In this document: positions 1 to 64,000 of the stretch, one piece after another
How positions within the stretch are numbered: the stretch's first letter is position 1
Layout: each line of letters opens with the position of its first letter
Source of the DNA: Planctomycetota bacterium
GTDB taxonomy: Bacteria; Planctomycetota; UBA8742; JACQVU01; JANLHZ01
NCBI GenBank assembly: GCA_024653775.1
Contig: JANLHZ010000293.1
Span: 400 to 64,399 of the forward strand
Direction of reading: 5' to 3'
DNA: 64,000 nucleotides
The notes under the pieces: generated by a model
The model's database searches: none
What the model was told of the DNA's origin: nothing
Seen by the model: only the letters and a program-made list of their open reading frames with translations
Program-made: the position numbers and the translations under genes

Positions 1-948
1 CCCGCTGGAATAGACGACAAAGGGTCAGTTCCGATTTCTGCAATTCCTGAATTTAATGCCATTGAACGTACTAAAGAAATTGACCACGGCCAAGAGATGA
101 TGCCGATCATAAAGATTGACCAAGAAAATTTGATACATGAAAAACTTGACCGGATTCCTTCCAGCGTGAGAGACGGAATTTCATTTATGGAAAAGAATGA
201 AAGTCAGGTTAATTCACGACCGGTAAGTAGAAATGTGCTGGGTCTAAAGACTCGTGTCTCTACTTGTACATTTGAAGTTCTTGTCGGTGCTTACATTCCA
301 GAGAAGTATATCGATGACCCATCTGATATTGGCCTGATTTCGTGGTACGAATTCGAGGGTGACGACCGAGGACCGGCAAGTAGCTCGGCAGAAACACAAA
401 CAAAAAGCCGAGTGTGGATGAAGTATAAAATTGATTTTTGCAATCAGCAGCAGTTGTTTTCATATGGCATTGGGACAACTCGTCGAGTTAAGTTGGAATA
501 TGCCAGATCATCGTATTACGGCATTCCGATCGTTAGGCCGTCTATAGTGAAAAGAGAAGAAGCAAGGGCCTCCGGCGCACATACGACTGGTAACGCGGTA
601 TTTCCAAATAATTGCAAGGTAGAAATCCACATGGAATCTGCCGAAAGCAATCCATTTATTTCTTTAGCCCCAGCTATCGACATTGTTTTTGATATGAATG
701 CGTGGCTTTCTGACGGGACGATTTACTGGAATTTTACAATGAAACATGATGGATTTCCAAATTATGAAGTTTGGATTTCTGGCGGCGATGACTGGGTGCA
801 GCAAGCGCCTCAGGCTGTATACTCGTTTGATCATGTGGCACACGGACAAGTGCCACTGTCATTACTTCCAGATGCTGAATGGACTAAAGAGATGTCAGGA
901 ACAATTTCAAATTTAGTCTGCAATTGCTGCCCAACAAAGAATGAATAA
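1..948 (+). CDS. Hypothetical protein, 5'-truncated by the window edge (complete 336-aa copy on the right arm). Cys-rich C-terminus CNCCPTKNE. Low-GC island.
   Basis: Long ORF. The mirror copy 62933..63943 is complete. No recognisable family motif. Confidence 0.5.
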   Translation, partial: PAGIDDKGSVPISAIPEFNAIERTKEIDHGQEMMPIIKIDQENLIHEKLDRIPSSVRDGISFMEKNESQVNSRPVSRNVLGLKTRVSTCTFEVLVGAYIPEKYIDDPSDIGLISWYEFEGDDRGPASSSAETQTKSRVWMKYKIDFCNQQQLFSYGIGTTRRVKLEYARSSYYGIPIVRPSIVKREEARASGAHTTGNAVFPNNCKVEIHMESAESNPFISLAPAIDIVFDMNAWLSDGTIYWNFTMKHDGFPNYEVWISGGDDWVQQAPQAVYSFDHVAHGQVPLSLLPDAEWTKEMSGTISNLVCNCCPTKNE

Positions 949-971
949 CAGATAAAGGATCAAGTTGATAA

Positions 972-1391
972 ATGGTCGATACTACGATTGAAAACAGTTT
1001 CTTGAAAAAGTTATTATTTGGCGCATTGGTAATTGTTACGGCCGTTACAAATATGTTAGAGTCATACGCAGCAGGTCCAGTTAGTCCTGGTGCTCTTTGG
1101 AATATTGCTATGTTGTTTTCTCGGTTTGGGTTCCTTGCGATGGTAACGTCCGGGATATTGATGCTTTTTATCAGGTATCAGTTGGCGATGGAAATATGTC
1201 TTATTGCAACTTTGATGATGTGGTCTACACAGTGGTGGTTTTTAATGGGATTTATCAAAGGCATAATAGGTGGATCATTGTCTTCTATTCTCTTTGTCAT
1301 CCCCCAGGTGCTTTTGTTGGTTGTTTTATTTGTTTCAATAAAAGGTTTTGCCACAACTGATGATGCAAGCAATAGCAATAGTTTTCGGTAG
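972..1391 (+). CDS. Small integral membrane protein (about 4 predicted TM helices), function unknown.
   Basis: 139-aa ORF dominated by hydrophobic segments, 23 nt after the upstream gene. Low GC. Confidence 0.5.
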   Translation: MVDTTIENSFLKKLLFGALVIVTAVTNMLESYAAGPVSPGALWNIAMLFSRFGFLAMVTSGILMLFIRYQLAMEICLIATLMMWSTQWWFLMGFIKGIIGGSLSSILFVIPQVLLLVVLFVSIKGFATTDDASNSNSFR

Positions 1392-1478
1392 ATGCTTTAT
1401 AGCTATTGAGCGTGCATGGAATTCGTTTTTCCATAACTACCATTATACCAATGACTTACAGTAAACTTAAAAACGCTT

Positions 1479-1685
1479 TTGACGGAACGGTACTTTGACC
1501 GTGGCGGCGAAGACAGATTGGAACTATATCCAAAGTACGAATTCGACTATAAAATATGCCACTCGGAGGAGTGCCCAAGCTTACCAAAGGAGGACATCAA
1601 TCCCAGTGACAACGTGGGTGCGGGTTTTGTGATTAGATCGGCTGAGATTACTGAAACCGGGAGTTTTCAGGAGTGGAATAAATGA
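1479..1685 (+). CDS. Small hypothetical protein (68 aa).
   Basis: ATGA stop/start overlap with the downstream gene suggests translational coupling. No homology recognised. Confidence 0.35.
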   Translation: MTERYFDRGGEDRLELYPKYEFDYKICHSEECPSLPKEDINPSDNVGAGFVIRSAEITETGSFQEWNK

Positions 1686-2398
1686 AAAATCGAAGGCTCA
1701 TAAAACGGATAATAATGATTTCGGTTTTCATTCTTCTAATAGCAGGCGGTGCGCGTCTTTACTGGTATCTATTCATCTACAATCCAGACTACCACCGGTA
1801 CGCTTTGATCAAGCAGACCATTGAGAATCAAAAAATTCCGGAGTCTTGGTCCGGTAATTTTAGAGTCGAATCTAAACTAAACGCAGACAGTATTGAAATA
1901 TTTATCCGGTCAGTCAATGAGGCCGTGTTCAATATCCGATACGATGAATGCGAAATTCGCGATCATTTTGGGCGACCTGTTTCAACCTATGTAACTCATT
2001 ATAGGTTACAGCTTAGTGAAACTCAATTGGGTTGGTTTAAATGGGTTCCTAACTGGCAACGTCTCGATCAACCAGATACAAATAATAACAAGTACTATTT
2101 TGAATTGGTTCGACGTATAGGCTTGAAACGAGCTTCATTTTGCCGTCCGGATACTAATCATGGAATGTGGGAATACAATATCTTTCCATTGCGTGATGGA
2201 TTCGGGCCGGATTCGAAGACAGAAGATTTCTTTGGCGAACGGTTCGTTGCGCACATTGTTATCGAAATGAACGATGAAGTTGGTTCGTTCGATTTTGTGA
2301 ATATGATGTACGCGTTTTCCAACGTTGTAAGCAAGACTAGTGTTGTTGACGGTCATAATGTACACGCTCAGTTAACATTGTATAGTGGCAAAGTGTAG
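1682..2398 (+). CDS. Hypothetical protein with an N-terminal TM anchor (238 aa).
   Basis: N-terminus MKNRRLIKRIIMISVFILLIAGG is hydrophobic. 4-nt overlap with the upstream ORF. Low-GC island. Confidence 0.5.
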   Translation: MKNRRLIKRIIMISVFILLIAGGARLYWYLFIYNPDYHRYALIKQTIENQKIPESWSGNFRVESKLNADSIEIFIRSVNEAVFNIRYDECEIRDHFGRPVSTYVTHYRLQLSETQLGWFKWVPNWQRLDQPDTNNNKYYFELVRRIGLKRASFCRPDTNHGMWEYNIFPLRDGFGPDSKTEDFFGERFVAHIVIEMNDEVGSFDFVNMMYAFSNVVSKTSVVDGHNVHAQLTLYSGKV

Positions 2399-2431
2399 GT
2401 TGAAAAATAGCAACATTTTAAGGGTTGTTTA

Positions 2432-2728
2432 ATGCCTTCAAACCTTAGGTTTTTCCGTTTCGACTTGAGCCAGAATCCGGTGGATTCGTTGATTTACGTC
2501 AAGGCGAATACGCTGCAGATCGAGCTTGAAGCTCCGGGTCCGCTCACGAGGCTGGGATTCATTCAGGTGGATAACAATCCGCCGATTCCGGTTTTCGACG
2601 CAACCGACCTCAATCTTGGATTCGTGCAGGACATCGAGCGCGTTCATCTGCGCTTTTATCAGGAAGCCGCGCCGGGGTATTCGCTGGTACTCACCGCAAG
2701 CACCGCCGCGAAGCTCGTCGTCGGGTAG
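2432..2728 (+). CDS. Hypothetical protein (98 aa).
   Basis: GC-rich ORF with typical codon bias, just after the low-GC island. No family recognised. Confidence 0.4.
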   Translation: MPSNLRFFRFDLSQNPVDSLIYVKANTLQIELEAPGPLTRLGFIQVDNNPPIPVFDATDLNLGFVQDIERVHLRFYQEAAPGYSLVLTASTAAKLVVG

Positions 2729-2828
2729 TTTTCTATTCCCCACGATTAAAGTTTGAACCTTTCTTCGTCGAAAGATGACCTGAGCTTCGTTCTCTCATCC
2801 CGGGAGGACCGATATTCATCCGCCTACG

Positions 2829-3581
2829 ATGATCCGCGAATATTTTAATCAGTCGAAAAACCTCGCCGTGAGCTATCTGTACGTGATGCCCGTACTCGTG
2901 CTCTACACCGCGGGTCTTAGCCTCGCGAGCGAATCGCAGGCGTCGCGGACGAATTCCATCGCCGACCTTTTTCTATGGATCGCGGACCAGTTCGGCCATC
3001 AGAACATTTTCAACGCGCTGATTTTCGCGGGAATTTTCGTCAGCCTCGTCTACCTCAAAAAGACCGAAACCGGAGTGTCGCTCAAATGGTTTCCGCTTGT
3101 CCTCGTCGAAAGCGTCGGCTATTCGTTTCTGTTCCTCGCGTTCGCGACGTTCTATTCCGCGAACCTTCTTTCGCTCGGGCAGGGCGAAGGCGAAATGACG
3201 CTCTATTTCGACGTCGTTCTTAGTTTCGGCGCGGGCATTTACGAGGAACTCTTTTTCAGGCTGATCCTTCTCACGGGACTTGTAAACTTTTTCAGATTCG
3301 TGATGCGCCGCGACACTCATCACGAGTCGGCGGACGAGCCTAGCGTCTACATTCTCGCGATCGCGACGCAGGCGATCCTGTTTTCGCTCGCGCATCATTT
3401 CGTGCGCACATCGAGCGGAGGGCTCGACCTCGTTATCGACAACACTCCGCTGTTCGTCTTCCGCGCGGTCTGCGGCGTTCTGTTCGCGTCGCTTTTCCTC
3501 GCGCGAGGCTTCGCGGTCGCGGTTTACACCCACGTGTTCTACGACGTCATCGTGACTCTGATTAACCGAGGAATCATGTAG
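2829..3581 (+). CDS. CPBP-family intramembrane metalloprotease (CAAX protease / Abi-like).
   Basis: Multi-TM protein with YEELFFR (EExxxR), FSLAHH (FxxxH) and HVFYD (HxxxD) motifs in the canonical order. Confidence 0.65.
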   Translation: MIREYFNQSKNLAVSYLYVMPVLVLYTAGLSLASESQASRTNSIADLFLWIADQFGHQNIFNALIFAGIFVSLVYLKKTETGVSLKWFPLVLVESVGYSFLFLAFATFYSANLLSLGQGEGEMTLYFDVVLSFGAGIYEELFFRLILLTGLVNFFRFVMRRDTHHESADEPSVYILAIATQAILFSLAHHFVRTSSGGLDLVIDNTPLFVFRAVCGVLFASLFLARGFAVAVYTHVFYDVIVTLINRGIM

Positions 3582-3611
3582 AAATGGCGCTGATTCTTTA
3601 CTTTTGATTCC

Positions 3612-4268
3612 TTGGACCGAAAAATAAATCTGCGTCATTCGCGAAATCCGCAGATGTTTCCAATGAAAATCAAAAATCAAAAATCAAAAATCAGAATTCG
3701 ATTTCGTGGTATTGCCGCGCTCTCGATCTGCGTGGGAATTGCGGTCTACTTGTTTTACGACGACATTTTCGTCTCGAATTTCGCGACGCCGCTGATTCCG
3801 GAAGTCGCTGCCCAGTACGGCATCGATCCGTGTCTGCTTGCAGCGGTGATCGAGGTGGAATCCGCCGGGCAGCCAGACGTGGTCTCGCGGTCCGGAGCGG
3901 TCGGACTGATGCAGATCATGCCGGACACCGCGAAATGGCTCGCGCAGACCCGGGGCTGGAATCACGACGAATCCAGACTCTCCGACCCTGGCTACAACCT
4001 GCATCTCGGTTCGTACTATCTGGCAATGCTGCTCGAACGACACTGCGGGGACGTCGCGCTCGCTCTCGCGGCGTACAACGCTGGCCCGGGGAACGTCGAT
4101 AAGTGGATGAACGCCCACCCCGGCACGAACTCTCTGGAACTGATCAATACGTACGCATTCACCGAGACGCGCGAATACGTTGGCAAAGTTCTTCGTATCC
4201 GTGATTATTTTCGAGCGCGGCAGAGCGATGTCGGCTGGTCGCTACCTCTGATTCGACGTCTGACATAG
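3612..4268 (+). CDS. Lytic transglycosylase (SLT domain, family 1) with an N-terminal membrane anchor.
   Basis: IEVESAGQP (catalytic Glu), GLMQIMP and AAYNAGPGNV motifs. The start may be 3612 or the internal ATG at 3663. Confidence 0.8.
   Translation: MDRKINLRHSRNPQMFPMKIKNQKSKIRIRFRGIAALSICVGIAVYLFYDDIFVSNFATPLIPEVAAQYGIDPCLLAAVIEVESAGQPDVVSRSGAVGLMQIMPDTAKWLAQTRGWNHDESRLSDPGYNLHLGSYYLAMLLERHCGDVALALAAYNAGPGNVDKWMNAHPGTNSLELINTYAFTETREYVGKVLRIRDYFRARQSDVGWSLPLIRRLT
3666..3693 (+). repeat. (AAAATCA)x4 perfect heptanucleotide tandem repeat inside the 5' end of the lytic transglycosylase CDS.
   Basis: Read directly: atgAAAATCAAAAATCAAAAATCAAAAATCAgaattcg, encoding KIKNQKSKI. The unit length is not a multiple of 3. 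Confidence 0.95.
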
Positions 4269-4281
4269 GCAGGCTCCGTCA

Positions 4282-4345
4282 TGCGTATGCGCGCGCAATA
4301 TATTGTGCACACCGTAAGGCGCAAGGTGCAAAATATAAAGCATAC
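4282..4345 (+). terminator. Long imperfect hairpin (gcgtatgc...gcatacgc, with inner arms tatattgtgcac / gtgcaaaatata) followed by a T-rich tract. Candidate terminator of the transglycosylase gene.
   Basis: Inverted repeats read directly, followed by ttaatttttttcaactttc. 14 nt downstream of the stop at 4268. Confidence 0.4.
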
Positions 4346-4409
4346 GCTTTAATTTTTTTCAACTTTCACTTTCATTTCCAAATAATTCTCAAGAACCTCT
4401 CTCGGGGGT

Positions 4410-4417
4410 GCCGATAA
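4410..4417 (+). promoter_or_regulatory. Sigma-28 (FliA)-type -10 element GCCGATAA upstream of flgM.
   Basis: Exact 8/8 match to the sigma-28 -10 consensus, 58 nt upstream of the flgM ATG. The -35 (TAAA) match is weak. Confidence 0.35.
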
Positions 4418-4475
4418 ATGAAATAGAAGTTGCGAGTCCTAATCAGACTCGTGACCTCGAGTCGATTCCATTTTT

Positions 4476-4826
4476 ATGGAGAGGAGTAAAATGACACTCG
4501 GGGAAATCAACAGCCCTCGTGCAAACGACGTTTCACGTCCGCGCGAGGCATCTGGTAAATCCAGAACGCCTGAGAAGTCGGAAGATGTCAAATCGTCTGG
4601 TTCCGGAAGTCACGATGACGTTCAGATTTCCGTTGCCGGCCGCCTTGCCGAAGAGGTGAACGCGGTCGCACGTGAAGTTAGAGCGTCGTTTAACGAAGTC
4701 CGGTATGATCGGATAGAAGACGTCAGACGTAAACTACAGGCTGGAACTTACGAAGATCCGGTTTATCTTGAAGCCGCTGTCGGCAAGCTTATCGACAACG
4801 AAATTCAGGATCTGATGCTCTCGTAA
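4476..4826 (+). CDS. flgM: Anti-sigma-28 factor FlgM.
   Basis: C-terminal RYDRIEDVRRKLQAGTYEDPVYLEAAVGKLIDNE matches the FlgM family signature. Strong RBS ggagaggag. Size 116 aa. Confidence 0.6.
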   Translation: MERSKMTLGEINSPRANDVSRPREASGKSRTPEKSEDVKSSGSGSHDDVQISVAGRLAEEVNAVAREVRASFNEVRYDRIEDVRRKLQAGTYEDPVYLEAAVGKLIDNEIQDLMLS

Positions 4827-4854
4827 GCGATCTTTAAAGTTTAGATTCGAAAAA

Positions 4855-4882
4855 AGCGTCCTCAAAAGGGACGCTTTTTTTG
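4855..4882 (+). terminator. Rho-independent, bidirectional-looking terminator (agcgtcc-tcaaaag-ggacgct + T7, with an A-tract upstream).
   Basis: 7-bp GC-rich stem, 7-nt loop and a ttttttt tail, 29 nt after the flgM stop. Confidence 0.75.
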
Positions 4883-4936
4883 TATAACCACAGGTTGATA
4901 GAATCATTGTCCGAGGCTAATATTCGAGGTCTTTCC

Positions 4937-5010
4937 GGGCCCTTAGCTCAGTTGGTTAGAGCAGTGGACTCATAATCCATTGGTCGCTGGTTCAAGTCCA
5001 GCAGGGCCTA
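4937..5010 (+). tRNA. tRNA with CAT anticodon, most like tRNA-Ile2 (lysidine-modified CAU) rather than elongator Met.
   Basis: Cloverleaf GGGCCCT/TAGCTCAGTTGGTTAGAGC/anticodon loop CTCATAA/TGGTCGCTGGTTCAAGTCCAGCAGGGCCT. The anticodon stem-loop and T-arm are near-identical to E. coli ileX. No encoded CCA. Confidence 0.85.
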
Positions 5011-5062
5011 CTTTCACTTTTTGTCGATCCAGAAGACCTCGAAAGGACGCCGCGGGTGCAGG

Positions 5063-6031
5063 ATGAATGCCGCCATAACCTTCAGTCGGGTAACGAAGGT
5101 CTTCCAGCATAGACAGGTTGCGCTCGCGGACGTCAGCTTCGAGGTCCCGAAGGGAGTAACCGTCGGACTGCTCGGCGCGAACGGCGCGGGGAAATCCACC
5201 GCGATCAGAATCGCGCTCGGACTCATAACCGCAAGCGCAGGCGACGTCCAGGTCTTTGGCGAAGCGATGCACCCGGGCGCGAAGTCTCTCCGCCAGAGAA
5301 TGGGTTTTCTGTCCGACGATCCGGCGTATCCGCGTGATCTCACCGCGATCAGCTACCTCGCGTTCGTCGGCAAGTGCTTCGGTATGCCACGCAAGGAACG
5401 CCTCGGAAGGATGGGGACGCTGCTTCGCGCGGTCGGGCTTACCGACGACGCCGGGCGGAAGATCGGAACCTTTTCGACGGGCATGAAGACCCGCCTCGGC
5501 ATTGCCGCGTCGCTTATGAACGATCCGGAGATTCTGATCTGGGACGAACCGACGTCGGGACTCGATCCGATAAGTCGCCGGCAAACGCTCGATCTTCTCG
5601 ACGAATATCACGGAAAGAAAACGATCGTCCTGAGTTCGCACATTCTTGGCGACGTGGACCGCGTTTGCGACAGACTTCTCGTCCTGAATCAGGGTCAGGT
5701 ACTCTTCGACGGGCATCGCGGGGAGTTGGAGAATCAGACTCGCGAATTCATCCTCGAGCTTCGACTCGAAGGCGCGGTGGGGGACTTCCGCGCGGCCATG
5801 CGATCTAGGCTCGGCCGCGAAGACCTCTGTCAGGACGGCGGGACGGTGCGGATCGAACTTTCAGGCGCGGGCGAACTGCATCTGACGGTCGAGTCGCTGC
5901 TTGCGCTCGCAAAGGAAACCGGCGTCACAATCGCAGGGATCAACTCAACCTCCCGGCGGCTGGAAGACGCGTATCTGAAACTGATCTCGGAAGACGAGTA
6001 TCGCGGACTGCTTCGCGTTGCGGAAAGTTGA
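5063..6031 (+). CDS. ABC transporter ATP-binding protein (ABC-2/export type).
   Basis: Walker A GANGAGKST, signature-like FSTGMKTRLG, Walker B ILIWDEPTSGLD and H-loop SSHIL. The start was moved from 5021 to the ATG at 5063 because the ORF track start lies 11 nt after the tRNA. Confidence 0.85.
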   Translation: MNAAITFSRVTKVFQHRQVALADVSFEVPKGVTVGLLGANGAGKSTAIRIALGLITASAGDVQVFGEAMHPGAKSLRQRMGFLSDDPAYPRDLTAISYLAFVGKCFGMPRKERLGRMGTLLRAVGLTDDAGRKIGTFSTGMKTRLGIAASLMNDPEILIWDEPTSGLDPISRRQTLDLLDEYHGKKTIVLSSHILGDVDRVCDRLLVLNQGQVLFDGHRGELENQTREFILELRLEGAVGDFRAAMRSRLGREDLCQDGGTVRIELSGAGELHLTVESLLALAKETGVTIAGINSTSRRLEDAYLKLISEDEYRGLLRVAES

Positions 6032-6037
6032 ACATAA

Positions 6038-6122
6038 AATTCGTACCGTCTACGAATTTTATGTATGATTAAAAATGCTGATTAAAATAATACGAATAAT
6101 TCGTAGACGGCACGAATAAAAT
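6038..6122. repeat. Inverted pair of a ~24-nt element (AATTCGTAGACGG[C/T]ACGAAT) flanking a 36-bp AT-rich spacer between the ABC ATPase and permease genes.
   Basis: 6038..6060 aattcgtaccgtctacgaatttt is the reverse complement of 6098..6120 with one mismatch. Each copy is itself a 6-bp-stem hairpin. Confidence 0.6.
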
Positions 6123-6128
6123 GTTCAG

Positions 6129-7832
6129 ATGGCGATGTTGCAAAAAATTATCGGGCTTCGAGGATCGATCTCCTTCAGAGCGCTGCGGACGATAGCTGCG
6201 GCGGATTTGAGATCGATCGTGAGGTCTAAGCTGTGCTGGGGATTTTTCATCGTCAGTGCGCTGCTCACCACGCTTACTCTGAAGGGAATGCAGACGGGTG
6301 AGGAGCCAGCGATCAGGATGCTCGAGGCGGTCTACGGTACGTACATCATTATCTGGATGCACGCGGTGATTTTTATCGCCGGGTCGGCTCTGATGCGAGA
6401 GTCTGACTGCCTGATGGAAGGAATCCTCAGCCGCGGGATTACGCGAGGCGAATATATCGCGGGGAAGCTGGTCGCGAGGTCGATTGCGATTCTTTTCGTT
6501 GTCGGCGGTGTGCTTCTTCCCGCTGGATTCTGGGCAATCCGTCAGGACGCGCTCACCCGCACCGACACGGGTTTCGTCGCTTCGAACGAGTGGAACACCA
6601 AGGTCGAAGCTCACGATCCGCAGCAGCTCTATTCAGGCGCGGAAGGAAACATCATCGAGATGAAGGTGAAAAACGGAGATCAGGTCGACGCGGGTCAGGT
6701 GCTCATTCTGCTCGACGATCGAAGGCTGTTCGACGATCTCGAGTGGAAGCGCAGGGATCAGGAGAACGCGCGGCAGGAGGTCGAGAACGCGGAGCGGAGG
6801 GTCGAGGACGCGGAGCGTGCGGTCGTAGCCGCGGAGGAGACGCTCACCCAGTCGAGGCGCGAGTTCGAGGCGGCTCGTGCGAACACCGTCGGCGTCAGCG
6901 AAAACGATCGCGCGAAACTCGAGGACGCGGTCAACGGCCGGGAACGGGACCTGGAAACCGCGCGAAACCGCGTTCCTCTCGAGACGGCGTCGGTCGATCG
7001 CGCCCAGCGCGCGCATGACGTCGCGAGCGATCAGGTGCGGCAGGCCCGCGAGCGTCTGACCCACGCGGTGGTCGTGAGTCCGATCTCAGGCCACCTGATC
7101 GAGACGAAGGTCCAGAGCGGGCAGTGGGTTGCGCAGGGGACGCATCTGCTTACGGTCGCGCCGCTGTCGGAGTTCGAACTGCACGTGCCGGTGTACGATT
7201 TCGAGGACTTCCAGAGGCTGAAGGAAGGACTCACGGCGTACGTCACGGTCGAGGACACGGAATTCATCGGGAAGGTCGAACGCGTCGGCGCGACGACGGA
7301 ACCGGACAAATGGCAGCGTCCCACGAATTTCGCGGTGGTACGTTTCAGCTCGAACGGCGCGCGCGGTCTGCTCGGACTCGGCGCGGAAGTCAAAATCGCG
7401 CTGCCTCCGCCCGAAGAGGACCGCACGATGGCGGACGAGATTTTCGACACGCTTACAGGTAGAGGCAAGGACGATCTGGACACGCGCACCGCGTCCGTGA
7501 CGTATTTCTGGATGCTCGTCGGGTTTGCGAAGGTCATAGGCTGCGCGATGCTGCTCGTCACGCTTTCGCTCTTCGCGACGGCGCTGTTTCGTAGCGCGCT
7601 GTTCTCGATTCTGGGCGTCGTCGGACTCTGGCACGTTTCGAATCTGCTTTTCGATTTCGCCGGGCTTCCGGAGCTTTCGTACATCGAGATCATGGGCACG
7701 ATGGACAAGGTGCTCGCGGGCGCGTCCGGCGCGGGCGACGAAATCGCAGCGCTATGCTGGCTCTACGGAATTTCCGCGGTCCTTGGCGTGCTGACGGTCT
7801 ATGTCTTCACAAAGCGAGATCCGGTGAAGTGA
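6129..7832 (+). CDS. Membrane protein: ABC-2-type permease-like TM domain fused to a HlyD-family (biotin-lipoyl hairpin + coiled coil) periplasmic adaptor domain, with a C-terminal TM segment.
   Basis: N-terminal and C-terminal TM helices. EGNIIEMKVKNGDQVDAGQVLILLDD and VVSPISGHLIETKVQSGQWVAQGTHLLTV lipoyl-like half-sites flank a long Glu/Arg-rich coiled coil. Immediately downstream of the ABC ATPase. Confidence 0.55.
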   Translation: MAMLQKIIGLRGSISFRALRTIAAADLRSIVRSKLCWGFFIVSALLTTLTLKGMQTGEEPAIRMLEAVYGTYIIIWMHAVIFIAGSALMRESDCLMEGILSRGITRGEYIAGKLVARSIAILFVVGGVLLPAGFWAIRQDALTRTDTGFVASNEWNTKVEAHDPQQLYSGAEGNIIEMKVKNGDQVDAGQVLILLDDRRLFDDLEWKRRDQENARQEVENAERRVEDAERAVVAAEETLTQSRREFEAARANTVGVSENDRAKLEDAVNGRERDLETARNRVPLETASVDRAQRAHDVASDQVRQARERLTHAVVVSPISGHLIETKVQSGQWVAQGTHLLTVAPLSEFELHVPVYDFEDFQRLKEGLTAYVTVEDTEFIGKVERVGATTEPDKWQRPTNFAVVRFSSNGARGLLGLGAEVKIALPPPEEDRTMADEIFDTLTGRGKDDLDTRTASVTYFWMLVGFAKVIGCAMLLVTLSLFATALFRSALFSILGVVGLWHVSNLLFDFAGLPELSYIEIMGTMDKVLAGASGAGDEIAALCWLYGISAVLGVLTVYVFTKRDPVK

Positions 7833-7927
7833 GTACGCTTTCGTAGTGGCTTGTAAGGCGATTCTTTAATCCGCTCGCTACGATCTGGAAAATATGCTCT
7901 CACGAGCACACTACGAACGGATTTCCC

Positions 7928-9268
7928 CTATAGACCACGAATCTGTTTCAGAAGCTCGATGAATCCGGGTTTCCAGCCGTAGTCGGGAGACAGGACCCGC
8001 TGGTGCCAGATAACCGTCGCGACGCCCCGCACATTTTTGATTTCGTCCAGCCAGCGGGAGATCGCCGTTTCGAGGCTGGCGCTCGCGCTTAAGCTGTAAT
8101 CGTAAATCTGGGAATCCATCAGAACCATCGGGATCGCCTCGATTCGCAACTTTTCGCCGGTGGATTCACAAACGGGATTATAGCGGAGCGCGCATCCGCT
8201 TCGGAATCCCGGGCGGTCGTTGAAGCCGAGGGTCGTATCGAGTTCGAACCCGGCGTCCTGCTGCGCGCGCCAGGTGTTTTCGAAACTGAACCGCAGCCAA
8301 TGCTGACGGCAGGACTTGATTTCGATTCCAGCGGCATTTTCGATCTTCGACTTCTGCGCGCGCATCAGCTCCGCGTCCGCGAACGCGTCATAGCTCTGGT
8401 GCAGGCCGATGGTCCAGCCCAGTTCGCGCAGTTCCCTGATCTTGGACGAAATTCGCTCGGCGCTGACGTCGTAGGCGGGGTCGAGGATCATGTTCTTCAT
8501 CGTGCGACGGAATCCGGGCGGCCCGCCGTAGAAGTTGAAATGACTTCGGACGCCGCGCTCCTCCTCGAGTGCGGCGACCTCGCCTAGCCTGAAATAGTCG
8601 GCGCGAGAGAAGAAGAACGAAAGCGCTTTCGCCATCCGCAAGGTGGATTTCAGCGGCGACATCCCGAGCATCAGCCGTAGCGCGTTGAAGGCGTGAAACG
8701 CGCTCTGTTTGAACCGCACTTCGAAGGTTTTCGAAAGCGCGTCCACGTCGTGCGTCACGATGATTTCCGCGGGGGGAAGCTCTCCGAAGAGCGCGATTTC
8801 GTCCGTCTGTCTGTCCCGCGCGATCTTCCTGCGCAGGTAAAGTCCGATGCGGTTCGCCCAGGCGTAATCGAACATCCGCGAATCCGCCTCGCGCAGTCTG
8901 TGCGCGAACGAATGCACCGGCCCGTGGATTTTTTCGTGCGCCCGTTCCCACGTCGAGTTGATGAACCAGAATGCCGCGCGGAGGAGGTCTACTTCTTCCG
9001 CGGTCGATTCACGCCCTTTGGCGCAGAACTTCAGAGGCACGAGGAGCTTTCCGTCCACGCCGACGTCTTTCGCGAATTCCGGAAGCGGGACCAGGGCAAG
9101 CTCCGGCGGGAACGTCTCGCCCTCCGTAGCTTCGACATCCGGACACGCGGACAGCACATCGGCCTCGTGCTCCGGAAAGTAGCGCGCGAGACTGCGAGCT
9201 GCGTGGGTTCTTGTCGCTTCGAAGTTCGTCAATCGCTTCCGCTGGATGTAGGAGCGCACGGCGTGCAC
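7928..9268 (-). CDS. Polysaccharide deacetylase-like (CE4/NodB-fold) protein. Start uncertain.
   Basis: Motif order VTHDVD ... GLHQSYD ... RQHWLRF ... DTTLGFND ... IWHQ resembles the CE4 motifs. The ORF track start (9619) overlaps the upstream mdh gene, so the start was placed at the GTG at 9268 after the intergenic hairpins. Confidence 0.45.
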   Translation of the reverse strand: MHAVRSYIQRKRLTNFEATRTHAARSLARYFPEHEADVLSACPDVEATEGETFPPELALVPLPEFAKDVGVDGKLLVPLKFCAKGRESTAEEVDLLRAAFWFINSTWERAHEKIHGPVHSFAHRLREADSRMFDYAWANRIGLYLRRKIARDRQTDEIALFGELPPAEIIVTHDVDALSKTFEVRFKQSAFHAFNALRLMLGMSPLKSTLRMAKALSFFFSRADYFRLGEVAALEEERGVRSHFNFYGGPPGFRRTMKNMILDPAYDVSAERISSKIRELRELGWTIGLHQSYDAFADAELMRAQKSKIENAAGIEIKSCRQHWLRFSFENTWRAQQDAGFELDTTLGFNDRPGFRSGCALRYNPVCESTGEKLRIEAIPMVLMDSQIYDYSLSASASLETAISRWLDEIKNVRGVATVIWHQRVLSPDYGWKPGFIELLKQIRGL

Positions 9269-9273
9269 CCTTG

Positions 9274-9302
9274 CTGCGGACGAGGACGTCCGCGGTCCCA
9301 GG
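9274..9302. repeat. 28-nt exact repeat TGCGGACGAGGACGTCCGCGGTCCCAGG (contains a CGGACG-agga-CGTCCG hairpin), copy 1. A second hairpin gcagacg-gga-cgtctgc lies at 9311..9327.
   Basis: Identical 28-mer at 11275..11302. Both copies sit just downstream of gene ends. Confidence 0.6.
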
Positions 9303-9333
9303 AATGCGCAGACGGGACGTCTGCACTCCCGGA

Positions 9334-10341
9334 TTATAGATTCGGGTTGAACTTGTTCCACTCCGAAATCGAAGGGAGCACCTTCAGGCTGCCTATGCAC
9401 TCGTCGCGGAGTTTTACGAGGTGGTGGTAGCTTTCGCGCAGCGCCGCGTTGTCTGCGTCGTCGCCTTGCGGAATCTTGTAGCTGACGCCCTCCGGAGTGA
9501 TGGTCGTATCGACCGCCATCATAATGTTTTTGAACTCGCCCTGATCGACGTACGTCCCGGCGGGCCAGCCGAACGGGTGGTTCCCTGAAATCCGCGCGCG
9601 GAGCATATCCACCGAACACTGCGCGGGACTCTGGAAGCTCGACCTGCCGCGGAGTTGGATGATCGCCTTTCCGCCCTGGCAGGTGTCGTCCTTGATCTTT
9701 TTCCAGTCGGCTTCCGAAAGCGTTCCCGAAGATATGACCTCTTTCAGCGACTTGCCTTTTACCTTGATGCCGCCGCCGAAGACGGCCATCTGCTCGCCGT
9801 GACCTCCGAACGTGCGGCAGCCGGTGACTTCGTCCGTGGCGACCCCGAGATGTTTCGAAAGATTCCTGCGGAGCCGCGTCGAATCCAGCGCTGCGAGAGT
9901 GAGCACGCGATCCTTCGCGAGTCCGCTGTAAACGAGAGTCGTCAGCCCGGTTATATCAGCGGGGTTGAAAATTATGATCGCTAGTTTCGCGTTCGGGCAG
10001 TACTTTTTTATGTCTTCGCCGAGGCCTTTGGCGATTTCGCAGTTCCCGGCGAGAAGGTCTTCGCGGGTCATTCCGTCTTTTCGCGGGGCGCCGCCGGAGG
10101 AGATGATGTATTCCGCGTCCTTCAGAACGTCACTGACGTTCGTCGAGAAGGTGACGGTTGCGTTCGGGAAGCCGCAGTGGAACATCTCCTCTGCCGCGCC
10201 TTCGAGTCCCTTTTCGAAGGGATCGTACATCGCGACGTTGCTCGTCGTTCCGGTGCAAAGAAGAATCTGTGCGAGGTTCGATCCGATCGCGCCCGCCGCG
10301 CCGAGAACCGCGACTTTCGAATTCGTCAGGTACTGCATCAT
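9334..10341 (-). CDS. mdh: Malate dehydrogenase (LDH/MDH family, NAD-dependent).
   Basis: KVAVLGAAGAIGSNLA Rossmann motif, IIFNPAD, ALDSTRLRRNL substrate-Arg motif and GGHGEQM catalytic-His motif. 335 aa. Confidence 0.65.
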   Translation of the reverse strand: MMQYLTNSKVAVLGAAGAIGSNLAQILLCTGTTSNVAMYDPFEKGLEGAAEEMFHCGFPNATVTFSTNVSDVLKDAEYIISSGGAPRKDGMTREDLLAGNCEIAKGLGEDIKKYCPNAKLAIIIFNPADITGLTTLVYSGLAKDRVLTLAALDSTRLRRNLSKHLGVATDEVTGCRTFGGHGEQMAVFGGGIKVKGKSLKEVISSGTLSEADWKKIKDDTCQGGKAIIQLRGRSSFQSPAQCSVDMLRARISGNHPFGWPAGTYVDQGEFKNIMMAVDTTITPEGVSYKIPQGDDADNAALRESYHHLVKLRDECIGSLKVLPSISEWNKFNPNL

Positions 10342-10429
10342 TCGCTCCTTAATATATGAACGCCGTGAATAAAATCCGGGAAAACGTAGTTATTGAGTGT
10401 AATCTGACTATCCTACCTAATCTACTTGC

Positions 10430-11086
10430 GTGCAAGAGCATTCACATTTTGATAGAGTCGCGCATATGTTAAAACACAGCCCAACTTTTTTGGAAGGCGA
10501 CGAGAATGGCAGCCACGATGCCCCGGGACCGCTAGAGGAACTCGCTCGCGGTCTTTTAGTCCACATCGGCGAAGATCCTGACCGTGAAGGACTTGTCAAA
10601 ACTCCGCACAGATTTCGAAAAGCGTGGGAATATTTCACTCAGGGCTATAACGCGAATGTTGCGGACATCGTGGGCGATGCGATATTCACCGAGGACACGG
10701 ACGAGATGGTTCTCGTGCGCGACATCGACTTCTTCACGATGTGCGAACATCACCTCGTTCCGTTTTTCGGGAAGGCGCACATCGCGTACATTCCAAACGG
10801 CAAGATCATTGGCCTTTCGAAGATTCCGAGGATAGTCGAGGTCTTTGCGCGAAGGCTCCAGGTTCAGGAGCGGATGACGCAGCAGATCGCGAAAGCCATC
10901 GAGGAAGCCCTGCGCCCCCAGGGAGTCGGCGTCGTCATAGAAGCGCTGCACCTTTGCATGGCGATGCGAGGCGTCGAGAAGCATCTTTCAAGCACCGTGA
11001 CGAGCGCGCTTACAGGGTGTTTCCGCAGCGAAGAAAGCACTCGCGCAGAGTTCCTCAGCCTCGTCCGCAGCGGTAAGCTGATGTAG
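10430..11086 (+). CDS. folE: GTP cyclohydrolase I.
   Basis: [49 protein letters not shown] and HLCMAMRG are diagnostic FolE motifs. Confidence 0.9.
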
Positions 11087-11107
11087 TCGGATCCGTCTTC
11101 GTACATT

Positions 11108-11135
11108 TTATTCGTGCCGTCTACGAATTATTTGT
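11108..11135. repeat. Third copy of the AATTCGTAGACGGCACGAAT(AAAATG) element (reverse orientation), downstream of folE.
   Basis: cattttattcgtgccgtctacgaatta is the reverse complement of the copy at 6098..6122. Confidence 0.55.
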
Positions 11136-11274
11136 ACGATCACGTCCCGGATTTCCTGGAATCGCGACGGATCGTTGCGCTCACAGCCGCACTCCTGAGA
11201 TTCGCACTTAGAAACTATCTCAAGCGAGCGACATCGATAATTTGGAGCCGTCGAACGAAACGTTTGACGGCTTT

Positions 11275-11302
11275 TGCGGACGAGGACGTCCGCGGTCCCA
11301 GG
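11275..11302. repeat. 28-nt exact repeat TGCGGACGAGGACGTCCGCGGTCCCAGG, copy 2.
   Basis: Identical to 9274..9302. Lies between the folE 3' end and the stop of the 1268-aa gene. Confidence 0.6.
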
Positions 11303-11333
11303 TGCCTACGATAGTTTATTTTGTTCCGAGGCC

Positions 11334-14300
11334 TTAGATCAGCCCGAGCAGCTTTCTGCCGATCCACTCGACGATAAGGAAGCTCAGGACGAACGCGAGA
11401 ATCATCACGTCGTTGTTCGTGTCTTTCCACCAGGGTCGCGGCGGCTTCTTGGTCGGGATTTCGCGGACCTCGCTCGCGATCGGCACTTCGTCGAGCGCGC
11501 TGAAGAAATGGAACGCGCGGGCGCTGCCTCCAAGCGGCGACGCGACATTTCGAAGCAACTCGATGTTCATCGTCGTGTCCCGGAACTCCCGGATTGGAAC
11601 TTTCACCTCGAACCTGTGCGGCGATTCCTCGGAATCCGCGAGTCCCGGAATCCAGATTTCGTAAGTCCCAGCGCGGTGCGGCGAGAAGTCTCCGGAAAAG
11701 TTGGTCCCGGTTCCGTCGGTCTGATGGAGTTCGATTCTGTGCTCGAGGTTGTCGCCCTGATCCCTGCGATATAGCACGGGCAGGATCGTTTCGTCGCTGT
11801 GCCTTGAACTCGGCATCGGTATTTCGCGCCTAAGATTGACGCCTTCGAGCGCGCCGTAGATGGTCACCTGCTCTCCCAGTGAGTAGTTTTCCTTGTCGGT
11901 GTAGAGCTGGTAGCCTTCCTGCCTTTTCGAAAGGCTCTCGCTTGAAACGAAGCGGATCAGGTTCGACCAGAATGGATAGAAGTACTGATCGTCGTCCCAC
12001 CACTGCCTGAACCGCCAGATTCCCTCGACCGCGATGAAGAACACGAGTCCGCTTCCGTAATAGTGATATGAGACGAGAGGGAACGCGCCGCGGCGGCTCT
12101 CCGCCTCGCGGTGTCGTACGAGAACGCTCGCAAGCTGCTTGACCTTCGTCGTCGGGTAGAACCAGTAAAACGGCGGCAGCGCGAAATACTCGGGATCGCC
12201 GTTCCAGAGGTAGAGGTTCTGCTGTTCATTTGGAAGCAGCCTGAGCGCTGGATGGCTCGCACCGTCGGGAGTCAGCACGTAATGCTGGGGAACGTGCTCC
12301 TTCACTTCGAATACGTTCGGCCCGGACTCGCTCAGGTCTACCGGAAGCAGCCTTTGAATGTAAGAATCGCTCGACGAGTACGAGCCTGGCATCGAGACCG
12401 GTCCCGCCTGCACGATGAGTCCGCCGTTGTTATCCTTCACGTACCGCCAGAGAAGTTCCTGAATCATCGGCGTCAGATAATTCGGCGGCACGTCGCCCAG
12501 AATGATGACGTCGTAGTAGAAAAGGTCGGTCGGAAGTTCCTTGCCTTCACCGGTGGGAATTTCTTCGAGGGGCATGTAGTTCGCGGTGCGATCCTCGTAC
12601 ATCCAGCCCGATATCGGCTGGTGCCAGCCCGTGTTAGCGCTCGTCAGGAAGCCGTAGTATTCGAGGTTCGGATCGCGCCTTAGAGCCTCGTTCAGGAACC
12701 TGAAATCGTACCTCGGTGGTCCGTCGATGTAGAGAACCCTGATCTTGCGGTCCTTGATCGTGATTGTTATCGGTTTGTAGTTGTTCTCGAATTTCTCTTC
12801 GCCTTCGAGGGCCCGCTTATTCACCATCACGTAGAACGTGTACGTTCCGGGCTTGAGGTCGGGCGGATTGGCGAACACTCCGGCTGGATCGTTCGCGTGG
12901 CGGAAATACTTGTTCGTCCCGAACCGGAGCGTGAACCTGCTTATACGTCCCGCTTCCGGAAGCTGGATGTCCACGCCGCGGCCGGGATTCTGATTCGCCG
13001 CCATGCCGCTTAGCGTCTCGAACGGAGTGATGTGATCCGCGTCTGGCGCGCCTTCGCAGAGATAGACCTCTGACGGCGTGTTCTCGCCAAAGCCTTCCGC
13101 GCGGATCGCCACGGAAAGCTGCACGATCTCTCCCTTGATGACCTCCCGCGGACCGCTGACTTCGAGCACCTCGACGTCCTTCTTTCTCTTGGAAGAACCG
13201 ACCCCGACGGTATCGACGCGAATGTTCTGTTCGCCTTCGCGATAGATAGCGGACGTTTCGAGCGGGTCGGCGCCGTCGGTGTTCTGCCCGTCCGAGATAA
13301 TGATTATCTGCACGATGCGCGCTTCCGCGTCGGCCATCATTACGCGATTGACCGCCTCGGAAATTCCATCGCCTATGCGCGTCTGGTTCCCCTGCGGCGA
13401 GACCGAATCGAGTCCGTCCGCGGTGATCTCGGTAAGAACGCCTGCGCCTTCCGCGAACCGCTGGTTGAAGAGGAACAGCTTCAGCTCGTTCTTCTCCTCG
13501 ATCGCCTTCAGAAGCTCCCTCGAATACCTCTGCACGATGTTCCGGTCTGTGTGCGGCATCAGAAGCTCGGATGCTATATCGAACCTGCTCATACCGGAGC
13601 CTTTGATATTCACAAGATTCTGGTGGATGGTCTGCAGACGGGTGAGAGCCGCTTTCGAAAGGACATCGCCGAGTTTGACGTTCAACGCCGCGAATCTCTC
13701 GCGTAGCGACTCGACTTTCGTCTCGTTTTCCGGACTCAGAACCGCGAGCGCGACGCTGTGCCAATTTTCGCTCCGCTCTGACGCTTCGTACCTGATTTTG
13801 AAACTCTCGCCGAGGATTTTATCGAGTTCGCCCGGATTTTCCTCTGAAAGCGAATCCTTTCCCGCCGTCACGACCGCGGGCATGTCGAGCTTAGCCGAAA
13901 ATTCCGCGACCTCGGACTCGCGCTGCTCGAACGCGCTGATCGCGATCTCGTCCGTGGAGGGAGGACCATCCGCGAGGAGCGCCACGATCTTCTCCTCGTC
14001 CTGGGCGCGGAAGGCTTCGTGGTACTCCTTCCATTCGCCGGTCTGGTCGACGAGTTCGAATAGCAGTCTCCGGTATCGCACGCCTTCGAGGATCTCGCGC
14101 GTTTGTTCGAGGTCGCGTTCGTCCTGATCCGCGTATTTGTCGGTGCGGACGCTCATCGAACTGGACGCGTCGACGAGAACAATCGTTGTGCTCTTCAGTT
14201 TGCGGATTTCGAGGCCTTCGATCACCGCCTGGAAAATCAGGAACAGAATGCTCGCGACGATCATCACGCGGATGAACGCGAGCATGGTTCTTCCGTGGCT

Positions 14301-15140
14301 CTTCGCGCTTTCGTGCTCGAGTTTGTAGAACGCCAGAATGAAGAGCACTCCGAAGGGAACGATCAGAAGCACCGTCGCCCACGCGGGTGGGATCGAAAGG
14401 AATTCGAAACTCGAAACGTCGCTGCTTGCGACCTTCGCGAGTCCGAAGAGGTCCGCGATTTTAGCCGCGAGGTCGTTTCCGCCGTAGCCCGCAAGAAGCG
14501 CCACGCCAAGAAACGGAAGCGAAAACGCGACTACGATCCAGCCGAGAATGAACGCGGTGACTCCTCCGAGTTTCGGGTCGGACTTGACGCCCTCGTCTTC
14601 TTCGGACGCGTCGCCTTCGAGCAGTCTTCGAACCCCCCGGCTGAAGAACGCGAGAAAGCCTGTCATGATGCCGAGAAAGAATCCAGAGGCGAACATCGCA
14701 AGCCCGAGGAGCGTCTTGATTGCGCCGCGGTATCCGGGTTCGTCGAAGCGGGTGACGATCGAGTAGATCAGCACGAGGTAGCACACGACGAAAACGTACC
14801 CGAGCACGGGAAGCAGTCCGTATCCGAGTCCGAGTCCGAGAAGCGCGGTGTAATCGAGGTTGAGCGCCGCTACGATTCTGTGCCCCATGATCACGAGAGG
14901 GACGAACGCGAGCGAAAGGCAGATGCCGCCCGTGATTGCGAGCGTCAGGACCCTCTCGCGCGGAATACGGATGTACGCGAACCAGAAGATGAGGAGAAGC
15001 AGCACGAGGCAGAGCACGCCTACGCCGAGTCCGAAGAACACTCCGTTCTCGCCCGTGAGGATTTCACCCCACTTGCCTAAGAACATCGAAAAGTCTCTGG
15101 CCTCTGCCACTGATTCTGCTGTCTGGAAGATGAATTTCAT
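11334..15140 (-). CDS. Large membrane protein with a BatA-like N-terminal multi-TM region, a VWA domain and a long C-terminal region (GATase1/ThuA-like segment) ending in a TM helix.
   Basis: TIVLVDASSSMS (MIDAS DxSxS) and IVQIIIISDGQNTDG VWA motifs. Multiple N-terminal TM helices. 1268 aa. Confidence 0.6.
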   Translation of the reverse strand: MKFIFQTAESVAEARDFSMFLGKWGEILTGENGVFFGLGVGVLCLVLLLLIFWFAYIRIPRERVLTLAITGGICLSLAFVPLVIMGHRIVAALNLDYTALLGLGLGYGLLPVLGYVFVVCYLVLIYSIVTRFDEPGYRGAIKTLLGLAMFASGFFLGIMTGFLAFFSRGVRRLLEGDASEEDEGVKSDPKLGGVTAFILGWIVVAFSLPFLGVALLAGYGGNDLAAKIADLFGLAKVASSDVSSFEFLSIPPAWATVLLIVPFGVLFILAFYKLEHESAKSHGRTMLAFIRVMIVASILFLIFQAVIEGLEIRKLKSTTIVLVDASSSMSVRTDKYADQDERDLEQTREILEGVRYRRLLFELVDQTGEWKEYHEAFRAQDEEKIVALLADGPPSTDEIAISAFEQRESEVAEFSAKLDMPAVVTAGKDSLSEENPGELDKILGESFKIRYEASERSENWHSVALAVLSPENETKVESLRERFAALNVKLGDVLSKAALTRLQTIHQNLVNIKGSGMSRFDIASELLMPHTDRNIVQRYSRELLKAIEEKNELKLFLFNQRFAEGAGVLTEITADGLDSVSPQGNQTRIGDGISEAVNRVMMADAEARIVQIIIISDGQNTDGADPLETSAIYREGEQNIRVDTVGVGSSKRKKDVEVLEVSGPREVIKGEIVQLSVAIRAEGFGENTPSEVYLCEGAPDADHITPFETLSGMAANQNPGRGVDIQLPEAGRISRFTLRFGTNKYFRHANDPAGVFANPPDLKPGTYTFYVMVNKRALEGEEKFENNYKPITITIKDRKIRVLYIDGPPRYDFRFLNEALRRDPNLEYYGFLTSANTGWHQPISGWMYEDRTANYMPLEEIPTGEGKELPTDLFYYDVIILGDVPPNYLTPMIQELLWRYVKDNNGGLIVQAGPVSMPGSYSSSDSYIQRLLPVDLSESGPNVFEVKEHVPQHYVLTPDGASHPALRLLPNEQQNLYLWNGDPEYFALPPFYWFYPTTKVKQLASVLVRHREAESRRGAFPLVSYHYYGSGLVFFIAVEGIWRFRQWWDDDQYFYPFWSNLIRFVSSESLSKRQEGYQLYTDKENYSLGEQVTIYGALEGVNLRREIPMPSSRHSDETILPVLYRRDQGDNLEHRIELHQTDGTGTNFSGDFSPHRAGTYEIWIPGLADSEESPHRFEVKVPIREFRDTTMNIELLRNVASPLGGSARAFHFFSALDEVPIASEVREIPTKKPPRPWWKDTNNDVMILAFVLSFLIVEWIGRKLLGLI

Positions 15141-15306
15141 TCAGCCGCGTCTTTTTTTAGTCCTTGGAATTTAACGACTCACAATTAAAGCATGTATCTG
15201 AAAAAATTCCACGACTGTTAACTACTTTCTTCCAATGCGTGGTTCAATATGTCGAAAGACTTGTAAATCGGTTTTCCGCCGGCGCGGAAATTCATTTCCG
15301 GAGTTT

Positions 15307-17562
15307 ATGATGTCAAATGAAGTTCCAGCGGAATTCGCGGATGCGGGTAAGGACTCGCCTGGGAAAGTCCGTGAGAGATCTGCGCCGCTTTTCGTAGGGA
15401 CCGACTCCTCGGGTGAAGCCGTCGTTCTCCCGCCTTCGATGCTTCTCCGCCACGTTATGTGCCTCGGCTCCTCCGGAAGCGGCAAGACGGTTTTCTGCAA
15501 GGCGCTCGTCGAAGAATGCGTCCGCGCGGACGTTCCGGTGATCGCGCTCGATCCGCAGGGAGACATCGTCAGCCTCGCGCTTCGCGGTTCTCCGGAGGAA
15601 CTAGCGAAACAAGGCGTCGATCCCTCTCTCGCCGAGGAGTATTTCGCCAAGGTCGAGGTCGCCATCTGGACTCCAGCGTCGAGGCTCGGGATTCCGCTCA
15701 GCCTGAATCCACTCGCGCTGGGCGGACTCGATGGTCTTGCCCATGAGGAGCGAATCCGCGAAATCAGCGCCATCAGCGCGTCCATCGCCGACCTTCTCGG
15801 CTACGATCTCCGCAAAAAGGAAGGCGGCTACGTCACGGCGATGTTCGACGTTGTCTTCGCGCACATTATGAAGGTCTCGCCCTCGGCAAGGGACATCAGC
15901 GATTTGATCGACCTGCTGGATAGCCTTCCGGATGGACTCGCGGAAGAGGTCGAGCGCGTTGCTGGAAACGGACTACGAAAGGAAGTCATCCGCAGGCTTG
16001 CGACGCTCACGATAGGCGGAAAGTCGCTGCTTTTCGAACTCGGGACGCCTATGTCCGTCGAAACTCTGCTCGGGAAGAACGACCAAAGCCCCGCGAACGG
16101 CAAAACGCGGCTGTCGATAATCTATCTGAACACGCTCGCATCGAAGGAGGAGAAGGCGTTTTTCGTGTCCCGTCTTTCGAGCGCGCTGTATAGCTGGATG
16201 CTCCGGAATCCATCGAAGGAGCCTCAGGCGATGCTTTACATCGACGAGGTCGCCGCGTTCCTGCCTCCGGTGATCAAAACGGCGTGCAAGGAAAGTCTCG
16301 TTACGCTGTTCAAGCAGGCCCGCAAATACGGCGTTTCGTGCCTCCTCGCTACGCAGAACCCCGGAGACCTCGATTACAAGGCGCTTTCGCAGTTCTCGAC
16401 CTGGAACCTCGGACGGCTTGTTGCGAATCAGGATCGCGAAAAGGTCAAGGGATTCCTGAAATCGCTTTCCGGGAGCGACGCGGAACGAATCGTCGACCGC
16501 CTTTCCGGACTCGGTCCGGGCGAGTTCGTGCTGCTCGCGCCAGATCTTCGCGAGGATCCGATAGAGCTGAAGGTCCGCTGGCTCGCAAGCGATCATCGAA
16601 CCATCGACAGCGACGGCATTCCATCGCTCGTTCCCGATGAACTTCGCGCGCTTCTTTGCCCGAAGCAAAAGGCGCAAGACAGCCAGGTAAGGCTCGACGA
16701 AGTCGCGGAGGCAGTGGAATCCAGGAAGGAAAGCGATTCTTCGGACGTCGATTCCGAAGAAGCCGAAGAGACTTCGCTAGCGGAAGACAAAAATCGCGCT
16801 CTTGCGAAAGCTGTAGAGATTCTGCTTTCGCAGCGCGAGGCGCTCTGCGCGGAGACCCTCGCGAACCTGACGGGCGCGAGCGCACAGTATCTGAAAAAGC
16901 AGCTCAATAAAGCCGCTGAGGAAGGCGTGATTCAGCGTTACGATCGCTCCCGGCCGCACGTTTATTTCCACACCGACGTCAAACTCCGCCCGGAATTCGG
17001 ATTGCGTTCACAGGTGCTCGCCGCGTCGATGAACGTAGTCGAGGCGAAGGCGCGGACACTCGCGGAACGTCATCTCGATACCAAATTCCTCGTGATGAAA
17101 TCCGAGACTATCAGCCGCGCGAGGCTCATCCAGTTTCCGCTTTATCAGATCGGGTTCGCGGGAGAAATGACCGAGGGTTTCATTTTCAAGTCGCTAACGA
17201 AGCGCGACGATTTCCTTTATCTCGACGCGCGGAAACTCAAAACGCTTTTCCTGAACTCCACCGGCTGGCACTTCAAGGATACCGCGACCGAGAATCTTCT
17301 CAAGGTTGACGACCTCGACGGCAGGATGAAAACAAAAATCGTCGATCCGGGCGCGCTCGATCTCAGCCCGCAGATGCTCGAAGGTCTGAAAACTCCTGAG
17401 GAAGCGGTGAAAGCATTCAAGCGCAAGTACGAGCCGGAAGTGCTCTCTTCCGTGCTGATGTTCATGCCTGTGTGGCAGATAACCGCGAGAAATGGCGATT
17501 CCGGCAAGGAACGGGAAATTCATATCGACGCTGTGATCGGCAGCCTCTTTGAATTGCCTTGA
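15307..17562 (+). CDS. HerA/FtsK-like P-loop ATPase (DUF87-type) with a C-terminal winged-helix-like extension.
   Basis: RHVMCLGSSGSGKT (Walker A in HerA-like context), LYIDEVAAFL (Walker B) and LLATQNPGDLD motifs. RBS ggag 5 nt before ATGATG at 15307, so the ORF track start 15235 is probably an extension. Confidence 0.5.
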   Translation: MMSNEVPAEFADAGKDSPGKVRERSAPLFVGTDSSGEAVVLPPSMLLRHVMCLGSSGSGKTVFCKALVEECVRADVPVIALDPQGDIVSLALRGSPEELAKQGVDPSLAEEYFAKVEVAIWTPASRLGIPLSLNPLALGGLDGLAHEERIREISAISASIADLLGYDLRKKEGGYVTAMFDVVFAHIMKVSPSARDISDLIDLLDSLPDGLAEEVERVAGNGLRKEVIRRLATLTIGGKSLLFELGTPMSVETLLGKNDQSPANGKTRLSIIYLNTLASKEEKAFFVSRLSSALYSWMLRNPSKEPQAMLYIDEVAAFLPPVIKTACKESLVTLFKQARKYGVSCLLATQNPGDLDYKALSQFSTWNLGRLVANQDREKVKGFLKSLSGSDAERIVDRLSGLGPGEFVLLAPDLREDPIELKVRWLASDHRTIDSDGIPSLVPDELRALLCPKQKAQDSQVRLDEVAEAVESRKESDSSDVDSEEAEETSLAEDKNRALAKAVEILLSQREALCAETLANLTGASAQYLKKQLNKAAEEGVIQRYDRSRPHVYFHTDVKLRPEFGLRSQVLAASMNVVEAKARTLAERHLDTKFLVMKSETISRARLIQFPLYQIGFAGEMTEGFIFKSLTKRDDFLYLDARKLKTLFLNSTGWHFKDTATENLLKVDDLDGRMKTKIVDPGALDLSPQMLEGLKTPEEAVKAFKRKYEPEVLSSVLMFMPVWQITARNGDSGKEREIHIDAVIGSLFELP

Positions 17563-17662
17563 AGCGCAAATGCCCGCGGATTATGATTTTGACAGCTTAC
17601 GCGTAGCTTGGCGGAACCCACGCGTTCACCAGTTTCACGCCCATTCCTTTTCAAGGAAACTT

Positions 17663-19096
17663 ATGTCCCACAATATTAATGTCGAAATCGACTACTCGCG
17701 AATGATGTCGGATGCCGTCGGGAATGAACACGGTATCTCGGATGCCGAAATGGCGCAAATCGCTTCCAGAAAGCCATCGATCGACAAATGGCTGTCGGAA
17801 TTCCGCGGTGCGGGGAAGGCGGACAATCCGACAACGTTCTTCGACCTCCCGGACAAAACGGAAGAAGCTAAACTAATATCGGACCGAATCGGCGAACTGC
17901 GCGATAAATTCGATACCTTCGTCGTTCTCGGCATAGGCGGTTCCGCGCTCGGAAACACCTGTCTCAGGACCGCGCTATGTCACCCGTTCCACAATCGGCT
18001 TGAAGCTCCCGAACGTAAAGGAATGCGCGTCGAGGTGCTCGATAACGTCGATCCGGACCTGATGGCGGGCGCATTCGATATTTTCGACCCCGAACGCACG
18101 GTTTTCAACGTCATAACTAAGAGCGGCAGCACAGCGGAAACTATGTCGCAGCTTCTTTTCGCGACGAGTTGGCTGAAGGAGCGACTAGGGGATCGATGGA
18201 AAAGCCATATTATTGCGACCACCGACGAAAAAAAAGGAAGCCTTCGAAGAATCGCGGATATCGAAGGAATAGAAACGTTTATAGTTCCTGGCGGTGTCGG
18301 AGGTCGGTTCAGCGTCCTTTCGCCGGTCGGACTGATCTCCAGCGCCGCCGCGGGAATCGATATCGTCGAGCTTCTTGAAGGTTCCGCCGCGATGAAATCC
18401 GCCTGTGAGGAATCGTCGCTCGAAAAGAATCCCGGCGCGCTTCTCGCGTCGCTGTACTATCTTGCGGGAGAAAACCACGGAAAGCACATTGCCGTGATGA
18501 TGCCATATTCTCAGCGTCTGAGGGATTTCGCCGACTGGTTCCGTCAGCTTTGGGCCGAAAGCACGGGCAAACGCTGGAACCTCTCAAGGTCGAAGGAAGT
18601 ATATGCCGGACAGACTCCGGTGAAAGCCCTCGGCGTGACGGATCAGCATAGCCAGGTTCAGCTATACATTGAGGGTCCGAATAATAAGACTATAACTCTG
18701 TTTTCCGTCGAAGACTATGAGTCGTCCGTGACTATACCCGCGGAACACGAATATATAGACGATCTTTCGTACCTCCACGGACGGTTGTTCAGCGATCTTT
18801 TCGCTGCGGAGCGTATCGGAACGGAATACGCGCTGACCGCGGCGAATCGTCCGAATCTGACTATATCCATTCCGAAGGTTAACCCGCGTACGGTGGGCGA
18901 GCTGATATTCCTTTATGAATACGTTACAGCTTATGCCTGCCTTCTCTACGACGTCGATCCTTTCGACCAGCCCGGCGTGGAACTCGGCAAGGACGTCACC
19001 TATGCTCAGATGGGAAAGAAAGGCTATGATAAACTTCTCGCGACCTTTAACGAATCGAGAAATAAAATCAGAGCCAGAAAATTCCGTGACGCGTAA
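17663..19096 (+). CDS. pgi: Glucose-6-phosphate isomerase.
   Basis: FVVLGIGGSALG, ITKSGSTAET, GGRFSVLSPVGL and DQHSQVQLYIEG are PGI signatures. Start moved to the ATG at 17663 with an aagga RBS. Confidence 0.8.
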   Translation: MSHNINVEIDYSRMMSDAVGNEHGISDAEMAQIASRKPSIDKWLSEFRGAGKADNPTTFFDLPDKTEEAKLISDRIGELRDKFDTFVVLGIGGSALGNTCLRTALCHPFHNRLEAPERKGMRVEVLDNVDPDLMAGAFDIFDPERTVFNVITKSGSTAETMSQLLFATSWLKERLGDRWKSHIIATTDEKKGSLRRIADIEGIETFIVPGGVGGRFSVLSPVGLISSAAAGIDIVELLEGSAAMKSACEESSLEKNPGALLASLYYLAGENHGKHIAVMMPYSQRLRDFADWFRQLWAESTGKRWNLSRSKEVYAGQTPVKALGVTDQHSQVQLYIEGPNNKTITLFSVEDYESSVTIPAEHEYIDDLSYLHGRLFSDLFAAERIGTEYALTAANRPNLTISIPKVNPRTVGELIFLYEYVTAYACLLYDVDPFDQPGVELGKDVTYAQMGKKGYDKLLATFNESRNKIRARKFRDA

Positions 19097-19406
19097 TCTG
19101 TTGTTTGCATTCGTCTTTTCGATCTTCGCGAATTCCTGCGCGGAGGGGCAGTTTCAAAATCGTGGATCGTATTTCGAGAGACATCAAAGCAGCGATATCG
19201 ACATTGATATCGAAGTTCGGAAGCTATTGACGACGTTGTCCGACGAGTATGCGCTTAGAATCGATATTATATGTAGATCCGGCGTCGTAACCCTGAAAGG
19301 CGAAGTCGATAATCAGGACGACTATAATATTATTTCACGGAAAACCGTTCAGATTCCGGGTGTTTCGCGACTGGTATGCGAACTGACGGTTAAGCCGGAT
19401 CAATAG
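19086..19406 (+). CDS. BON-domain lipoprotein (OsmY-like).
   Basis: Signal/lipobox-like LLFAFVFSIFANSC, then IICRSGVVTLKGEVDNQDDYNIISRKTVQIPGVSRL, typical of a BON domain. GTG start overlapping the pgi stop by 11 nt. The start is uncertain (alternative TTG at 19101). Confidence 0.5.
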   Translation: MTRNLLFAFVFSIFANSCAEGQFQNRGSYFERHQSSDIDIDIEVRKLLTTLSDEYALRIDIICRSGVVTLKGEVDNQDDYNIISRKTVQIPGVSRLVCELTVKPDQ

Positions 19407-19412
19407 TATATA

Positions 19413-20153
19413 CTATCGGAGCAATGCGGAATCGACGTACCATTCGACGTTTTCGTGAGTTTGAAGGTATGATGCGGGACAGGACGCGTCTATAGTTCCG
19501 AATACTGCTTGCTCGAAAGCATGTTTTTTTGTTTTGCCGAAGCATAGAACTATAATCCTATTTGAAGAAAGTATTTCCCTCGGACCTATAGTACAGGCCT
19601 TTCGCGGCATTTCATCGAAAGAATATCCGAACGCTTCGAAGTTGGCTTTATAATTGTCGATTATCGTTCCTTCGGATAGATTCACGACCCTTATACTATC
19701 CTCGATCATTGTTCCCGGTTCATTGAATGCTATATGGCCGTTTTTACCTATGCCTAGAATTGTTATAAGCTCGCCGCCGGAGCATGCCAGCTCGGTCCGA
19801 TATTGTTCCAGGCCGTCCTCGCGATGTGGGACGAGGCGGACCTGGCTATCGACGTCGATCCCAAGTGGCCTAAACAGGTTGTCGCTGAGATACCTCGCGA
19901 AACTCTGGTCCTTTCCTTCCGGAAGGGCTGGGTCCATTTCTATACCATAGTATTCGTCAAGATTGAAGAACCGCACGCCGCGAAGGTCGATCGCGCGATC
20001 CTGATTTGTCCGGCAGAATTCCCGATAGAATTCAACCATCGTGCCTCCAGTCGCGCACACGAGTTTTGCGCTGTTTCCGTCGAGCGAATCCGCGATCTGT
20101 TCCGCCGCGGCGGTTTTTGCCTCCAGTTGATTTTCAAAAACGCGAATTTTCAT
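19413..20153 (-). CDS. nagB: Glucosamine-6-phosphate deaminase (NagB/6-phosphogluconolactonase superfamily).
   Basis: CATGGTMVEFY, FFNLDEYYG and ILGIGKNGHIAFNEPG motifs. Start placed at MKIRVF. Confidence 0.7.
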   Translation of the reverse strand: MKIRVFENQLEAKTAAAEQIADSLDGNSAKLVCATGGTMVEFYREFCRTNQDRAIDLRGVRFFNLDEYYGIEMDPALPEGKDQSFARYLSDNLFRPLGIDVDSQVRLVPHREDGLEQYRTELACSGGELITILGIGKNGHIAFNEPGTMIEDSIRVVNLSEGTIIDNYKANFEAFGYSFDEMPRKACTIGPREILSSNRIIVLCFGKTKKHAFEQAVFGTIDASCPASYLQTHENVEWYVDSALLR

Positions 20154-20334
20154 GAACGATCCGGATCGAGGTGTCCAGCGCAATTTAGCAGGTTGCCGAC
20201 ATTCTGGCGATAGGGAACAAAATTTCTCCATGGGCGATTTTGCTTGTATTATTGTGATTTTGTTTTAGAATCGTACTTCACAGATATTAGGGAAAATTTG
20301 CCCTGACAGACGCCCCCGCGTTTCTTAGGACCTG

Positions 20335-22479
20335 GTGAATAGTATGCGCTTGTCTCTTCTTTACGTGAGTCTTTTCGCTTCGAGCTTTCTCGCTTGCGGT
20401 TCCGAGGAACCGGCTCCCCAGCCGGGACCGAATGAGGGCTGGAATCAGCCGGCGGATAATTCCGGCGGTTTTGGCGCTCAGCCCGCGCCGCAGCCTGCTC
20501 AGAACGGTTTCGGCGCGCAGGACAATAGCGGCTGGCAGGCTCCTGCGCAGACCCCGCAGCAACCCGCGCCGGCTCCGGCGAATAATGGCGCAGCGGATCC
20601 CTGGGGAGCTTCGACTGCGAATACCGCCGCGCCCGCGCCTCAGCAGCAGCCTGGTGGTTGGGATACCGCTCCTGCGCCGGCTCCGGCGAATAACGTAGTC
20701 AATAACGGCGGCGGCTGGGATAACAGCGGCGCTGGTACGAACGAAATCGATTGGGGCGCCGGGCAGGACGAGTGGAATTCGCAGACGAGTTTCACTTCGT
20801 CACAGCCGCAGGAGCCGCCGAGGCTGGTGATCAACGCGAGGACTCGCGTCAATCGTGCGCCGGAAAATGCCGGCGAAAGCGTCGGCCTCGCGGGCGCGGA
20901 AGCGGGAATGCTCGGGGCGGATTCGCTGCTGGACCAGCCCGGCGTCGAGTTCGAGCTTGACGTTCCTTATGCCAACCAGACCACCTTCCTTCCGACGACG
21001 AGCGCGAACTATTTCACGCTCATTTCAAATCTTGGTGCGGAGGTCACTCCGATCGAGCGCCAATACGCTAGACAGATCCTCGTCGACATGGGGAGCGAAA
21101 GCGTTCGCTATCTCGCTGGAGGACTGAAGCATACCGATCCGATCGTGCGCGCGAATTCAGCGCTTGCGCTCGGAGAAATCGGCGACCCGAGCGCAATCGT
21201 GAACGTCATAGAAGTTCTTGACGACGAGAACGATCACGTTCGCGGACAGGCGCTCGTCGCAGTTGCGCGGATGAACATCACTTCGATTCCGTTCCAGGAT
21301 CAGATACCGTTCTGGCAGGCGCTTTACGAGTCGATGGGAGACTACGCTCGGAACAGTCCTTTCGTTCGGATGAACGCTCTGCTCGCGGCTTCGGAGATAG
21401 AGGAAATGCATCCGGAGATTTATGAGCAGATGATAAGCGATCTCAGCGAGCCGGAGGCGGACGACGACACCCGCGCGATGGCGCGCATGGCGTTCAATTC
21501 CCGCTACGCGGTGGGTAACGAGCAAAAGTATCGCGATTACGATCCGATAGCTCGGACGAGATGGCAGCGAGTTCGCCTCGTTCAAATCGAAATCCACGAC
21601 ATTCAGAAAGTTCTGATCACCGTCCTTGCCACGAGAGAGGCGGCGGGATTCTCGATGACCGAGGCGTGGGTACCGCCTTCGGTGAAGCACGACGAACGCC
21701 TCGCGTACGTTCAGAGGGAGATGAGAAAGTATCGATACTGGACCGGCGAACAGATCAGAAACCATTTCTTCGAACTCGAATCCATGCTCGCGAATCTTAT
21801 CGGATTGATGGCGCCGCTCGAGAATCAGAACCGCTGGGTGGTTACGTTTGCGTATTCAGCGACGTTTGGCCGCACTTCGATGGACGCGGAGTTCCGAAAC
21901 AAGACAGTGTTCGAAGCGCAGGAGATCATTGCGAACTCGCTGCAACTTCCGACGCGCACCTGGGATTTCACCGCGGTCGCGGCTGGCAAGGGGGAAGACT
22001 CTCCGATTATTGCGGCTCTTGTCGCGGAGGACGAGGCCGGCACGACGTATAACAATGAGGAAGGTCTCGATTTCACGGAGGATCAGAGTTCGGTCCGTTC
22101 GCGCAGAAGGCGCACCGATCATTTCAACTGGGGACGATCGGCGAACGTTCGAGGAAGTATGCCTAACATCGTCGCGCTGGGCGAAGGCGCGCAGGACGCC
22201 GGCGCGGATACCGGCGGTGGCGGCGGCTGGACGAGTTACGGCGGTTCGACGTCTGGCAGCGCCAGCTCGACACCTTCGAGCGGAGGCCAGGGACAGCCGG
22301 GCGGCGGCAACTCCGGTGGGTGGGGAACTCCTGCCGGCGGCGCTCAGCCGAGCGGCGCTGGTCAGCCCGGCGGTAATTCCGGCGGGTGGGGTGCTCCAGC
22401 GAGCGGAGGAACTTCCTCCGGAGGCGGCTGGAATACTCCGAATAACGGTAATAGTGGAGGCGGCGGTTGGGGTAACTGA
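20335..22479 (+). CDS. HEAT-repeat lipoprotein with a Q/P/A-rich N-terminal and a G/N/S/W-rich C-terminal low-complexity region.
   Basis: Signal peptide plus LAC lipobox-like site. HEAT/PBS-lyase-like repeats (RANSALALGEIGDPSAIVNVIEVLDDENDHVRGQALVAVARM). C-terminal GGNSGGWG x3. Confidence 0.55.
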   Translation: MNSMRLSLLYVSLFASSFLACGSEEPAPQPGPNEGWNQPADNSGGFGAQPAPQPAQNGFGAQDNSGWQAPAQTPQQPAPAPANNGAADPWGASTANTAAPAPQQQPGGWDTAPAPAPANNVVNNGGGWDNSGAGTNEIDWGAGQDEWNSQTSFTSSQPQEPPRLVINARTRVNRAPENAGESVGLAGAEAGMLGADSLLDQPGVEFELDVPYANQTTFLPTTSANYFTLISNLGAEVTPIERQYARQILVDMGSESVRYLAGGLKHTDPIVRANSALALGEIGDPSAIVNVIEVLDDENDHVRGQALVAVARMNITSIPFQDQIPFWQALYESMGDYARNSPFVRMNALLAASEIEEMHPEIYEQMISDLSEPEADDDTRAMARMAFNSRYAVGNEQKYRDYDPIARTRWQRVRLVQIEIHDIQKVLITVLATREAAGFSMTEAWVPPSVKHDERLAYVQREMRKYRYWTGEQIRNHFFELESMLANLIGLMAPLENQNRWVVTFAYSATFGRTSMDAEFRNKTVFEAQEIIANSLQLPTRTWDFTAVAAGKGEDSPIIAALVAEDEAGTTYNNEEGLDFTEDQSSVRSRRRRTDHFNWGRSANVRGSMPNIVALGEGAQDAGADTGGGGGWTSYGGSTSGSASSTPSSGGQGQPGGGNSGGWGTPAGGAQPSGAGQPGGNSGGWGAPASGGTSSGGGWNTPNNGNSGGGGWGN

Positions 22480-22497
22480 CATTTACGGGAATTATCT

Positions 22498-23424
22498 ATG
22501 TCCAAATCCGGCGTGACTGAAATGATTATGAAGTCGGTCGATAAGCTCGGCAGACTTCCCCCGACGCTCAACAAAGTTATTGAAGTTGTAAACAACGCGA
22601 AGGCGAGTCCCAAGGATCTCGCGCAGGTCATAAAATACGATCCCGTGTTGACCTTCGAGATTCTGAAGCTCATAAACAGCGCGTATTTTTCCATAAGAAA
22701 CGAAATCAAAACGCTTTCACAGGCGATTGTTCTTCTCGGTATGAACACCGTGAAGAATCTTTGCCTTTCGATCGCTCTTGCGCAGAAGCTCAGCGCGGAG
22801 ATGCCTGCGAAAACGAACGGCAAATCGTTCTCGATTTCGTATTTCTGGGAGCACAGCCTCAAGGTTGCGATCGCGTCCCGCCTCATCGCGGCGAAGGCTA
22901 TGAATCCGCCTTCGACGAAGGAGGAGTTTTTTCTCGCGGGGCTGCTTCACGATATGGGGAAGCTAGTGATCTACTCCGTGGTTCCGGACGCGTACCTCAA
23001 TATGCTTCACGAGTCGAAGGAGACCCGGAGTTCGGTTCATCACAGGGAGGGCGAGGAGTTCGGGATTACCCACGCGGAAGTCGGTGCTCAGATCGGCAAG
23101 CGCTGGGATTTCAGCGACGGGTTCATCGAGGCGGTTCTCGGCCACCACAAGGACGAATTCTCAGACGAGCATTTCGCGCAGATTGCGAACTGCGTCAAGG
23201 TCGCGAATCACTACGTCCATGTTTACGACGATCTTCGGGAAAGCGAGAATTCTAACGACGAAGTCGAAAAACACGCCCGCGATCCGCTGCCGGACAGCGT
23301 GTTCGGTAGCATCAAAGCGAATCGGGAGAAGGTCGAGGAAGTCCTCGGCGGCGAGCTTCAAGTCGAATTCGAGCGCGCGCAGGCGTTTCTTTCCACGCTC
23401 AGCGGGCAGTCGAATAAAAACTAG
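22498..23424 (+). CDS. HDOD domain signalling protein.
   Basis: PTLNKVIEVVNNAKASPKDLAQVIKYDPVLTFEILKLINSAYF, LLHDMGKLVI and GHHKDE fit the HDOD domain. 18 nt after the upstream gene. Confidence 0.75.
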   Translation: MSKSGVTEMIMKSVDKLGRLPPTLNKVIEVVNNAKASPKDLAQVIKYDPVLTFEILKLINSAYFSIRNEIKTLSQAIVLLGMNTVKNLCLSIALAQKLSAEMPAKTNGKSFSISYFWEHSLKVAIASRLIAAKAMNPPSTKEEFFLAGLLHDMGKLVIYSVVPDAYLNMLHESKETRSSVHHREGEEFGITHAEVGAQIGKRWDFSDGFIEAVLGHHKDEFSDEHFAQIANCVKVANHYVHVYDDLRESENSNDEVEKHARDPLPDSVFGSIKANREKVEEVLGGELQVEFERAQAFLSTLSGQSNKN

Positions 23425-23444
23425 GACACGCAGGGATTGGTATT

Positions 23445-23792
23445 CGTTCGGTGAGCCACGTTTCTTGCGGATTGAGTACCCACCTTGTCCGTGATCTACA
23501 TTAGTGACGCGGACACCGTCGTGATCAGTTAAAAAACTTTCTGAGTAGAAGTGCTTTTGATGTCTGATTTAAGTTTTGATTTCAACTAAGACTTAGTCAT
23601 AATCTTTTAAGCCGCTTTATTATTATACTAAGTTTTATTATACGCTTATAGCCATCATTTTAAAGCCAATAAAATGTATTCGTTCGATAAACCACGTTGA
23701 TAGAAGCGCATACGAAGGTTTTTGCGCGTGGCATGGTCATCTTGACCGTGAAATCGCGAATGGGACGTCCGTGCCACGTGGATCACCGAACG
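23445..23792. mobile_element. MITE-like element: 314-bp AT-rich non-coding core flanked by 17-bp inverted repeats (CGTTCGGTGAGCCACGT / ACGTGGATCACCGAACG, 16/17), between convergent HDOD and prfB.
   Basis: Inverted repeats read directly at 23445..23461 and 23776..23792. The core is ~30% GC versus ~60% in the flanks. No ORF. Confidence 0.4.
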
Positions 23793-23815
23793 TTCACCGG
23801 GATCGATCCGCGGCC

Positions 23816-24920
23816 TTAATTTTCTTCGAACTTCCAGCGCAGGTATGTTTCGATCAGTTCGTCGATGTCTCCGCCCAGAACTTTGTGCACCGCGGAAGTC
23901 GAATATTCCGTGCGTTCGTCCTTCACGCGGGTTTCCGGGTGAATGAAATAGCTGCGGATTCTCTGTCCGAACCCGGCTTTGCCTTTCGATGCGCGATTCT
24001 CCTTCTGTTTCGCGGCGCGCTCCTCCTCCTCACGCCGGCCAAGCTTCGCGGCGAGGAGCTTGATCGCCTGTGCGCGGTTCTGGTGCTGGCTGCGTTCGTT
24101 CTGGCACGAGACGACGATCCCGGTTGGATTGTGAGTCATCCGCACCGCGCTCGCGGTTTTGTTGACGTGCTGGCCACCGGCGCCGGACGCGCAGAAAATA
24201 TCGATGCGGACGTCGTTCATATCGATTTCGATTTTCGATTCGTCCTCGACCATCGGAATCACGTCGACGCCTGCAAAACTTGTCTGTCTCTTCGCGTCCG
24301 CATTGAACGGCGAAAACCTGACAAGCCTCTGCACTCCAATCTCGCCCTGCAGGTTGCCGTAGGCGAATGGACCCTTCACCGCGAAGGTAACGCTTCGATA
24401 CCCGGCTTCCTCGCCCGGCGCTTCGTCGATGAGTTCGACCTCGTAACCCTTGTTCTTCGCCCACGCGCTGTACATTCGAAGGAGGATTGCGACAAAATCG
24501 CACGCGTCGGTCCCGCCTTCCCCCGCGCTGATGATGACGAAGCAGTCGCCGCGATCGTGTTCGCCTGAGAGCAGCGTCAACAGCTCGAAACTTTTCACCC
24601 TGGTCGCTAGTTTTTGAACGGCATCCGCGAACTCATTCGTCTGATCTTCGTTGTCTTCTTCTTCCGCGAATTCGCGCAGAACCTCGAGATCTTCCGCGTC
24701 GCGCAGAATCCTCTCGAACGGTTCGACAATAGACTTCTCGAACTTCAGCGCGGAGATTACCTTTTTCTGGCGTTCCTTGTCGTCCCAGAACCCGGGTTCG
24801 CCCATCACGTTTTCAAGGCGGGAAATCTCGTCTTTGCGAGAGCCCAGGTCAAAGGGACCCCCTTAGCGCGTCAACTCTCCGCGCCACGTCTTCGTATAGT
24901 TGTCCGAGTTCGTAGTCCAT
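23816..24920 (-). CDS. prfB: Peptide chain release factor 2, with programmed +1 frameshift (site at 24848..24854 on this strand copy).
   Basis: SPF and GGQ motifs (RFSPFNADAKRQTSFAGVDV..., ASGAGGQHVNKT). The upstream short frame MDYELGQLYEDVARRVDALRGSL ends at the canonical AGGGGG-N3-CTT-TGA-C shift site and joins the 330-aa frame. Confidence 0.9.
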
Positions 24921-24996
24921 CGCTGTCTCCTTAATTCGTATATCGCAATCTGCCCTGACGGTTCAATAAAATATCGAACCACAGATCGGCAAGGAT

Positions 24997-25584
24997 TTAT
25001 ACCGATAAAAATTCTGTTTTCAAAATGCCGTACATCTCGATGTCTTCGAGTTTTCCCCAGCGGAACATATGTTTCCTGCGCGAGCCTTCGTGCATCATTC
25101 CGGCTTTCAGAAGAACGCGTCCGGACGCTGGGTTTTTCGACATGTGGTGCGCGTGTACGCGGATCAGCCCTAGCGTCGTGAAGGCGAAGTCGATCACCGC
25201 GCGCGCCGCTTCGGTGCAGTAGCCGTTACCACAGAACGGTTTTCCGATCCAGTAGCCGACCTCCGCCTGATGCTCCTTCTGGATGTCCATCAGTCCTATC
25301 GCTCCAAGAAGCTCGCCCGTTTCTTTGAGGGTGATCGCGAGCGCGACTCCGCTACAGGTATCGAAATCCTTCCGATGAGTCGAAATCCATTCCGCCGCGG
25401 CGCCTTCAGGATAGGGGTGGGGGATGTGTGCGGTCATCTCCGCGATGGCATAATCCCCAGCCAGACGCTGCACGTCCGCCGCGTCGGAAAGTTCGAACGG
25501 GCGGAGGATTAGTCGCGAAGTTTCAAGATTCGGAATCGCCACGGGCAGCCCCATCAATAAATTGGTTTCAAAGTTATGAAACAA
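24997..25584 (-). CDS. GNAT family N-acetyltransferase (RimJ/RimL-like).
   Basis: LRPFELSDAADV..., IGLMDIQKEHQAEVGYWIGKPFCGNGYCTEAARAVIDFAF is typical of the GNAT acetyl-CoA binding core. Confidence 0.75.
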   Translation of the reverse strand: MFHNFETNLLMGLPVAIPNLETSRLILRPFELSDAADVQRLAGDYAIAEMTAHIPHPYPEGAAAEWISTHRKDFDTCSGVALAITLKETGELLGAIGLMDIQKEHQAEVGYWIGKPFCGNGYCTEAARAVIDFAFTTLGLIRVHAHHMSKNPASGRVLLKAGMMHEGSRRKHMFRWGKLEDIEMYGILKTEFLSV

Positions 25585-25673
25585 CCAATTTCGCGAAGGG
25601 AACGAAATCTTTTAATTTTCTGCGAGTTTTCAGTTACGCGACAGATCGCGTCGTTTGCGGTCGCACTCCAGAC

Positions 25674-27758
25674 CTACTGTTTGTAGTGAACGATCGGGAG
25701 TTCTATCCCGCCGCCGGAAGCGAGGTCCATTCCGCTGGCGTCCGCGGATTCGGCCGGCCCGATGTGGCTGTGCCGCGGGTTGACGAGGTTTCGGTGATGG
25801 CCGCCGTCCCAGCGCCAGTTATCCATCGCGGTGCGGATTCCGCCCTGAGCAATATTCTCGCCCACGGTGTTGAACGGATAGCCCTGTCTGCGAATCCTGC
25901 TGCTGAGGTCGCGGGTCTCGGGAGTCTTTCCGTCGTGGCCGAAGAAGTCGTACGCCGCCATCTGTTCGAGGTGGCCGATCATCGCCTGCGTGACCTGGGA
26001 CTGAATCTGCAGCGGCGACATCATAAGCTGCGCGCGATACCAGTTGTTGTATTCGGTCGCGTCGCGCACGGCGCGGGACGCCTCGACCTGCATATTCTTG
26101 TTCAGATCGTTAACCATGTAATGCACGGCCATGAAGAACATGACGCGCTCGTATCCTTCGAGTGCGGGGCCTGGCTCGACGGTCCAATCGACCTCCGCAG
26201 CCGCGTTTTGGCTCGTCTCCGTGGTGCTAACCTGCGCGCCCGTTCTGTACGTTCCCGCGTACCCGAGCGAACTCGCGCCGAGCGGGAAACCGAGGCCCGT
26301 CGGGAGTCCGATCATGTTCCCGCCGCGCTCATTTGGAAGTTGTCTGCGTGGGCTTGACGACGCGCTCGCCCTTCTCGGCGCAGGCGACTCGGCACCGGCG
26401 CCCGACGCGGAATTCGATCCCGCGGTTCCGGCCTGCGCTCCGGCGTTTCCGCGCGAAGTCGAGGTCGAAGCCGCGGCTCCGGAGTTCGAACGTCCGGAAT
26501 TGTTCGCTGGCGTGCCCCAGTCGTCATCATTATTCGTGTTCCGCCCGGCGTTATTGCTGCCGGAGTTCGAAGCGTTTCCGCGCGAGTTCGCGCCCGAGTT
26601 CGAATTTCCCCGCGGCGTGGTGCGCTCGGGATAATCGCTCTCGCGCTCCGGATAGTCGCTGCTTTCGGGATAGTCGGAGCCGCCGGTGCCGCCGCCGAGT
26701 CCGTAAGGATCTCCGCCGAGTCCGCGCATTCCGGGGAGTCCGAGGTCGTCGCCGGTTCCGCCCGGTCCGAGAAGCTCTTCGTCGGATTCTGGCAGATCGC
26801 CGAGGAATCCGCGGTCAGCGACCCAGTCTCCTGCTCCGGATGGACGCGTTCCCTCGGAGTCGCTGTAGTCTTCCATTTCCTGCCAGAACGGATTGTTGCG
26901 GGCGCCGTAGCTTCCTCCTTCCATTCCGGGCATTCCTGGGAGGTTCTGGTCGGCTCCGGGGAGCGGGTTTCCCATGGGATCGACTCCGCCTCCGCCCGCG
27001 CCGCCGTTCTGTGCGCCTTGTCCGACGCCTGCGCCCGAGTTCGAGCCGGCGGACGATCCTGACGCGGAGAAGCCGTGGTAGATCAGGAGCGCCTTGCGCC
27101 AGTCTTTCAGCTTCAGGAACATCATTCCCTGAAGGAATCTCGACATTTCCGGCTGTGCGCGGGGAGTTTCGCGGGAATGATCCTTCAGCACTTTTTCGAA
27201 TTCCGCGAGCAACTTGCGCGACGCGATGATCTTGTCCGCGAACTCCTGCACCGCCTCCCGCGAGGTCTGGTTGTACGCGCGAAGATCGCCTTCGAAGCTG
27301 CGTTTGAAATCCCGGAAGATGTTGTCGAGGGCTGTGAACTGCTCCGCGACGAAATCGTAGCCGATGTAAGGGCCGCTGACGGGGCCGTTCGGATTCGGGA
27401 ACGCGACGGTGTCGAAAATCGTGTCGAGGGTTTTCTTCGACTGCGCTTCCCAGGCTTCGCGAATGGCTTTCGTGGCCTCGATATTAGCCTTGTAGTTTCC
27501 GAAGAGCGCTTCGAACTTCTCGATGTTGTCCTCCAGATCGCCCGCCTGACGCTGGTACTCCTGCGAAATGGTGTCGAGCGCGAGCGGTTTTTCCGTATCG
27601 CTGAGCTTATCGATCGCGGAATACGCCTCGGCGCGAGCGGTCGAACTATCGCTCCGCACCGCGCGTCTGATGTCGCTGAGGCTCATCTCTTCGCTCATCG
27701 CGGAAATGGCGAAAAGTCCGAGAATTCCGATCGAGGCTAAAAATGCTCTGAATTTCAT
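25674..27758 (-). CDS. Secreted CAP/SCP (PR-1-like) domain protein with a long G/S/N-rich disordered linker.
   Basis: Signal peptide MKFRAFLASIGILGLFAISAMS. C-terminal GHDGKTPETR...GENIAQG...GGHHRNLVNPRHSHIG is CAP-like. Confidence 0.6.
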   Translation of the reverse strand: MKFRAFLASIGILGLFAISAMSEEMSLSDIRRAVRSDSSTARAEAYSAIDKLSDTEKPLALDTISQEYQRQAGDLEDNIEKFEALFGNYKANIEATKAIREAWEAQSKKTLDTIFDTVAFPNPNGPVSGPYIGYDFVAEQFTALDNIFRDFKRSFEGDLRAYNQTSREAVQEFADKIIASRKLLAEFEKVLKDHSRETPRAQPEMSRFLQGMMFLKLKDWRKALLIYHGFSASGSSAGSNSGAGVGQGAQNGGAGGGGVDPMGNPLPGADQNLPGMPGMEGGSYGARNNPFWQEMEDYSDSEGTRPSGAGDWVADRGFLGDLPESDEELLGPGGTGDDLGLPGMRGLGGDPYGLGGGTGGSDYPESSDYPERESDYPERTTPRGNSNSGANSRGNASNSGSNNAGRNTNNDDDWGTPANNSGRSNSGAAASTSTSRGNAGAQAGTAGSNSASGAGAESPAPRRASASSSPRRQLPNERGGNMIGLPTGLGFPLGASSLGYAGTYRTGAQVSTTETSQNAAAEVDWTVEPGPALEGYERVMFFMAVHYMVNDLNKNMQVEASRAVRDATEYNNWYRAQLMMSPLQIQSQVTQAMIGHLEQMAAYDFFGHDGKTPETRDLSSRIRRQGYPFNTVGENIAQGGIRTAMDNWRWDGGHHRNLVNPRHSHIGPAESADASGMDLASGGGIELPIVHYKQ

Positions 27759-27792
27759 GGTGGCTCCGGAAAACTTGAAATGTGGTCGCTGG

Positions 27793-27820
27793 TTGTTAGT
27801 TGTTAGTTGTTAGTTGTTAG
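27793..27820. repeat. (TTGTTAG)x4, i.e. (CTAACAA)x4 on the coding strand. Heptanucleotide tandem repeat 35 nt upstream of the CAP-protein start codon.
   Basis: Read directly: ggTTGTTAGTTGTTAGTTGTTAGTTGTTAGag. Confidence 0.95.
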
Positions 27821-27868
27821 AGTCGGTTTATCAATTCTTCGAGTCGAATCATCAAGGCTCTGGATTCG

Positions 27869-28831
27869 TCAATCCGATCGTCCACTATAATTGTTTACCC
27901 GTACGAGTTCAAAAGTCTCTTTGAAGTGAATCGTAGGGGGCATACCCGTGGACCTTTCCTTCATATGGTCGAAAATCAGGCTCACCTTTTCGAACGCGCC
28001 TATGCGGTCATCGAAGACGGCTTCGCCGGTTCCGGTGACGATCTGGCGCCAATAATCGCTTTCGCCAATGGTTCCACCCTCGCCCGAAAGCTGCGCGACC
28101 ATCGAAAAACGATGGAATTTCCGCTCATCGACCTCGCTCGCGCTCTCGTACGTCCAGACGATCTTCCCCTTCGGCGTCCAGGGATCAGAATTCCCGACGT
28201 GAGGAAAATCGCAGATGAGTTCCCATGACTTTCCGATTTTGTCCAGCAGCCGGTCTTCTTTCGGGAGCCTTGTGCACATTTCAAGAAACCACTGCTCCGA
28301 AGCAAACCTCCTTGTCAGGGAATCGTAGTCCTCGTCCGAGACCATCAGTCCGTTTTCCGGGGTCCATTCGTAACTGTAATCGAGTTTCAGTTCCGGACCG
28401 CCACTGATCTCGATGCCGTCCATCGAGGCGTCCACGAAGAACCGCAGTTTGTGAAGGTTTCCCGCGCGGCTCAGGAACACCTTCTTTTTTGATGATGGGA
28501 GCTGGCTGCCCATTTCGCCGCGAAGGGCGCCGAAGCCGCCCATATCCTGGGCGACCCGCGTCATCAGGTATTCGATTTCGAGTCCATCGGGGACGTCGAA
28601 GGTCAGTGATGGCAGCTTCTGACTTTTCGAGGAATAGAAATACAGTGCCACGCCTATGAGGACGAGCAGAACTCCAATCGAAACGAGGCTCTTGCTGCCG
28701 AGATTCTTATGCACTGGTGGAAGTCTCAATCCCAGGGATTCCGGAAAACGCGAACGCGCGTACCAAGCTATAAACGAGTCCCGGAGTAAAAAAGTTCGCC
28801 CGACGAAATTATGACGTCCGAGAACGGCCAC
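27869..28831 (-). CDS. Hypothetical membrane-anchored protein (single N-terminal TM), function unknown.
   Basis: TM segment LVSIGVLLVLIGVALYFY. The start may lie internal to the ORF. No family recognised. Confidence 0.45.
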   Translation of the reverse strand: MAVLGRHNFVGRTFLLRDSFIAWYARSRFPESLGLRLPPVHKNLGSKSLVSIGVLLVLIGVALYFYSSKSQKLPSLTFDVPDGLEIEYLMTRVAQDMGGFGALRGEMGSQLPSSKKKVFLSRAGNLHKLRFFVDASMDGIEISGGPELKLDYSYEWTPENGLMVSDEDYDSLTRRFASEQWFLEMCTRLPKEDRLLDKIGKSWELICDFPHVGNSDPWTPKGKIVWTYESASEVDERKFHRFSMVAQLSGEGGTIGESDYWRQIVTGTGEAVFDDRIGAFEKVSLIFDHMKERSTGMPPTIHFKETFELVRVNNYSGRSD

Positions 28832-28954
28832 TGGTTCCAGGATTCCAAGATATTCGATTTTGTTCTTTCCAGCGTGAGAACAATGAAACTATCATAATGT
28901 TCCGTATATCCCGATTTGCTTCCGCAATCCCACCAAAATTCGAAAGGCCGATAG

Positions 28955-30661
28955 ATGAGAGAATGGCGTCAGGATTGGAGAGACATCTTCCACACCTTCC
29001 GGATTGCAATCGACCCTCGAAAACTTCTCCTTACATTCGCTGGAGTCGCGTTCACCATAACGGTTCTGATAGTCTGGTGGTGGGTGTGGGGGAACCTCGA
29101 AGCGACCAGGTCCGTGCTTCAGGACGCGGACGGCACGATGGCGGACGAGGAAGGCGTAGCGAACGTGGTGCGGGACGGCGATGACATCTGGTCGCCGCTT
29201 TCATGGGTTCTCGAAAAAGGACTGTTCTACGAACCCGATGGCGGCGAGCCTGCTCCGGTGGTGAAACAGTTCAGTCTCTCGCGTTCTTCGCTCGGGCTTG
29301 TGAAGCAATTCTTCAACGATTTCGTCTTTAGCCCGCCGACGCTGTTCTACACGTTTTTGCTGATCGTGTTCAAGGTCGTCGCGTGGGTCGTATGGGCGCT
29401 GCTTGCGGGCGCGATAAGCAGGATCACCGCGATCGAAATCGCGCGGGACGAACGAATCGACATCAAGGAGGCGCTACAGTATTCATGGAACAAGCTATCG
29501 AGCCTTTTCTGGAGTCCGCTATTCCCGTTAGTCGCGGTGGGCGTTCTCGCGGCGTGCATCTTCCTCTGGGGACTCGTCGGCGCGATTCCGTGGATCGGGC
29601 CGCTCGTCACCGCCATTACGTCGCCGCTCGCGATATTCACCGCGGTGCTGATGGCGTTCGGCATAATCGGATTCATCGTAGGCTGGCCTCTGATGGGACC
29701 GGCGATCTGCGCGGAAGGAACCGACCTTTTCGACGGAGTCTCGAAGGCGTATAGCTACGTCTACTCGAAACCGTGGCATCTCATTTTCTATCGCTACGTT
29801 CTCGGTGCGTTCTACTGCGTGATCACGACGATCTTCGTGTGGGTGTTCGCGCTGGTTTTCCTCTGGTGCATGTTCGCGCCCGCCACCGCGGCGTGGAGCT
29901 GGGCGTCGGACGATCCGCAGATCTACAAGTTCTACAGATTCATGAACATCGATAAAAATCTCGTCCAGGCGGACAGATGCATCGACAGCACGCTCGACAA
30001 CTGCGTTGTCGCGGGAGTGAACCCGTTCGCTCCGCAGATCGGGGACGAAAAGTTCGAGCTGAAAAACGTCATCGAGGTTTCCGCTCCGTTCAAGGAAGCG
30101 GGCGTCGACGAAAACGCCCCAAGACCCGTGCTCTTCGGCGACGAGGAGAAAGACCTCGATTTCTGGATGTCGCTCTTCACGCTCGGCGTCGGGACGCTGC
30201 TCGTCTTCGCTCTCGGCGTGGCGCTGATTTTCCCGATCAACTTCCTGATCACTCTCGAAACGATCATCTACTTCCTGATGCGCAGGAAGGTCGACGGCGT
30301 AAGGATGAGCGAGGTATATCTCGAAGAAGACGAGGAGCAGTTCGACGCCTTCGAGGCGCTTGGGCTGAAGCCGGTGACGGTTCCGCCTTTCGGCTCGGGA
30401 GCCGGAGCCGGAATAGCGACGACTTTCGACCTTGCGGAACCCTCTAAGGCCGCGGCCGCGCCTTCGGAAGCTCCTCCGACAGAGGCGGATGAGCCGGAAG
30501 CCGCAGAGACGACTCCATCCGGCAGGAAGAAGGCGGCGCCTTCGAAACGCTCCGGCCGCAAAGCCGCGCCAAAGAAGACTTCCGCCCGTAAATCCACGGC
30601 AAAGAAGAAAGCTCCTTCCAAGCGGAGCACGCGTAAGGATCTCGATTCCGAGCGGGACTGA
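28955..30661 (+). CDS. Polytopic membrane protein with a lysine/alanine/proline-rich (histone H1/AlgP-like) C-terminal tail.
   Basis: At least 8 hydrophobic helices. C-terminus KKAAPSKRSGRKAAPKKTSARKSTAKKKAPSKR. Confidence 0.55.
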   Translation: MREWRQDWRDIFHTFRIAIDPRKLLLTFAGVAFTITVLIVWWWVWGNLEATRSVLQDADGTMADEEGVANVVRDGDDIWSPLSWVLEKGLFYEPDGGEPAPVVKQFSLSRSSLGLVKQFFNDFVFSPPTLFYTFLLIVFKVVAWVVWALLAGAISRITAIEIARDERIDIKEALQYSWNKLSSLFWSPLFPLVAVGVLAACIFLWGLVGAIPWIGPLVTAITSPLAIFTAVLMAFGIIGFIVGWPLMGPAICAEGTDLFDGVSKAYSYVYSKPWHLIFYRYVLGAFYCVITTIFVWVFALVFLWCMFAPATAAWSWASDDPQIYKFYRFMNIDKNLVQADRCIDSTLDNCVVAGVNPFAPQIGDEKFELKNVIEVSAPFKEAGVDENAPRPVLFGDEEKDLDFWMSLFTLGVGTLLVFALGVALIFPINFLITLETIIYFLMRRKVDGVRMSEVYLEEDEEQFDAFEALGLKPVTVPPFGSGAGAGIATTFDLAEPSKAAAAPSEAPPTEADEPEAAETTPSGRKKAAPSKRSGRKAAPKKTSARKSTAKKKAPSKRSTRKDLDSERD

Positions 30662-30662
30662 A

Positions 30663-31871
30663 TTACAAAAGTTGTGAAAGAAATGTACTGGCTGGAACTT
30701 TGATCGGACTACCTGGATTTTCAAAGCAGTTTGCGTCAACGTACTCGTCATCGATGGAAACCTGAAAAGCGAATGGCGCTCTAATCTGATTTTGAAAGTA
30801 TCCAAGACTCGGACTCAAGGGTTCGTCGGACATCTTCACCTCGATTATAAACCAGGGTTCTTCGTCGCGGATTACGACGAAATCTACTTCGCGTTTTTCC
30901 TTGTCGCGAAGATAACAGAGTTGGAACTTCCCGAAACCAAGGTCCGTCCAGTTCTCCACCGCCTTCAGCAGGTGGCACGCGACAAAGGTCTCCGCTTTCT
31001 GCCCGGCGTCAGTCACCTCCGACCAGTCGCGCAGGAACCACTTTGGCTCCTTTCTAAGCGAACGGGCGACATTTTTGAACCACGGACGGACGAAGAATCC
31101 GAAATGCAGCGAGCACAGCGACTCCGTCCAGTTTTTCGTGGTTACGTCCGAGGTTCGCAGTTCCCTGGCGAGATTGCTGTAAACAAGTTGACATGAGGAA
31201 CGCGTGGAAAGAATCCGAGCCAGCACTTCTATCTGGTCTAGCTGCGCTATGCCCGTCAGGTCGCGGATGTCCTCTCGAATAATCTGTTCCCTTCGGAGCG
31301 ACGTCCATCGTCTGGTGAAGCGATCGTCGCGCTTTAGAAATGGCTCCGGGAAGCCGCCGTGGCGCCAGAGCGAGTCGAATTCCGTCTGTTTCGCTTTTTG
31401 GGGAGGGCGGACTATCGTTTTCGGATCCGGAATGCTCTGGCGGATCGTTTCCGCAAGAGTGAATGGATGCATGCGGTAATAGAAGTATCGGCCCATCAGG
31501 CTGTCGCCGCCTCGTTTATAGACATCCAGCCTGCTGCTTCCTGTCACGATAGTTCTGGCGCGCTCCGAATAAACGTCGAAGAATCCTTTCAGGAAGCTCT
31601 TCCAGCGCGGGAACTTATGGAGTTCATCGAATACAATCACCGGAGCTTTCGACTTCATTCGATCGATCCCGTAACTCGCGGCGATTGCCCGCGGACCGCT
31701 CATTATTTTCTCGCGATCGTCGACGTCATCCCAGTTTACATAGGCGTCCGACTGCATTCGGCACGTTGTTGTTTTACCAACTTGCCTGGGCCCGCTTACG
31801 AACGCCATCTGTCTGTACAACCCGAGGTGTTCTTCGAGTATTGCGTCGTATATTCGTTTTGAGCCGTCCAT
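30663..31871 (-). CDS. AAA+ ATPase of the AAA_14/DUF4143 family.
   Basis: N-terminal MAFVSGPRQVGKTT P-loop in the context typical of DUF4143 ATP-binding proteins. Stop codon 1 nt from the stop of the convergent upstream gene. Confidence 0.7.
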   Translation of the reverse strand: MDGSKRIYDAILEEHLGLYRQMAFVSGPRQVGKTTTCRMQSDAYVNWDDVDDREKIMSGPRAIAASYGIDRMKSKAPVIVFDELHKFPRWKSFLKGFFDVYSERARTIVTGSSRLDVYKRGGDSLMGRYFYYRMHPFTLAETIRQSIPDPKTIVRPPQKAKQTEFDSLWRHGGFPEPFLKRDDRFTRRWTSLRREQIIREDIRDLTGIAQLDQIEVLARILSTRSSCQLVYSNLARELRTSDVTTKNWTESLCSLHFGFFVRPWFKNVARSLRKEPKWFLRDWSEVTDAGQKAETFVACHLLKAVENWTDLGFGKFQLCYLRDKEKREVDFVVIRDEEPWFIIEVKMSDEPLSPSLGYFQNQIRAPFAFQVSIDDEYVDANCFENPGSPIKVPASTFLSQLL

Positions 31872-32009
31872 TCTGGGACATAATATATATATGACTTCGA
31901 ATTAGTCCAGACCATTTCGAATCATACTTCGAAATAGTCATGACTATTTCGAAGTATGATTCGAAATGGTCTGGACTAATTCGAAGTCATATATATATTA
32001 TGTCCCAGA
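31872..32009. other. Palindrome axis: 138-bp AT-rich region between the two divergent AAA-ATPase gene copies. Nested hairpins: atttcgaa-tcatac-ttcgaaat at 31914..31935, mirrored at 31946..31967.
   Basis: Direct reading: ...ttcgaattagtccagaccatttcgaatcatacttcgaaatagtca|tgactatttcgaagtatgattcgaaatggtctggactaattcgaa... The TTCGAA motif occurs three times per side, and a TATATATAT run sits at 31882..31892. Confidence 0.9.
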
Positions 32010-33218
32010 ATGGACGGCTCAAAACGAATATACGACGCAATACTCGAAGAACACCTCGGGTTGTACAGACAGATGGCGTTCGTAAGCGGGCCCAGGCAAG
32101 TTGGTAAAACAACAACGTGCCGAATGCAGTCGGACGCCTATGTAAACTGGGATGACGTCGACGATCGCGAGAAAATAATGAGCGGTCCGCGGGCAATCGC
32201 CGCGAGTTACGGGATCGATCGAATGAAGTCGAAAGCTCCGGTGATTGTATTCGATGAACTCCATAAGTTCCCGCGCTGGAAGAGCTTCCTGAAAGGATTC
32301 TTCGACGTTTATTCGGAGCGCGCCAGAACTATCGTGACAGGAAGCAGCAGGCTGGATGTCTATAAACGAGGCGGCGACAGCCTGATGGGCCGATACTTCT
32401 ATTACCGCATGCATCCATTCACTCTTGCGGAAACGATCCGCCAGAGCATTCCGGATCCGAAAACGATAGTCCGCCCTCCCCAAAAAGCGAAACAGACGGA
32501 ATTCGACTCGCTCTGGCGCCACGGCGGCTTCCCGGAGCCATTTCTAAAGCGCGACGATCGCTTCACCAGACGATGGACGTCGCTCCGAAGGGAACAGATT
32601 ATTCGAGAGGACATCCGCGACCTGACGGGCATAGCGCAGCTAGACCAGATAGAAGTGCTGGCTCGGATTCTTTCCACGCGTTCCTCATGTCAACTTGTTT
32701 ACAGCAATCTCGCCAGGGAACTGCGAACCTCGGACGTAACCACGAAAAACTGGACGGAGTCGCTGTGCTCGCTGCATTTCGGATTCTTCGTCCGTCCGTG
32801 GTTCAAAAATGTCGCCCGTTCGCTTAGAAAGGAGCCAAAGTGGTTCCTGCGCGACTGGTCGGAGGTGACTGACGCCGGGCAGAAAGCGGAGACCTTTGTC
32901 GCGTGCCACCTGCTGAAGGCGGTGGAGAACTGGACGGACCTTGGTTTCGGGAAGTTCCAACTCTGTTATCTTCGCGACAAGGAAAAACGCGAAGTAGATT
33001 TCGTCGTAATCCGCGACGAAGAACCCTGGTTTATAATCGAGGTGAAGATGTCCGACGAACCCTTGAGTCCGAGTCTTGGATACTTTCAAAATCAGATTAG
33101 AGCGCCATTCGCTTTTCAGGTTTCCATCGATGACGAGTACGTTGACGCAAACTGCTTTGAAAATCCAGGTAGTCCGATCAAAGTTCCAGCCAGTACATTT
33201 CTTTCACAACTTTTGTAA
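32010..33218 (+). CDS. AAA+ ATPase (AAA_14/DUF4143), mirror copy.
   Basis: Identical 402-aa translation to 30663..31871. Confidence 0.7.
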   Translation: MDGSKRIYDAILEEHLGLYRQMAFVSGPRQVGKTTTCRMQSDAYVNWDDVDDREKIMSGPRAIAASYGIDRMKSKAPVIVFDELHKFPRWKSFLKGFFDVYSERARTIVTGSSRLDVYKRGGDSLMGRYFYYRMHPFTLAETIRQSIPDPKTIVRPPQKAKQTEFDSLWRHGGFPEPFLKRDDRFTRRWTSLRREQIIREDIRDLTGIAQLDQIEVLARILSTRSSCQLVYSNLARELRTSDVTTKNWTESLCSLHFGFFVRPWFKNVARSLRKEPKWFLRDWSEVTDAGQKAETFVACHLLKAVENWTDLGFGKFQLCYLRDKEKREVDFVVIRDEEPWFIIEVKMSDEPLSPSLGYFQNQIRAPFAFQVSIDDEYVDANCFENPGSPIKVPASTFLSQLL

Positions 33219-33219
33219 T

Positions 33220-34926
33220 TCAGTCCCGCTCGGAATCGAGATCCTTACGCGTGCTCCGCTTGGAAGGAGCTTTCTTCTTTGCCGTGGATTTACGGGCGGA
33301 AGTCTTCTTTGGCGCGGCTTTGCGGCCGGAGCGTTTCGAAGGCGCCGCCTTCTTCCTGCCGGATGGAGTCGTCTCTGCGGCTTCCGGCTCATCCGCCTCT
33401 GTCGGAGGAGCTTCCGAAGGCGCGGCCGCGGCCTTAGAGGGTTCCGCAAGGTCGAAAGTCGTCGCTATTCCGGCTCCGGCTCCCGAGCCGAAAGGCGGAA
33501 CCGTCACCGGCTTCAGCCCAAGCGCCTCGAAGGCGTCGAACTGCTCCTCGTCTTCTTCGAGATATACCTCGCTCATCCTTACGCCGTCGACCTTCCTGCG
33601 CATCAGGAAGTAGATGATCGTTTCGAGAGTGATCAGGAAGTTGATCGGGAAAATCAGCGCCACGCCGAGAGCGAAGACGAGCAGCGTCCCGACGCCGAGC
33701 GTGAAGAGCGACATCCAGAAATCGAGGTCTTTCTCCTCGTCGCCGAAGAGCACGGGTCTTGGGGCGTTTTCGTCGACGCCCGCTTCCTTGAACGGAGCGG
33801 AAACCTCGATGACGTTTTTCAGCTCGAACTTTTCGTCCCCGATCTGCGGAGCGAACGGGTTCACTCCCGCGACAACGCAGTTGTCGAGCGTGCTGTCGAT
33901 GCATCTGTCCGCCTGGACGAGATTTTTATCGATGTTCATGAATCTGTAGAACTTGTAGATCTGCGGATCGTCCGACGCCCAGCTCCACGCCGCGGTGGCG
34001 GGCGCGAACATGCACCAGAGGAAAACCAGCGCGAACACCCACACGAAGATCGTCGTGATCACGCAGTAGAACGCACCGAGAACGTAGCGATAGAAAATGA
34101 GATGCCACGGTTTCGAGTAGACGTAGCTATACGCCTTCGAGACTCCGTCGAAAAGGTCGGTTCCTTCCGCGCAGATCGCCGGTCCCATCAGAGGCCAGCC
34201 TACGATGAATCCGATTATGCCGAACGCCATCAGCACCGCGGTGAATATCGCGAGCGGCGACGTAATGGCGGTGACGAGCGGCCCGATCCACGGAATCGCG
34301 CCGACGAGTCCCCAGAGGAAGATGCACGCCGCGAGAACGCCCACCGCGACTAACGGGAATAGCGGACTCCAGAAAAGGCTCGATAGCTTGTTCCATGAAT
34401 ACTGTAGCGCCTCCTTGATGTCGATTCGTTCGTCCCGCGCGATTTCGATCGCGGTGATCCTGCTTATCGCGCCCGCAAGCAGCGCCCATACGACCCACGC
34501 GACGACCTTGAACACGATCAGCAAAAACGTGTAGAACAGCGTCGGCGGGCTAAAGACGAAATCGTTGAAGAATTGCTTCACAAGCCCGAGCGAAGAACGC
34601 GAGAGACTGAACTGTTTCACCACCGGAGCAGGCTCGCCGCCATCGGGTTCGTAGAACAGTCCTTTTTCGAGAACCCATGAAAGCGGCGACCAGATGTCAT
34701 CGCCGTCCCGCACCACGTTCGCTACGCCTTCCTCGTCCGCCATCGTGCCGTCCGCGTCCTGAAGCACGGACCTGGTCGCTTCGAGGTTCCCCCACACCCA
34801 CCACCAGACTATCAGAACCGTTATGGTGAACGCGACTCCAGCGAATGTAAGGAGAAGTTTTCGAGGGTCGATTGCAATCCGGAAGGTGTGGAAGATGTCT
34901 CTCCAATCCTGACGCCATTCTCTCAT
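33220..34926 (-). CDS. Polytopic membrane protein with KAAP-rich tail, mirror copy.
   Basis: Identical to 28955..30661. Confidence 0.55.
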   Translation of the reverse strand: MREWRQDWRDIFHTFRIAIDPRKLLLTFAGVAFTITVLIVWWWVWGNLEATRSVLQDADGTMADEEGVANVVRDGDDIWSPLSWVLEKGLFYEPDGGEPAPVVKQFSLSRSSLGLVKQFFNDFVFSPPTLFYTFLLIVFKVVAWVVWALLAGAISRITAIEIARDERIDIKEALQYSWNKLSSLFWSPLFPLVAVGVLAACIFLWGLVGAIPWIGPLVTAITSPLAIFTAVLMAFGIIGFIVGWPLMGPAICAEGTDLFDGVSKAYSYVYSKPWHLIFYRYVLGAFYCVITTIFVWVFALVFLWCMFAPATAAWSWASDDPQIYKFYRFMNIDKNLVQADRCIDSTLDNCVVAGVNPFAPQIGDEKFELKNVIEVSAPFKEAGVDENAPRPVLFGDEEKDLDFWMSLFTLGVGTLLVFALGVALIFPINFLITLETIIYFLMRRKVDGVRMSEVYLEEDEEQFDAFEALGLKPVTVPPFGSGAGAGIATTFDLAEPSKAAAAPSEAPPTEADEPEAAETTPSGRKKAAPSKRSGRKAAPKKTSARKSTAKKKAPSKRSTRKDLDSERD

Positions 34927-35049
34927 CTATCGGCCTTTCGAATTTTGGTGGGATTGCGGAAGCAAATCGGGATATACGGAACATTATGATAGTTTCATTG
35001 TTCTCACGCTGGAAAGAACAAAATCGAATATCTTGGAATCCTGGAACCA

Positions 35050-36012
35050 GTGGCCGTTCTCGGACGTCATAATTTCGTCGGGCGAACTTTTTTACTCCGG
35101 GACTCGTTTATAGCTTGGTACGCGCGTTCGCGTTTTCCGGAATCCCTGGGATTGAGACTTCCACCAGTGCATAAGAATCTCGGCAGCAAGAGCCTCGTTT
35201 CGATTGGAGTTCTGCTCGTCCTCATAGGCGTGGCACTGTATTTCTATTCCTCGAAAAGTCAGAAGCTGCCATCACTGACCTTCGACGTCCCCGATGGACT
35301 CGAAATCGAATACCTGATGACGCGGGTCGCCCAGGATATGGGCGGCTTCGGCGCCCTTCGCGGCGAAATGGGCAGCCAGCTCCCATCATCAAAAAAGAAG
35401 GTGTTCCTGAGCCGCGCGGGAAACCTTCACAAACTGCGGTTCTTCGTGGACGCCTCGATGGACGGCATCGAGATCAGTGGCGGTCCGGAACTGAAACTCG
35501 ATTACAGTTACGAATGGACCCCGGAAAACGGACTGATGGTCTCGGACGAGGACTACGATTCCCTGACAAGGAGGTTTGCTTCGGAGCAGTGGTTTCTTGA
35601 AATGTGCACAAGGCTCCCGAAAGAAGACCGGCTGCTGGACAAAATCGGAAAGTCATGGGAACTCATCTGCGATTTTCCTCACGTCGGGAATTCTGATCCC
35701 TGGACGCCGAAGGGGAAGATCGTCTGGACGTACGAGAGCGCGAGCGAGGTCGATGAGCGGAAATTCCATCGTTTTTCGATGGTCGCGCAGCTTTCGGGCG
35801 AGGGTGGAACCATTGGCGAAAGCGATTATTGGCGCCAGATCGTCACCGGAACCGGCGAAGCCGTCTTCGATGACCGCATAGGCGCGTTCGAAAAGGTGAG
35901 CCTGATTTTCGACCATATGAAGGAAAGGTCCACGGGTATGCCCCCTACGATTCACTTCAAAGAGACTTTTGAACTCGTACGGGTAAACAATTATAGTGGA
36001 CGATCGGATTGA
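35050..36012 (+). CDS. Hypothetical membrane-anchored protein, mirror copy.
   Basis: Identical to 27869..28831. Confidence 0.45.
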   Translation: MAVLGRHNFVGRTFLLRDSFIAWYARSRFPESLGLRLPPVHKNLGSKSLVSIGVLLVLIGVALYFYSSKSQKLPSLTFDVPDGLEIEYLMTRVAQDMGGFGALRGEMGSQLPSSKKKVFLSRAGNLHKLRFFVDASMDGIEISGGPELKLDYSYEWTPENGLMVSDEDYDSLTRRFASEQWFLEMCTRLPKEDRLLDKIGKSWELICDFPHVGNSDPWTPKGKIVWTYESASEVDERKFHRFSMVAQLSGEGGTIGESDYWRQIVTGTGEAVFDDRIGAFEKVSLIFDHMKERSTGMPPTIHFKETFELVRVNNYSGRSD

Positions 36013-36122
36013 CGAATCCAGAGCCTTGATGATTCGACTCGAAGAATTGATAAACCGACTCTAACAACTAACAACTAACAACTAACAACCAGCGACCACA
36101 TTTCAAGTTTTCCGGAGCCACC

Positions 36123-38207
36123 ATGAAATTCAGAGCATTTTTAGCCTCGATCGGAATTCTCGGACTTTTCGCCATTTCCGCGATGAGCGAAGAGATGAGC
36201 CTCAGCGACATCAGACGCGCGGTGCGGAGCGATAGTTCGACCGCTCGCGCCGAGGCGTATTCCGCGATCGATAAGCTCAGCGATACGGAAAAACCGCTCG
36301 CGCTCGACACCATTTCGCAGGAGTACCAGCGTCAGGCGGGCGATCTGGAGGACAACATCGAGAAGTTCGAAGCGCTCTTCGGAAACTACAAGGCTAATAT
36401 CGAGGCCACGAAAGCCATTCGCGAAGCCTGGGAAGCGCAGTCGAAGAAAACCCTCGACACGATTTTCGACACCGTCGCGTTCCCGAATCCGAACGGCCCC
36501 GTCAGCGGCCCTTACATCGGCTACGATTTCGTCGCGGAGCAGTTCACAGCCCTCGACAACATCTTCCGGGATTTCAAACGCAGCTTCGAAGGCGATCTTC
36601 GCGCGTACAACCAGACCTCGCGGGAGGCGGTGCAGGAGTTCGCGGACAAGATCATCGCGTCGCGCAAGTTGCTCGCGGAATTCGAAAAAGTGCTGAAGGA
36701 TCATTCCCGCGAAACTCCCCGCGCACAGCCGGAAATGTCGAGATTCCTTCAGGGAATGATGTTCCTGAAGCTGAAAGACTGGCGCAAGGCGCTCCTGATC
36801 TACCACGGCTTCTCCGCGTCAGGATCGTCCGCCGGCTCGAACTCGGGCGCAGGCGTCGGACAAGGCGCACAGAACGGCGGCGCGGGCGGAGGCGGAGTCG
36901 ATCCCATGGGAAACCCGCTCCCCGGAGCCGACCAGAACCTCCCAGGAATGCCCGGAATGGAAGGAGGAAGCTACGGCGCCCGCAACAATCCGTTCTGGCA
37001 GGAAATGGAAGACTACAGCGACTCCGAGGGAACGCGTCCATCCGGAGCAGGAGACTGGGTCGCTGACCGCGGATTCCTCGGCGATCTGCCAGAATCCGAC
37101 GAAGAGCTTCTCGGACCGGGCGGAACCGGCGACGACCTCGGACTCCCCGGAATGCGCGGACTCGGCGGAGATCCTTACGGACTCGGCGGCGGCACCGGCG
37201 GCTCCGACTATCCCGAAAGCAGCGACTATCCGGAGCGCGAGAGCGATTATCCCGAGCGCACCACGCCGCGGGGAAATTCGAACTCGGGCGCGAACTCGCG
37301 CGGAAACGCTTCGAACTCCGGCAGCAATAACGCCGGGCGGAACACGAATAATGATGACGACTGGGGCACGCCAGCGAACAATTCCGGACGTTCGAACTCC
37401 GGAGCCGCGGCTTCGACCTCGACTTCGCGCGGAAACGCCGGAGCGCAGGCCGGAACCGCGGGATCGAATTCCGCGTCGGGCGCCGGTGCCGAGTCGCCTG
37501 CGCCGAGAAGGGCGAGCGCGTCGTCAAGCCCACGCAGACAACTTCCAAATGAGCGCGGCGGGAACATGATCGGACTCCCGACGGGCCTCGGTTTCCCGCT
37601 CGGCGCGAGTTCGCTCGGGTACGCGGGAACGTACAGAACGGGCGCGCAGGTTAGCACCACGGAGACGAGCCAAAACGCGGCTGCGGAGGTCGATTGGACC
37701 GTCGAGCCAGGCCCCGCACTCGAAGGATACGAGCGCGTCATGTTCTTCATGGCCGTGCATTACATGGTTAACGATCTGAACAAGAATATGCAGGTCGAGG
37801 CGTCCCGCGCCGTGCGCGACGCGACCGAATACAACAACTGGTATCGCGCGCAGCTTATGATGTCGCCGCTGCAGATTCAGTCCCAGGTCACGCAGGCGAT
37901 GATCGGCCACCTCGAACAGATGGCGGCGTACGACTTCTTCGGCCACGACGGAAAGACTCCCGAGACCCGCGACCTCAGCAGCAGGATTCGCAGACAGGGC
38001 TATCCGTTCAACACCGTGGGCGAGAATATTGCTCAGGGCGGAATCCGCACCGCGATGGATAACTGGCGCTGGGACGGCGGCCATCACCGAAACCTCGTCA
38101 ACCCGCGGCACAGCCACATCGGGCCGGCCGAATCCGCGGACGCCAGCGGAATGGACCTCGCTTCCGGCGGCGGGATAGAACTCCCGATCGTTCACTACAA
38201 ACAGTAG
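36123..38207 (+). CDS. Secreted CAP/SCP domain protein, mirror copy (preceded by (CTAACAA)4 at 36061..36088).
   Basis: Identical to 25674..27758. Confidence 0.6.
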   Translation: MKFRAFLASIGILGLFAISAMSEEMSLSDIRRAVRSDSSTARAEAYSAIDKLSDTEKPLALDTISQEYQRQAGDLEDNIEKFEALFGNYKANIEATKAIREAWEAQSKKTLDTIFDTVAFPNPNGPVSGPYIGYDFVAEQFTALDNIFRDFKRSFEGDLRAYNQTSREAVQEFADKIIASRKLLAEFEKVLKDHSRETPRAQPEMSRFLQGMMFLKLKDWRKALLIYHGFSASGSSAGSNSGAGVGQGAQNGGAGGGGVDPMGNPLPGADQNLPGMPGMEGGSYGARNNPFWQEMEDYSDSEGTRPSGAGDWVADRGFLGDLPESDEELLGPGGTGDDLGLPGMRGLGGDPYGLGGGTGGSDYPESSDYPERESDYPERTTPRGNSNSGANSRGNASNSGSNNAGRNTNNDDDWGTPANNSGRSNSGAAASTSTSRGNAGAQAGTAGSNSASGAGAESPAPRRASASSSPRRQLPNERGGNMIGLPTGLGFPLGASSLGYAGTYRTGAQVSTTETSQNAAAEVDWTVEPGPALEGYERVMFFMAVHYMVNDLNKNMQVEASRAVRDATEYNNWYRAQLMMSPLQIQSQVTQAMIGHLEQMAAYDFFGHDGKTPETRDLSSRIRRQGYPFNTVGENIAQGGIRTAMDNWRWDGGHHRNLVNPRHSHIGPAESADASGMDLASGGGIELPIVHYKQ

Positions 38208-38296
38208 GTCTGGAGTGCGACCGCAAACGACGCGATCTGTCGCGTAACTGAAAACTCGCAGAAAATTAAAAGATTTCGTTCCCTTCGCGAAATTGG

Positions 38297-38884
38297 TTGT
38301 TTCATAACTTTGAAACCAATTTATTGATGGGGCTGCCCGTGGCGATTCCGAATCTTGAAACTTCGCGACTAATCCTCCGCCCGTTCGAACTTTCCGACGC
38401 GGCGGACGTGCAGCGTCTGGCTGGGGATTATGCCATCGCGGAGATGACCGCACACATCCCCCACCCCTATCCTGAAGGCGCCGCGGCGGAATGGATTTCG
38501 ACTCATCGGAAGGATTTCGATACCTGTAGCGGAGTCGCGCTCGCGATCACCCTCAAAGAAACGGGCGAGCTTCTTGGAGCGATAGGACTGATGGACATCC
38601 AGAAGGAGCATCAGGCGGAGGTCGGCTACTGGATCGGAAAACCGTTCTGTGGTAACGGCTACTGCACCGAAGCGGCGCGCGCGGTGATCGACTTCGCCTT
38701 CACGACGCTAGGGCTGATCCGCGTACACGCGCACCACATGTCGAAAAACCCAGCGTCCGGACGCGTTCTTCTGAAAGCCGGAATGATGCACGAAGGCTCG
38801 CGCAGGAAACATATGTTCCGCTGGGGAAAACTCGAAGACATCGAGATGTACGGCATTTTGAAAACAGAATTTTTATCGGTATAA
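38297..38884 (+). CDS. GNAT N-acetyltransferase, mirror copy.
   Basis: Identical to 24997..25584. Confidence 0.75.
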   Translation: MFHNFETNLLMGLPVAIPNLETSRLILRPFELSDAADVQRLAGDYAIAEMTAHIPHPYPEGAAAEWISTHRKDFDTCSGVALAITLKETGELLGAIGLMDIQKEHQAEVGYWIGKPFCGNGYCTEAARAVIDFAFTTLGLIRVHAHHMSKNPASGRVLLKAGMMHEGSRRKHMFRWGKLEDIEMYGILKTEFLSV

Positions 38885-38960
38885 ATCCTTGCCGATCTGT
38901 GGTTCGATATTTTATTGAACCGTCAGGGCAGATTGCGATATACGAATTAAGGAGACAGCG

Positions 38961-40065
38961 ATGGACTACGAACTCGGACAACTATACGAAGACGTGGCGC
39001 GGAGAGTTGACGCGCTAAGGGGGTCCCTTTGACCTGGGCTCTCGCAAAGACGAGATTTCCCGCCTTGAAAACGTGATGGGCGAACCCGGGTTCTGGGACG
39101 ACAAGGAACGCCAGAAAAAGGTAATCTCCGCGCTGAAGTTCGAGAAGTCTATTGTCGAACCGTTCGAGAGGATTCTGCGCGACGCGGAAGATCTCGAGGT
39201 TCTGCGCGAATTCGCGGAAGAAGAAGACAACGAAGATCAGACGAATGAGTTCGCGGATGCCGTTCAAAAACTAGCGACCAGGGTGAAAAGTTTCGAGCTG
39301 TTGACGCTGCTCTCAGGCGAACACGATCGCGGCGACTGCTTCGTCATCATCAGCGCGGGGGAAGGCGGGACCGACGCGTGCGATTTTGTCGCAATCCTCC
39401 TTCGAATGTACAGCGCGTGGGCGAAGAACAAGGGTTACGAGGTCGAACTCATCGACGAAGCGCCGGGCGAGGAAGCCGGGTATCGAAGCGTTACCTTCGC
39501 GGTGAAGGGTCCATTCGCCTACGGCAACCTGCAGGGCGAGATTGGAGTGCAGAGGCTTGTCAGGTTTTCGCCGTTCAATGCGGACGCGAAGAGACAGACA
39601 AGTTTTGCAGGCGTCGACGTGATTCCGATGGTCGAGGACGAATCGAAAATCGAAATCGATATGAACGACGTCCGCATCGATATTTTCTGCGCGTCCGGCG
39701 CCGGTGGCCAGCACGTCAACAAAACCGCGAGCGCGGTGCGGATGACTCACAATCCAACCGGGATCGTCGTCTCGTGCCAGAACGAACGCAGCCAGCACCA
39801 GAACCGCGCACAGGCGATCAAGCTCCTCGCCGCGAAGCTTGGCCGGCGTGAGGAGGAGGAGCGCGCCGCGAAACAGAAGGAGAATCGCGCATCGAAAGGC
39901 AAAGCCGGGTTCGGACAGAGAATCCGCAGCTATTTCATTCACCCGGAAACCCGCGTGAAGGACGAACGCACGGAATATTCGACTTCCGCGGTGCACAAAG
40001 TTCTGGGCGGAGACATCGACGAACTGATCGAAACATACCTGCGCTGGAAGTTCGAAGAAAATTAA
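38961..40065 (+). CDS. prfB: Release factor 2 with +1 programmed frameshift at CTT TGA C (39027..39033), mirror copy.
   Basis: aaggag RBS, ATG at 38961, short frame to the TGA at 39030..39032, then the 330-aa frame starting at 39073. Identical to the left copy. Confidence 0.9.
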
Positions 40066-40088
40066 GGCCGCGGATCGATCCCGGTGAA

Positions 40089-40436
40089 CGTTCGGTGATC
40101 CACGTGGCACGGACGTCCCATTCGCGATTTCACGGTCAAGATGACCATGCCACGCGCAAAAACCTTCGTATGCGCTTCTATCAACGTGGTTTATCGAACG
40201 AATACATTTTATTGGCTTTAAAATGATGGCTATAAGCGTATAATAAAACTTAGTATAATAATAAAGCGGCTTAAAAGATTATGACTAAGTCTTAGTTGAA
40301 ATCAAAACTTAAATCAGACATCAAAAGCACTTCTACTCAGAAAGTTTTTTAACTGATCACGACGGTGTCCGCGTCACTAATGTAGATCACGGACAAGGTG
40401 GGTACTCAATCCGCAAGAAACGTGGCTCACCGAACG
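40089..40436. mobile_element. MITE-like AT-rich element with 17-bp inverted repeats, mirror copy.
   Basis: Mirror of 23445..23792. Confidence 0.4.
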
Positions 40437-40456
40437 AATACCAATCCCTGCGTGTC

Positions 40457-41383
40457 CTAGTTTTTATTCGACTGCCCGCTGAGCGTGGAAAGAAACGCCT
40501 GCGCGCGCTCGAATTCGACTTGAAGCTCGCCGCCGAGGACTTCCTCGACCTTCTCCCGATTCGCTTTGATGCTACCGAACACGCTGTCCGGCAGCGGATC
40601 GCGGGCGTGTTTTTCGACTTCGTCGTTAGAATTCTCGCTTTCCCGAAGATCGTCGTAAACATGGACGTAGTGATTCGCGACCTTGACGCAGTTCGCAATC
40701 TGCGCGAAATGCTCGTCTGAGAATTCGTCCTTGTGGTGGCCGAGAACCGCCTCGATGAACCCGTCGCTGAAATCCCAGCGCTTGCCGATCTGAGCACCGA
40801 CTTCCGCGTGGGTAATCCCGAACTCCTCGCCCTCCCTGTGATGAACCGAACTCCGGGTCTCCTTCGACTCGTGAAGCATATTGAGGTACGCGTCCGGAAC
40901 CACGGAGTAGATCACTAGCTTCCCCATATCGTGAAGCAGCCCCGCGAGAAAAAACTCCTCCTTCGTCGAAGGCGGATTCATAGCCTTCGCCGCGATGAGG
41001 CGGGACGCGATCGCAACCTTGAGGCTGTGCTCCCAGAAATACGAAATCGAGAACGATTTGCCGTTCGTTTTCGCAGGCATCTCCGCGCTGAGCTTCTGCG
41101 CAAGAGCGATCGAAAGGCAAAGATTCTTCACGGTGTTCATACCGAGAAGAACAATCGCCTGTGAAAGCGTTTTGATTTCGTTTCTTATGGAAAAATACGC
41201 GCTGTTTATGAGCTTCAGAATCTCGAAGGTCAACACGGGATCGTATTTTATGACCTGCGCGAGATCCTTGGGACTCGCCTTCGCGTTGTTTACAACTTCA
41301 ATAACTTTGTTGAGCGTCGGGGGAAGTCTGCCGAGCTTATCGACCGACTTCATAATCATTTCAGTCACGCCGGATTTGGACAT
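40457..41383 (-). CDS. HDOD domain protein, mirror copy.
   Basis: Identical to 22498..23424. Confidence 0.75.
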   Translation of the reverse strand: MSKSGVTEMIMKSVDKLGRLPPTLNKVIEVVNNAKASPKDLAQVIKYDPVLTFEILKLINSAYFSIRNEIKTLSQAIVLLGMNTVKNLCLSIALAQKLSAEMPAKTNGKSFSISYFWEHSLKVAIASRLIAAKAMNPPSTKEEFFLAGLLHDMGKLVIYSVVPDAYLNMLHESKETRSSVHHREGEEFGITHAEVGAQIGKRWDFSDGFIEAVLGHHKDEFSDEHFAQIANCVKVANHYVHVYDDLRESENSNDEVEKHARDPLPDSVFGSIKANREKVEEVLGGELQVEFERAQAFLSTLSGQSNKN

Positions 41384-41401
41384 AGATAATTCCCGTAAAT
41401 G

Positions 41402-43546
41402 TCAGTTACCCCAACCGCCGCCTCCACTATTACCGTTATTCGGAGTATTCCAGCCGCCTCCGGAGGAAGTTCCTCCGCTCGCTGGAGCACCCCACCCGCC
41501 GGAATTACCGCCGGGCTGACCAGCGCCGCTCGGCTGAGCGCCGCCGGCAGGAGTTCCCCACCCACCGGAGTTGCCGCCGCCCGGCTGTCCCTGGCCTCCG
41601 CTCGAAGGTGTCGAGCTGGCGCTGCCAGACGTCGAACCGCCGTAACTCGTCCAGCCGCCGCCACCGCCGGTATCCGCGCCGGCGTCCTGCGCGCCTTCGC
41701 CCAGCGCGACGATGTTAGGCATACTTCCTCGAACGTTCGCCGATCGTCCCCAGTTGAAATGATCGGTGCGCCTTCTGCGCGAACGGACCGAACTCTGATC
41801 CTCCGTGAAATCGAGACCTTCCTCATTGTTATACGTCGTGCCGGCCTCGTCCTCCGCGACAAGAGCCGCAATAATCGGAGAGTCTTCCCCCTTGCCAGCC
41901 GCGACCGCGGTGAAATCCCAGGTGCGCGTCGGAAGTTGCAGCGAGTTCGCAATGATCTCCTGCGCTTCGAACACTGTCTTGTTTCGGAACTCCGCGTCCA
42001 TCGAAGTGCGGCCAAACGTCGCTGAATACGCAAACGTAACCACCCAGCGGTTCTGATTCTCGAGCGGCGCCATCAATCCGATAAGATTCGCGAGCATGGA
42101 TTCGAGTTCGAAGAAATGGTTTCTGATCTGTTCGCCGGTCCAGTATCGATACTTTCTCATCTCCCTCTGAACGTACGCGAGGCGTTCGTCGTGCTTCACC
42201 GAAGGCGGTACCCACGCCTCGGTCATCGAGAATCCCGCCGCCTCTCTCGTGGCAAGGACGGTGATCAGAACTTTCTGAATGTCGTGGATTTCGATTTGAA
42301 CGAGGCGAACTCGCTGCCATCTCGTCCGAGCTATCGGATCGTAATCGCGATACTTTTGCTCGTTACCCACCGCGTAGCGGGAATTGAACGCCATGCGCGC
42401 CATCGCGCGGGTGTCGTCGTCCGCCTCCGGCTCGCTGAGATCGCTTATCATCTGCTCATAAATCTCCGGATGCATTTCCTCTATCTCCGAAGCCGCGAGC
42501 AGAGCGTTCATCCGAACGAAAGGACTGTTCCGAGCGTAGTCTCCCATCGACTCGTAAAGCGCCTGCCAGAACGGTATCTGATCCTGGAACGGAATCGAAG
42601 TGATGTTCATCCGCGCAACTGCGACGAGCGCCTGTCCGCGAACGTGATCGTTCTCGTCGTCAAGAACTTCTATGACGTTCACGATTGCGCTCGGGTCGCC
42701 GATTTCTCCGAGCGCAAGCGCTGAATTCGCGCGCACGATCGGATCGGTATGCTTCAGTCCTCCAGCGAGATAGCGAACGCTTTCGCTCCCCATGTCGACG
42801 AGGATCTGTCTAGCGTATTGGCGCTCGATCGGAGTGACCTCCGCACCAAGATTTGAAATGAGCGTGAAATAGTTCGCGCTCGTCGTCGGAAGGAAGGTGG
42901 TCTGGTTGGCATAAGGAACGTCAAGCTCGAACTCGACGCCGGGCTGGTCCAGCAGCGAATCCGCCCCGAGCATTCCCGCTTCCGCGCCCGCGAGGCCGAC
43001 GCTTTCGCCGGCATTTTCCGGCGCACGATTGACGCGAGTCCTCGCGTTGATCACCAGCCTCGGCGGCTCCTGCGGCTGTGACGAAGTGAAACTCGTCTGC
43101 GAATTCCACTCGTCCTGCCCGGCGCCCCAATCGATTTCGTTCGTACCAGCGCCGCTGTTATCCCAGCCGCCGCCGTTATTGACTACGTTATTCGCCGGAG
43201 CCGGCGCAGGAGCGGTATCCCAACCACCAGGCTGCTGCTGAGGCGCGGGCGCGGCGGTATTCGCAGTCGAAGCTCCCCAGGGATCCGCTGCGCCATTATT
43301 CGCCGGAGCCGGCGCGGGTTGCTGCGGGGTCTGCGCAGGAGCCTGCCAGCCGCTATTGTCCTGCGCGCCGAAACCGTTCTGAGCAGGCTGCGGCGCGGGC
43401 TGAGCGCCAAAACCGCCGGAATTATCCGCCGGCTGATTCCAGCCCTCATTCGGTCCCGGCTGGGGAGCCGGTTCCTCGGAACCGCAAGCGAGAAAGCTCG
43501 AAGCGAAAAGACTCACGTAAAGAAGAGACAAGCGCATACTATTCAC
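41402..43546 (-). CDS. HEAT-repeat lipoprotein, mirror copy.
   Basis: Identical to 20335..22479. Confidence 0.55.
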   Translation of the reverse strand: MNSMRLSLLYVSLFASSFLACGSEEPAPQPGPNEGWNQPADNSGGFGAQPAPQPAQNGFGAQDNSGWQAPAQTPQQPAPAPANNGAADPWGASTANTAAPAPQQQPGGWDTAPAPAPANNVVNNGGGWDNSGAGTNEIDWGAGQDEWNSQTSFTSSQPQEPPRLVINARTRVNRAPENAGESVGLAGAEAGMLGADSLLDQPGVEFELDVPYANQTTFLPTTSANYFTLISNLGAEVTPIERQYARQILVDMGSESVRYLAGGLKHTDPIVRANSALALGEIGDPSAIVNVIEVLDDENDHVRGQALVAVARMNITSIPFQDQIPFWQALYESMGDYARNSPFVRMNALLAASEIEEMHPEIYEQMISDLSEPEADDDTRAMARMAFNSRYAVGNEQKYRDYDPIARTRWQRVRLVQIEIHDIQKVLITVLATREAAGFSMTEAWVPPSVKHDERLAYVQREMRKYRYWTGEQIRNHFFELESMLANLIGLMAPLENQNRWVVTFAYSATFGRTSMDAEFRNKTVFEAQEIIANSLQLPTRTWDFTAVAAGKGEDSPIIAALVAEDEAGTTYNNEEGLDFTEDQSSVRSRRRRTDHFNWGRSANVRGSMPNIVALGEGAQDAGADTGGGGGWTSYGGSTSGSASSTPSSGGQGQPGGGNSGGWGTPAGGAQPSGAGQPGGNSGGWGAPASGGTSSGGGWNTPNNGNSGGGGWGN

Positions 43547-43727
43547 CAGGTCCTAAGAAACGCGGGGGCGTCTGTCAGGGCAAATTTTCCCTAATATCTG
43601 TGAAGTACGATTCTAAAACAAAATCACAATAATACAAGCAAAATCGCCCATGGAGAAATTTTGTTCCCTATCGCCAGAATGTCGGCAACCTGCTAAATTG
43701 CGCTGGACACCTCGATCCGGATCGTTC

Positions 43728-44468
43728 ATGAAAATTCGCGTTTTTGAAAATCAACTGGAGGCAAAAACCGCCGCGGCGGAACAGATCGCGGATTCGCTCG
43801 ACGGAAACAGCGCAAAACTCGTGTGCGCGACTGGAGGCACGATGGTTGAATTCTATCGGGAATTCTGCCGGACAAATCAGGATCGCGCGATCGACCTTCG
43901 CGGCGTGCGGTTCTTCAATCTTGACGAATACTATGGTATAGAAATGGACCCAGCCCTTCCGGAAGGAAAGGACCAGAGTTTCGCGAGGTATCTCAGCGAC
44001 AACCTGTTTAGGCCACTTGGGATCGACGTCGATAGCCAGGTCCGCCTCGTCCCACATCGCGAGGACGGCCTGGAACAATATCGGACCGAGCTGGCATGCT
44101 CCGGCGGCGAGCTTATAACAATTCTAGGCATAGGTAAAAACGGCCATATAGCATTCAATGAACCGGGAACAATGATCGAGGATAGTATAAGGGTCGTGAA
44201 TCTATCCGAAGGAACGATAATCGACAATTATAAAGCCAACTTCGAAGCGTTCGGATATTCTTTCGATGAAATGCCGCGAAAGGCCTGTACTATAGGTCCG
44301 AGGGAAATACTTTCTTCAAATAGGATTATAGTTCTATGCTTCGGCAAAACAAAAAAACATGCTTTCGAGCAAGCAGTATTCGGAACTATAGACGCGTCCT
44401 GTCCCGCATCATACCTTCAAACTCACGAAAACGTCGAATGGTACGTCGATTCCGCATTGCTCCGATAG
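43728..44468 (+). CDS. nagB: Glucosamine-6-phosphate deaminase, mirror copy.
   Basis: Identical to 19413..20153. Confidence 0.7.
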   Translation: MKIRVFENQLEAKTAAAEQIADSLDGNSAKLVCATGGTMVEFYREFCRTNQDRAIDLRGVRFFNLDEYYGIEMDPALPEGKDQSFARYLSDNLFRPLGIDVDSQVRLVPHREDGLEQYRTELACSGGELITILGIGKNGHIAFNEPGTMIEDSIRVVNLSEGTIIDNYKANFEAFGYSFDEMPRKACTIGPREILSSNRIIVLCFGKTKKHAFEQAVFGTIDASCPASYLQTHENVEWYVDSALLR

Positions 44469-44474
44469 TATATA

Positions 44475-44795
44475 CTATTGATCCGGCTTAACCGTCAGTT
44501 CGCATACCAGTCGCGAAACACCCGGAATCTGAACGGTTTTCCGTGAAATAATATTATAGTCGTCCTGATTATCGACTTCGCCTTTCAGGGTTACGACGCC
44601 GGATCTACATATAATATCGATTCTAAGCGCATACTCGTCGGACAACGTCGTCAATAGCTTCCGAACTTCGATATCAATGTCGATATCGCTGCTTTGATGT
44701 CTCTCGAAATACGATCCACGATTTTGAAACTGCCCCTCCGCGCAGGAATTCGCGAAGATCGAAAAGACGAATGCAAACAACAGATTACGCGTCAC
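44475..44795 (-). CDS. BON-domain lipoprotein, mirror copy.
   Basis: Identical to 19086..19406. Confidence 0.5.
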   Translation of the reverse strand: MTRNLLFAFVFSIFANSCAEGQFQNRGSYFERHQSSDIDIDIEVRKLLTTLSDEYALRIDIICRSGVVTLKGEVDNQDDYNIISRKTVQIPGVSRLVCELTVKPDQ

Positions 44796-46218
44796 GGAAT
44801 TTTCTGGCTCTGATTTTATTTCTCGATTCGTTAAAGGTCGCGAGAAGTTTATCATAGCCTTTCTTTCCCATCTGAGCATAGGTGACGTCCTTGCCGAGTT
44901 CCACGCCGGGCTGGTCGAAAGGATCGACGTCGTAGAGAAGGCAGGCATAAGCTGTAACGTATTCATAAAGGAATATCAGCTCGCCCACCGTACGCGGGTT
45001 AACCTTCGGAATGGATATAGTCAGATTCGGACGATTCGCCGCGGTCAGCGCGTATTCCGTTCCGATACGCTCCGCAGCGAAAAGATCGCTGAACAACCGT
45101 CCGTGGAGGTACGAAAGATCGTCTATATATTCGTGTTCCGCGGGTATAGTCACGGACGACTCATAGTCTTCGACGGAAAACAGAGTTATAGTCTTATTAT
45201 TCGGACCCTCAATGTATAGCTGAACCTGGCTATGCTGATCCGTCACGCCGAGGGCTTTCACCGGAGTCTGTCCGGCATATACTTCCTTCGACCTTGAGAG
45301 GTTCCAGCGTTTGCCCGTGCTTTCGGCCCAAAGCTGACGGAACCAGTCGGCGAAATCCCTCAGACGCTGAGAATATGGCATCATCACGGCAATGTGCTTT
45401 CCGTGGTTTTCTCCCGCAAGATAGTACAGCGACGCGAGAAGCGCGCCGGGATTCTTTTCGAGCGACGATTCCTCACAGGCGGATTTCATCGCGGCGGAAC
45501 CTTCAAGAAGCTCGACGATATCGATTCCCGCGGCGGCGCTGGAGATCAGTCCGACCGGCGAAAGGACGCTGAACCGACCTCCGACACCGCCAGGAACTAT
45601 AAACGTTTCTATTCCTTCGATATCCGCGATTCTTCGAAGGCTTCCTTTTTTTTCGTCGGTGGTCGCAATAATATGGCTTTTCCATCGATCCCCTAGTCGC
45701 TCCTTCAGCCAACTCGTCGCGAAAAGAAGCTGCGACATAGTTTCCGCTGTGCTGCCGCTCTTAGTTATGACGTTGAAAACCGTGCGTTCGGGGTCGAAAA
45801 TATCGAATGCGCCCGCCATCAGGTCCGGATCGACGTTATCGAGCACCTCGACGCGCATTCCTTTACGTTCGGGAGCTTCAAGCCGATTGTGGAACGGGTG
45901 ACATAGCGCGGTCCTGAGACAGGTGTTTCCGAGCGCGGAACCGCCTATGCCGAGAACGACGAAGGTATCGAATTTATCGCGCAGTTCGCCGATTCGGTCC
46001 GATATTAGTTTAGCTTCTTCCGTTTTGTCCGGGAGGTCGAAGAACGTTGTCGGATTGTCCGCCTTCCCCGCACCGCGGAATTCCGACAGCCATTTGTCGA
46101 TCGATGGCTTTCTGGAAGCGATTTGCGCCATTTCGGCATCCGAGATACCGTGTTCATTCCCGACGGCATCCGACATCATTCGCGAGTAGTCGATTTCGAC
46201 ATTAATATTGTGGGACAT
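44785..46218 (-). CDS. pgi: Glucose-6-phosphate isomerase, mirror copy.
   Basis: Identical to 17663..19096. Confidence 0.8.
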   Translation of the reverse strand: MSHNINVEIDYSRMMSDAVGNEHGISDAEMAQIASRKPSIDKWLSEFRGAGKADNPTTFFDLPDKTEEAKLISDRIGELRDKFDTFVVLGIGGSALGNTCLRTALCHPFHNRLEAPERKGMRVEVLDNVDPDLMAGAFDIFDPERTVFNVITKSGSTAETMSQLLFATSWLKERLGDRWKSHIIATTDEKKGSLRRIADIEGIETFIVPGGVGGRFSVLSPVGLISSAAAGIDIVELLEGSAAMKSACEESSLEKNPGALLASLYYLAGENHGKHIAVMMPYSQRLRDFADWFRQLWAESTGKRWNLSRSKEVYAGQTPVKALGVTDQHSQVQLYIEGPNNKTITLFSVEDYESSVTIPAEHEYIDDLSYLHGRLFSDLFAAERIGTEYALTAANRPNLTISIPKVNPRTVGELIFLYEYVTAYACLLYDVDPFDQPGVELGKDVTYAQMGKKGYDKLLATFNESRNKIRARKFRDA

Positions 46219-46318
46219 AAGTTTCCTTGAAAAGGAATGGGCGTGAAACTGGTGAACGCGTGGGTTCCGCCAAGCTACGCGTAAGCTGTCAAAATCATAA
46301 TCCGCGGGCATTTGCGCT

Positions 46319-48574
46319 TCAAGGCAATTCAAAGAGGCTGCCGATCACAGCGTCGATATGAATTTCCCGTTCCTTGCCGGAATCGCCATTTCTCGCGGTT
46401 ATCTGCCACACAGGCATGAACATCAGCACGGAAGAGAGCACTTCCGGCTCGTACTTGCGCTTGAATGCTTTCACCGCTTCCTCAGGAGTTTTCAGACCTT
46501 CGAGCATCTGCGGGCTGAGATCGAGCGCGCCCGGATCGACGATTTTTGTTTTCATCCTGCCGTCGAGGTCGTCAACCTTGAGAAGATTCTCGGTCGCGGT
46601 ATCCTTGAAGTGCCAGCCGGTGGAGTTCAGGAAAAGCGTTTTGAGTTTCCGCGCGTCGAGATAAAGGAAATCGTCGCGCTTCGTTAGCGACTTGAAAATG
46701 AAACCCTCGGTCATTTCTCCCGCGAACCCGATCTGATAAAGCGGAAACTGGATGAGCCTCGCGCGGCTGATAGTCTCGGATTTCATCACGAGGAATTTGG
46801 TATCGAGATGACGTTCCGCGAGTGTCCGCGCCTTCGCCTCGACTACGTTCATCGACGCGGCGAGCACCTGTGAACGCAATCCGAATTCCGGGCGGAGTTT
46901 GACGTCGGTGTGGAAATAAACGTGCGGCCGGGAGCGATCGTAACGCTGAATCACGCCTTCCTCAGCGGCTTTATTGAGCTGCTTTTTCAGATACTGTGCG
47001 CTCGCGCCCGTCAGGTTCGCGAGGGTCTCCGCGCAGAGCGCCTCGCGCTGCGAAAGCAGAATCTCTACAGCTTTCGCAAGAGCGCGATTTTTGTCTTCCG
47101 CTAGCGAAGTCTCTTCGGCTTCTTCGGAATCGACGTCCGAAGAATCGCTTTCCTTCCTGGATTCCACTGCCTCCGCGACTTCGTCGAGCCTTACCTGGCT
47201 GTCTTGCGCCTTTTGCTTCGGGCAAAGAAGCGCGCGAAGTTCATCGGGAACGAGCGATGGAATGCCGTCGCTGTCGATGGTTCGATGATCGCTTGCGAGC
47301 CAGCGGACCTTCAGCTCTATCGGATCCTCGCGAAGATCTGGCGCGAGCAGCACGAACTCGCCCGGACCGAGTCCGGAAAGGCGGTCGACGATTCGTTCCG
47401 CGTCGCTCCCGGAAAGCGATTTCAGGAATCCCTTGACCTTTTCGCGATCCTGATTCGCAACAAGCCGTCCGAGGTTCCAGGTCGAGAACTGCGAAAGCGC
47501 CTTGTAATCGAGGTCTCCGGGGTTCTGCGTAGCGAGGAGGCACGAAACGCCGTATTTGCGGGCCTGCTTGAACAGCGTAACGAGACTTTCCTTGCACGCC
47601 GTTTTGATCACCGGAGGCAGGAACGCGGCGACCTCGTCGATGTAAAGCATCGCCTGAGGCTCCTTCGATGGATTCCGGAGCATCCAGCTATACAGCGCGC
47701 TCGAAAGACGGGACACGAAAAACGCCTTCTCCTCCTTCGATGCGAGCGTGTTCAGATAGATTATCGACAGCCGCGTTTTGCCGTTCGCGGGGCTTTGGTC
47801 GTTCTTCCCGAGCAGAGTTTCGACGGACATAGGCGTCCCGAGTTCGAAAAGCAGCGACTTTCCGCCTATCGTGAGCGTCGCAAGCCTGCGGATGACTTCC
47901 TTTCGTAGTCCGTTTCCAGCAACGCGCTCGACCTCTTCCGCGAGTCCATCCGGAAGGCTATCCAGCAGGTCGATCAAATCGCTGATGTCCCTTGCCGAGG
48001 GCGAGACCTTCATAATGTGCGCGAAGACAACGTCGAACATCGCCGTGACGTAGCCGCCTTCCTTTTTGCGGAGATCGTAGCCGAGAAGGTCGGCGATGGA
48101 CGCGCTGATGGCGCTGATTTCGCGGATTCGCTCCTCATGGGCAAGACCATCGAGTCCGCCCAGCGCGAGTGGATTCAGGCTGAGCGGAATCCCGAGCCTC
48201 GACGCTGGAGTCCAGATGGCGACCTCGACCTTGGCGAAATACTCCTCGGCGAGAGAGGGATCGACGCCTTGTTTCGCTAGTTCCTCCGGAGAACCGCGAA
48301 GCGCGAGGCTGACGATGTCTCCCTGCGGATCGAGCGCGATCACCGGAACGTCCGCGCGGACGCATTCTTCGACGAGCGCCTTGCAGAAAACCGTCTTGCC
48401 GCTTCCGGAGGAGCCGAGGCACATAACGTGGCGGAGAAGCATCGAAGGCGGGAGAACGACGGCTTCACCCGAGGAGTCGGTCCCTACGAAAAGCGGCGCA
48501 GATCTCTCACGGACTTTCCCAGGCGAGTCCTTACCCGCATCCGCGAATTCCGCTGGAACTTCATTTGACATCAT
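46319..48574 (-). CDS. HerA/FtsK-like ATPase, mirror copy.
   Basis: Identical to 15307..17562. Confidence 0.5.
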   Translation of the reverse strand: MMSNEVPAEFADAGKDSPGKVRERSAPLFVGTDSSGEAVVLPPSMLLRHVMCLGSSGSGKTVFCKALVEECVRADVPVIALDPQGDIVSLALRGSPEELAKQGVDPSLAEEYFAKVEVAIWTPASRLGIPLSLNPLALGGLDGLAHEERIREISAISASIADLLGYDLRKKEGGYVTAMFDVVFAHIMKVSPSARDISDLIDLLDSLPDGLAEEVERVAGNGLRKEVIRRLATLTIGGKSLLFELGTPMSVETLLGKNDQSPANGKTRLSIIYLNTLASKEEKAFFVSRLSSALYSWMLRNPSKEPQAMLYIDEVAAFLPPVIKTACKESLVTLFKQARKYGVSCLLATQNPGDLDYKALSQFSTWNLGRLVANQDREKVKGFLKSLSGSDAERIVDRLSGLGPGEFVLLAPDLREDPIELKVRWLASDHRTIDSDGIPSLVPDELRALLCPKQKAQDSQVRLDEVAEAVESRKESDSSDVDSEEAEETSLAEDKNRALAKAVEILLSQREALCAETLANLTGASAQYLKKQLNKAAEEGVIQRYDRSRPHVYFHTDVKLRPEFGLRSQVLAASMNVVEAKARTLAERHLDTKFLVMKSETISRARLIQFPLYQIGFAGEMTEGFIFKSLTKRDDFLYLDARKLKTLFLNSTGWHFKDTATENLLKVDDLDGRMKTKIVDPGALDLSPQMLEGLKTPEEAVKAFKRKYEPEVLSSVLMFMPVWQITARNGDSGKEREIHIDAVIGSLFELP

Positions 48575-48740
48575 AAACTCCGGAAATGAATTTCCGCGCC
48601 GGCGGAAAACCGATTTACAAGTCTTTCGACATATTGAACCACGCATTGGAAGAAAGTAGTTAACAGTCGTGGAATTTTTTCAGATACATGCTTTAATTGT
48701 GAGTCGTTAAATTCCAAGGACTAAAAAAAGACGCGGCTGA

Positions 48741-51700
48741 ATGAAATTCATCTTCCAGACAGCAGAATCAGTGGCAGAGGCCAGAGACTTTTCGATGTTC
48801 TTAGGCAAGTGGGGTGAAATCCTCACGGGCGAGAACGGAGTGTTCTTCGGACTCGGCGTAGGCGTGCTCTGCCTCGTGCTGCTTCTCCTCATCTTCTGGT
48901 TCGCGTACATCCGTATTCCGCGCGAGAGGGTCCTGACGCTCGCAATCACGGGCGGCATCTGCCTTTCGCTCGCGTTCGTCCCTCTCGTGATCATGGGGCA
49001 CAGAATCGTAGCGGCGCTCAACCTCGATTACACCGCGCTTCTCGGACTCGGACTCGGATACGGACTGCTTCCCGTGCTCGGGTACGTTTTCGTCGTGTGC
49101 TACCTCGTGCTGATCTACTCGATCGTCACCCGCTTCGACGAACCCGGATACCGCGGCGCAATCAAGACGCTCCTCGGGCTTGCGATGTTCGCCTCTGGAT
49201 TCTTTCTCGGCATCATGACAGGCTTTCTCGCGTTCTTCAGCCGGGGGGTTCGAAGACTGCTCGAAGGCGACGCGTCCGAAGAAGACGAGGGCGTCAAGTC
49301 CGACCCGAAACTCGGAGGAGTCACCGCGTTCATTCTCGGCTGGATCGTAGTCGCGTTTTCGCTTCCGTTTCTTGGCGTGGCGCTTCTTGCGGGCTACGGC
49401 GGAAACGACCTCGCGGCTAAAATCGCGGACCTCTTCGGACTCGCGAAGGTCGCAAGCAGCGACGTTTCGAGTTTCGAATTCCTTTCGATCCCACCCGCGT
49501 GGGCGACGGTGCTTCTGATCGTTCCCTTCGGAGTGCTCTTCATTCTGGCGTTCTACAAACTCGAGCACGAAAGCGCGAAGAGCCACGGAAGAACCATGCT
49601 CGCGTTCATCCGCGTGATGATCGTCGCGAGCATTCTGTTCCTGATTTTCCAGGCGGTGATCGAAGGCCTCGAAATCCGCAAACTGAAGAGCACAACGATT
49701 GTTCTCGTCGACGCGTCCAGTTCGATGAGCGTCCGCACCGACAAATACGCGGATCAGGACGAACGCGACCTCGAACAAACGCGCGAGATCCTCGAAGGCG
49801 TGCGATACCGGAGACTGCTATTCGAACTCGTCGACCAGACCGGCGAATGGAAGGAGTACCACGAAGCCTTCCGCGCCCAGGACGAGGAGAAGATCGTGGC
49901 GCTCCTCGCGGATGGTCCTCCCTCCACGGACGAGATCGCGATCAGCGCGTTCGAGCAGCGCGAGTCCGAGGTCGCGGAATTTTCGGCTAAGCTCGACATG
50001 CCCGCGGTCGTGACGGCGGGAAAGGATTCGCTTTCAGAGGAAAATCCGGGCGAACTCGATAAAATCCTCGGCGAGAGTTTCAAAATCAGGTACGAAGCGT
50101 CAGAGCGGAGCGAAAATTGGCACAGCGTCGCGCTCGCGGTTCTGAGTCCGGAAAACGAGACGAAAGTCGAGTCGCTACGCGAGAGATTCGCGGCGTTGAA
50201 CGTCAAACTCGGCGATGTCCTTTCGAAAGCGGCTCTCACCCGTCTGCAGACCATCCACCAGAATCTTGTGAATATCAAAGGCTCCGGTATGAGCAGGTTC
50301 GATATAGCATCCGAGCTTCTGATGCCGCACACAGACCGGAACATCGTGCAGAGGTATTCGAGGGAGCTTCTGAAGGCGATCGAGGAGAAGAACGAGCTGA
50401 AGCTGTTCCTCTTCAACCAGCGGTTCGCGGAAGGCGCAGGCGTTCTTACCGAGATCACCGCGGACGGACTCGATTCGGTCTCGCCGCAGGGGAACCAGAC
50501 GCGCATAGGCGATGGAATTTCCGAGGCGGTCAATCGCGTAATGATGGCCGACGCGGAAGCGCGCATCGTGCAGATAATCATTATCTCGGACGGGCAGAAC
50601 ACCGACGGCGCCGACCCGCTCGAAACGTCCGCTATCTATCGCGAAGGCGAACAGAACATTCGCGTCGATACCGTCGGGGTCGGTTCTTCCAAGAGAAAGA
50701 AGGACGTCGAGGTGCTCGAAGTCAGCGGTCCGCGGGAGGTCATCAAGGGAGAGATCGTGCAGCTTTCCGTGGCGATCCGCGCGGAAGGCTTTGGCGAGAA
50801 CACGCCGTCAGAGGTCTATCTCTGCGAAGGCGCGCCAGACGCGGATCACATCACTCCGTTCGAGACGCTAAGCGGCATGGCGGCGAATCAGAATCCCGGC
50901 CGCGGCGTGGACATCCAGCTTCCGGAAGCGGGACGTATAAGCAGGTTCACGCTCCGGTTCGGGACGAACAAGTATTTCCGCCACGCGAACGATCCAGCCG
51001 GAGTGTTCGCCAATCCGCCCGACCTCAAGCCCGGAACGTACACGTTCTACGTGATGGTGAATAAGCGGGCCCTCGAAGGCGAAGAGAAATTCGAGAACAA
51101 CTACAAACCGATAACAATCACGATCAAGGACCGCAAGATCAGGGTTCTCTACATCGACGGACCACCGAGGTACGATTTCAGGTTCCTGAACGAGGCTCTA
51201 AGGCGCGATCCGAACCTCGAATACTACGGCTTCCTGACGAGCGCTAACACGGGCTGGCACCAGCCGATATCGGGCTGGATGTACGAGGATCGCACCGCGA
51301 ACTACATGCCCCTCGAAGAAATTCCCACCGGTGAAGGCAAGGAACTTCCGACCGACCTTTTCTACTACGACGTCATCATTCTGGGCGACGTGCCGCCGAA
51401 TTATCTGACGCCGATGATTCAGGAACTTCTCTGGCGGTACGTGAAGGATAACAACGGCGGACTCATCGTGCAGGCGGGACCGGTCTCGATGCCAGGCTCG
51501 TACTCGTCGAGCGATTCTTACATTCAAAGGCTGCTTCCGGTAGACCTGAGCGAGTCCGGGCCGAACGTATTCGAAGTGAAGGAGCACGTTCCCCAGCATT
51601 ACGTGCTGACTCCCGACGGTGCGAGCCATCCAGCGCTCAGGCTGCTTCCAAATGAACAGCAGAACCTCTACCTCTGGAACGGCGATCCCGAGTATTTCGC

Positions 51701-52547
51701 GCTGCCGCCGTTTTACTGGTTCTACCCGACGACGAAGGTCAAGCAGCTTGCGAGCGTTCTCGTACGACACCGCGAGGCGGAGAGCCGCCGCGGCGCGTTC
51801 CCTCTCGTCTCATATCACTATTACGGAAGCGGACTCGTGTTCTTCATCGCGGTCGAGGGAATCTGGCGGTTCAGGCAGTGGTGGGACGACGATCAGTACT
51901 TCTATCCATTCTGGTCGAACCTGATCCGCTTCGTTTCAAGCGAGAGCCTTTCGAAAAGGCAGGAAGGCTACCAGCTCTACACCGACAAGGAAAACTACTC
52001 ACTGGGAGAGCAGGTGACCATCTACGGCGCGCTCGAAGGCGTCAATCTTAGGCGCGAAATACCGATGCCGAGTTCAAGGCACAGCGACGAAACGATCCTG
52101 CCCGTGCTATATCGCAGGGATCAGGGCGACAACCTCGAGCACAGAATCGAACTCCATCAGACCGACGGAACCGGGACCAACTTTTCCGGAGACTTCTCGC
52201 CGCACCGCGCTGGGACTTACGAAATCTGGATTCCGGGACTCGCGGATTCCGAGGAATCGCCGCACAGGTTCGAGGTGAAAGTTCCAATCCGGGAGTTCCG
52301 GGACACGACGATGAACATCGAGTTGCTTCGAAATGTCGCGTCGCCGCTTGGAGGCAGCGCCCGCGCGTTCCATTTCTTCAGCGCGCTCGACGAAGTGCCG
52401 ATCGCGAGCGAGGTCCGCGAAATCCCGACCAAGAAGCCGCCGCGACCCTGGTGGAAAGACACGAACAACGACGTGATGATTCTCGCGTTCGTCCTGAGCT
52501 TCCTTATCGTCGAGTGGATCGGCAGAAAGCTGCTCGGGCTGATCTAA
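48741..52547 (+). CDS. BatA/VWA-like large membrane protein, mirror copy.
   Basis: Identical 1268-aa translation to 11334..15140. Confidence 0.6.
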   Translation: MKFIFQTAESVAEARDFSMFLGKWGEILTGENGVFFGLGVGVLCLVLLLLIFWFAYIRIPRERVLTLAITGGICLSLAFVPLVIMGHRIVAALNLDYTALLGLGLGYGLLPVLGYVFVVCYLVLIYSIVTRFDEPGYRGAIKTLLGLAMFASGFFLGIMTGFLAFFSRGVRRLLEGDASEEDEGVKSDPKLGGVTAFILGWIVVAFSLPFLGVALLAGYGGNDLAAKIADLFGLAKVASSDVSSFEFLSIPPAWATVLLIVPFGVLFILAFYKLEHESAKSHGRTMLAFIRVMIVASILFLIFQAVIEGLEIRKLKSTTIVLVDASSSMSVRTDKYADQDERDLEQTREILEGVRYRRLLFELVDQTGEWKEYHEAFRAQDEEKIVALLADGPPSTDEIAISAFEQRESEVAEFSAKLDMPAVVTAGKDSLSEENPGELDKILGESFKIRYEASERSENWHSVALAVLSPENETKVESLRERFAALNVKLGDVLSKAALTRLQTIHQNLVNIKGSGMSRFDIASELLMPHTDRNIVQRYSRELLKAIEEKNELKLFLFNQRFAEGAGVLTEITADGLDSVSPQGNQTRIGDGISEAVNRVMMADAEARIVQIIIISDGQNTDGADPLETSAIYREGEQNIRVDTVGVGSSKRKKDVEVLEVSGPREVIKGEIVQLSVAIRAEGFGENTPSEVYLCEGAPDADHITPFETLSGMAANQNPGRGVDIQLPEAGRISRFTLRFGTNKYFRHANDPAGVFANPPDLKPGTYTFYVMVNKRALEGEEKFENNYKPITITIKDRKIRVLYIDGPPRYDFRFLNEALRRDPNLEYYGFLTSANTGWHQPISGWMYEDRTANYMPLEEIPTGEGKELPTDLFYYDVIILGDVPPNYLTPMIQELLWRYVKDNNGGLIVQAGPVSMPGSYSSSDSYIQRLLPVDLSESGPNVFEVKEHVPQHYVLTPDGASHPALRLLPNEQQNLYLWNGDPEYFALPPFYWFYPTTKVKQLASVLVRHREAESRRGAFPLVSYHYYGSGLVFFIAVEGIWRFRQWWDDDQYFYPFWSNLIRFVSSESLSKRQEGYQLYTDKENYSLGEQVTIYGALEGVNLRREIPMPSSRHSDETILPVLYRRDQGDNLEHRIELHQTDGTGTNFSGDFSPHRAGTYEIWIPGLADSEESPHRFEVKVPIREFRDTTMNIELLRNVASPLGGSARAFHFFSALDEVPIASEVREIPTKKPPRPWWKDTNNDVMILAFVLSFLIVEWIGRKLLGLI

Positions 52548-52794
52548 GGCCTCGGAACAAAATAAACTATCGTAGGCACCTGGGACCGCGGACGTCCTCG
52601 TCCGCAAAAGCCGTCAAACGTTTCGTTCGACGGCTCCAAATTATCGATGTCGCTCGCTTGAGATAGTTTCTAAGTGCGAATCTCAGGAGTGCGGCTGTGA
52701 GCGCAACGATCCGTCGCGATTCCAGGAAATCCGGGACGTGATCGTACAAATAATTCGTAGACGGCACGAATAAAATGTACGAAGACGGATCCGA

Positions 52795-53451
52795 CTACAT
52801 CAGCTTACCGCTGCGGACGAGGCTGAGGAACTCTGCGCGAGTGCTTTCTTCGCTGCGGAAACACCCTGTAAGCGCGCTCGTCACGGTGCTTGAAAGATGC
52901 TTCTCGACGCCTCGCATCGCCATGCAAAGGTGCAGCGCTTCTATGACGACGCCGACTCCCTGGGGGCGCAGGGCTTCCTCGATGGCTTTCGCGATCTGCT
53001 GCGTCATCCGCTCCTGAACCTGGAGCCTTCGCGCAAAGACCTCGACTATCCTCGGAATCTTCGAAAGGCCAATGATCTTGCCGTTTGGAATGTACGCGAT
53101 GTGCGCCTTCCCGAAAAACGGAACGAGGTGATGTTCGCACATCGTGAAGAAGTCGATGTCGCGCACGAGAACCATCTCGTCCGTGTCCTCGGTGAATATC
53201 GCATCGCCCACGATGTCCGCAACATTCGCGTTATAGCCCTGAGTGAAATATTCCCACGCTTTTCGAAATCTGTGCGGAGTTTTGACAAGTCCTTCACGGT
53301 CAGGATCTTCGCCGATGTGGACTAAAAGACCGCGAGCGAGTTCCTCTAGCGGTCCCGGGGCATCGTGGCTGCCATTCTCGTCGCCTTCCAAAAAAGTTGG
53401 GCTGTGTTTTAACATATGCGCGACTCTATCAAAATGTGAATGCTCTTGCAC
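52795..53451 (-). CDS. folE: GTP cyclohydrolase I, mirror copy.
   Basis: Identical to 10430..11086. Confidence 0.9.
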
Positions 53452-53539
53452 GCAAGTAGATTAGGTAGGATAGTCAGATTACACTCAATAACTACGTTTT
53501 CCCGGATTTTATTCACGGCGTTCATATATTAAGGAGCGA

Positions 53540-54547
53540 ATGATGCAGTACCTGACGAATTCGAAAGTCGCGGTTCTCGGCGCGGCGGGCGCGATCGGAT
53601 CGAACCTCGCACAGATTCTTCTTTGCACCGGAACGACGAGCAACGTCGCGATGTACGATCCCTTCGAAAAGGGACTCGAAGGCGCGGCAGAGGAGATGTT
53701 CCACTGCGGCTTCCCGAACGCAACCGTCACCTTCTCGACGAACGTCAGTGACGTTCTGAAGGACGCGGAATACATCATCTCCTCCGGCGGCGCCCCGCGA
53801 AAAGACGGAATGACCCGCGAAGACCTTCTCGCCGGGAACTGCGAAATCGCCAAAGGCCTCGGCGAAGACATAAAAAAGTACTGCCCGAACGCGAAACTAG
53901 CGATCATAATTTTCAACCCCGCTGATATAACCGGGCTGACGACTCTCGTTTACAGCGGACTCGCGAAGGATCGCGTGCTCACTCTCGCAGCGCTGGATTC
54001 GACGCGGCTCCGCAGGAATCTTTCGAAACATCTCGGGGTCGCCACGGACGAAGTCACCGGCTGCCGCACGTTCGGAGGTCACGGCGAGCAGATGGCCGTC
54101 TTCGGCGGCGGCATCAAGGTAAAAGGCAAGTCGCTGAAAGAGGTCATATCTTCGGGAACGCTTTCGGAAGCCGACTGGAAAAAGATCAAGGACGACACCT
54201 GCCAGGGCGGAAAGGCGATCATCCAACTCCGCGGCAGGTCGAGCTTCCAGAGTCCCGCGCAGTGTTCGGTGGATATGCTCCGCGCGCGGATTTCAGGGAA
54301 CCACCCGTTCGGCTGGCCCGCCGGGACGTACGTCGATCAGGGCGAGTTCAAAAACATTATGATGGCGGTCGATACGACCATCACTCCGGAGGGCGTCAGC
54401 TACAAGATTCCGCAAGGCGACGACGCAGACAACGCGGCGCTGCGCGAAAGCTACCACCACCTCGTAAAACTCCGCGACGAGTGCATAGGCAGCCTGAAGG
54501 TGCTCCCTTCGATTTCGGAGTGGAACAAGTTCAACCCGAATCTATAA
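53540..54547 (+). CDS. mdh: Malate dehydrogenase, mirror copy.
   Basis: Identical to 9334..10341. Confidence 0.65.
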   Translation: MMQYLTNSKVAVLGAAGAIGSNLAQILLCTGTTSNVAMYDPFEKGLEGAAEEMFHCGFPNATVTFSTNVSDVLKDAEYIISSGGAPRKDGMTREDLLAGNCEIAKGLGEDIKKYCPNAKLAIIIFNPADITGLTTLVYSGLAKDRVLTLAALDSTRLRRNLSKHLGVATDEVTGCRTFGGHGEQMAVFGGGIKVKGKSLKEVISSGTLSEADWKKIKDDTCQGGKAIIQLRGRSSFQSPAQCSVDMLRARISGNHPFGWPAGTYVDQGEFKNIMMAVDTTITPEGVSYKIPQGDDADNAALRESYHHLVKLRDECIGSLKVLPSISEWNKFNPNL

Positions 54548-54612
54548 TCCGGGAGTGCAGACGTCCCGTCTGCGCATTCCTGGGACCGCGGACGTCCTCG
54601 TCCGCAGCAAGG

Positions 54613-55953
54613 GTGCACGCCGTGCGCTCCTACATCCAGCGGAAGCGATTGACGAACTTCGAAGCGACAAGAACCCACGCAGCTCGCAGTCTCGCGCGCT
54701 ACTTTCCGGAGCACGAGGCCGATGTGCTGTCCGCGTGTCCGGATGTCGAAGCTACGGAGGGCGAGACGTTCCCGCCGGAGCTTGCCCTGGTCCCGCTTCC
54801 GGAATTCGCGAAAGACGTCGGCGTGGACGGAAAGCTCCTCGTGCCTCTGAAGTTCTGCGCCAAAGGGCGTGAATCGACCGCGGAAGAAGTAGACCTCCTC
54901 CGCGCGGCATTCTGGTTCATCAACTCGACGTGGGAACGGGCGCACGAAAAAATCCACGGGCCGGTGCATTCGTTCGCGCACAGACTGCGCGAGGCGGATT
55001 CGCGGATGTTCGATTACGCCTGGGCGAACCGCATCGGACTTTACCTGCGCAGGAAGATCGCGCGGGACAGACAGACGGACGAAATCGCGCTCTTCGGAGA
55101 GCTTCCCCCCGCGGAAATCATCGTGACGCACGACGTGGACGCGCTTTCGAAAACCTTCGAAGTGCGGTTCAAACAGAGCGCGTTTCACGCCTTCAACGCG
55201 CTACGGCTGATGCTCGGGATGTCGCCGCTGAAATCCACCTTGCGGATGGCGAAAGCGCTTTCGTTCTTCTTCTCTCGCGCCGACTATTTCAGGCTAGGCG
55301 AGGTCGCCGCACTCGAGGAGGAGCGCGGCGTCCGAAGTCATTTCAACTTCTACGGCGGGCCGCCCGGATTCCGTCGCACGATGAAGAACATGATCCTCGA
55401 CCCCGCCTACGACGTCAGCGCCGAGCGAATTTCGTCCAAGATCAGGGAACTGCGCGAACTGGGCTGGACCATCGGCCTGCACCAGAGCTATGACGCGTTC
55501 GCGGACGCGGAGCTGATGCGCGCGCAGAAGTCGAAGATCGAAAATGCCGCTGGAATCGAAATCAAGTCCTGCCGTCAGCATTGGCTGCGGTTCAGTTTCG
55601 AAAACACCTGGCGCGCGCAGCAGGACGCCGGGTTCGAACTCGATACGACCCTCGGCTTCAACGACCGCCCGGGATTCCGAAGCGGATGCGCGCTCCGCTA
55701 TAATCCCGTTTGTGAATCCACCGGCGAAAAGTTGCGAATCGAGGCGATCCCGATGGTTCTGATGGATTCCCAGATTTACGATTACAGCTTAAGCGCGAGC
55801 GCCAGCCTCGAAACGGCGATCTCCCGCTGGCTGGACGAAATCAAAAATGTGCGGGGCGTCGCGACGGTTATCTGGCACCAGCGGGTCCTGTCTCCCGACT
55901 ACGGCTGGAAACCCGGATTCATCGAGCTTCTGAAACAGATTCGTGGTCTATAG
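54613..55953 (+). CDS. CE4-like polysaccharide deacetylase family protein, mirror copy.
   Basis: Mirror of 7928..9268. GTG start at 54613 after the 28-nt repeat/hairpins. Confidence 0.45.
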   Translation: MHAVRSYIQRKRLTNFEATRTHAARSLARYFPEHEADVLSACPDVEATEGETFPPELALVPLPEFAKDVGVDGKLLVPLKFCAKGRESTAEEVDLLRAAFWFINSTWERAHEKIHGPVHSFAHRLREADSRMFDYAWANRIGLYLRRKIARDRQTDEIALFGELPPAEIIVTHDVDALSKTFEVRFKQSAFHAFNALRLMLGMSPLKSTLRMAKALSFFFSRADYFRLGEVAALEEERGVRSHFNFYGGPPGFRRTMKNMILDPAYDVSAERISSKIRELRELGWTIGLHQSYDAFADAELMRAQKSKIENAAGIEIKSCRQHWLRFSFENTWRAQQDAGFELDTTLGFNDRPGFRSGCALRYNPVCESTGEKLRIEAIPMVLMDSQIYDYSLSASASLETAISRWLDEIKNVRGVATVIWHQRVLSPDYGWKPGFIELLKQIRGL

Positions 55954-56048
55954 GGGAAATCCGTTCGTAGTGTGCTCGTGAGAGCATATTTTCCAGATCG
56001 TAGCGAGCGGATTAAAGAATCGCCTTACAAGCCACTACGAAAGCGTAC

Positions 56049-57752
56049 TCACTTCACCGGATCTCGCTTTGTGAAGACATAGACCGTCAGCACGCCAAGG
56101 ACCGCGGAAATTCCGTAGAGCCAGCATAGCGCTGCGATTTCGTCGCCCGCGCCGGACGCGCCCGCGAGCACCTTGTCCATCGTGCCCATGATCTCGATGT
56201 ACGAAAGCTCCGGAAGCCCGGCGAAATCGAAAAGCAGATTCGAAACGTGCCAGAGTCCGACGACGCCCAGAATCGAGAACAGCGCGCTACGAAACAGCGC
56301 CGTCGCGAAGAGCGAAAGCGTGACGAGCAGCATCGCGCAGCCTATGACCTTCGCAAACCCGACGAGCATCCAGAAATACGTCACGGACGCGGTGCGCGTG
56401 TCCAGATCGTCCTTGCCTCTACCTGTAAGCGTGTCGAAAATCTCGTCCGCCATCGTGCGGTCCTCTTCGGGCGGAGGCAGCGCGATTTTGACTTCCGCGC
56501 CGAGTCCGAGCAGACCGCGCGCGCCGTTCGAGCTGAAACGTACCACCGCGAAATTCGTGGGACGCTGCCATTTGTCCGGTTCCGTCGTCGCGCCGACGCG
56601 TTCGACCTTCCCGATGAATTCCGTGTCCTCGACCGTGACGTACGCCGTGAGTCCTTCCTTCAGCCTCTGGAAGTCCTCGAAATCGTACACCGGCACGTGC
56701 AGTTCGAACTCCGACAGCGGCGCGACCGTAAGCAGATGCGTCCCCTGCGCAACCCACTGCCCGCTCTGGACCTTCGTCTCGATCAGGTGGCCTGAGATCG
56801 GACTCACGACCACCGCGTGGGTCAGACGCTCGCGGGCCTGCCGCACCTGATCGCTCGCGACGTCATGCGCGCGCTGGGCGCGATCGACCGACGCCGTCTC
56901 GAGAGGAACGCGGTTTCGCGCGGTTTCCAGGTCCCGTTCCCGGCCGTTGACCGCGTCCTCGAGTTTCGCGCGATCGTTTTCGCTGACGCCGACGGTGTTC
57001 GCACGAGCCGCCTCGAACTCGCGCCTCGACTGGGTGAGCGTCTCCTCCGCGGCTACGACCGCACGCTCCGCGTCCTCGACCCTCCGCTCCGCGTTCTCGA
57101 CCTCCTGCCGCGCGTTCTCCTGATCCCTGCGCTTCCACTCGAGATCGTCGAACAGCCTTCGATCGTCGAGCAGAATGAGCACCTGACCCGCGTCGACCTG
57201 ATCTCCGTTTTTCACCTTCATCTCGATGATGTTTCCTTCCGCGCCTGAATAGAGCTGCTGCGGATCGTGAGCTTCGACCTTGGTGTTCCACTCGTTCGAA
57301 GCGACGAAACCCGTGTCGGTGCGGGTGAGCGCGTCCTGACGGATTGCCCAGAATCCAGCGGGAAGAAGCACACCGCCGACAACGAAAAGAATCGCAATCG
57401 ACCTCGCGACCAGCTTCCCCGCGATATATTCGCCTCGCGTAATCCCGCGGCTGAGGATTCCTTCCATCAGGCAGTCAGACTCTCGCATCAGAGCCGACCC
57501 GGCGATAAAAATCACCGCGTGCATCCAGATAATGATGTACGTACCGTAGACCGCCTCGAGCATCCTGATCGCTGGCTCCTCACCCGTCTGCATTCCCTTC
57601 AGAGTAAGCGTGGTGAGCAGCGCACTGACGATGAAAAATCCCCAGCACAGCTTAGACCTCACGATCGATCTCAAATCCGCCGCAGCTATCGTCCGCAGCG
57701 CTCTGAAGGAGATCGATCCTCGAAGCCCGATAATTTTTTGCAACATCGCCAT
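56049..57752 (-). CDS. ABC-2 permease / HlyD-like adaptor fusion, mirror copy.
   Basis: Identical to 6129..7832. Confidence 0.55.
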   Translation of the reverse strand: MAMLQKIIGLRGSISFRALRTIAAADLRSIVRSKLCWGFFIVSALLTTLTLKGMQTGEEPAIRMLEAVYGTYIIIWMHAVIFIAGSALMRESDCLMEGILSRGITRGEYIAGKLVARSIAILFVVGGVLLPAGFWAIRQDALTRTDTGFVASNEWNTKVEAHDPQQLYSGAEGNIIEMKVKNGDQVDAGQVLILLDDRRLFDDLEWKRRDQENARQEVENAERRVEDAERAVVAAEETLTQSRREFEAARANTVGVSENDRAKLEDAVNGRERDLETARNRVPLETASVDRAQRAHDVASDQVRQARERLTHAVVVSPISGHLIETKVQSGQWVAQGTHLLTVAPLSEFELHVPVYDFEDFQRLKEGLTAYVTVEDTEFIGKVERVGATTEPDKWQRPTNFAVVRFSSNGARGLLGLGAEVKIALPPPEEDRTMADEIFDTLTGRGKDDLDTRTASVTYFWMLVGFAKVIGCAMLLVTLSLFATALFRSALFSILGVVGLWHVSNLLFDFAGLPELSYIEIMGTMDKVLAGASGAGDEIAALCWLYGISAVLGVLTVYVFTKRDPVK

Positions 57753-57849
57753 CTGAACATTTTATTCGTGCCGTCTACGAATTATTCGTATTATTTTAAT
57801 CAGCATTTTTAATCATACATAAAATTCGTAGACGGTACGAATTTTATGT

Positions 57850-58818
57850 TCAACTTTCCGCAACGCGAAGCAGTCCGCGATACTCGTCTTCCGAGATCAG
57901 TTTCAGATACGCGTCTTCCAGCCGCCGGGAGGTTGAGTTGATCCCTGCGATTGTGACGCCGGTTTCCTTTGCGAGCGCAAGCAGCGACTCGACCGTCAGA
58001 TGCAGTTCGCCCGCGCCTGAAAGTTCGATCCGCACCGTCCCGCCGTCCTGACAGAGGTCTTCGCGGCCGAGCCTAGATCGCATGGCCGCGCGGAAGTCCC
58101 CCACCGCGCCTTCGAGTCGAAGCTCGAGGATGAATTCGCGAGTCTGATTCTCCAACTCCCCGCGATGCCCGTCGAAGAGTACCTGACCCTGATTCAGGAC
58201 GAGAAGTCTGTCGCAAACGCGGTCCACGTCGCCAAGAATGTGCGAACTCAGGACGATCGTTTTCTTTCCGTGATATTCGTCGAGAAGATCGAGCGTTTGC
58301 CGGCGACTTATCGGATCGAGTCCCGACGTCGGTTCGTCCCAGATCAGAATCTCCGGATCGTTCATAAGCGACGCGGCAATGCCGAGGCGGGTCTTCATGC
58401 CCGTCGAAAAGGTTCCGATCTTCCGCCCGGCGTCGTCGGTAAGCCCGACCGCGCGAAGCAGCGTCCCCATCCTTCCGAGGCGTTCCTTGCGTGGCATACC
58501 GAAGCACTTGCCGACGAACGCGAGGTAGCTGATCGCGGTGAGATCACGCGGATACGCCGGATCGTCGGACAGAAAACCCATTCTCTGGCGGAGAGACTTC
58601 GCGCCCGGGTGCATCGCTTCGCCAAAGACCTGGACGTCGCCTGCGCTTGCGGTTATGAGTCCGAGCGCGATTCTGATCGCGGTGGATTTCCCCGCGCCGT
58701 TCGCGCCGAGCAGTCCGACGGTTACTCCCTTCGGGACCTCGAAGCTGACGTCCGCGAGCGCAACCTGTCTATGCTGGAAGACCTTCGTTACCCGACTGAA
58801 GGTTATGGCGGCATTCAT
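57850..58818 (-). CDS. ABC transporter ATP-binding protein, mirror copy.
   Basis: Mirror of 5063..6031. Confidence 0.85.
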   Translation of the reverse strand: MNAAITFSRVTKVFQHRQVALADVSFEVPKGVTVGLLGANGAGKSTAIRIALGLITASAGDVQVFGEAMHPGAKSLRQRMGFLSDDPAYPRDLTAISYLAFVGKCFGMPRKERLGRMGTLLRAVGLTDDAGRKIGTFSTGMKTRLGIAASLMNDPEILIWDEPTSGLDPISRRQTLDLLDEYHGKKTIVLSSHILGDVDRVCDRLLVLNQGQVLFDGHRGELENQTREFILELRLEGAVGDFRAAMRSRLGREDLCQDGGTVRIELSGAGELHLTVESLLALAKETGVTIAGINSTSRRLEDAYLKLISEDEYRGLLRVAES

Positions 58819-58870
58819 CCTGCACCCGCGGCGTCCTTTCGAGGTCTTCTGGATCGACAAAAAGTGAAAG

Positions 58871-58944
58871 TAGGCCCTGCTGGACTTGAACCAGCGACCA
58901 ATGGATTATGAGTCCACTGCTCTAACCAACTGAGCTAAGGGCCC
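58871..58944 (-). tRNA. tRNA (CAT anticodon, Ile2-like), mirror copy.
   Basis: Reverse complement of 4937..5010. Confidence 0.85.
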
Positions 58945-59054
58945 GGAAAGACCTCGAATATTAGCCTCGGACAATGATTCTATCAACCTGTGGTTATACA
59001 AAAAAAGCGTCCCTTTTGAGGACGCTTTTTTCGAATCTAAACTTTAAAGATCGC

Positions 59055-59405
59055 TTACGAGAGCATCAGATCCTGAATTTCGTTGTCGATAAGCTTGCCG
59101 ACAGCGGCTTCAAGATAAACCGGATCTTCGTAAGTTCCAGCCTGTAGTTTACGTCTGACGTCTTCTATCCGATCATACCGGACTTCGTTAAACGACGCTC
59201 TAACTTCACGTGCGACCGCGTTCACCTCTTCGGCAAGGCGGCCGGCAACGGAAATCTGAACGTCATCGTGACTTCCGGAACCAGACGATTTGACATCTTC
59301 CGACTTCTCAGGCGTTCTGGATTTACCAGATGCCTCGCGCGGACGTGAAACGTCGTTTGCACGAGGGCTGTTGATTTCCCCGAGTGTCATTTTACTCCTC
59401 TCCAT
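59055..59405 (-). CDS. flgM: FlgM anti-sigma-28 factor, mirror copy (terminator 58999..59026, sigma-28 -10 box 59464..59471).
   Basis: Identical to 4476..4826. Confidence 0.6.
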   Translation of the reverse strand: MERSKMTLGEINSPRANDVSRPREASGKSRTPEKSEDVKSSGSGSHDDVQISVAGRLAEEVNAVAREVRASFNEVRYDRIEDVRRKLQAGTYEDPVYLEAAVGKLIDNEIQDLMLS

Positions 59406-59612
59406 AAAAATGGAATCGACTCGAGGTCACGAGTCTGATTAGGACTCGCAACTTCTATTTCATTTATCGGCACCCCCGAGAGAGGTTCTTGAGAATTATT
59501 TGGAAATGAAAGTGAAAGTTGAAAAAAATTAAAGCGTATGCTTTATATTTTGCACCTTGCGCCTTACGGTGTGCACAATATATTGCGCGCGCATACGCAT
59601 GACGGAGCCTGC

Positions 59613-60269
59613 CTATGTCAGACGTCGAATCAGAGGTAGCGACCAGCCGACATCGCTCTGCCGCGCTCGAAAATAATCACGGATACGAAGAACTTTGCCA
59701 ACGTATTCGCGCGTCTCGGTGAATGCGTACGTATTGATCAGTTCCAGAGAGTTCGTGCCGGGGTGGGCGTTCATCCACTTATCGACGTTCCCCGGGCCAG
59801 CGTTGTACGCCGCGAGAGCGAGCGCGACGTCCCCGCAGTGTCGTTCGAGCAGCATTGCCAGATAGTACGAACCGAGATGCAGGTTGTAGCCAGGGTCGGA
59901 GAGTCTGGATTCGTCGTGATTCCAGCCCCGGGTCTGCGCGAGCCATTTCGCGGTGTCCGGCATGATCTGCATCAGTCCGACCGCTCCGGACCGCGAGACC
60001 ACGTCTGGCTGCCCGGCGGATTCCACCTCGATCACCGCTGCAAGCAGACACGGATCGATGCCGTACTGGGCAGCGACTTCCGGAATCAGCGGCGTCGCGA
60101 AATTCGAGACGAAAATGTCGTCGTAAAACAAGTAGACCGCAATTCCCACGCAGATCGAGAGCGCGGCAATACCACGAAATCGAATTCTGATTTTTGATTT
60201 TTGATTTTTGATTTTCATTGGAAACATCTGCGGATTTCGCGAATGACGCAGATTTATTTTTCGGTCCAA
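59613..60269 (-). CDS. SLT lytic transglycosylase, mirror copy (heptamer repeat at 60188..60215).
   Basis: Identical to 3612..4268. Confidence 0.8.
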   Translation of the reverse strand: MDRKINLRHSRNPQMFPMKIKNQKSKIRIRFRGIAALSICVGIAVYLFYDDIFVSNFATPLIPEVAAQYGIDPCLLAAVIEVESAGQPDVVSRSGAVGLMQIMPDTAKWLAQTRGWNHDESRLSDPGYNLHLGSYYLAMLLERHCGDVALALAAYNAGPGNVDKWMNAHPGTNSLELINTYAFTETREYVGKVLRIRDYFRARQSDVGWSLPLIRRLT

Positions 60270-60299
60270 GGAATCAAAAGTAAAGAATCAGCGCCATTT

Positions 60300-61052
60300 C
60301 TACATGATTCCTCGGTTAATCAGAGTCACGATGACGTCGTAGAACACGTGGGTGTAAACCGCGACCGCGAAGCCTCGCGCGAGGAAAAGCGACGCGAACA
60401 GAACGCCGCAGACCGCGCGGAAGACGAACAGCGGAGTGTTGTCGATAACGAGGTCGAGCCCTCCGCTCGATGTGCGCACGAAATGATGCGCGAGCGAAAA
60501 CAGGATCGCCTGCGTCGCGATCGCGAGAATGTAGACGCTAGGCTCGTCCGCCGACTCGTGATGAGTGTCGCGGCGCATCACGAATCTGAAAAAGTTTACA
60601 AGTCCCGTGAGAAGGATCAGCCTGAAAAAGAGTTCCTCGTAAATGCCCGCGCCGAAACTAAGAACGACGTCGAAATAGAGCGTCATTTCGCCTTCGCCCT
60701 GCCCGAGCGAAAGAAGGTTCGCGGAATAGAACGTCGCGAACGCGAGGAACAGAAACGAATAGCCGACGCTTTCGACGAGGACAAGCGGAAACCATTTGAG
60801 CGACACTCCGGTTTCGGTCTTTTTGAGGTAGACGAGGCTGACGAAAATTCCCGCGAAAATCAGCGCGTTGAAAATGTTCTGATGGCCGAACTGGTCCGCG
60901 ATCCATAGAAAAAGGTCGGCGATGGAATTCGTCCGCGACGCCTGCGATTCGCTCGCGAGGCTAAGACCCGCGGTGTAGAGCACGAGTACGGGCATCACGT
61001 ACAGATAGCTCACGGCGAGGTTTTTCGACTGATTAAAATATTCGCGGATCAT
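60300..61052 (-). CDS. CPBP intramembrane protease, mirror copy.
   Basis: Identical to 2829..3581. Confidence 0.65.
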   Translation of the reverse strand: MIREYFNQSKNLAVSYLYVMPVLVLYTAGLSLASESQASRTNSIADLFLWIADQFGHQNIFNALIFAGIFVSLVYLKKTETGVSLKWFPLVLVESVGYSFLFLAFATFYSANLLSLGQGEGEMTLYFDVVLSFGAGIYEELFFRLILLTGLVNFFRFVMRRDTHHESADEPSVYILAIATQAILFSLAHHFVRTSSGGLDLVIDNTPLFVFRAVCGVLFASLFLARGFAVAVYTHVFYDVIVTLINRGIM

Positions 61053-61152
61053 CGTAGGCGGATGAATATCGGTCCTCCCGGGATGAGAGAACGAAGCTCA
61101 GGTCATCTTTCGACGAAGAAAGGTTCAAACTTTAATCGTGGGGAATAGAAAA

Positions 61153-61449
61153 CTACCCGACGACGAGCTTCGCGGCGGTGCTTGCGGTGAGTACCAGCGA
61201 ATACCCCGGCGCGGCTTCCTGATAAAAGCGCAGATGAACGCGCTCGATGTCCTGCACGAATCCAAGATTGAGGTCGGTTGCGTCGAAAACCGGAATCGGC
61301 GGATTGTTATCCACCTGAATGAATCCCAGCCTCGTGAGCGGACCCGGAGCTTCAAGCTCGATCTGCAGCGTATTCGCCTTGACGTAAATCAACGAATCCA
61401 CCGGATTCTGGCTCAAGTCGAAACGGAAAAACCTAAGGTTTGAAGGCAT
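61153..61449 (-). CDS. Hypothetical 98-aa protein, mirror copy.
   Basis: Identical to 2432..2728. Confidence 0.4.
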   Translation of the reverse strand: MPSNLRFFRFDLSQNPVDSLIYVKANTLQIELEAPGPLTRLGFIQVDNNPPIPVFDATDLNLGFVQDIERVHLRFYQEAAPGYSLVLTASTAAKLVVG

Positions 61450-61482
61450 TAAACAACCCTTAAAATGTTGCTATTTTTCAAC

Positions 61483-62199
61483 CTACACTTTGCCACTATA
61501 CAATGTTAACTGAGCGTGTACATTATGACCGTCAACAACACTAGTCTTGCTTACAACGTTGGAAAACGCGTACATCATATTCACAAAATCGAACGAACCA
61601 ACTTCATCGTTCATTTCGATAACAATGTGCGCAACGAACCGTTCGCCAAAGAAATCTTCTGTCTTCGAATCCGGCCCGAATCCATCACGCAATGGAAAGA
61701 TATTGTATTCCCACATTCCATGATTAGTATCCGGACGGCAAAATGAAGCTCGTTTCAAGCCTATACGTCGAACCAATTCAAAATAGTACTTGTTATTATT
61801 TGTATCTGGTTGATCGAGACGTTGCCAGTTAGGAACCCATTTAAACCAACCCAATTGAGTTTCACTAAGCTGTAACCTATAATGAGTTACATAGGTTGAA
61901 ACAGGTCGCCCAAAATGATCGCGAATTTCGCATTCATCGTATCGGATATTGAACACGGCCTCATTGACTGACCGGATAAATATTTCAATACTGTCTGCGT
62001 TTAGTTTAGATTCGACTCTAAAATTACCGGACCAAGACTCCGGAATTTTTTGATTCTCAATGGTCTGCTTGATCAAAGCGTACCGGTGGTAGTCTGGATT
62101 GTAGATGAATAGATACCAGTAAAGACGCGCACCGCCTGCTATTAGAAGAATGAAAACCGAAATCATTATTATCCGTTTTATGAGCCTTCGATTTTTCAT
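61483..62199 (-). CDS. Hypothetical TM-anchored protein, mirror copy (low-GC island).
   Basis: Identical to 1682..2398. Confidence 0.5.
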   Translation of the reverse strand: MKNRRLIKRIIMISVFILLIAGGARLYWYLFIYNPDYHRYALIKQTIENQKIPESWSGNFRVESKLNADSIEIFIRSVNEAVFNIRYDECEIRDHFGRPVSTYVTHYRLQLSETQLGWFKWVPNWQRLDQPDTNNNKYYFELVRRIGLKRASFCRPDTNHGMWEYNIFPLRDGFGPDSKTEDFFGERFVAHIVIEMNDEVGSFDFVNMMYAFSNVVSKTSVVDGHNVHAQLTLYSGKV

Positions 62200-62402
62200 T
62201 TATTCCACTCCTGAAAACTCCCGGTTTCAGTAATCTCAGCCGATCTAATCACAAAACCCGCACCCACGTTGTCACTGGGATTGATGTCCTCCTTTGGTAA
62301 GCTTGGGCACTCCTCCGAGTGGCATATTTTATAGTCGAATTCGTACTTTGGATATAGTTCCAATCTGTCTTCGCCGCCACGGTCAAAGTACCGTTCCGTC
62401 AA
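62196..62402 (-). CDS. Small hypothetical protein, mirror copy.
   Basis: Identical to 1479..1685. Confidence 0.35.
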   Translation of the reverse strand: MTERYFDRGGEDRLELYPKYEFDYKICHSEECPSLPKEDINPSDNVGAGFVIRSAEITETGSFQEWNK

Positions 62403-62489
62403 AAGCGTTTTTAAGTTTACTGTAAGTCATTGGTATAATGGTAGTTATGGAAAAACGAATTCCATGCACGCTCAATAGCTATAAAGCAT

Positions 62490-62909
62490 CTACCGAAAAC
62501 TATTGCTATTGCTTGCATCATCAGTTGTGGCAAAACCTTTTATTGAAACAAATAAAACAACCAACAAAAGCACCTGGGGGATGACAAAGAGAATAGAAGA
62601 CAATGATCCACCTATTATGCCTTTGATAAATCCCATTAAAAACCACCACTGTGTAGACCACATCATCAAAGTTGCAATAAGACATATTTCCATCGCCAAC
62701 TGATACCTGATAAAAAGCATCAATATCCCGGACGTTACCATCGCAAGGAACCCAAACCGAGAAAACAACATAGCAATATTCCAAAGAGCACCAGGACTAA
62801 CTGGACCTGCTGCGTATGACTCTAACATATTTGTAACGGCCGTAACAATTACCAATGCGCCAAATAATAACTTTTTCAAGAAACTGTTTTCAATCGTAGT
62901 ATCGACCAT
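62490..62909 (-). CDS. Small 4-TM membrane protein, mirror copy.
   Basis: Identical to 972..1391. Confidence 0.5.
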   Translation of the reverse strand: MVDTTIENSFLKKLLFGALVIVTAVTNMLESYAAGPVSPGALWNIAMLFSRFGFLAMVTSGILMLFIRYQLAMEICLIATLMMWSTQWWFLMGFIKGIIGGSLSSILFVIPQVLLLVVLFVSIKGFATTDDASNSNSFR

Positions 62910-62932
62910 TTATCAACTTGATCCTTTATCTG

Positions 62933-63943
62933 TTATTCATTCTTTGTTGGGCAGCAATTGCAGACTAAATTTGAAATTGTTCCTGACATCTCTTTAGTCC
63001 ATTCAGCATCTGGAAGTAATGACAGTGGCACTTGTCCGTGTGCCACATGATCAAACGAGTATACAGCCTGAGGCGCTTGCTGCACCCAGTCATCGCCGCC
63101 AGAAATCCAAACTTCATAATTTGGAAATCCATCATGTTTCATTGTAAAATTCCAGTAAATCGTCCCGTCAGAAAGCCACGCATTCATATCAAAAACAATG
63201 TCGATAGCTGGGGCTAAAGAAATAAATGGATTGCTTTCGGCAGATTCCATGTGGATTTCTACCTTGCAATTATTTGGAAATACCGCGTTACCAGTCGTAT
63301 GTGCGCCGGAGGCCCTTGCTTCTTCTCTTTTCACTATAGACGGCCTAACGATCGGAATGCCGTAATACGATGATCTGGCATATTCCAACTTAACTCGACG
63401 AGTTGTCCCAATGCCATATGAAAACAACTGCTGCTGATTGCAAAAATCAATTTTATACTTCATCCACACTCGGCTTTTTGTTTGTGTTTCTGCCGAGCTA
63501 CTTGCCGGTCCTCGGTCGTCACCCTCGAATTCGTACCACGAAATCAGGCCAATATCAGATGGGTCATCGATATACTTCTCTGGAATGTAAGCACCGACAA
63601 GAACTTCAAATGTACAAGTAGAGACACGAGTCTTTAGACCCAGCACATTTCTACTTACCGGTCGTGAATTAACCTGACTTTCATTCTTTTCCATAAATGA
63701 AATTCCGTCTCTCACGCTGGAAGGAATCCGGTCAAGTTTTTCATGTATCAAATTTTCTTGGTCAATCTTTATGATCGGCATCATCTCTTGGCCGTGGTCA
63801 ATTTCTTTAGTACGTTCAATGGCATTAAATTCAGGAATTGCAGAAATCGGAACTGACCCTTTGTCGTCTATTCCAGCGGGATCAAGGCGTTCACTATCGC
63901 TTTCATTGCTTTGCAGGAATTGGCGAGCTTCTTTGCGTATCAA
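62933..63943 (-). CDS. Hypothetical protein, complete 336-aa copy (the left-arm copy is truncated by the window start).
   Basis: Start MIRKEARQFLQ... The C-terminal 283 aa are identical to 97..948. Confidence 0.5.
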   Translation of the reverse strand: MIRKEARQFLQSNESDSERLDPAGIDDKGSVPISAIPEFNAIERTKEIDHGQEMMPIIKIDQENLIHEKLDRIPSSVRDGISFMEKNESQVNSRPVSRNVLGLKTRVSTCTFEVLVGAYIPEKYIDDPSDIGLISWYEFEGDDRGPASSSAETQTKSRVWMKYKIDFCNQQQLFSYGIGTTRRVKLEYARSSYYGIPIVRPSIVKREEARASGAHTTGNAVFPNNCKVEIHMESAESNPFISLAPAIDIVFDMNAWLSDGTIYWNFTMKHDGFPNYEVWISGGDDWVQQAPQAVYSFDHVAHGQVPLSLLPDAEWTKEMSGTISNLVCNCCPTKNE

Positions 63944-64000
63944 ATATATTTCCTGCTCGGGAACGTCGAGTTTTATGAAGTATTCGAATTCCGTTGGTGT

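Follow-up and report, generated by a model that had tools for sequence, protein, structure and literature searches.

The 64,000-nt window analysed here, that is the whole stretch of planctomycete DNA that opens above, is almost entirely one perfect reverse-complement palindrome, and this symmetry most probably reflects a technical fold-back, at a short dyad in the native sequence, rather than a structure of the genome. In a base-by-base comparison of window positions 1..63880, all 31,940 pairs were complementary (0 mismatches) with no spacer, around an axis at 31940/31941 that reads ...GAAATAGTCA/TGACTATTTC... (the slash marks the axis). The coordinates of paired positions sum to 63881. So many complementary pairs in a row cannot be a product of chance. 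The earlier note on this DNA had described 1-63880 as a single spacer-less perfect palindrome, which the comparison bears out, and the two mirrored ORF pairs that it quoted (402 and 1268 aa) lie where it placed them (Table 1). The segment that follows position 63880 has no partner for the sole reason that the window starts at 1.

Table 1. Features of the palindrome, its axis and its arms, in window coordinates.
Feature	Position	Strand	Description
Left arm	1..31940	.	exact reverse complement of 31941..63880, 0 mismatches in 31,940 pairs
Right arm	31941..63880	.	ordinary planctomycete chromosomal segment, ~90% coding
Right-arm continuation	63881..64000	.	mirror partner would precede window position 1
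Axis hexamer TCA/TGA	31938..31943	.	GTC (end of mirrored unit A) + linker AT + GAC (start of unit A)
Unit A, 30-nt dyad GACTATTTCGAA-gtatga-TTCGAAATGGTC	31942..31971	+	mirror 31910..31939; operator-like element ahead of the ATPase gene
Linker + unit B, sigma-70-like promoter	31972..32004	+	mirror 31877..31909
Predicted -35 TGGACT	31972-31977	+	in the linker/unit B stretch
Predicted -10 TATATT/TATTAT	ends 31999/32001	+	ATPase ATG then at 32010
AAA_14/DUF4143 ATPase, 402 aa	32010..33218	+	mirror 30663..31871(-); GenBank MCR4318216.1/MCR4318217.1
VWA protein, 1268 aa	48741..52547	+	mirror 11334..15140(-)
tRNA-Met	4937..5011 and 58870..58944	+ and -	mirror copies
Right-arm genes			DUF4143 ATPase, prfB, pgi, HerA-like ATPase, 1268-aa VWA protein, folE, mdh, ABC/HlyD pair, tRNA-Met

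The source of the window is a contig of 64,678 nt in an NCBI MAG entitled "Planctomycetes bacterium" (locus tags NUW37_). This length is an even number, as a full palindrome requires, and the encoded proteins carry mirrored accession pairs (216/217, 215/218, 213/220, 210/223 and 194/239). Neither the locus tag nor the accessions had a hit in a paper search. In fact, the palindrome takes up no less than 98.8% of the contig (63,880 nt or more out of 64,678), so that at most 798 nt lie outside the palindrome as seen in the window, the final 678 nt of the contig being beyond the sequence compared. Thus, the contig has no room for unique flanks, and the unique sequence on either side of the arms that the earlier note had raised was not found in its 64.7 kb.

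Each arm is ordinary chromosome, with prfB, pgi, folE, mdh and tRNA-Met among its ~24 genes. The prfB frameshift site (CTTTGAC) is intact and so are the long ORFs. Single-copy genes are indeed duplicated head-to-head, as had been remarked for prfB, pgi, folE and a tRNA, each of which we find in both arms. The tRNA was the sole match of the arm in an Rfam search, and a megablast of the 8 kb adjoining the axis returned no match in a plasmid collection; therefore the segment is not a known plasmid. The ATPase encoded next to the axis matches the PADLOC candidate defence family PDC-S01.

What sets the axis apart is its position. It is intergenic. The ATPase gene has a conserved twin-dyad promoter/operator module in front of it, and the axis falls 1 nt beyond the 5' edge of this module (arm-tip sequence at the axis: GACTATTTCGAAGTATGATTCGAAATGGTC). 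Conservation across homologues starts at the GAC of unit A, a dyad predicted to form a DNA hairpin (centroid -8.6 kcal/mol, z -3.4), and the predicted module wholly explains the first 64 nt of each arm. The same module is present upstream of at least 19 ATPase homologues from several phyla, where its units usually adjoin as ...GGTC-NN-GAC..., and the mirroring restores this natural 2-nt spacing: MAFFT placed rc(A)-AT-A of the contig on A-TT-B of the homologues. Related modules hold perfect palindromes of 14 and 30 bp; one locus (L005) carries additional units and three others (L009, L018 and L024) an additional GTC just upstream. Two further ideas about the axis were discarded. A 12-nt motif, GACYAWTTCGAA, is not a dispersed repeat, all 6 exact copies lying at most 45 nt from the axis. 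Had snap-back occurred at the hairpin of unit A, the axis would be at 31956/31957 and the asymmetric 6-nt loop GTATGA would remain between the arms as a spacer, and no such spacer is present.

Because the axis adjoins a conserved dyad module, we favour a palindrome-driven fold-back over a random fragment-end chimera. In the latter, the local sequence would be irrelevant: a missed SMRTbell adapter, or nanopore read-through from template to complement, at an arbitrary shear point would have given a chimeric read that then seeded the assembly. Such reads are spacer-less palindromes, palindromic long reads are documented after amplification, and a 32-kb arm fits the long-read range. Moreover, Logan, ENA and JGI hold no fragments of the organism, as would be expected if its reads were non-Illumina or unreleased. 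However, a random end would hit coding sequence ~90% of the time, and the probability that it comes no more than 1 nt from the edge of the dyad module is ~1e-4, yet this is where the axis is. Indel errors are not evident either, given the intact long ORFs and prfB frameshift site, and we regard a chimera at an arbitrary point as highly improbable.

To explain the palindrome, we propose that the genome holds one copy of a ~32-kb chromosomal segment, which for the assembler would stop at the upstream edge of the DUF4143 ATPase promoter/operator. There, the assembly path would have turned onto its own reverse complement and run back, leaving arm + rc(arm) as one contig. The native DNA would carry a short palindrome at the axis, probably completed by another operator half-site that lies 2 nt ahead of unit A. 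By one route, a de Bruijn-graph inverted loop would arise at a k-mer with a self-reverse-complementary (k-1)-suffix, and the path would then end where coverage locally fails or at a breakpoint that varies between strains. This extra assumption (coverage gap or strain-variable boundary) is needed to account for the absent branch, because a good assembler prefers a covered native continuation or stops. By the alternative route, a few snap-back chimeric molecules or reads in the library may have supplied the k-mers that cross the axis. What counts against a purely in-silico graph loop is that the native DNA would have to be perfectly palindromic over at least ~20 bp at the axis; only 1 of 26 homologous upstream regions contains a perfect palindrome of that length.

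Contigs of this kind have been described before. SPAdes assemblies of Mycobacterium bovis contained 81 whole-contig perfect palindromes, documented as artefacts (PMC9455707), and whole-contig palindromes also occur in cyanobacterial SAG assemblies (bioRxiv 10.1101/2023.06.06.543983). Those contigs likewise consist of a sequence and its exact reverse complement, with the gene set annotated twice in mirror image, but they could be checked against reference genomes, whereas the present organism has neither a reference nor a close relative. Inverted loops in de Bruijn graphs give rise to palindromic unitigs, which SPAdes and MEGAHIT output whole, and unitigs become unsafe at low coverage (Rahman & Medvedev 2022, PMC9528984). 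Such loops are predicted at any k-mer with a self-reverse-complementary (k-1)-suffix, and their unitigs are of even length and spacer-less, as is the present palindrome. They require, however, that the native sequence be perfectly palindromic over k-1 or more at the axis, which here is made plausible by the module architecture. Whole-genome amplification is another source of palindromic chimeras (Pacasus, PMC6218980). Like the contig as we read it, chimeras from amplification or long-read libraries are inverted duplications made in vitro. MDA chimeras reportedly tend to have offset junctions and thus an asymmetric centre, whereas the symmetry is exact here and the record is labelled MAG, not SAG.

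The fold-back is not a property of the ATPase gene, since none of 80 homologous ATPase loci was folded back, and we rejected the idea of a trait of this locus family on that count. The native continuation past the axis was not found in genome contigs, metagenome contigs or a gene-position index, three collections that do not include the source organism. Exact-protein look-ups with the ATPase and mdh had no match in the gene-position index. In the genome contigs, the best ATPase match was 65% identical, and a 24-mer beside the axis had 0 matches in the metagenome contigs. The ATPase gene is spread over so many phyla that its neighbours are uninformative for synteny. The closest homologues of the neighbouring 568-aa gene are only 26-32% identical, and no relative is close enough to reveal the native continuation.

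Could the palindrome be a faithful image of a telomere? The contig would then be a read-through at the end of a linear planctomycete chromosome, either of its covalently closed hairpin telomere or of the head-to-head dimer junction left by replication, and a TelA/ResT-type resolvase encoded elsewhere would cut 6 bp apart around the axis. Replicated telomeres of the Agrobacterium TelA, Borrelia ResT and phage N15 TelN systems have perfectly palindromic junctions as well. A perfect spacer-less palindrome with nothing past the axis is what such a telomere predicts, yet it fits an artefact equally. That the axis is intergenic and that the native continuation was found in no collection also agree with a telomere. 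Another point against an artefact is the axis hexamer: TCATGA is the telomere core of TelA, in whose Agrobacterium target these six bases separate the scissile sites (also found in rTel oligonucleotides). However, 4 of the 6 belong to the operator half-sites of the ATPase gene, as their conserved GAC/GTC, so that the match is only a ~1 in 4 coincidence once the position of the axis is given.

Outside this core, the flanks of the axis are unrelated to the TelA site. Past TGA, 3-5 of 23 arm positions agree with the TelA half-site, where chance alone would give 6.4, and we rejected a resemblance of the arm tip to this half-site, although resolvase targets are system-specific and the mismatch with TelA flanks is compatible with membership of the class. 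Since the first 64 nt of the arm are the promoter/operator module, no separate resolvase site is left. In fact, the predicted -35 box lies a mere 31 nt from the supposed telomere tip, and several homologues have their module far inside records of 3-8 Mb labelled chromosome, at distances from the ends that range from hundreds of kb to Mb. The module gives the arm tip a known function that is not telomeric. The tip thus differs from that of hairpin-telomere replicons in being a conserved promoter/operator, and the arm encodes no resolvase: Pfam, NCBIfam and PADLOC searches, which covered the arm, found no protelomerase or tyrosine-recombinase domain among its ~24 genes. A literature search returned no paper that describes either a protelomerase or a hairpin telomere from Planctomycetes, a taxon not known to have linear replicons; the single paper in which all three terms occurred deals with algal viruses.

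The earlier note had offered the hairpin telomere as one of three options, and what stands in its favour is the TCATGA core, weakly, set against an arm with no protelomerase and flanks unlike the TelA site. We consider a hairpin telomere or dimer junction very unlikely, and slightly less likely still its more specific form, in which a linear chromosome of a deep-branching Planctomycetota lineage would be faithfully read through and a TelA-like resolvase would act on TCATGA.

The remaining option was a genuine symmetric inverted duplication, formed in all or part of the population by in vivo snap-back replication at the natural dyad upstream of the ATPase gene. Tandem inversion duplications of Salmonella and E. 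coli start in this way, by snap-back at short quasi-palindromes, and the axis does coincide with a dyad-rich site of the type that primes such synthesis. Identical arms would follow from a very recent event, but a zero-divergence head-to-head copy of 32 kb with prfB, pgi, folE and mdh would have to be of extremely recent origin. SbcCD cleaves hairpins, and long spacer-less palindromes are unstable in bacteria; therefore a real one of 64 kb is unlikely a priori. Perfectly symmetric spacer-less junctions of tandem inversion duplications are, as a rule, unstable and soon remodelled to asymmetric ones, so that stable examples have asymmetric junctions and unique flanks, whereas the present contig is symmetric and flankless. 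The at most 798 nt outside the palindrome do not provide the unique flanks that a duplication predicts on both arms, and a short-read assembler would collapse identical inverted copies instead of laying both out. Such a duplication is to our mind extremely improbable, and among the three options it is the technical artefact that we favour.

If a telomere were nevertheless at hand, hairpin-telomere chromosomes would for the first time extend beyond Borrelia, Agrobacterium and their phages, and the PVC superphylum would have gained its first example. More generally, a real palindrome would mean either a new hairpin-telomere lineage or a bacterium that tolerates a spacer-less palindrome of 64 kb, and the evidence favours neither. 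As a probable fold-back, the contig matters for another reason: a public MAG record holds ~24 genes twice, including the single-copy markers prfB, pgi, folE, mdh and a tRNA. An artefact of this kind inflates genome size, estimates of duplication and contamination, and paralogue counts, and a palindromic contig could wrongly pass for evidence of a linear chromosome or a giant palindrome. Such records can be detected by a simple self-reverse-complement test on contigs.

Tested directly under the symmetry i + j = 63881, the whole window gives 31,940 complementary pairs with 0 mismatches, exactly the perfect palindrome that the earlier note had described, and the mirrored open reading frame pairs it quoted proved right on re-check. 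The axis falls at 31940|31941, with GAAATAGTCA on its left and TGACTATTTC on its right, and positions 63881-64000 are unpaired simply because the window begins at 1. In fact, the palindrome covers at least 63,880 of the 64,678 nt of the source contig. It was already in the deposited record, because every protein tested by exact look-up appears under a pair of mirrored GenBank accessions (MCR4318216/217, 215/218, 213/220, 210/223 and 194/239; locus tags NUW37_). The ATPase that adjoins the axis has a 100%-identical NCBI entry, "MAG: ... [Planctomycetes bacterium]", on a single contig of this same length.

Could the two arms be a genuine inverted duplication? An internal one would have unique flanks on both sides, and this contig has none, at most 798 nt lying outside the palindrome. 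Moreover, the arms meet in perfect symmetry with no spacer and show zero divergence over 32 kb, and bacteria are known not to maintain long palindromes stably. In combination, these properties make a duplication highly unlikely.

Rather, we consider it very probable that the palindrome is a technical fold-back, an assembly or library path that reversed onto its own reverse complement, and not a biological structure. SPAdes assemblies of M. bovis contained 81 whole-contig perfect palindromes, which their authors ascribed to assembly error and removed (PMC9455707), and such contigs likewise occur in single-cell assemblies (bioRxiv 10.1101/2023.06.06.543983); here, too, essentially the whole contig is a perfect palindrome. 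In the assembly graph, a k-mer with a self-reverse-complementary (k-1)-suffix gives rise to an inverted loop and, with it, a palindromic unitig, which SPAdes and MEGAHIT output whole, and low coverage leads to unitigs that are not in the genome (Rahman & Medvedev, PMC9528984). In our best explanation, the native DNA would have a short palindrome at a unit boundary of the module upstream of the ATPase, and the fold-back would have arisen there by one of two routes. In the graph, an inverted loop would combine with a gap in coverage or with a breakpoint that differs among strains. Strain-to-strain variation would be typical of a gene such as the ATPase, whose product has a match to PDC-S01, a PADLOC candidate defence family (E = 6e-49). 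Alternatively, in the library, a few snap-back molecules or reads would have supplied the axis-crossing k-mers, in-vitro snap-back chimeras being a known phenomenon (PMC6218980). Either route may have made the fold-back.

The arm itself, about 90% coding, is ordinary chromosome, neither plasmid nor phage, and megablast of the 8 kb beside the axis against a plasmid collection found no match. The long reading frames and the prfB site are intact, which argues for high base-level accuracy; the canonical programmed +1 frameshift site of prfB indicates that indel errors are absent.

Features of the right arm and of the module upstream of the ATPase, in window coordinates
Feature	Position	Strand	Remarks
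Two-unit module	31942..32009 (mirror 31872..31939)		
Unit A	31942-31971		30-nt dyad GACYAww...wwTGGTC; DNA hairpin z = -3.4
Linker between units A and B			2 nt
Unit B			second 30-nt dyad; -35 TTGACY (here TGGACT), -10 GATAAT (here TATATT/TATTAT)
AAA_14/DUF4143 ATPase, 402 aa	32010..33218 (mirror 30663..31871(-))	+	adjoins axis
568-aa membrane-like protein	33220..34926	-	beside ATPase
CAP-domain protein; GNAT acetyltransferase			axis side of arm
prfB	38950..40065	+	intact CTTTGAC +1 frameshift site; AGGGGG..CTTTGAC at 39027
HDOD protein; HEAT-repeat protein; pgi			farther from axis than prfB
HerA/FtsK-like ATPase, 775 aa	46319..48646	-	
VWA-domain membrane protein, 1268 aa	48741..52547	+	
28-nt direct repeat CCTGGGACCGCGGACGTCCTCGTCCGCA	52579..52606; 54579..54606		perfect; GC-rich hairpin inside
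AT-rich 34-42-nt repeat TTCGTGCCGTCTACGAA	52745..52778; 57757..57790; 57811..57852		inner dyad; intergenic
folE, mdh, HlyD/ABC pair, tRNA-Met, FlgM-like protein, SLT transglycosylase			outer end of arm
Outer 2 kb	62000..64000 (mirror 1..2000)		41% GC vs ~56% elsewhere

Several other elements of the arm deserve mention. The HerA/FtsK-like ATPase, with weak matches to HerA and mad8 defence models, forms a divergent gene pair with the VWA protein. The copies of the 28-nt repeat, exactly 2000 nt apart, follow directly on the 1268-aa gene and on mdh, and are probably a shared terminator-like element. The AT-rich repeat, which occurs ahead of folE and again in the gap separating the HlyD-family gene from the ABC ATPase gene, may be a shared regulator binding site. 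The outer 2 kb of each arm codes for a DUF3238 protein along with small membrane proteins and may represent an island where the contig ends.

The axis is intergenic, with the ATPase start codon 69 nt downstream, and the 12-nt motif GACYAWTTCGAA occurs in three exact copies per arm, all at most 45 nt from the axis and none elsewhere. We compared the upstream regions of ATPase homologues (53-65% identical) from Gammaproteobacteria, Planctomycetota, Verrucomicrobiota, Kiritimatiellia and others. In this alignment, the 69 nt before the gene form a conserved two-unit module (mean column identity 60%), collinear to an ATG that lies 3-9 nt past unit B. Among loci L001-L025, the same twin-dyad architecture, two 30-nt GACYAww...wwTGGTC dyads with 2 nt between them, precedes AAA_14/DUF4143 ATPase genes of several phyla. 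Conservation sets in precisely with the GAC of unit A (31942), and the axis is thus 1 nt outside the 5' edge of the module. Mirroring at this point yields ...GTC-AT-GAC..., which matches the natural 2-nt inter-unit spacing; given both sides of the axis, MAFFT placed rc(A)-AT-A against the homologues' A-TT-B. Further units, or one more GTC immediately before unit A, are present at some homologous loci (L005, L009, L018, L024), and the upstream regions of these homologues contain perfect palindromes 14 bp (L005) and 30 bp (L003) long. The axis position is far from random: about 90% of random breakpoints would fall in coding sequence, and this one sits at the module edge. Its placement suggests that a short natural dyad drove the fold-back. 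The hairpin of unit A itself is excluded as the site of snap-back: it would set the axis between 31956 and 31957 and leave a 6-nt asymmetric loop.

A hairpin telomere predicts the same sequence picture as a fold-back, and the axis hexamer TCATGA (31938..31943) equals the 6-nt core that separates the two scissile sites in the target of TelA, the Agrobacterium telomere resolvase. However, the operator half-sites, with their conserved GAC/GTC, already supply four of these bases, so that, given the axis position, the match needs only a T at 31941. Past TGA, 3-5 of 23 positions match the TelA half-site, where chance predicts 6.4: the core is the same but the flanks are unrelated. In addition, the terminal 64 nt are fully accounted for as a promoter/operator, and other genomes have this element at internal positions: several homologues sit in 3-8 Mb records labelled chromosome, with hundreds of kb to Mb between the module and the record ends. 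No resolvase-like protein is found among the arm's genes (Pfam, NCBIfam, PADLOC). A literature search found no report of hairpin telomeres or protelomerases in Planctomycetes. Since resolvase target sites are system-specific and the resolvase gene could lie elsewhere in the genome, we still give the telomere a slim chance.

No other assembly revealing the true sequence past the axis was found in the gene-position index, genome contigs or metagenome contigs. Every protein cluster looked up has a single member, and the nearest database homologues of the 568-aa protein, which has no Pfam or NCBIfam match, are 26-32% identical; those that are named come from MAGs of Gemmataceae, Pirellulales and Phycisphaerae. 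The organism is thus known only from this MAG, which represents an isolated lineage. The ATPase has more than 6,000 relatives with E <= 1e-100, and the close ones (53-65% identical) are spread over several unrelated phyla, a distribution that fits a horizontally mobile single-gene cassette. The promoter boxes inside unit B and the short distance from there to the ATG suggest a leaderless mRNA and autoregulation. The ATPase gene seems to carry its control region along when it moves.

Follow-up and report, generated by a model that had tools for sequence, protein, structure and literature searches.

A four-unit AAAATCA array at the 5′ end of a planctomycete lytic transglycosylase gene

The window analysed here, a stretch of 64,000 nucleotides from a planctomycete MAG, carries four perfect copies of the heptamer AAAATCA directly downstream of the start codon of a gene for an SLT-family lytic transglycosylase (Table 1). 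This array is far above chance expectation and represents a new instance of the known heptanucleotide LSSR class. We propose, with modest confidence, that it is an ordinary short heptanucleotide SSR, derived from an in-frame slippage insertion of 21 nt into a protein tail under low constraint, and not a programmed switch.

Array, gene architecture and translation start

Both TRF (period 7, 4.0 copies, 100 % matches, unit AAAATCA) and a regex scan bear out the four perfect copies that an earlier, sequence-only reading of this DNA had reported. In the unique 31.9 kb of the window the longest lag-7 identity run is 22, whereas in 100 shuffles that preserved dinucleotides the longest runs averaged 7.8 and did not exceed 14, and the number of such arrays expected from base composition is ~1e-8. 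The same reading had called such repeats rare by chance in 60%-GC DNA; the rarity is supported by the shuffles and the composition estimate, whereas the GC figure is not, as the window has 55 % GC and the leader and array together (3582..3700) 34 %. With its heptameric unit and a length beyond that given by a composition-preserving random model, the array falls under the definition of Mrazek-type LSSRs, which have units of 5-11 nt.

Table 1 Location and basis of the features discussed in the text
Feature	Coordinates	Strand	Basis
AT-rich leader between the CPBP/Rce1-like gene and the SLT gene	3582..3662	+	~34 % GC counted with the array
SLT-family lytic transglycosylase gene, 201 aa	3663..4268	+	ORF list; Pfam PF01464, E=4e-32; exact database match
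Lys/Arg-rich cytoplasmic tail (n-region) MKIKNQKSKIRIRFR	3663..3707	+	Homologue alignment; array supplies residues 2-10
(AAAATCA)x4, perfect heptanucleotide array	3666..3693	+	TRF; regex; chance test
Hydrophobic signal anchor GIAALSICVGIAVYLFY	3708..3758	+	Kyte-Doolittle; coincides with homologue TM segments in the alignment
SLT catalytic domain, aa 45-153	3795..4121	+	Pfam; invariant alignment columns
Secreted CAP-domain protein gene	25674..27758	-	Pfam CAP, E=4e-8
(GTTGTTA)x4.1 array; (TAACAAC)n on the gene strand	27792..27820	-	TRF; sequence; ORFs
Reverse-complement image of the AAAATCA array	60188..60215	-	TRF; palindrome test; same locus, not independent

Like other members of this class, the array consists of a tandem 5-11-nt unit extending beyond the composition expectation, and we see no difference in kind. 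An excess of heptamers among the longer-unit SSRs of prokaryotes has been ascribed to polymerase slippage (Mrazek et al. 2007, as presented in PMC4679880), and heptamers are also the commonest unit here. In the 31.9-kb unique arm, which is only 32 kb of genome, perfect arrays of three or more copies number three, of which two are heptameric, and so are 38 of 81 further perfect arrays in 845 kb around the comparison loci described below, where tetramers (22), hexamers (10), octamers (6) and nonamers (4) are fewer and pentamers absent. These 38 heptamer arrays are built from many different units, most of them A-rich. The original Mrazek survey reported a tendency of non-triplet units to avoid coding sequence; of the AAAATCA arrays in our sample, in contrast, half lie in frame within coding sequence. 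The other heptamer array of the arm, (GTTGTTA)x4.1, lies 34-62 nt upstream of ATG 27758, the start of the gene for a secreted CAP-domain protein.

The whole window is a perfect palindrome in which position p pairs with position 63881-p, with 0 mismatches over 63,880 positions, and only 1..31940 is unique sequence. Since the window folds back on itself in this way, the mirror array that the earlier reading had listed as a further place to count units is the same locus read backwards and not a second copy, and we rejected it as independent confirmation. With this fold-back, the assembly is probably no faithful image of the molecule.

The array occupies codons 2-10, extends one base into codon 11 and encodes K-I-K-N-Q-K-S-K-I. 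It lies directly 3′ of ATG 3663, from which the frame reads MKIKNQKSKIRIRFRGIAALSICVGIAVYLFY..., with MKIKNQKSKIRIRFRG followed by the hydrophobic anchor. The frame, the homologue alignment and the hydropathy profile agree with the previous placement of this peptide between ATG 3663 and a membrane anchor. The anchor comprises residues 16-32, with values of 1.5-1.8 in 19-residue Kyte-Doolittle windows, and the PF01464 match to the catalytic domain covers profile positions 3-109 of 117 (E=4e-32). Together with this match, the catalytic Glu-Ser motif, invariant among the aligned homologues (E83/S84, 218-aa numbering), places the protein in the SLT family. Translation from ATG 3663 gives exactly the 201-aa NCBI MAG protein P0001 ('Planctomycetes bacterium'), known from one contig. 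In all 25 homologues of similar size, Met is followed by a short K/R tail, a single TM anchor and the SLT domain. As the K/R tail varies greatly in length among these 25 proteins, the array falls where constraint on the protein is lowest.

In-frame starts upstream of ATG 3663 are ATG 3654 and TTG 3612. The latter had been read as an ATG; the codon is TTG, but the point made with it, that the array would still lie within that frame, holds in the in silico rebuild of the locus. Downstream of the array, the only start-like codons in frame are ATT 3696, ATT 3711 and GTG 3732. We rejected all three since they are without an SD-like motif and would delete the tail common to the homologues, and GTG 3732 falls in the middle of the anchor. 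The earlier reading had named translation from downstream of the repeat as a result that would count against it; no usable start was found there, and the array is within the coding region. Because homologues retain the tail and no usable start lies downstream, the array is probably translated, as part of the positively charged cytoplasmic tail.

The SLT gene is flanked by a CPBP protease gene and a FlgM-like gene, and its neighbourhood is of housekeeping character. The enzyme is a housekeeping-type cell-wall enzyme, that is, an envelope enzyme but not of the typical phase-variable class. A role as flagellar lytic transglycosylase, considered on account of the FlgM-like neighbour, is not supported, because the FlgM match is sub-threshold (24.1 bits, under the Pfam cut-off of 25) and the arm has no further flagellar genes. 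In the AT-rich leader no SD-like motif was found, and no consensus promoter or terminator was predicted within 3582..3700, so a promoter or terminator role for the array was set aside. At the Rfam gathering threshold, neither leader nor array gave a match, the sole match being a tRNA at 4937..5010; a known RNA element at the array was likewise discarded, with only chance-level Rfam hits nearby.

Unit number, reading frame and known heptanucleotide switches

We rebuilt the locus in silico with 0-8 AAAATCA units. From each of ATG 3663, ATG 3654 and TTG 3612, the frame with the enzyme is kept only at 1, 4 and 7 units, and 0, 2, 3, 5, 6 or 8 units lead to products of 34-155 aa. Rescue by upstream starts in other frames was rejected since the rebuilt loci contain no start upstream of the anchor, in any other frame, that would restore the shifted SLT frame. 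These models agree with the earlier claim that gain or loss of one unit shifts the frame, with truncation and no rescue, and a change of one unit in either direction would be a clean knock-out of the SLT gene. Judged from the models and by analogy with neuO of Escherichia coli K1, the arrangement appears mechanically valid as a switch.

The gene neuO, carried by the CUS-3 prophage of E. coli K1, has (AAGACTC)n in its 5′ coding region (PMC13001214). It shares with the SLT locus a 7-nt unit at the 5′ end of the CDS, a full-length product in one of three unit classes and a repeat peptide that forms an N-terminal extension. Alleles of neuO have 3-53 units, most often 20; the gene is OFF in 65.6 % of complete genomes, and at 21 units 7 % of the cells in one culture were off by one unit (PMC13001214). 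The SLT locus, which belongs to a free-living planctomycete MAG, differs in having four units and a single known allele, with none OFF, and in encoding a housekeeping-type enzyme. In hmw1A/hmw2A of Haemophilus influenzae, 13-38 heptanucleotide units are located ~70-100 bp upstream in the promoter and modulate transcription in a graded way with no frameshift (PMC2651432). This system likewise has a heptanucleotide SSR at the 5′ end of an exported-protein gene, and it resembles the array upstream of the CAP-domain gene more closely than the one in the SLT gene.

A contingency locus, in which reversible slipped-strand mispairing toggles the SLT frame such that cells with and without the enzyme are always present, is unlikely in our judgement. 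The array has what this would take: a perfect non-triplet unit inside the CDS (codons 2-11), truncation to 34-155 aa on a change of one or two units with no rescuing start, and a design identical to that of a proven switch, neuO, which is ON in one frame only. A second heptamer array, in the leader of the gene for the secreted CAP-domain protein, points the same way. Four units also exceed the cut-off of at least three heptamer units applied in H. influenzae, but this cut-off is explicitly permissive (PMC2651432), and the SLT array, although longer than chance, is 3-10 times shorter than the heptanucleotide arrays of validated switches, which have 13-38 units (hmw) or typically ~20 (neuO, with 65.6 % OFF). 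This shortness matters since switching rate depends on, and scales with, repeat number, as recorded in the timeline of PMC11868660 (De Bolle 2000, Bayliss 2012). The gene class and the housekeeping neighbourhood also argue against a contingency locus. Were the array a true switch, it would be one of few cases in which a free-living planctomycete varies in phase, with a peptidoglycan-remodelling enzyme as the target, but the present evidence does not warrant that status.

P0001, looked up by exact protein, is not on record in the contig index. In the metagenome collection, a search with both flanks and gaps allowing 1-9 units gave 0 hits, as did the downstream flank by itself, and among 15 billion protein sequences the next-best hits do not exceed 52 % identity and match in the catalytic domain only. 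There is, therefore, no second allele or close relative in the collections searched, and strain comparison is impossible in these collections, in which the homology search showed one contig and no relative above 52 % identity.

AAAATCA arrays in other genomes

We scanned one genome per species for the 28-mer (AAAATCA)x4 and recovered at least 120 loci; the source MAG is absent from the at least 120 comparison loci listed. The matches listed come from Patescibacteria/Saccharibacteria, Saprospiraceae, Akkermansiaceae, Planctomycetaceae, Phycisphaerales, cyanobacteria (Rivularia, Microcoleus and Anabaenopsis) and others. Cyanobacterial genomes also contain STRR (short tandemly repeated repetitive) sequences, tandem heptamers scattered through the genome that are long, mostly intergenic and built from few family-specific units. 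Among the 120 matches listed, 79 arrays have 4.x units, 30 have 5.x units and 11 are longer. The arrays are codable in the sense orientation only, since (AAAATCA)n is open in all three frames and its reverse complement, (TGATTTT)n, has TGA in every frame.

Frame status was classed by open stretches of at least 60 codons. By this measure, 61 of the 62 intragenic arrays among the 120 matches listed lie in frame within intact ORFs, and the single OFF-like array is really situated in a 5′ leader beside a tRNA. About half of the arrays among the matches listed are deep inside ORFs, coding and in frame. Ten host ORFs were checked with Pfam and correspond to PheS (twice), ArgS, Pth, GltX, MnmA, IspG, PolA, LeuS and the CCA-adding enzyme; in each of them, Pfam matches flank the array. 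Coding arrays among the matches listed measure 28-38 nt (one 57 nt) and non-coding arrays reach 86 nt, and this length limit on coding arrays points to selection for frame and not to free switching.

Orthologous pairs give a similar picture. Array length is equal within 2 nt in all four pairs over a flank identity of 53-100 %, namely a PheS pair (L003/L073; 31 and 33 nt; flanks 60-64 % identical), an IleS-like pair (L011/L081; 33 and 32 nt; 53-54 %) and the pairs L027/L095 (32 and 32 nt; 87-94 %) and L022/L113 (33 and 33 nt; 99-100 %). Taken as a proxy for the SLT locus, the same-length AAAATCA arrays among the 120 matches listed show no real OFF allele, and the four orthologous pairs show no length change beyond 2 nt. 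This comparison again argues against a contingency locus, given that identical arrays of 4-5 units are ON in 61 of 62 cases among the matches listed, essential genes included, and keep their lengths. The earlier claim of a classic contingency locus is thus unsupported: the tract is short, identical arrays are in frame in 61 of 62 cases among the matches listed, lengths are conserved and the gene is of housekeeping type.

On this comparative evidence, the presence of a 4-5-unit AAAATCA array in a gene does not identify a contingency locus, because most such arrays are kept in frame in ordinary and often essential genes. However, consensus genomes and MAGs hide minority alleles, and an OFF allele is lethal in an essential gene; the ratio of 61 in 62 therefore indicates that the arrays are undiagnostic and not that they never slip. 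For genome scans this is a caution: a gene with a perfect non-triplet repeat of 4-5 units cannot be called a contingency locus on that ground, since essential genes, among them those for aminoacyl-tRNA synthetases, carry identical arrays in frame. These comparisons also bring into focus the long-standing question of why heptamers are favoured and how in-frame expansion occurs in essential genes. Among the matches listed, many uncultivated lineages carry such in-frame arrays within essential genes.

The layout of ATG, array and hydrophobic segment recurs in three unrelated exported proteins, an ApbE lipoprotein (L026), L041 (by sequence alone) and a prepilin (L108). This recurrence shows that K-rich n-regions are a recurrent and tolerant landing place for such arrays.

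Within our preferred reading, that of an ordinary SSR, we hypothesise that replication slippage within the A-rich codons of the Lys/Arg-rich tail made the array. A one-unit tail would read MKIRIRFRG, a perfectly normal n-region, and the next larger count that keeps the frame is four units (+21 nt, seven residues). The four-unit state could then be an in-frame gain of 21 nt and seven residues over a one-unit ancestor starting MKIRIRFRG.... Such an insertion would be tolerated if the tail need only be short and positively charged, and may even be mildly favoured through three added lysines and an A-rich initiation region. The rebuilt loci predict that gain or loss of one or two units would inactivate the gene, and the comparative data and the literature suggest that at four units slippage would amount to rare mutations removed by selection.

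Against the reading as an ordinary SSR, the perfection of the array implies recent origin or ongoing slippage. A second four-unit heptamer array, in the leader of an exported-protein gene and within the same 32 kb, likewise stands against it and would fit a small 'phasome'.

Position at translation starts and remaining alternatives

Of the non-coding arrays among the matches listed, 7 of 59 end within -4..+8 nt of a gene-start ATG, defined as one that opens at least 100 codons, compared with 0.97 expected from random non-coding positions (P=5e-5). A further four arrays among the matches listed begin 3-7 nt past such an ATG, against 0.94 expected. Pfam profile coordinates confirm the starts for FliQ (L035, from a Planctomycetaceae MAG), CoaE, a LeuD-type protein, PfkB and an amidohydrolase, and the arrays after the ATG encode the n-region of the ApbE lipoprotein and the leader of the prepilin, in the same layout as in the window. 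This enrichment at start codons is partly built in, since 'AAAAT' followed by G makes ATG and leaders and n-regions are A-rich.

These positions bear on a translation-initiation element, in which the A-rich heptamers would form an SD-independent, unstructured landing pad for ribosomes or an RNA-binding-protein site and unit number would tune SLT translation, an explanation that we regard as rather improbable. The SLT start is without an SD-like motif, and AAAATCA arrays are enriched at start codons elsewhere among the matches listed (7 of 59 vs 0.97, and 4 vs 0.94). However, only about one third of the window genes have SD-like motifs, so that an SD-less start is normal for this organism, and the enrichment is partly built in, with half of the arrays among the matches listed lying deep inside ORFs. 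The predicted accessibility around the SLT AUG hardly moves with unit number (0.38 with one unit vs 0.46 with four), and an effect of unit number on RNA structure was rejected as negligible.

A precedent for an element of this kind is found in the TAACTGA repeats of marine Beggiatoaceae, Cyanobacteria and Bacteroidetes, in which 2-6 direct heptamer copies occur at starts in SD-poor genomes and have been proposed as sites for a translational regulator (MacGregor 2015, PMC4679880). Those repeats are placed just upstream of the start, with one heptamer at ~169 sites in one genome. In contrast, the AAAATCA array lies past the ATG and is probably translated, and the second array of the window, which also favours an initiation element by being in a 5′ leader, ends 34 nt upstream of its ATG and not within a few nt of it. 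The two arrays differ in unit (AAAATCA and TAACAAC, in only 32 kb), unlike the single-heptamer TAACTGA network.

It is distinctly improbable that the array is no passive debris of slippage but a piece of an actively maintained, cross-phylum heptamer system, whose A-rich arrays would arise in multi-unit steps, be kept perfect at starts and in surface loops, those of essential proteins included, and in this planctomycete provide low-frequency ON/OFF or dosage control of envelope proteins, acting on SLT via the frame and on the CAP-domain protein via the leader.

An assembly artefact, in which the array or its unit count would stem from the faulty assembly that made the contig palindromic, is suggested by the perfect fold-back of the whole window with 0 mismatches, but has a negligible chance of being correct given that the 28-nt array is shorter than any read and its consensus length not assembly-dependent, that the intact, homologue-like ORF is kept in frame, and that identical arrays occur in at least 120 independent genomes.

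Heptamer arrays inside essential genes of other genomes

Among the listed matches to (AAAATCA) arrays of at least four units (loci L001-L120, from a 28-mer scan of one genome per species), the essential genes for PheS, LeuS, ArgS, GltX, Pth, MnmA, IspG, PolA and the CCA enzyme carry perfect (AAAATCA)4-5 arrays in frame in many Patescibacteria and in further uncultivated lineages. Some arrays share one loop in orthologues, with a flank identity there of just 53-64 %. Arrays in essential genes raise the question of how heptamer expansions of +21 nt arise without lethal +7 and +14 intermediates, and of why the arrays remain perfect. One of these loci (L033) carries three different perfect heptamer arrays in a single arginyl-tRNA synthetase gene.

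Coordinates of heptamer arrays and neighbouring features (window coordinates unless a locus is named)
Feature	Location	Remarks
Gene start ATGAAAAATCGA	1682..1693	single AAAAATC unit right behind ATG
FlgM-like ORF	4476..4826	Pfam, 24.1 bits, slightly below the 25-bit cut-off
tRNA gene	4937..5010	after FlgM-like ORF; Rfam, 73 bits
(GTTGTTA)x4.1, perfect	27792..27820	mirror 36061..36089; gene strand reads (TAACAAC)n
Stretch holding the fold-back point	31894..31991	AT-rich intergenic stretch
Palindrome centre	between 31940 and 31941	window 1..64000
AAAATCA array	L035 5275-5309	Planctomycetaceae MAG JBJXEX010000428.1; in array orientation
ORF with in-frame AAAATCA array	L003:1004-2128(-)	
ORF with in-frame AAAATCA array	L073:5749-6807	
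ORF with in-frame AAAATCA array	L030:1795-4353	
ORF with in-frame AAAATCA array	L068:3738-6377	
ORF with in-frame AAAATCA array	L033:1615-3279	ArgS-like
AAAATCA x5.1	L033 1775-1810	ArgS-like ORF
AAATACC x4.0	L033 1845-1872	ArgS-like ORF
AAATTTC x4.7	L033 2959-2991	ArgS-like ORF

Heptamer arrays in 5′ leaders

Other arrays are located directly before start codons. In the Planctomycetaceae MAG, the AAAATCA array directly abuts the start codon (ATG) of a gene for FliQ (Bac_export_3). Some 36 nt upstream is an inverted copy of 2.5 units (GATTTTTGATTTTTGATTT), so that a long hairpin could form in the leader and occlude the FliQ start. Five further loci (L057, L074, L106, L063 and L107) have 5′ leaders in which several different heptamer or near-heptamer arrays follow one another directly before the start codon. 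In a Saprospirales MAG, for example, the order is (AGTCAAT)n, (TCAAAAA)5, ATG; in an Anaerolineales MAG, (ATCGCAA)/(CTATCGCA) arrays precede (AAATCAA)5 and the ATG.

The window itself contains a second array, (TAACAAC)n, in the leader of the CAP-domain protein gene; it is 34-62 nt upstream of the start at ATG 27758, with an SD-like GGAG between array and ATG. The product from this start is a secreted protein of 694 aa with a long, low-complexity, Gly/Ser/Asn-rich middle and a C-terminal CAP domain. The single AAAAATC unit behind the ATG at 1682..1693 is the kind of seed from which the array in the SLT lytic transglycosylase gene could have expanded. Next to the SLT gene, a strong SD-like GGAGAGGAG (4478-4486) precedes ATG 4491, which is more probably the start of the FlgM-like ORF than ATG 4476.

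Palindromic structure of the window

The window is a perfect palindrome: across 63,880 positions, p complements 63881-p without a single mismatch, and all features at 31941..63880 are images of those at 1..31940. This palindrome is most likely an assembly or amplification artefact, and the size of the source contig (64,678 nt) is consistent with fold-back of the entire contig; read-through of a hairpin end is the less probable alternative. At the fold-back point, a 32-nt unit is present in about three copies (TRF period 32) and is rich in TTCGAA-centred inverted repeats. Local hairpins in this stretch may have triggered the fold-back.

Follow-up and report, generated by a model that had tools for sequence, protein, structure and literature searches.

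A three-copy repeat motif between the convergent HDOD and prfB genes of a Planctomycetota bacterium: possibly a solitary MITE-like element or IS-end relic

Prokaryotic MITEs are defined as 50-800 bp long; their terminal inverted repeats span at least 10-15 bp and their target-site duplications 2-10 bp (PMC11602168). A non-coding element of 360 bp, located at positions 23439-23798 of the 64,000-nucleotide stretch of DNA analysed here (the window), resembles such MITEs as the Correia elements, MITEAba12 and Nezha (PMC11602168, PMC2229807) in its shortness and lack of coding sequence, its terminal inverted repeats of 17-23 nt, its intergenic site near gene ends, its predicted folding as a long hairpin and a possible short target duplication. 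With inverted ends that agree at 16/17 positions in the core (19/23 when extended) and no transposase ORF within its 360 bp, it has the repeat length and the size of a MITE. Unlike the described MITEs, it is known here in one copy, the searches reported below revealed neither a cognate IS nor a transposase, its candidate target duplication is imperfect and not significant, an extra copy of the end motif lies inside it, and its composition is heterogeneous.

Other described systems share some of these features. REP/BIME extragenic palindromes and 3'-UTR stabiliser hairpins likewise occur just after the stop codons of convergent genes, where opposed repeats can form 3'-UTR stem-loops; in contrast, the motif of the present element is not palindromic, the distances between its copies (78 and 314 nt) are much larger, and it is known from a single site, whereas a different, REP-like repeat in this contig (6095-6124 and 11103-11132) is truly interspersed. 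Invertons (fimS of Escherichia coli; IVp-I of Bacteroides fragilis, PMC4747536; survey, PMC11602134) also place inverted repeats around an AT-rich, promoter-like segment of about 300 bp; their repeat copies can exceed two and their recombinase may be encoded far away, as in B. fragilis, which has invertons with more than two inverted-repeat copies and distant 'master' invertases (PMC4747536). Unlike an inverton, the element lies between two 3' ends, with no gene to switch and no recombinase nearby, and a single orientation was seen. In iteron or operator arrays beside AT-rich DNA, such as plasmid-type origins and attP-like arm sites, an asymmetric motif about 20 bp long is repeated in direct and inverted orientation, as in the element, but here there are three copies only, neither rep nor an integrase gene is present, and the setting is one of chromosomal housekeeping genes.

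The most consequential result concerns the contig itself and affects how anything else found in it should be read. The window is perfectly palindromic, with no spacer: base i complements base 63881-i throughout positions 1-63880, without a mismatch among 31,940 pairs, and the axis falls between GTCA and TGAC at 31940/31941. The deposited GenBank contig (64,678 bp) carries the duplication, its protein accessions being spaced as a mirror image (MCR4318210/223 for the HDOD protein and MCR4318211/222 for the prfB product), and the two tRNA-Met genes (4937, plus strand, and 58870, minus strand) are mirror images of each other. A perfect fold-back without a spacer is most likely an assembly artefact. 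Since the features to the right of 31940 are mirror images, the window holds only 31.9 kb of independent information, and apparent second copies here never count as evidence of mobility. A match at 40089-40436 was considered as a second copy of the inverted-repeat segment and rejected, because the window is exactly palindromic and GenBank lists two protein accessions for each gene; the mirror image of the entire element (40083-40442, minus strand) is a product of the palindromic contig and not an independent copy.

The element occupies most of a 391-nt stop-to-stop interval between two convergent genes. On its left, an HDOD/HD-domain gene (22498-23424, plus strand; PF08668, E = 4e-55) ends with its stop codon 14 nt before the element, and on its right the stop codon of prfB, encoding release factor 2 (23816-24920, minus strand; PCRF and RF-1 domains, 367 aa), is 17 nt away. 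A programmed +1 frameshift site, CTT TGA C, is present in prfB at 24854-24848 (minus strand) with AGGGGG upstream; both gene identities, and with them the location between two 3' ends that had been claimed from the first reading of the sequence, are upheld by the domain matches and this frameshift site. The surroundings are those of chromosomal housekeeping genes (prfB, pgi, folE, tRNA-Met). The autoregulatory frameshift site of prfB (24848-24866, minus strand) has thus been kept in a deeply branching lineage. Two large proteins encoded on either side, a HEAT-repeat protein (20335-22479, plus strand) and a CAP-domain protein (25674-27758, minus strand), are unusual in having long low-complexity tails or linkers rich in G, S, N, W and P.

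The nearest homologues of both flanking genes are remote. Among 5.8 billion proteins, the best homologue of the prfB product is 52-54% identical and is not in a syntenic location. The best homologue of the HDOD protein, 60% identical, is encoded in genome GCA_016209585.1 on contig JACQVU010000268.1, where the order HEAT-HEAT-HDOD is syntenic and the contig ends inside the HDOD gene; in the same relative, a paralogous HDOD gene is located on contig JACQVU010000085.1, which ends 67 nt after the stop codon and does not contain the motif. That contigs of this relative break in or after its HDOD genes may be due to chance, or to a downstream repeat that the assembler could not cross. None of the other relatives examined is syntenic, nor is P0007. 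Judged by these protein identities, the lineage is very isolated and its nearest relatives are very distant. The neighbour of prfB, a GNAT (RimJ/RimL-like) acetyltransferase gene (24997-25584, minus strand), belongs to a family widely shared across phyla and gives no lineage signal: its product is 60-66% identical to proteins of many unrelated phyla, and the contrast with the adjacent prfB, at 54% identity or less to anything, suggests from sequence comparison that the GNAT gene is horizontally mobile.

The preliminary description of this locus reported a 17-nt inverted repeat at 23445-23461 and 23776-23792, complementary at 16/17 positions with 314 nt between the arms, and our analysis confirms it. 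The arms are longer than was described: 19/23 positions are identical between 23439-23461 and the reverse complement of 23776-23798, giving 23-nt ends. The left terminal repeat (copy 1, 23439-23461, plus strand) reads GGTATTCGTTCGGTGAGCCACGT, with the 17-nt core CGTTCGGTGAGCCACGT at 23445-23461, and the right terminal repeat (copy 3, 23776-23798, minus strand) has the reverse complement GGTGAACGTTCGGTGATCCACGT, with the 17-nt core ACGTGGATCACCGAACG at 23776-23792. An internal copy, previously overlooked (copy 2, 23676-23698, plus strand; GTATTCGTTCGATAAACCACGTT), is a direct repeat of 23440-23462 at 20/23 positions; its three differences from copy 1 are all G to A, and it is complementary to the right arm at 14/17 positions. 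Copies 2 and 3 are separated by 78 nt, and copies 1 and 3 by 314 nt. The motif, about 22 bp long and not itself palindromic, has the form GT-nnn-CGTTCG-nnnnn-CCACGT, in which, as read from the sequence, the conserved hexamers CGTTCG and CCACGT are spaced one helical turn apart. Written as an end pattern, the motif is GGT(A/G)..CGTTCGGTGA(G/T)CCACGT, and the outer 5 nt are GTATT in both direct copies and GTGAA in the inverted copy.

The inverted repeat alone is weak evidence of anything, because block shuffling already leads one to expect 0.17 repeats of this kind (at least 17 nt and no more than one mismatch, within 1 kb) per 32 kb; two were observed, the second in the unique half being a local hairpin at about 6039-6117. 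The three-copy motif is another matter. At three mismatches or fewer it has three unique matches (six with their mirror images), as against 0.52 expected in the full 64-kb window, and 0/100 shuffled sequences reached the observed six. The three-copy motif is not due to chance, and some real process has duplicated it or maintains it.

Between the repeats, the composition is less uniform and less extreme than was first proposed. The 314-bp core has the length described, but its G+C content is 39.5% rather than about 30%, and the background is 55% (in the unique part of the window) rather than about 60%. The AT-rich part is confined to a non-coding centre of about 150 bp (23526-23675; 26.7% GC), within which lies the 100-nt window of lowest G+C content in the unique half (24%). 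On its left is a sub-terminal segment of 52% GC (23462-23525) with a hairpin at 23487-23514 and half-motif-like sequences GTGATC(T/A) at 23491 and 23521; on its right, a segment of 54.5% GC (23699-23775, minus strand) contains hairpin arms at 23727-23741 and 23764-23778. Intergenic DNA of this genome is AT-rich in general (29-48% GC). Thus of the features presented as hallmarks of a MITE, the inverted ends and the intergenic site between 3' ends stand, and the anomalous composition, limited to the central 150 bp of a genome with AT-rich intergenic DNA, is weaker than stated. The reported absence of an ORF also holds, the longest ORFs inside the element being 20-43 aa and none of them lying in the AT-rich part.

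With a confidence somewhat below even, we read 23439-23798 from its sequence features as a solitary MITE-like element or a relic of IS ends, possibly a fossil. The observations to be accommodated are three copies of the motif, a non-coding AT-rich centre, a site between two stop codons, and no transposase in 32 kb. We infer that a non-autonomous sequence derived from a DNA transposon (MITE-like, or made up of the joined ends of an IS that has decayed) may have inserted into an HDOD-prfB stop-codon spacer of about 25-30 bp, through a transposase supplied in trans that would bind the end motif of about 22 bp, GT-nnn-CGTTCG-nnnnn-CCACGT. The two copies beginning with GTATT would be of a left type and the copy beginning with GTGAA of a right type, as in IS ends with an extra sub-terminal binding site, and by analogy the difference in the outer nucleotides may represent the asymmetry of IRL and IRR that is typical of IS ends. 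Apart from the motif, the left and right halves, with their sub-terminal segments, showed no homology to each other (p = 0.25), which would fit MITEs in which only the ends are conserved, and none continues after the two direct copies (p = 0.06). Staggered cleavage of the target would have produced a duplication of 5-6 bp, GGGAT(T/C). The element would now probably be immobile and would serve by default as 3'-untranslated region of both genes, its pairing-competent ends perhaps helping to stop or insulate convergent transcription.

The candidate duplication depends on where the boundaries are drawn. At the ends of the 17-nt arms, as first described, the adjoining sequences GTATT and TTCAC do not form a duplication. 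At the 23-nt boundaries, the left end adjoins GGGATT (23433-23438) and the right end adjoins GGGATC (23799-23804), which overlaps a 10-nt palindrome, GGATCGATCC, at 23800-23809. The two hexamers agree at 5/6 positions, with an empirical p = 0.076. For this estimate the boundaries were shifted symmetrically by 0-8 nt, adjoining direct repeats of 3-10 nt were considered, and the best of them was scored against 5,000 pairs of flanks drawn at random from this contig. As a target duplication, the pair is marginal, suggestive but not significant. Excision of the element together with one duplication in silico leaves a compact convergent HDOD-prfB spacer of 25 nt; a second convergent pair in the contig is 1 nt apart.

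Additional copies of the element were sought in several collections. None was found in the 31.9 kb of unique sequence (by motif scan and local blastn) or in plasmids and phages. In viral contigs the 17-mer gave six chance singletons and the paired-motif pattern 0 matches, and JGI metagenomes gave 0 matches to the paired-motif patterns at both spacings. A genome collection gave at least 111 matches to the 17-mer in unrelated taxa; among the matches listed, all were chance singletons, with no locus having two (inverted) matches, no similarity beyond the seed, and the source genome not represented. No transposase or recombinase domains are encoded in the 32 kb.

Other repeats are present in the unique half of the contig. 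Two intergenic regions (6095-6124, plus strand, and 11103-11132, minus strand) share an exact interspersed repeat of 30 nt, AATAATTCGTAGACGGCACGAATAAAATGT, of which a third copy, 20 nt long and 95% identical, lies at 6039-6058 (plus strand). The repeat includes a small hairpin, ATTCGT-N7-ACGAAT, with GTAG, and is located just past the stop codons of the genes for an ABC ATPase and folE; it is REP-like, or else a shared AT-rich terminator or operator. Short interspersed intergenic repeats such as this one indicate that small mobile or repeated elements exist in the genome, in favour of the MITE-like reading. An 11-mer from the flank of the 30-nt repeat, AATAAAATGTA, also precedes copy 2, at 23668-23678. 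Positions 6029-6127 belong to the intergenic region that ranks second in AT-richness (29% GC), located between the genes for the ABC ATPase and an HlyD-like protein, and contain a 42-nt imperfect inverted repeat with a perfect 14-nt hairpin, ACATAAAATTCGTA-CCGTC-TACGAATTTTATGT, which with its A-tract and T-tract is shaped like a bidirectional terminator. At the left end of the contig, positions 1-2500 have 41-44% GC as against 55%, contain the gene for a DUF3238 protein and ORFs that match no Pfam family, and may be an acquired island; tRNA-Met (4937-5011) lies a few kilobases from this AT-rich end, and a dif-like 19-mer with one mismatch is found at 1428-1446.

Several points go against the MITE-like reading: no second copy was found in the collections searched, there is no transposase in the 32 kb, the target duplication is imperfect and marginal, and the composition is heterogeneous. 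To these may be added that, in predicted folds, the helix of copy 2 with the right end is better in prfB-sense than in plus-strand RNA, which hints at constraint at the level of RNA rather than DNA. Of the alternatives, the one that survives best, doubtful as a whole yet still a serious contender, is that the region is native and cis-acting and was never inserted. The motif copies would then be sites for a DNA- or RNA-binding protein of the host, or alternative partners for RNA pairing in the 3'-untranslated regions of prfB and HDOD, with copy 3 pairing either with copy 2, in a local branched hairpin after the prfB stop codon, or with copy 1 over a long range. A structure of this kind would make the convergent transcripts more stable or bring about their termination, the AT-rich centre acting as a spacer or as the promoter of an unannotated small RNA. 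The spacing of CGTTCG and CCACGT by one helical turn, as in protein-binding sites, is in keeping with this possibility.

Predicted RNA folding gives a native region its best argument. The region as a whole folds more stably than shuffled sequences on both strands (z = -3.8 and -3.4), an excess that arises from the long-range repeat. Within it, 23670-23815 in the prfB sense (minus strand) has a predicted energy of -52.1 kcal/mol (z = -2.6, equalled by 1/200 shuffles), copies 2 and 3 together with the right sub-terminal segment being predicted to form a branched stem-loop; the plus strand does not stand out (z = -1.55). The helix between copies 2 and 3 is also stronger in minus-strand RNA (-22.3 kcal/mol, with 16/17 positions paired, two of them as G.U) than in plus-strand RNA (-15.4 kcal/mol), because two of the three G-to-A changes of copy 2 become G.U pairs only on the minus strand. 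This strand-biased pairing hints at an RNA-level role in the 3'-untranslated region of prfB; two transitions are, however, too few for significance, and an asymmetry of this kind would arise by chance about 50% of the time. The AT-rich centre folds significantly on neither strand (z = -1.5 and +0.5), and the searches yielded no homologues in which covariation might be seen. With the covariance models of Rfam 15, the best matches inside the element had E = 2.5-8.6, far below the gathering scores, and no tRNA or tmRNA was found there, only the tRNA-Met genes passing in the window. The earlier suggestion that the stretch might encode a structured small RNA therefore finds no backing in Rfam and modest backing in the folding of the minus strand.

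How transcription ends at this junction also bears on a native function. Between 23200 and 24000 there are 0 canonical intrinsic terminators (a GC-rich hairpin followed by a U-tract), although the genome uses them elsewhere, as at 11246-11272 (AGCCGTCGAACG-AAA-CGTTTGACGGCT followed by TTTT); something else must therefore end both the HDOD and the prfB transcripts. The U-tract that follows the large hairpin begins 6 nt from the stem and is not terminator-like. The AT-rich centre contains three pairs of sigma-70-like hexamers, distributed over both strands (23576-23603 and 23594-23623, plus strand; 23664-23637, minus strand), as against 0.6 expected; these are matches to the consensus only, and the excess carries little weight because any AT-rich DNA gives such an excess.

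An ordinary long intergenic spacer, in which the repeats arose by local duplication or slippage and have neither function nor mobility, is unlikely. Other convergent junctions in the contig measure 95-316 bp, a single 17-nt inverted repeat has the chance expectation given above (0.17 per 32 kb), and the failure to find copies elsewhere would suit a spacer. Three copies of a 22-nt motif within 391 bp are nonetheless far beyond chance, and slippage poorly explains an inverted copy that is 314 nt away and preserved at 16/17 positions.

It is very unlikely that the element is an inverton, in which a distantly encoded site-specific recombinase would flip a segment, either the 314 bp enclosed by the inverted terminal copies or the 78 bp that separate copies 2 and 3, so that a promoter within it would drive antisense transcription into HDOD or prfB. 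Inverted repeats do surround a promoter-like AT-rich segment, and the sizes and repeat lengths of known invertons cover those of the element, fimS, at 314 bp, being a case for comparison. The core AACGTTCG presumably resembles the Mpi-type inverted-repeat consensus, a likeness that was given no weight. An inverton, however, lies upstream of the gene that it regulates and has an invertase available, whereas here both neighbours face the element with their 3' ends, leaving no downstream gene to switch on, and no recombinase domain is encoded in the 32 kb. One orientation was seen, the opposite one being the mirror artefact of the palindrome, and the promoter matches are at the level of consensus only. 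A switch between the convergent genes, whether an inverton with an antisense promoter into prfB or HDOD or an RNA element in which the pairing of copy 3 with copy 2 or copy 1 sets read-through, is likewise a long shot; if true, it would be an unusual case in which the 3' end of a gene is used to regulate an essential translation factor.

That the element is a site of chromosomal replication, either an origin, in which DnaA boxes would accompany an AT-rich unwinding element, or a terminus marked by dif or Ter, is scarcely credible: there are repeats around AT-rich DNA, and gene orientation and GC skew change sign near 23-24 kb as at a terminus, but the region has two unclustered DnaA-box matches at two mismatches each, dnaA and dnaN are not present, and the skew change coincides with the change of gene strand and spans only a few kilobases. 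The sequence TGATCCACG resembles the Caulobacter-type DnaA box, TGATCCACA. As specific candidates, oriC was rejected for its lack of a DnaA-box cluster, its GATC count (5 as against about 2.9 expected) and a skew polarity opposite to that of an origin, and dif (the 28-bp XerC/D site) because the only matches in the region have three mismatches, which is the level of chance.

If the element is instead native and conserved, it would represent a lineage-specific way to end or insulate convergent transcription without a canonical terminator. If, in accordance with the MITE-like reading, further copies are present in the source genome, the element would define a new family of MITEs in an uncultured lineage that branches very deeply among the Planctomycetota. 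Such a family would be unsurprising in kind, but useful for the annotation of mobile DNA and for finding the parent IS.

Follow-up and report, generated by a model that had tools for sequence, protein, structure and literature searches.

The deposited contig studied here is one giant palindrome, and we consider it very likely that this palindrome is an artefactual fold-back that nucleated at a natural promoter dyad. The analysed stretch, hereafter the window, comprises 64,000 nt of a 64,678 nt contig of a Planctomycetota MAG. Its global axis is almost certainly not a biological feature. The local hairpins and TTCGAA words around that axis, on the other hand, are one mirrored copy of a real promoter/operator palindrome of an ordinary type. 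The case also explains the position of the fold-back, which falls on a natural perfect or near-perfect promoter palindrome.

Symmetry of the contig

When the window was compared with itself, positions 1-31940 and 31941-63880 were 100% complementary with 0 mismatches and a spacer of 0 nt. Thus, the global symmetry that the original prediction had described exists, as a perfect reverse complement with no spacer. The axis falls on 31940..31941 (..AAATAGTC-AT-GACTATTT..), at most about 340 nt from the contig midpoint, and the two arms of the contig differ by at most 798 nt. Given an axis near the midpoint and perfect arms, the entire contig must be one palindrome: the arms are identical, the axis is central and the symmetry spans the full length.

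The right arm (31941..63880) is ordinary chromosomal DNA of the Planctomycetota MAG. The left arm (1..31940) is the exact reverse complement of 31941-63880 and carries the mirrored protein accessions; we take it to be an artefactual mirror copy, except perhaps for about 31910-31940. The deposited proteins (locus tag NUW37_17885) mirror each other in the consecutive accessions MCR4318215/216/217/218. Both the AAA protein next to the axis and its 568-aa neighbour, whose relatives reach only 36% identity or less, have a single record source, this same contig, with two accessions apiece. The contig itself is absent from the genome, metagenome and viral contig collections that were scanned, which yielded only homologues of 65% identity or less. 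Independent information is therefore held in one arm only, the other side being its mirror image. In its deposited form the contig doubles every gene in this way, which inflates gene counts and invites misreading as a telomere or a giant palindrome.

Palindromes of this type are known from assemblies. In de Bruijn graphs, an inverted loop arises at a k-mer whose (k-1)-suffix equals its own reverse complement; SPAdes and MEGAHIT pass these loops without a break and produce palindromic unitigs, and ABySS splits them (PMC9528984). Whole-contig palindromes have been described as assembly errors in 81 contigs obtained with SPAdes from M. bovis isolates (PMC9455707) and also occur in single-cell (SAG) assemblies (bioRxiv 10.1101/2023.06.06.543983). 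MDA, in turn, generates physical fold-back molecules and palindromic reads (PMC13265396). The contig resembles these known assembler and MDA palindromes in its X' + X structure, its mirrored identical genes, its midpoint axis on a self-reverse-complementary word and the annotation and deposition of both gene copies. It differs from them in that the nucleating palindrome is an identifiable promoter dyad, conserved throughout a gene family. The identical sequence would also arise from a covalently closed hairpin end or from the replicated junction of a hairpin. Since a perfect inverted repeat is expected from a telomere junction and from an assembly fold-back alike, the symmetry does not discriminate between the two.

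A promoter dyad ahead of PDC-S01 genes

The gene that adjoins the axis (32010..33218, plus strand) encodes an ATPase-nuclease with AAA_14 and DUF4143 (PD-(D/E)XK) domains according to Pfam, and PADLOC assigns it to PDC-S01 (E = 5.9e-49). Its mirror copy (30663..31871, minus strand) is identical in sequence and was deposited as a second protein accession. The protein contains the Walker A motif GPRQVGKTT and the nuclease motif D..EVK. DUF4143 is a member of the PD-(D/E)XK nuclease superfamily (PMC3424549). PDC-S01, an ATPase fused to PD-(D/E)XK, reportedly ranks fourth in frequency among the candidate defence systems of prokaryotes, is often transferred and is still unvalidated (PMC12988326), and a representative gave no protection when tested in E. 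coli (bioRxiv 10.1101/2024.09.26.614923). A sequence search of the PDB with the window's AAA/DUF4143 protein returned no relative. Its AlphaFold model is poor (pLDDT 61), and Foldseek matched it to generic AAA+ folds only. The predicted helices 211-223, 231-238 and 242-256 are compatible with a (winged) helix-turn-helix, but in a model of pLDDT 61 they are not evidence of one.

Homologues of the AAA protein are 33-67% identical to it, share no synteny with the window and come from Planctomycetota, Verrucomicrobiota, Gammaproteobacteria, Acidobacteriota, Latescibacterota, Bdellovibrionota and one archaeon. Despite these scattered hosts, the non-coding DNA before AAA_14/DUF4143 genes is conserved. 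It forms a cassette whose units, each 30 nt long, have the half-sites GACyATTT / AAATrGTC (in looser form GACyAwww / wwwTrGTC) at their borders. Two units face each other over a 2-nt spacer (..GTC-NN-GAC..) and so make up a dyad of 62 bp. We scanned the 80 nt upstream of 151 homologues for this dyad, with a score out of 30. Of these, 62 reached at least 20/30, with the background at 14.2 +/- 1.5; the best homologue scored 28/30 and none was perfect (30/30).

When 40 elements were aligned without gaps, 79% of the cells were paired, compared with 32-42% when the partner was slid; picking the 40 loci by dyad score biases the paired percentage upwards but leaves the compensatory pattern unaffected. 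Compensatory double changes were found in 28 of the 30 pairs, and the covariation score was 0.49 versus 0.20 for shuffled alignments. Self-pairing inside each unit was weaker (64%). The arms thus vary in sequence between lineages yet remain complementary. This co-variation of the inner arms suggests selection on their base-pairing.

The units occur in two main layouts. In the two-unit layout, found in most close homologues (for example L161 and L163), the dyad centre itself is the -35 element (GTC-TT-GAC gives TTGAC), the -10 (GATAAT or TAAAAT) lies inside the second unit, and the ATG follows a few nt later. In the three-unit layout (L104, L106, L034, L036, L110, L107, L109, L112, L027 and L029), an upstream dyad P0|P1 that scores 16-26/30 is followed by a third, non-complementary unit with the promoter (TTGACA-17-TATTAT in L104, TTGACA-17-TAGTAT in L034) and then by the ATG. 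A further locus, L005, has at least 3.5 units. Separately, L103 contains an unrelated palindrome at about 8520-8610, some 1.4 kb upstream of the AAA gene, with 44-nt arms (up to 2 mismatches) and a 4-nt spacer; it is the only long palindrome found among the 165 homologous loci.

The cassette is probably a self-contained, portable promoter of the sigma-70 type that travels with the mobile nuclease gene, and we infer that the dyad acts as an operator-like or hairpin-capable control element. Its four to six alternating half-sites resemble sites for a dimeric or tetrameric regulator. A candidate regulator would be the gene's own product, which would provide autoregulation of a potentially toxic nuclease after transfer. 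Base-pairing of the arms may be selected in addition, either as a hairpin or cruciform or as an RNA hairpin that would form in read-through transcripts and serve as an insulator.

C-box operators, the sites of the controller proteins of restriction-modification systems, are dyad-symmetric, overlap promoters and go along with leaderless transcripts. The PDC-S01 cassette is similar to them in its four alternating half-sites, which overlap or abut the -35, in a start codon very near the -10, and in accompanying a potentially toxic nuclease gene. It is dissimilar in that no separate regulator gene was seen. Unlike simple protein half-sites, moreover, its inner 12 nt co-vary so that the arms stay complementary. 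No published description of a PDC-S01 promoter dyad turned up in our literature searches. The gain is modest: a conserved, self-contained promoter cassette of PDC-S01 genes with a long dyad and co-varying arms, present in many phyla. The cassette offers a handle on how PDC-S01 nuclease genes stay in check after horizontal transfer, and it is worth noting that the dyad of this family can derail an assembly.

The axis within the window's promoter

The two mirrored start codons, at 31871 (minus strand) and 32010 (plus strand), exactly delimit the centre of the window, 31872-32009. This centre had been proposed to be the AT-rich 5' region of the AAA/DUF4143 gene, and the homologous promoter cassettes, together with the -35 and -10 elements present here, bear this out. 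The centre is indeed AT-rich (33.3% GC); the flanks, estimated at about 60%, measured 54.3% in the adjacent 1 kb. The other proposed features were found as well: local hairpins of the form ATTTCGAA-TCATAC-TTCGAAAT at 31914-31935 and, mirrored, at 31946-31967, a TA run at 31884-31892 plus its mirror, and three TTCGAA words per side (31896, 31916 and 31928; 31948, 31960 and 31980). From its frequency in the rest of the arm, 0.084 copies would be expected in 69 nt, where three are present (P about 9e-5). However, TTCGAA is not a motif of its own. It is the local version of the variable inner segment of the dyad, which reads TACGA/TCGTA, CGATG/CATCG, CTGCAG and so on elsewhere in the family.

Structure prediction folded all 138 nt into a single perfect hairpin of -75.9 kcal/mol, but this value is uninformative because it is a trivial outcome of the global symmetry. 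Rfam yielded no matching family, only sub-threshold models of plant and animal miRNA precursors; we dismissed these, as such models match any long perfect hairpin. Unit P1 (31942..31971, plus strand), on one side of the axis, corresponds to the nested hairpin of the original prediction and reads GACTATTTCGAA-GTATGA-TTCGAAATGGTC, with GACTATTT and AAATGGTC as its outer half-sites. The hairpin combines a 12-bp stem, in which one pair is mismatched, with a loop of 6 nt. Folded as single-stranded DNA, it reaches -10 kcal/mol (z = -3.4), a value equalled in 1 of 200 shuffles, and a scan of the 32-kb arm found P1 to be the sole such unit.

P1 is followed by a promoter-bearing third unit, P2* (31972..32005, plus strand), which begins with a -35-like TGGACT (31972-31977) and ends in ATTATGTCC. 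Its -10-like hexamer is TATATT (ending at 31999) or TATTAT (31996-32001) and includes the TA run. The window promoter can thus be written as TGGACT-18-TATTAT. Only 8-9 nt separate the -10 from the ATG, which makes a leaderless or almost leaderless mRNA probable. The mirror of the promoter unit (31876..31909, minus strand) belongs to the mirrored arm and is probably absent from the organism.

The window therefore shows the elements of the family cassette: an adjoining AAA_14 + DUF4143 gene, 30-nt units, 2-nt spacers (unit junctions GGTC-TG-GACT and AGTC-AT-GACT) and a promoter in the last unit. L104, L034 and the window (31971 to 32010) all have 38 nt between the point where the right dyad arm ends and the ATG. 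Between P1 and P2* the dyad score is 14/30, equal to background and short of the 18/30 asked of two complementary units, and the same junction scores 8-12/30 in the three-unit class. Taken together, the 38-nt spacing and the lack of a dyad at P1|P2* place the expected centre of the natural dyad on 31940|31941, that is, on the giant axis. The predicted natural dyad of 62 bp (31910..31971) would consist of P0 (31910-31939), the AT spacer and P1 (31942-31971), with the axis in its 2-nt spacer and the GTC-NN-GAC geometry of the family's dyad centres. P1 is certainly natural. Homology suggests a natural P0 at 31910-31939 also, although the sequence shown there is the mirror of P1; the score of 30/30 for P0|P1 in the window results solely from the way in which the contig is mirrored.

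Two units are present in the closest homologues (65-67% identity), and the three-unit reading of the window thus relies on geometry and dyad scores, not on phylogenetic proximity. We had also considered an axis lying 1 nt outside a two-unit element, and dropped it in favour of the three-unit reading after the dyad geometry of the homologues had been established. An artefact at a coincidental position would correspond to such a locus: P1 and P2* would be its two units, P0 would not exist, and the junction would happen to fall 1 nt outside P1. The two-unit layout of the closest homologues, L161 and L163 (67% identity), speaks for it, as do the weak dyads (15-16/30) seen in about 10% of the loci with two units. 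Against it, a random fold-back would match the canonical GTC-NN-GAC geometry with its exact 2-nt spacer by chance at only about one position in tens to thousands. Furthermore, a zero-spacer junction needs a natural palindrome, for graph loops and for snap-back priming alike. We regard a coincidental position as very unlikely.

The axis instead probably sits on the centre of the family dyad, in agreement with the proposal that the window's centre is the kind of site at which fold-back, snap-back or template switching occurs. By homology, it lies on a natural short palindrome able to form an inverted loop or a snap-back primer. The real chromosome would read Y-P0|P1-promoter-gene and the contig reads X' + X. 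At P0|P1, the assembly would have turned into its own reverse complement rather than into Y, the genuine upstream sequence. The turn could have arisen in the assembly graph or from fold-back molecules of the library or amplification. P0|P1 suits all of these routes, because each of them needs a perfect or near-perfect natural palindrome. As a counterpoint, at large k the graph route would call for a natural palindrome of unusual perfection, and the maximum among the homologues is 28/30. On balance the fold-back is very probably non-biological.

Two other technical origins were rejected. Snap-back on the P1 hairpin would have put the axis into the P1 loop (31954-31959) with a 6-nt asymmetric spacer, which was not seen. 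A missed SMRTbell or nanopore adapter is not needed either, as the centre is fully accounted for by homology to natural promoters. Nothing adapter-like was apparent at the centre.

The homologous loci show how such a dyad is embedded in its natural context. In the three-unit loci, complementarity is 7-10/10 in the innermost block and falls to chance (0-3/10) beyond 30 nt from the centre, compared with 10/10 in every block of the window. In all 165 homologous loci, on long contigs and on several complete, Mb-sized chromosomes of circular size, the symmetry ends with the 30-nt arms, and the dyad lies in the interior, flanked by unique DNA to the left and right. Independent assemblies from JGI, ENA and Logan reproduced the unrelated upstream genes (L161/L162, L163-165), and a fold-back at the dyad was found in 0 of the 165 loci. 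The original prediction had named as its own refutation that homologous loci continue into unrelated DNA, and this is what they do: the element occurs once and is followed by unique upstream sequence. By the terms of that prediction, the axis would be no more than the point of a chimeric fold-back, with no telomere-like function.

Could the palindrome nevertheless have arisen in the living cell? The natural dyad would then have been the site of a break, which left a hairpin-capped end that was either replicated as an inverted duplication or sequenced directly. Such a break could stem from cruciform cleavage or from fold-back of resected DNA, conceivably with the participation of the adjacent PD-(D/E)XK nuclease. 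The axis lies exactly at the centre of a hairpin-capable dyad, the junction has zero spacer and no adapter-like insert, and the neighbouring gene does encode a PD-(D/E)XK nuclease fused to an AAA+ ATPase (PMC3424549). However, two perfect 32-kb arms that double essential genes and make up exactly one contig fit an assembler path better, and none of the other 165 loci with the element shows such a fold-back. We therefore judge an origin in vivo to be unlikely. It is more doubtful still that the dyad is a structure-forming (cruciform or hairpin) element that yielded hairpin-capped or fold-back DNA in this organism, possibly by way of the adjacent PD-(D/E)XK nuclease. If true, it would link a common candidate defence gene to palindrome-directed DNA breakage.

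Telomere reading and gene content of the arms

The original prediction had also likened the centre to the targets of telomere resolvases. The organism would then have a linear chromosome that depends on a resolvase, and the axis would be either its replicated telomere junction or a hairpin telomere across which sequencing had continued. Like rTel and the hairpin telomeres of Borrelia, Agrobacterium and N15-type phages, the window has a perfect inverted repeat without spacer, as a replicated telomere junction would look (PMC9111995), and an AT-rich centre, here with a CATG core. The resemblance ends there. Among the ORFs of the 32-kb arm, Pfam and NCBIfam searches found neither a telomere resolvase nor a tyrosine recombinase or transposase. 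A mobile gene's promoter cassette forms the central element, which in the 165 other loci lies inside chromosomes and long contigs and is not terminal there, and the flanks consist of housekeeping genes. No relationship to tel sites or to linear phages and plasmids emerged: blastn with the 138 bp returned no phage hit (50,697 records) and, from plasmids, a single match of 40 nt at chance level (E = 4). Moreover, the palindrome fills its contig symmetrically, as assembler artefacts do. The likeness to a telomere-resolvase target was thus not upheld, and we consider a telomeric origin extremely unlikely; a fold-back artefact at the promoter dyad accounts better for the symmetric contig.

The right arm encodes, besides the AAA/DUF4143 protein, prfB, pgi, a HerA-like gene, folE, mdh, an ABC/HlyD pair, an SLT gene, tRNA-Met and others, a content that by annotation is housekeeping and ordinary for a chromosome. 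A synteny comparison of 12 arm proteins with 160 homologous loci revealed no match beyond the AAA gene, so that relatives give no pointer to the natural upstream neighbour Y.

Some further observations concern individual genes of the arms. prfB (38961-40065, mirror 23816-24920) has the canonical +1 frameshift site CTT TGA C at 39027, with a Shine-Dalgarno-like AGGGGG ahead of it; its N-terminal 23 codons (MDYELGQLYEDVARRVDALRGSL) are out of frame with the main ORF (39073-40065). At 46319-52547 (mirror 11334-17562), the gene of a 775-aa HerA/FtsK-like ATPase with PADLOC matches to mad8/HerA (E about 1e-17) is divergent from the gene of a 1268-aa VWA-domain protein. These two may act as a pair in DNA translocation or in a defence-like role. 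A HEAT-repeat gene and pgi share a stretch of 41 nt with 73% similarity (42909-42949 and 44876-44916). Its mirrors (20932-20972 and 18965-19005) led to its listing as inverted repeats I2/I3 only through the mirrored arms, and the similarity is probably due to chance. Finally, the outer ends of the arms (1-2000 and 62000-64000) have 41% GC, compared with 55-60% elsewhere. A DUF3238 protein and small unknown ORFs are encoded here, the contig end lies within about 700 nt, and these low-GC ends may represent an island.
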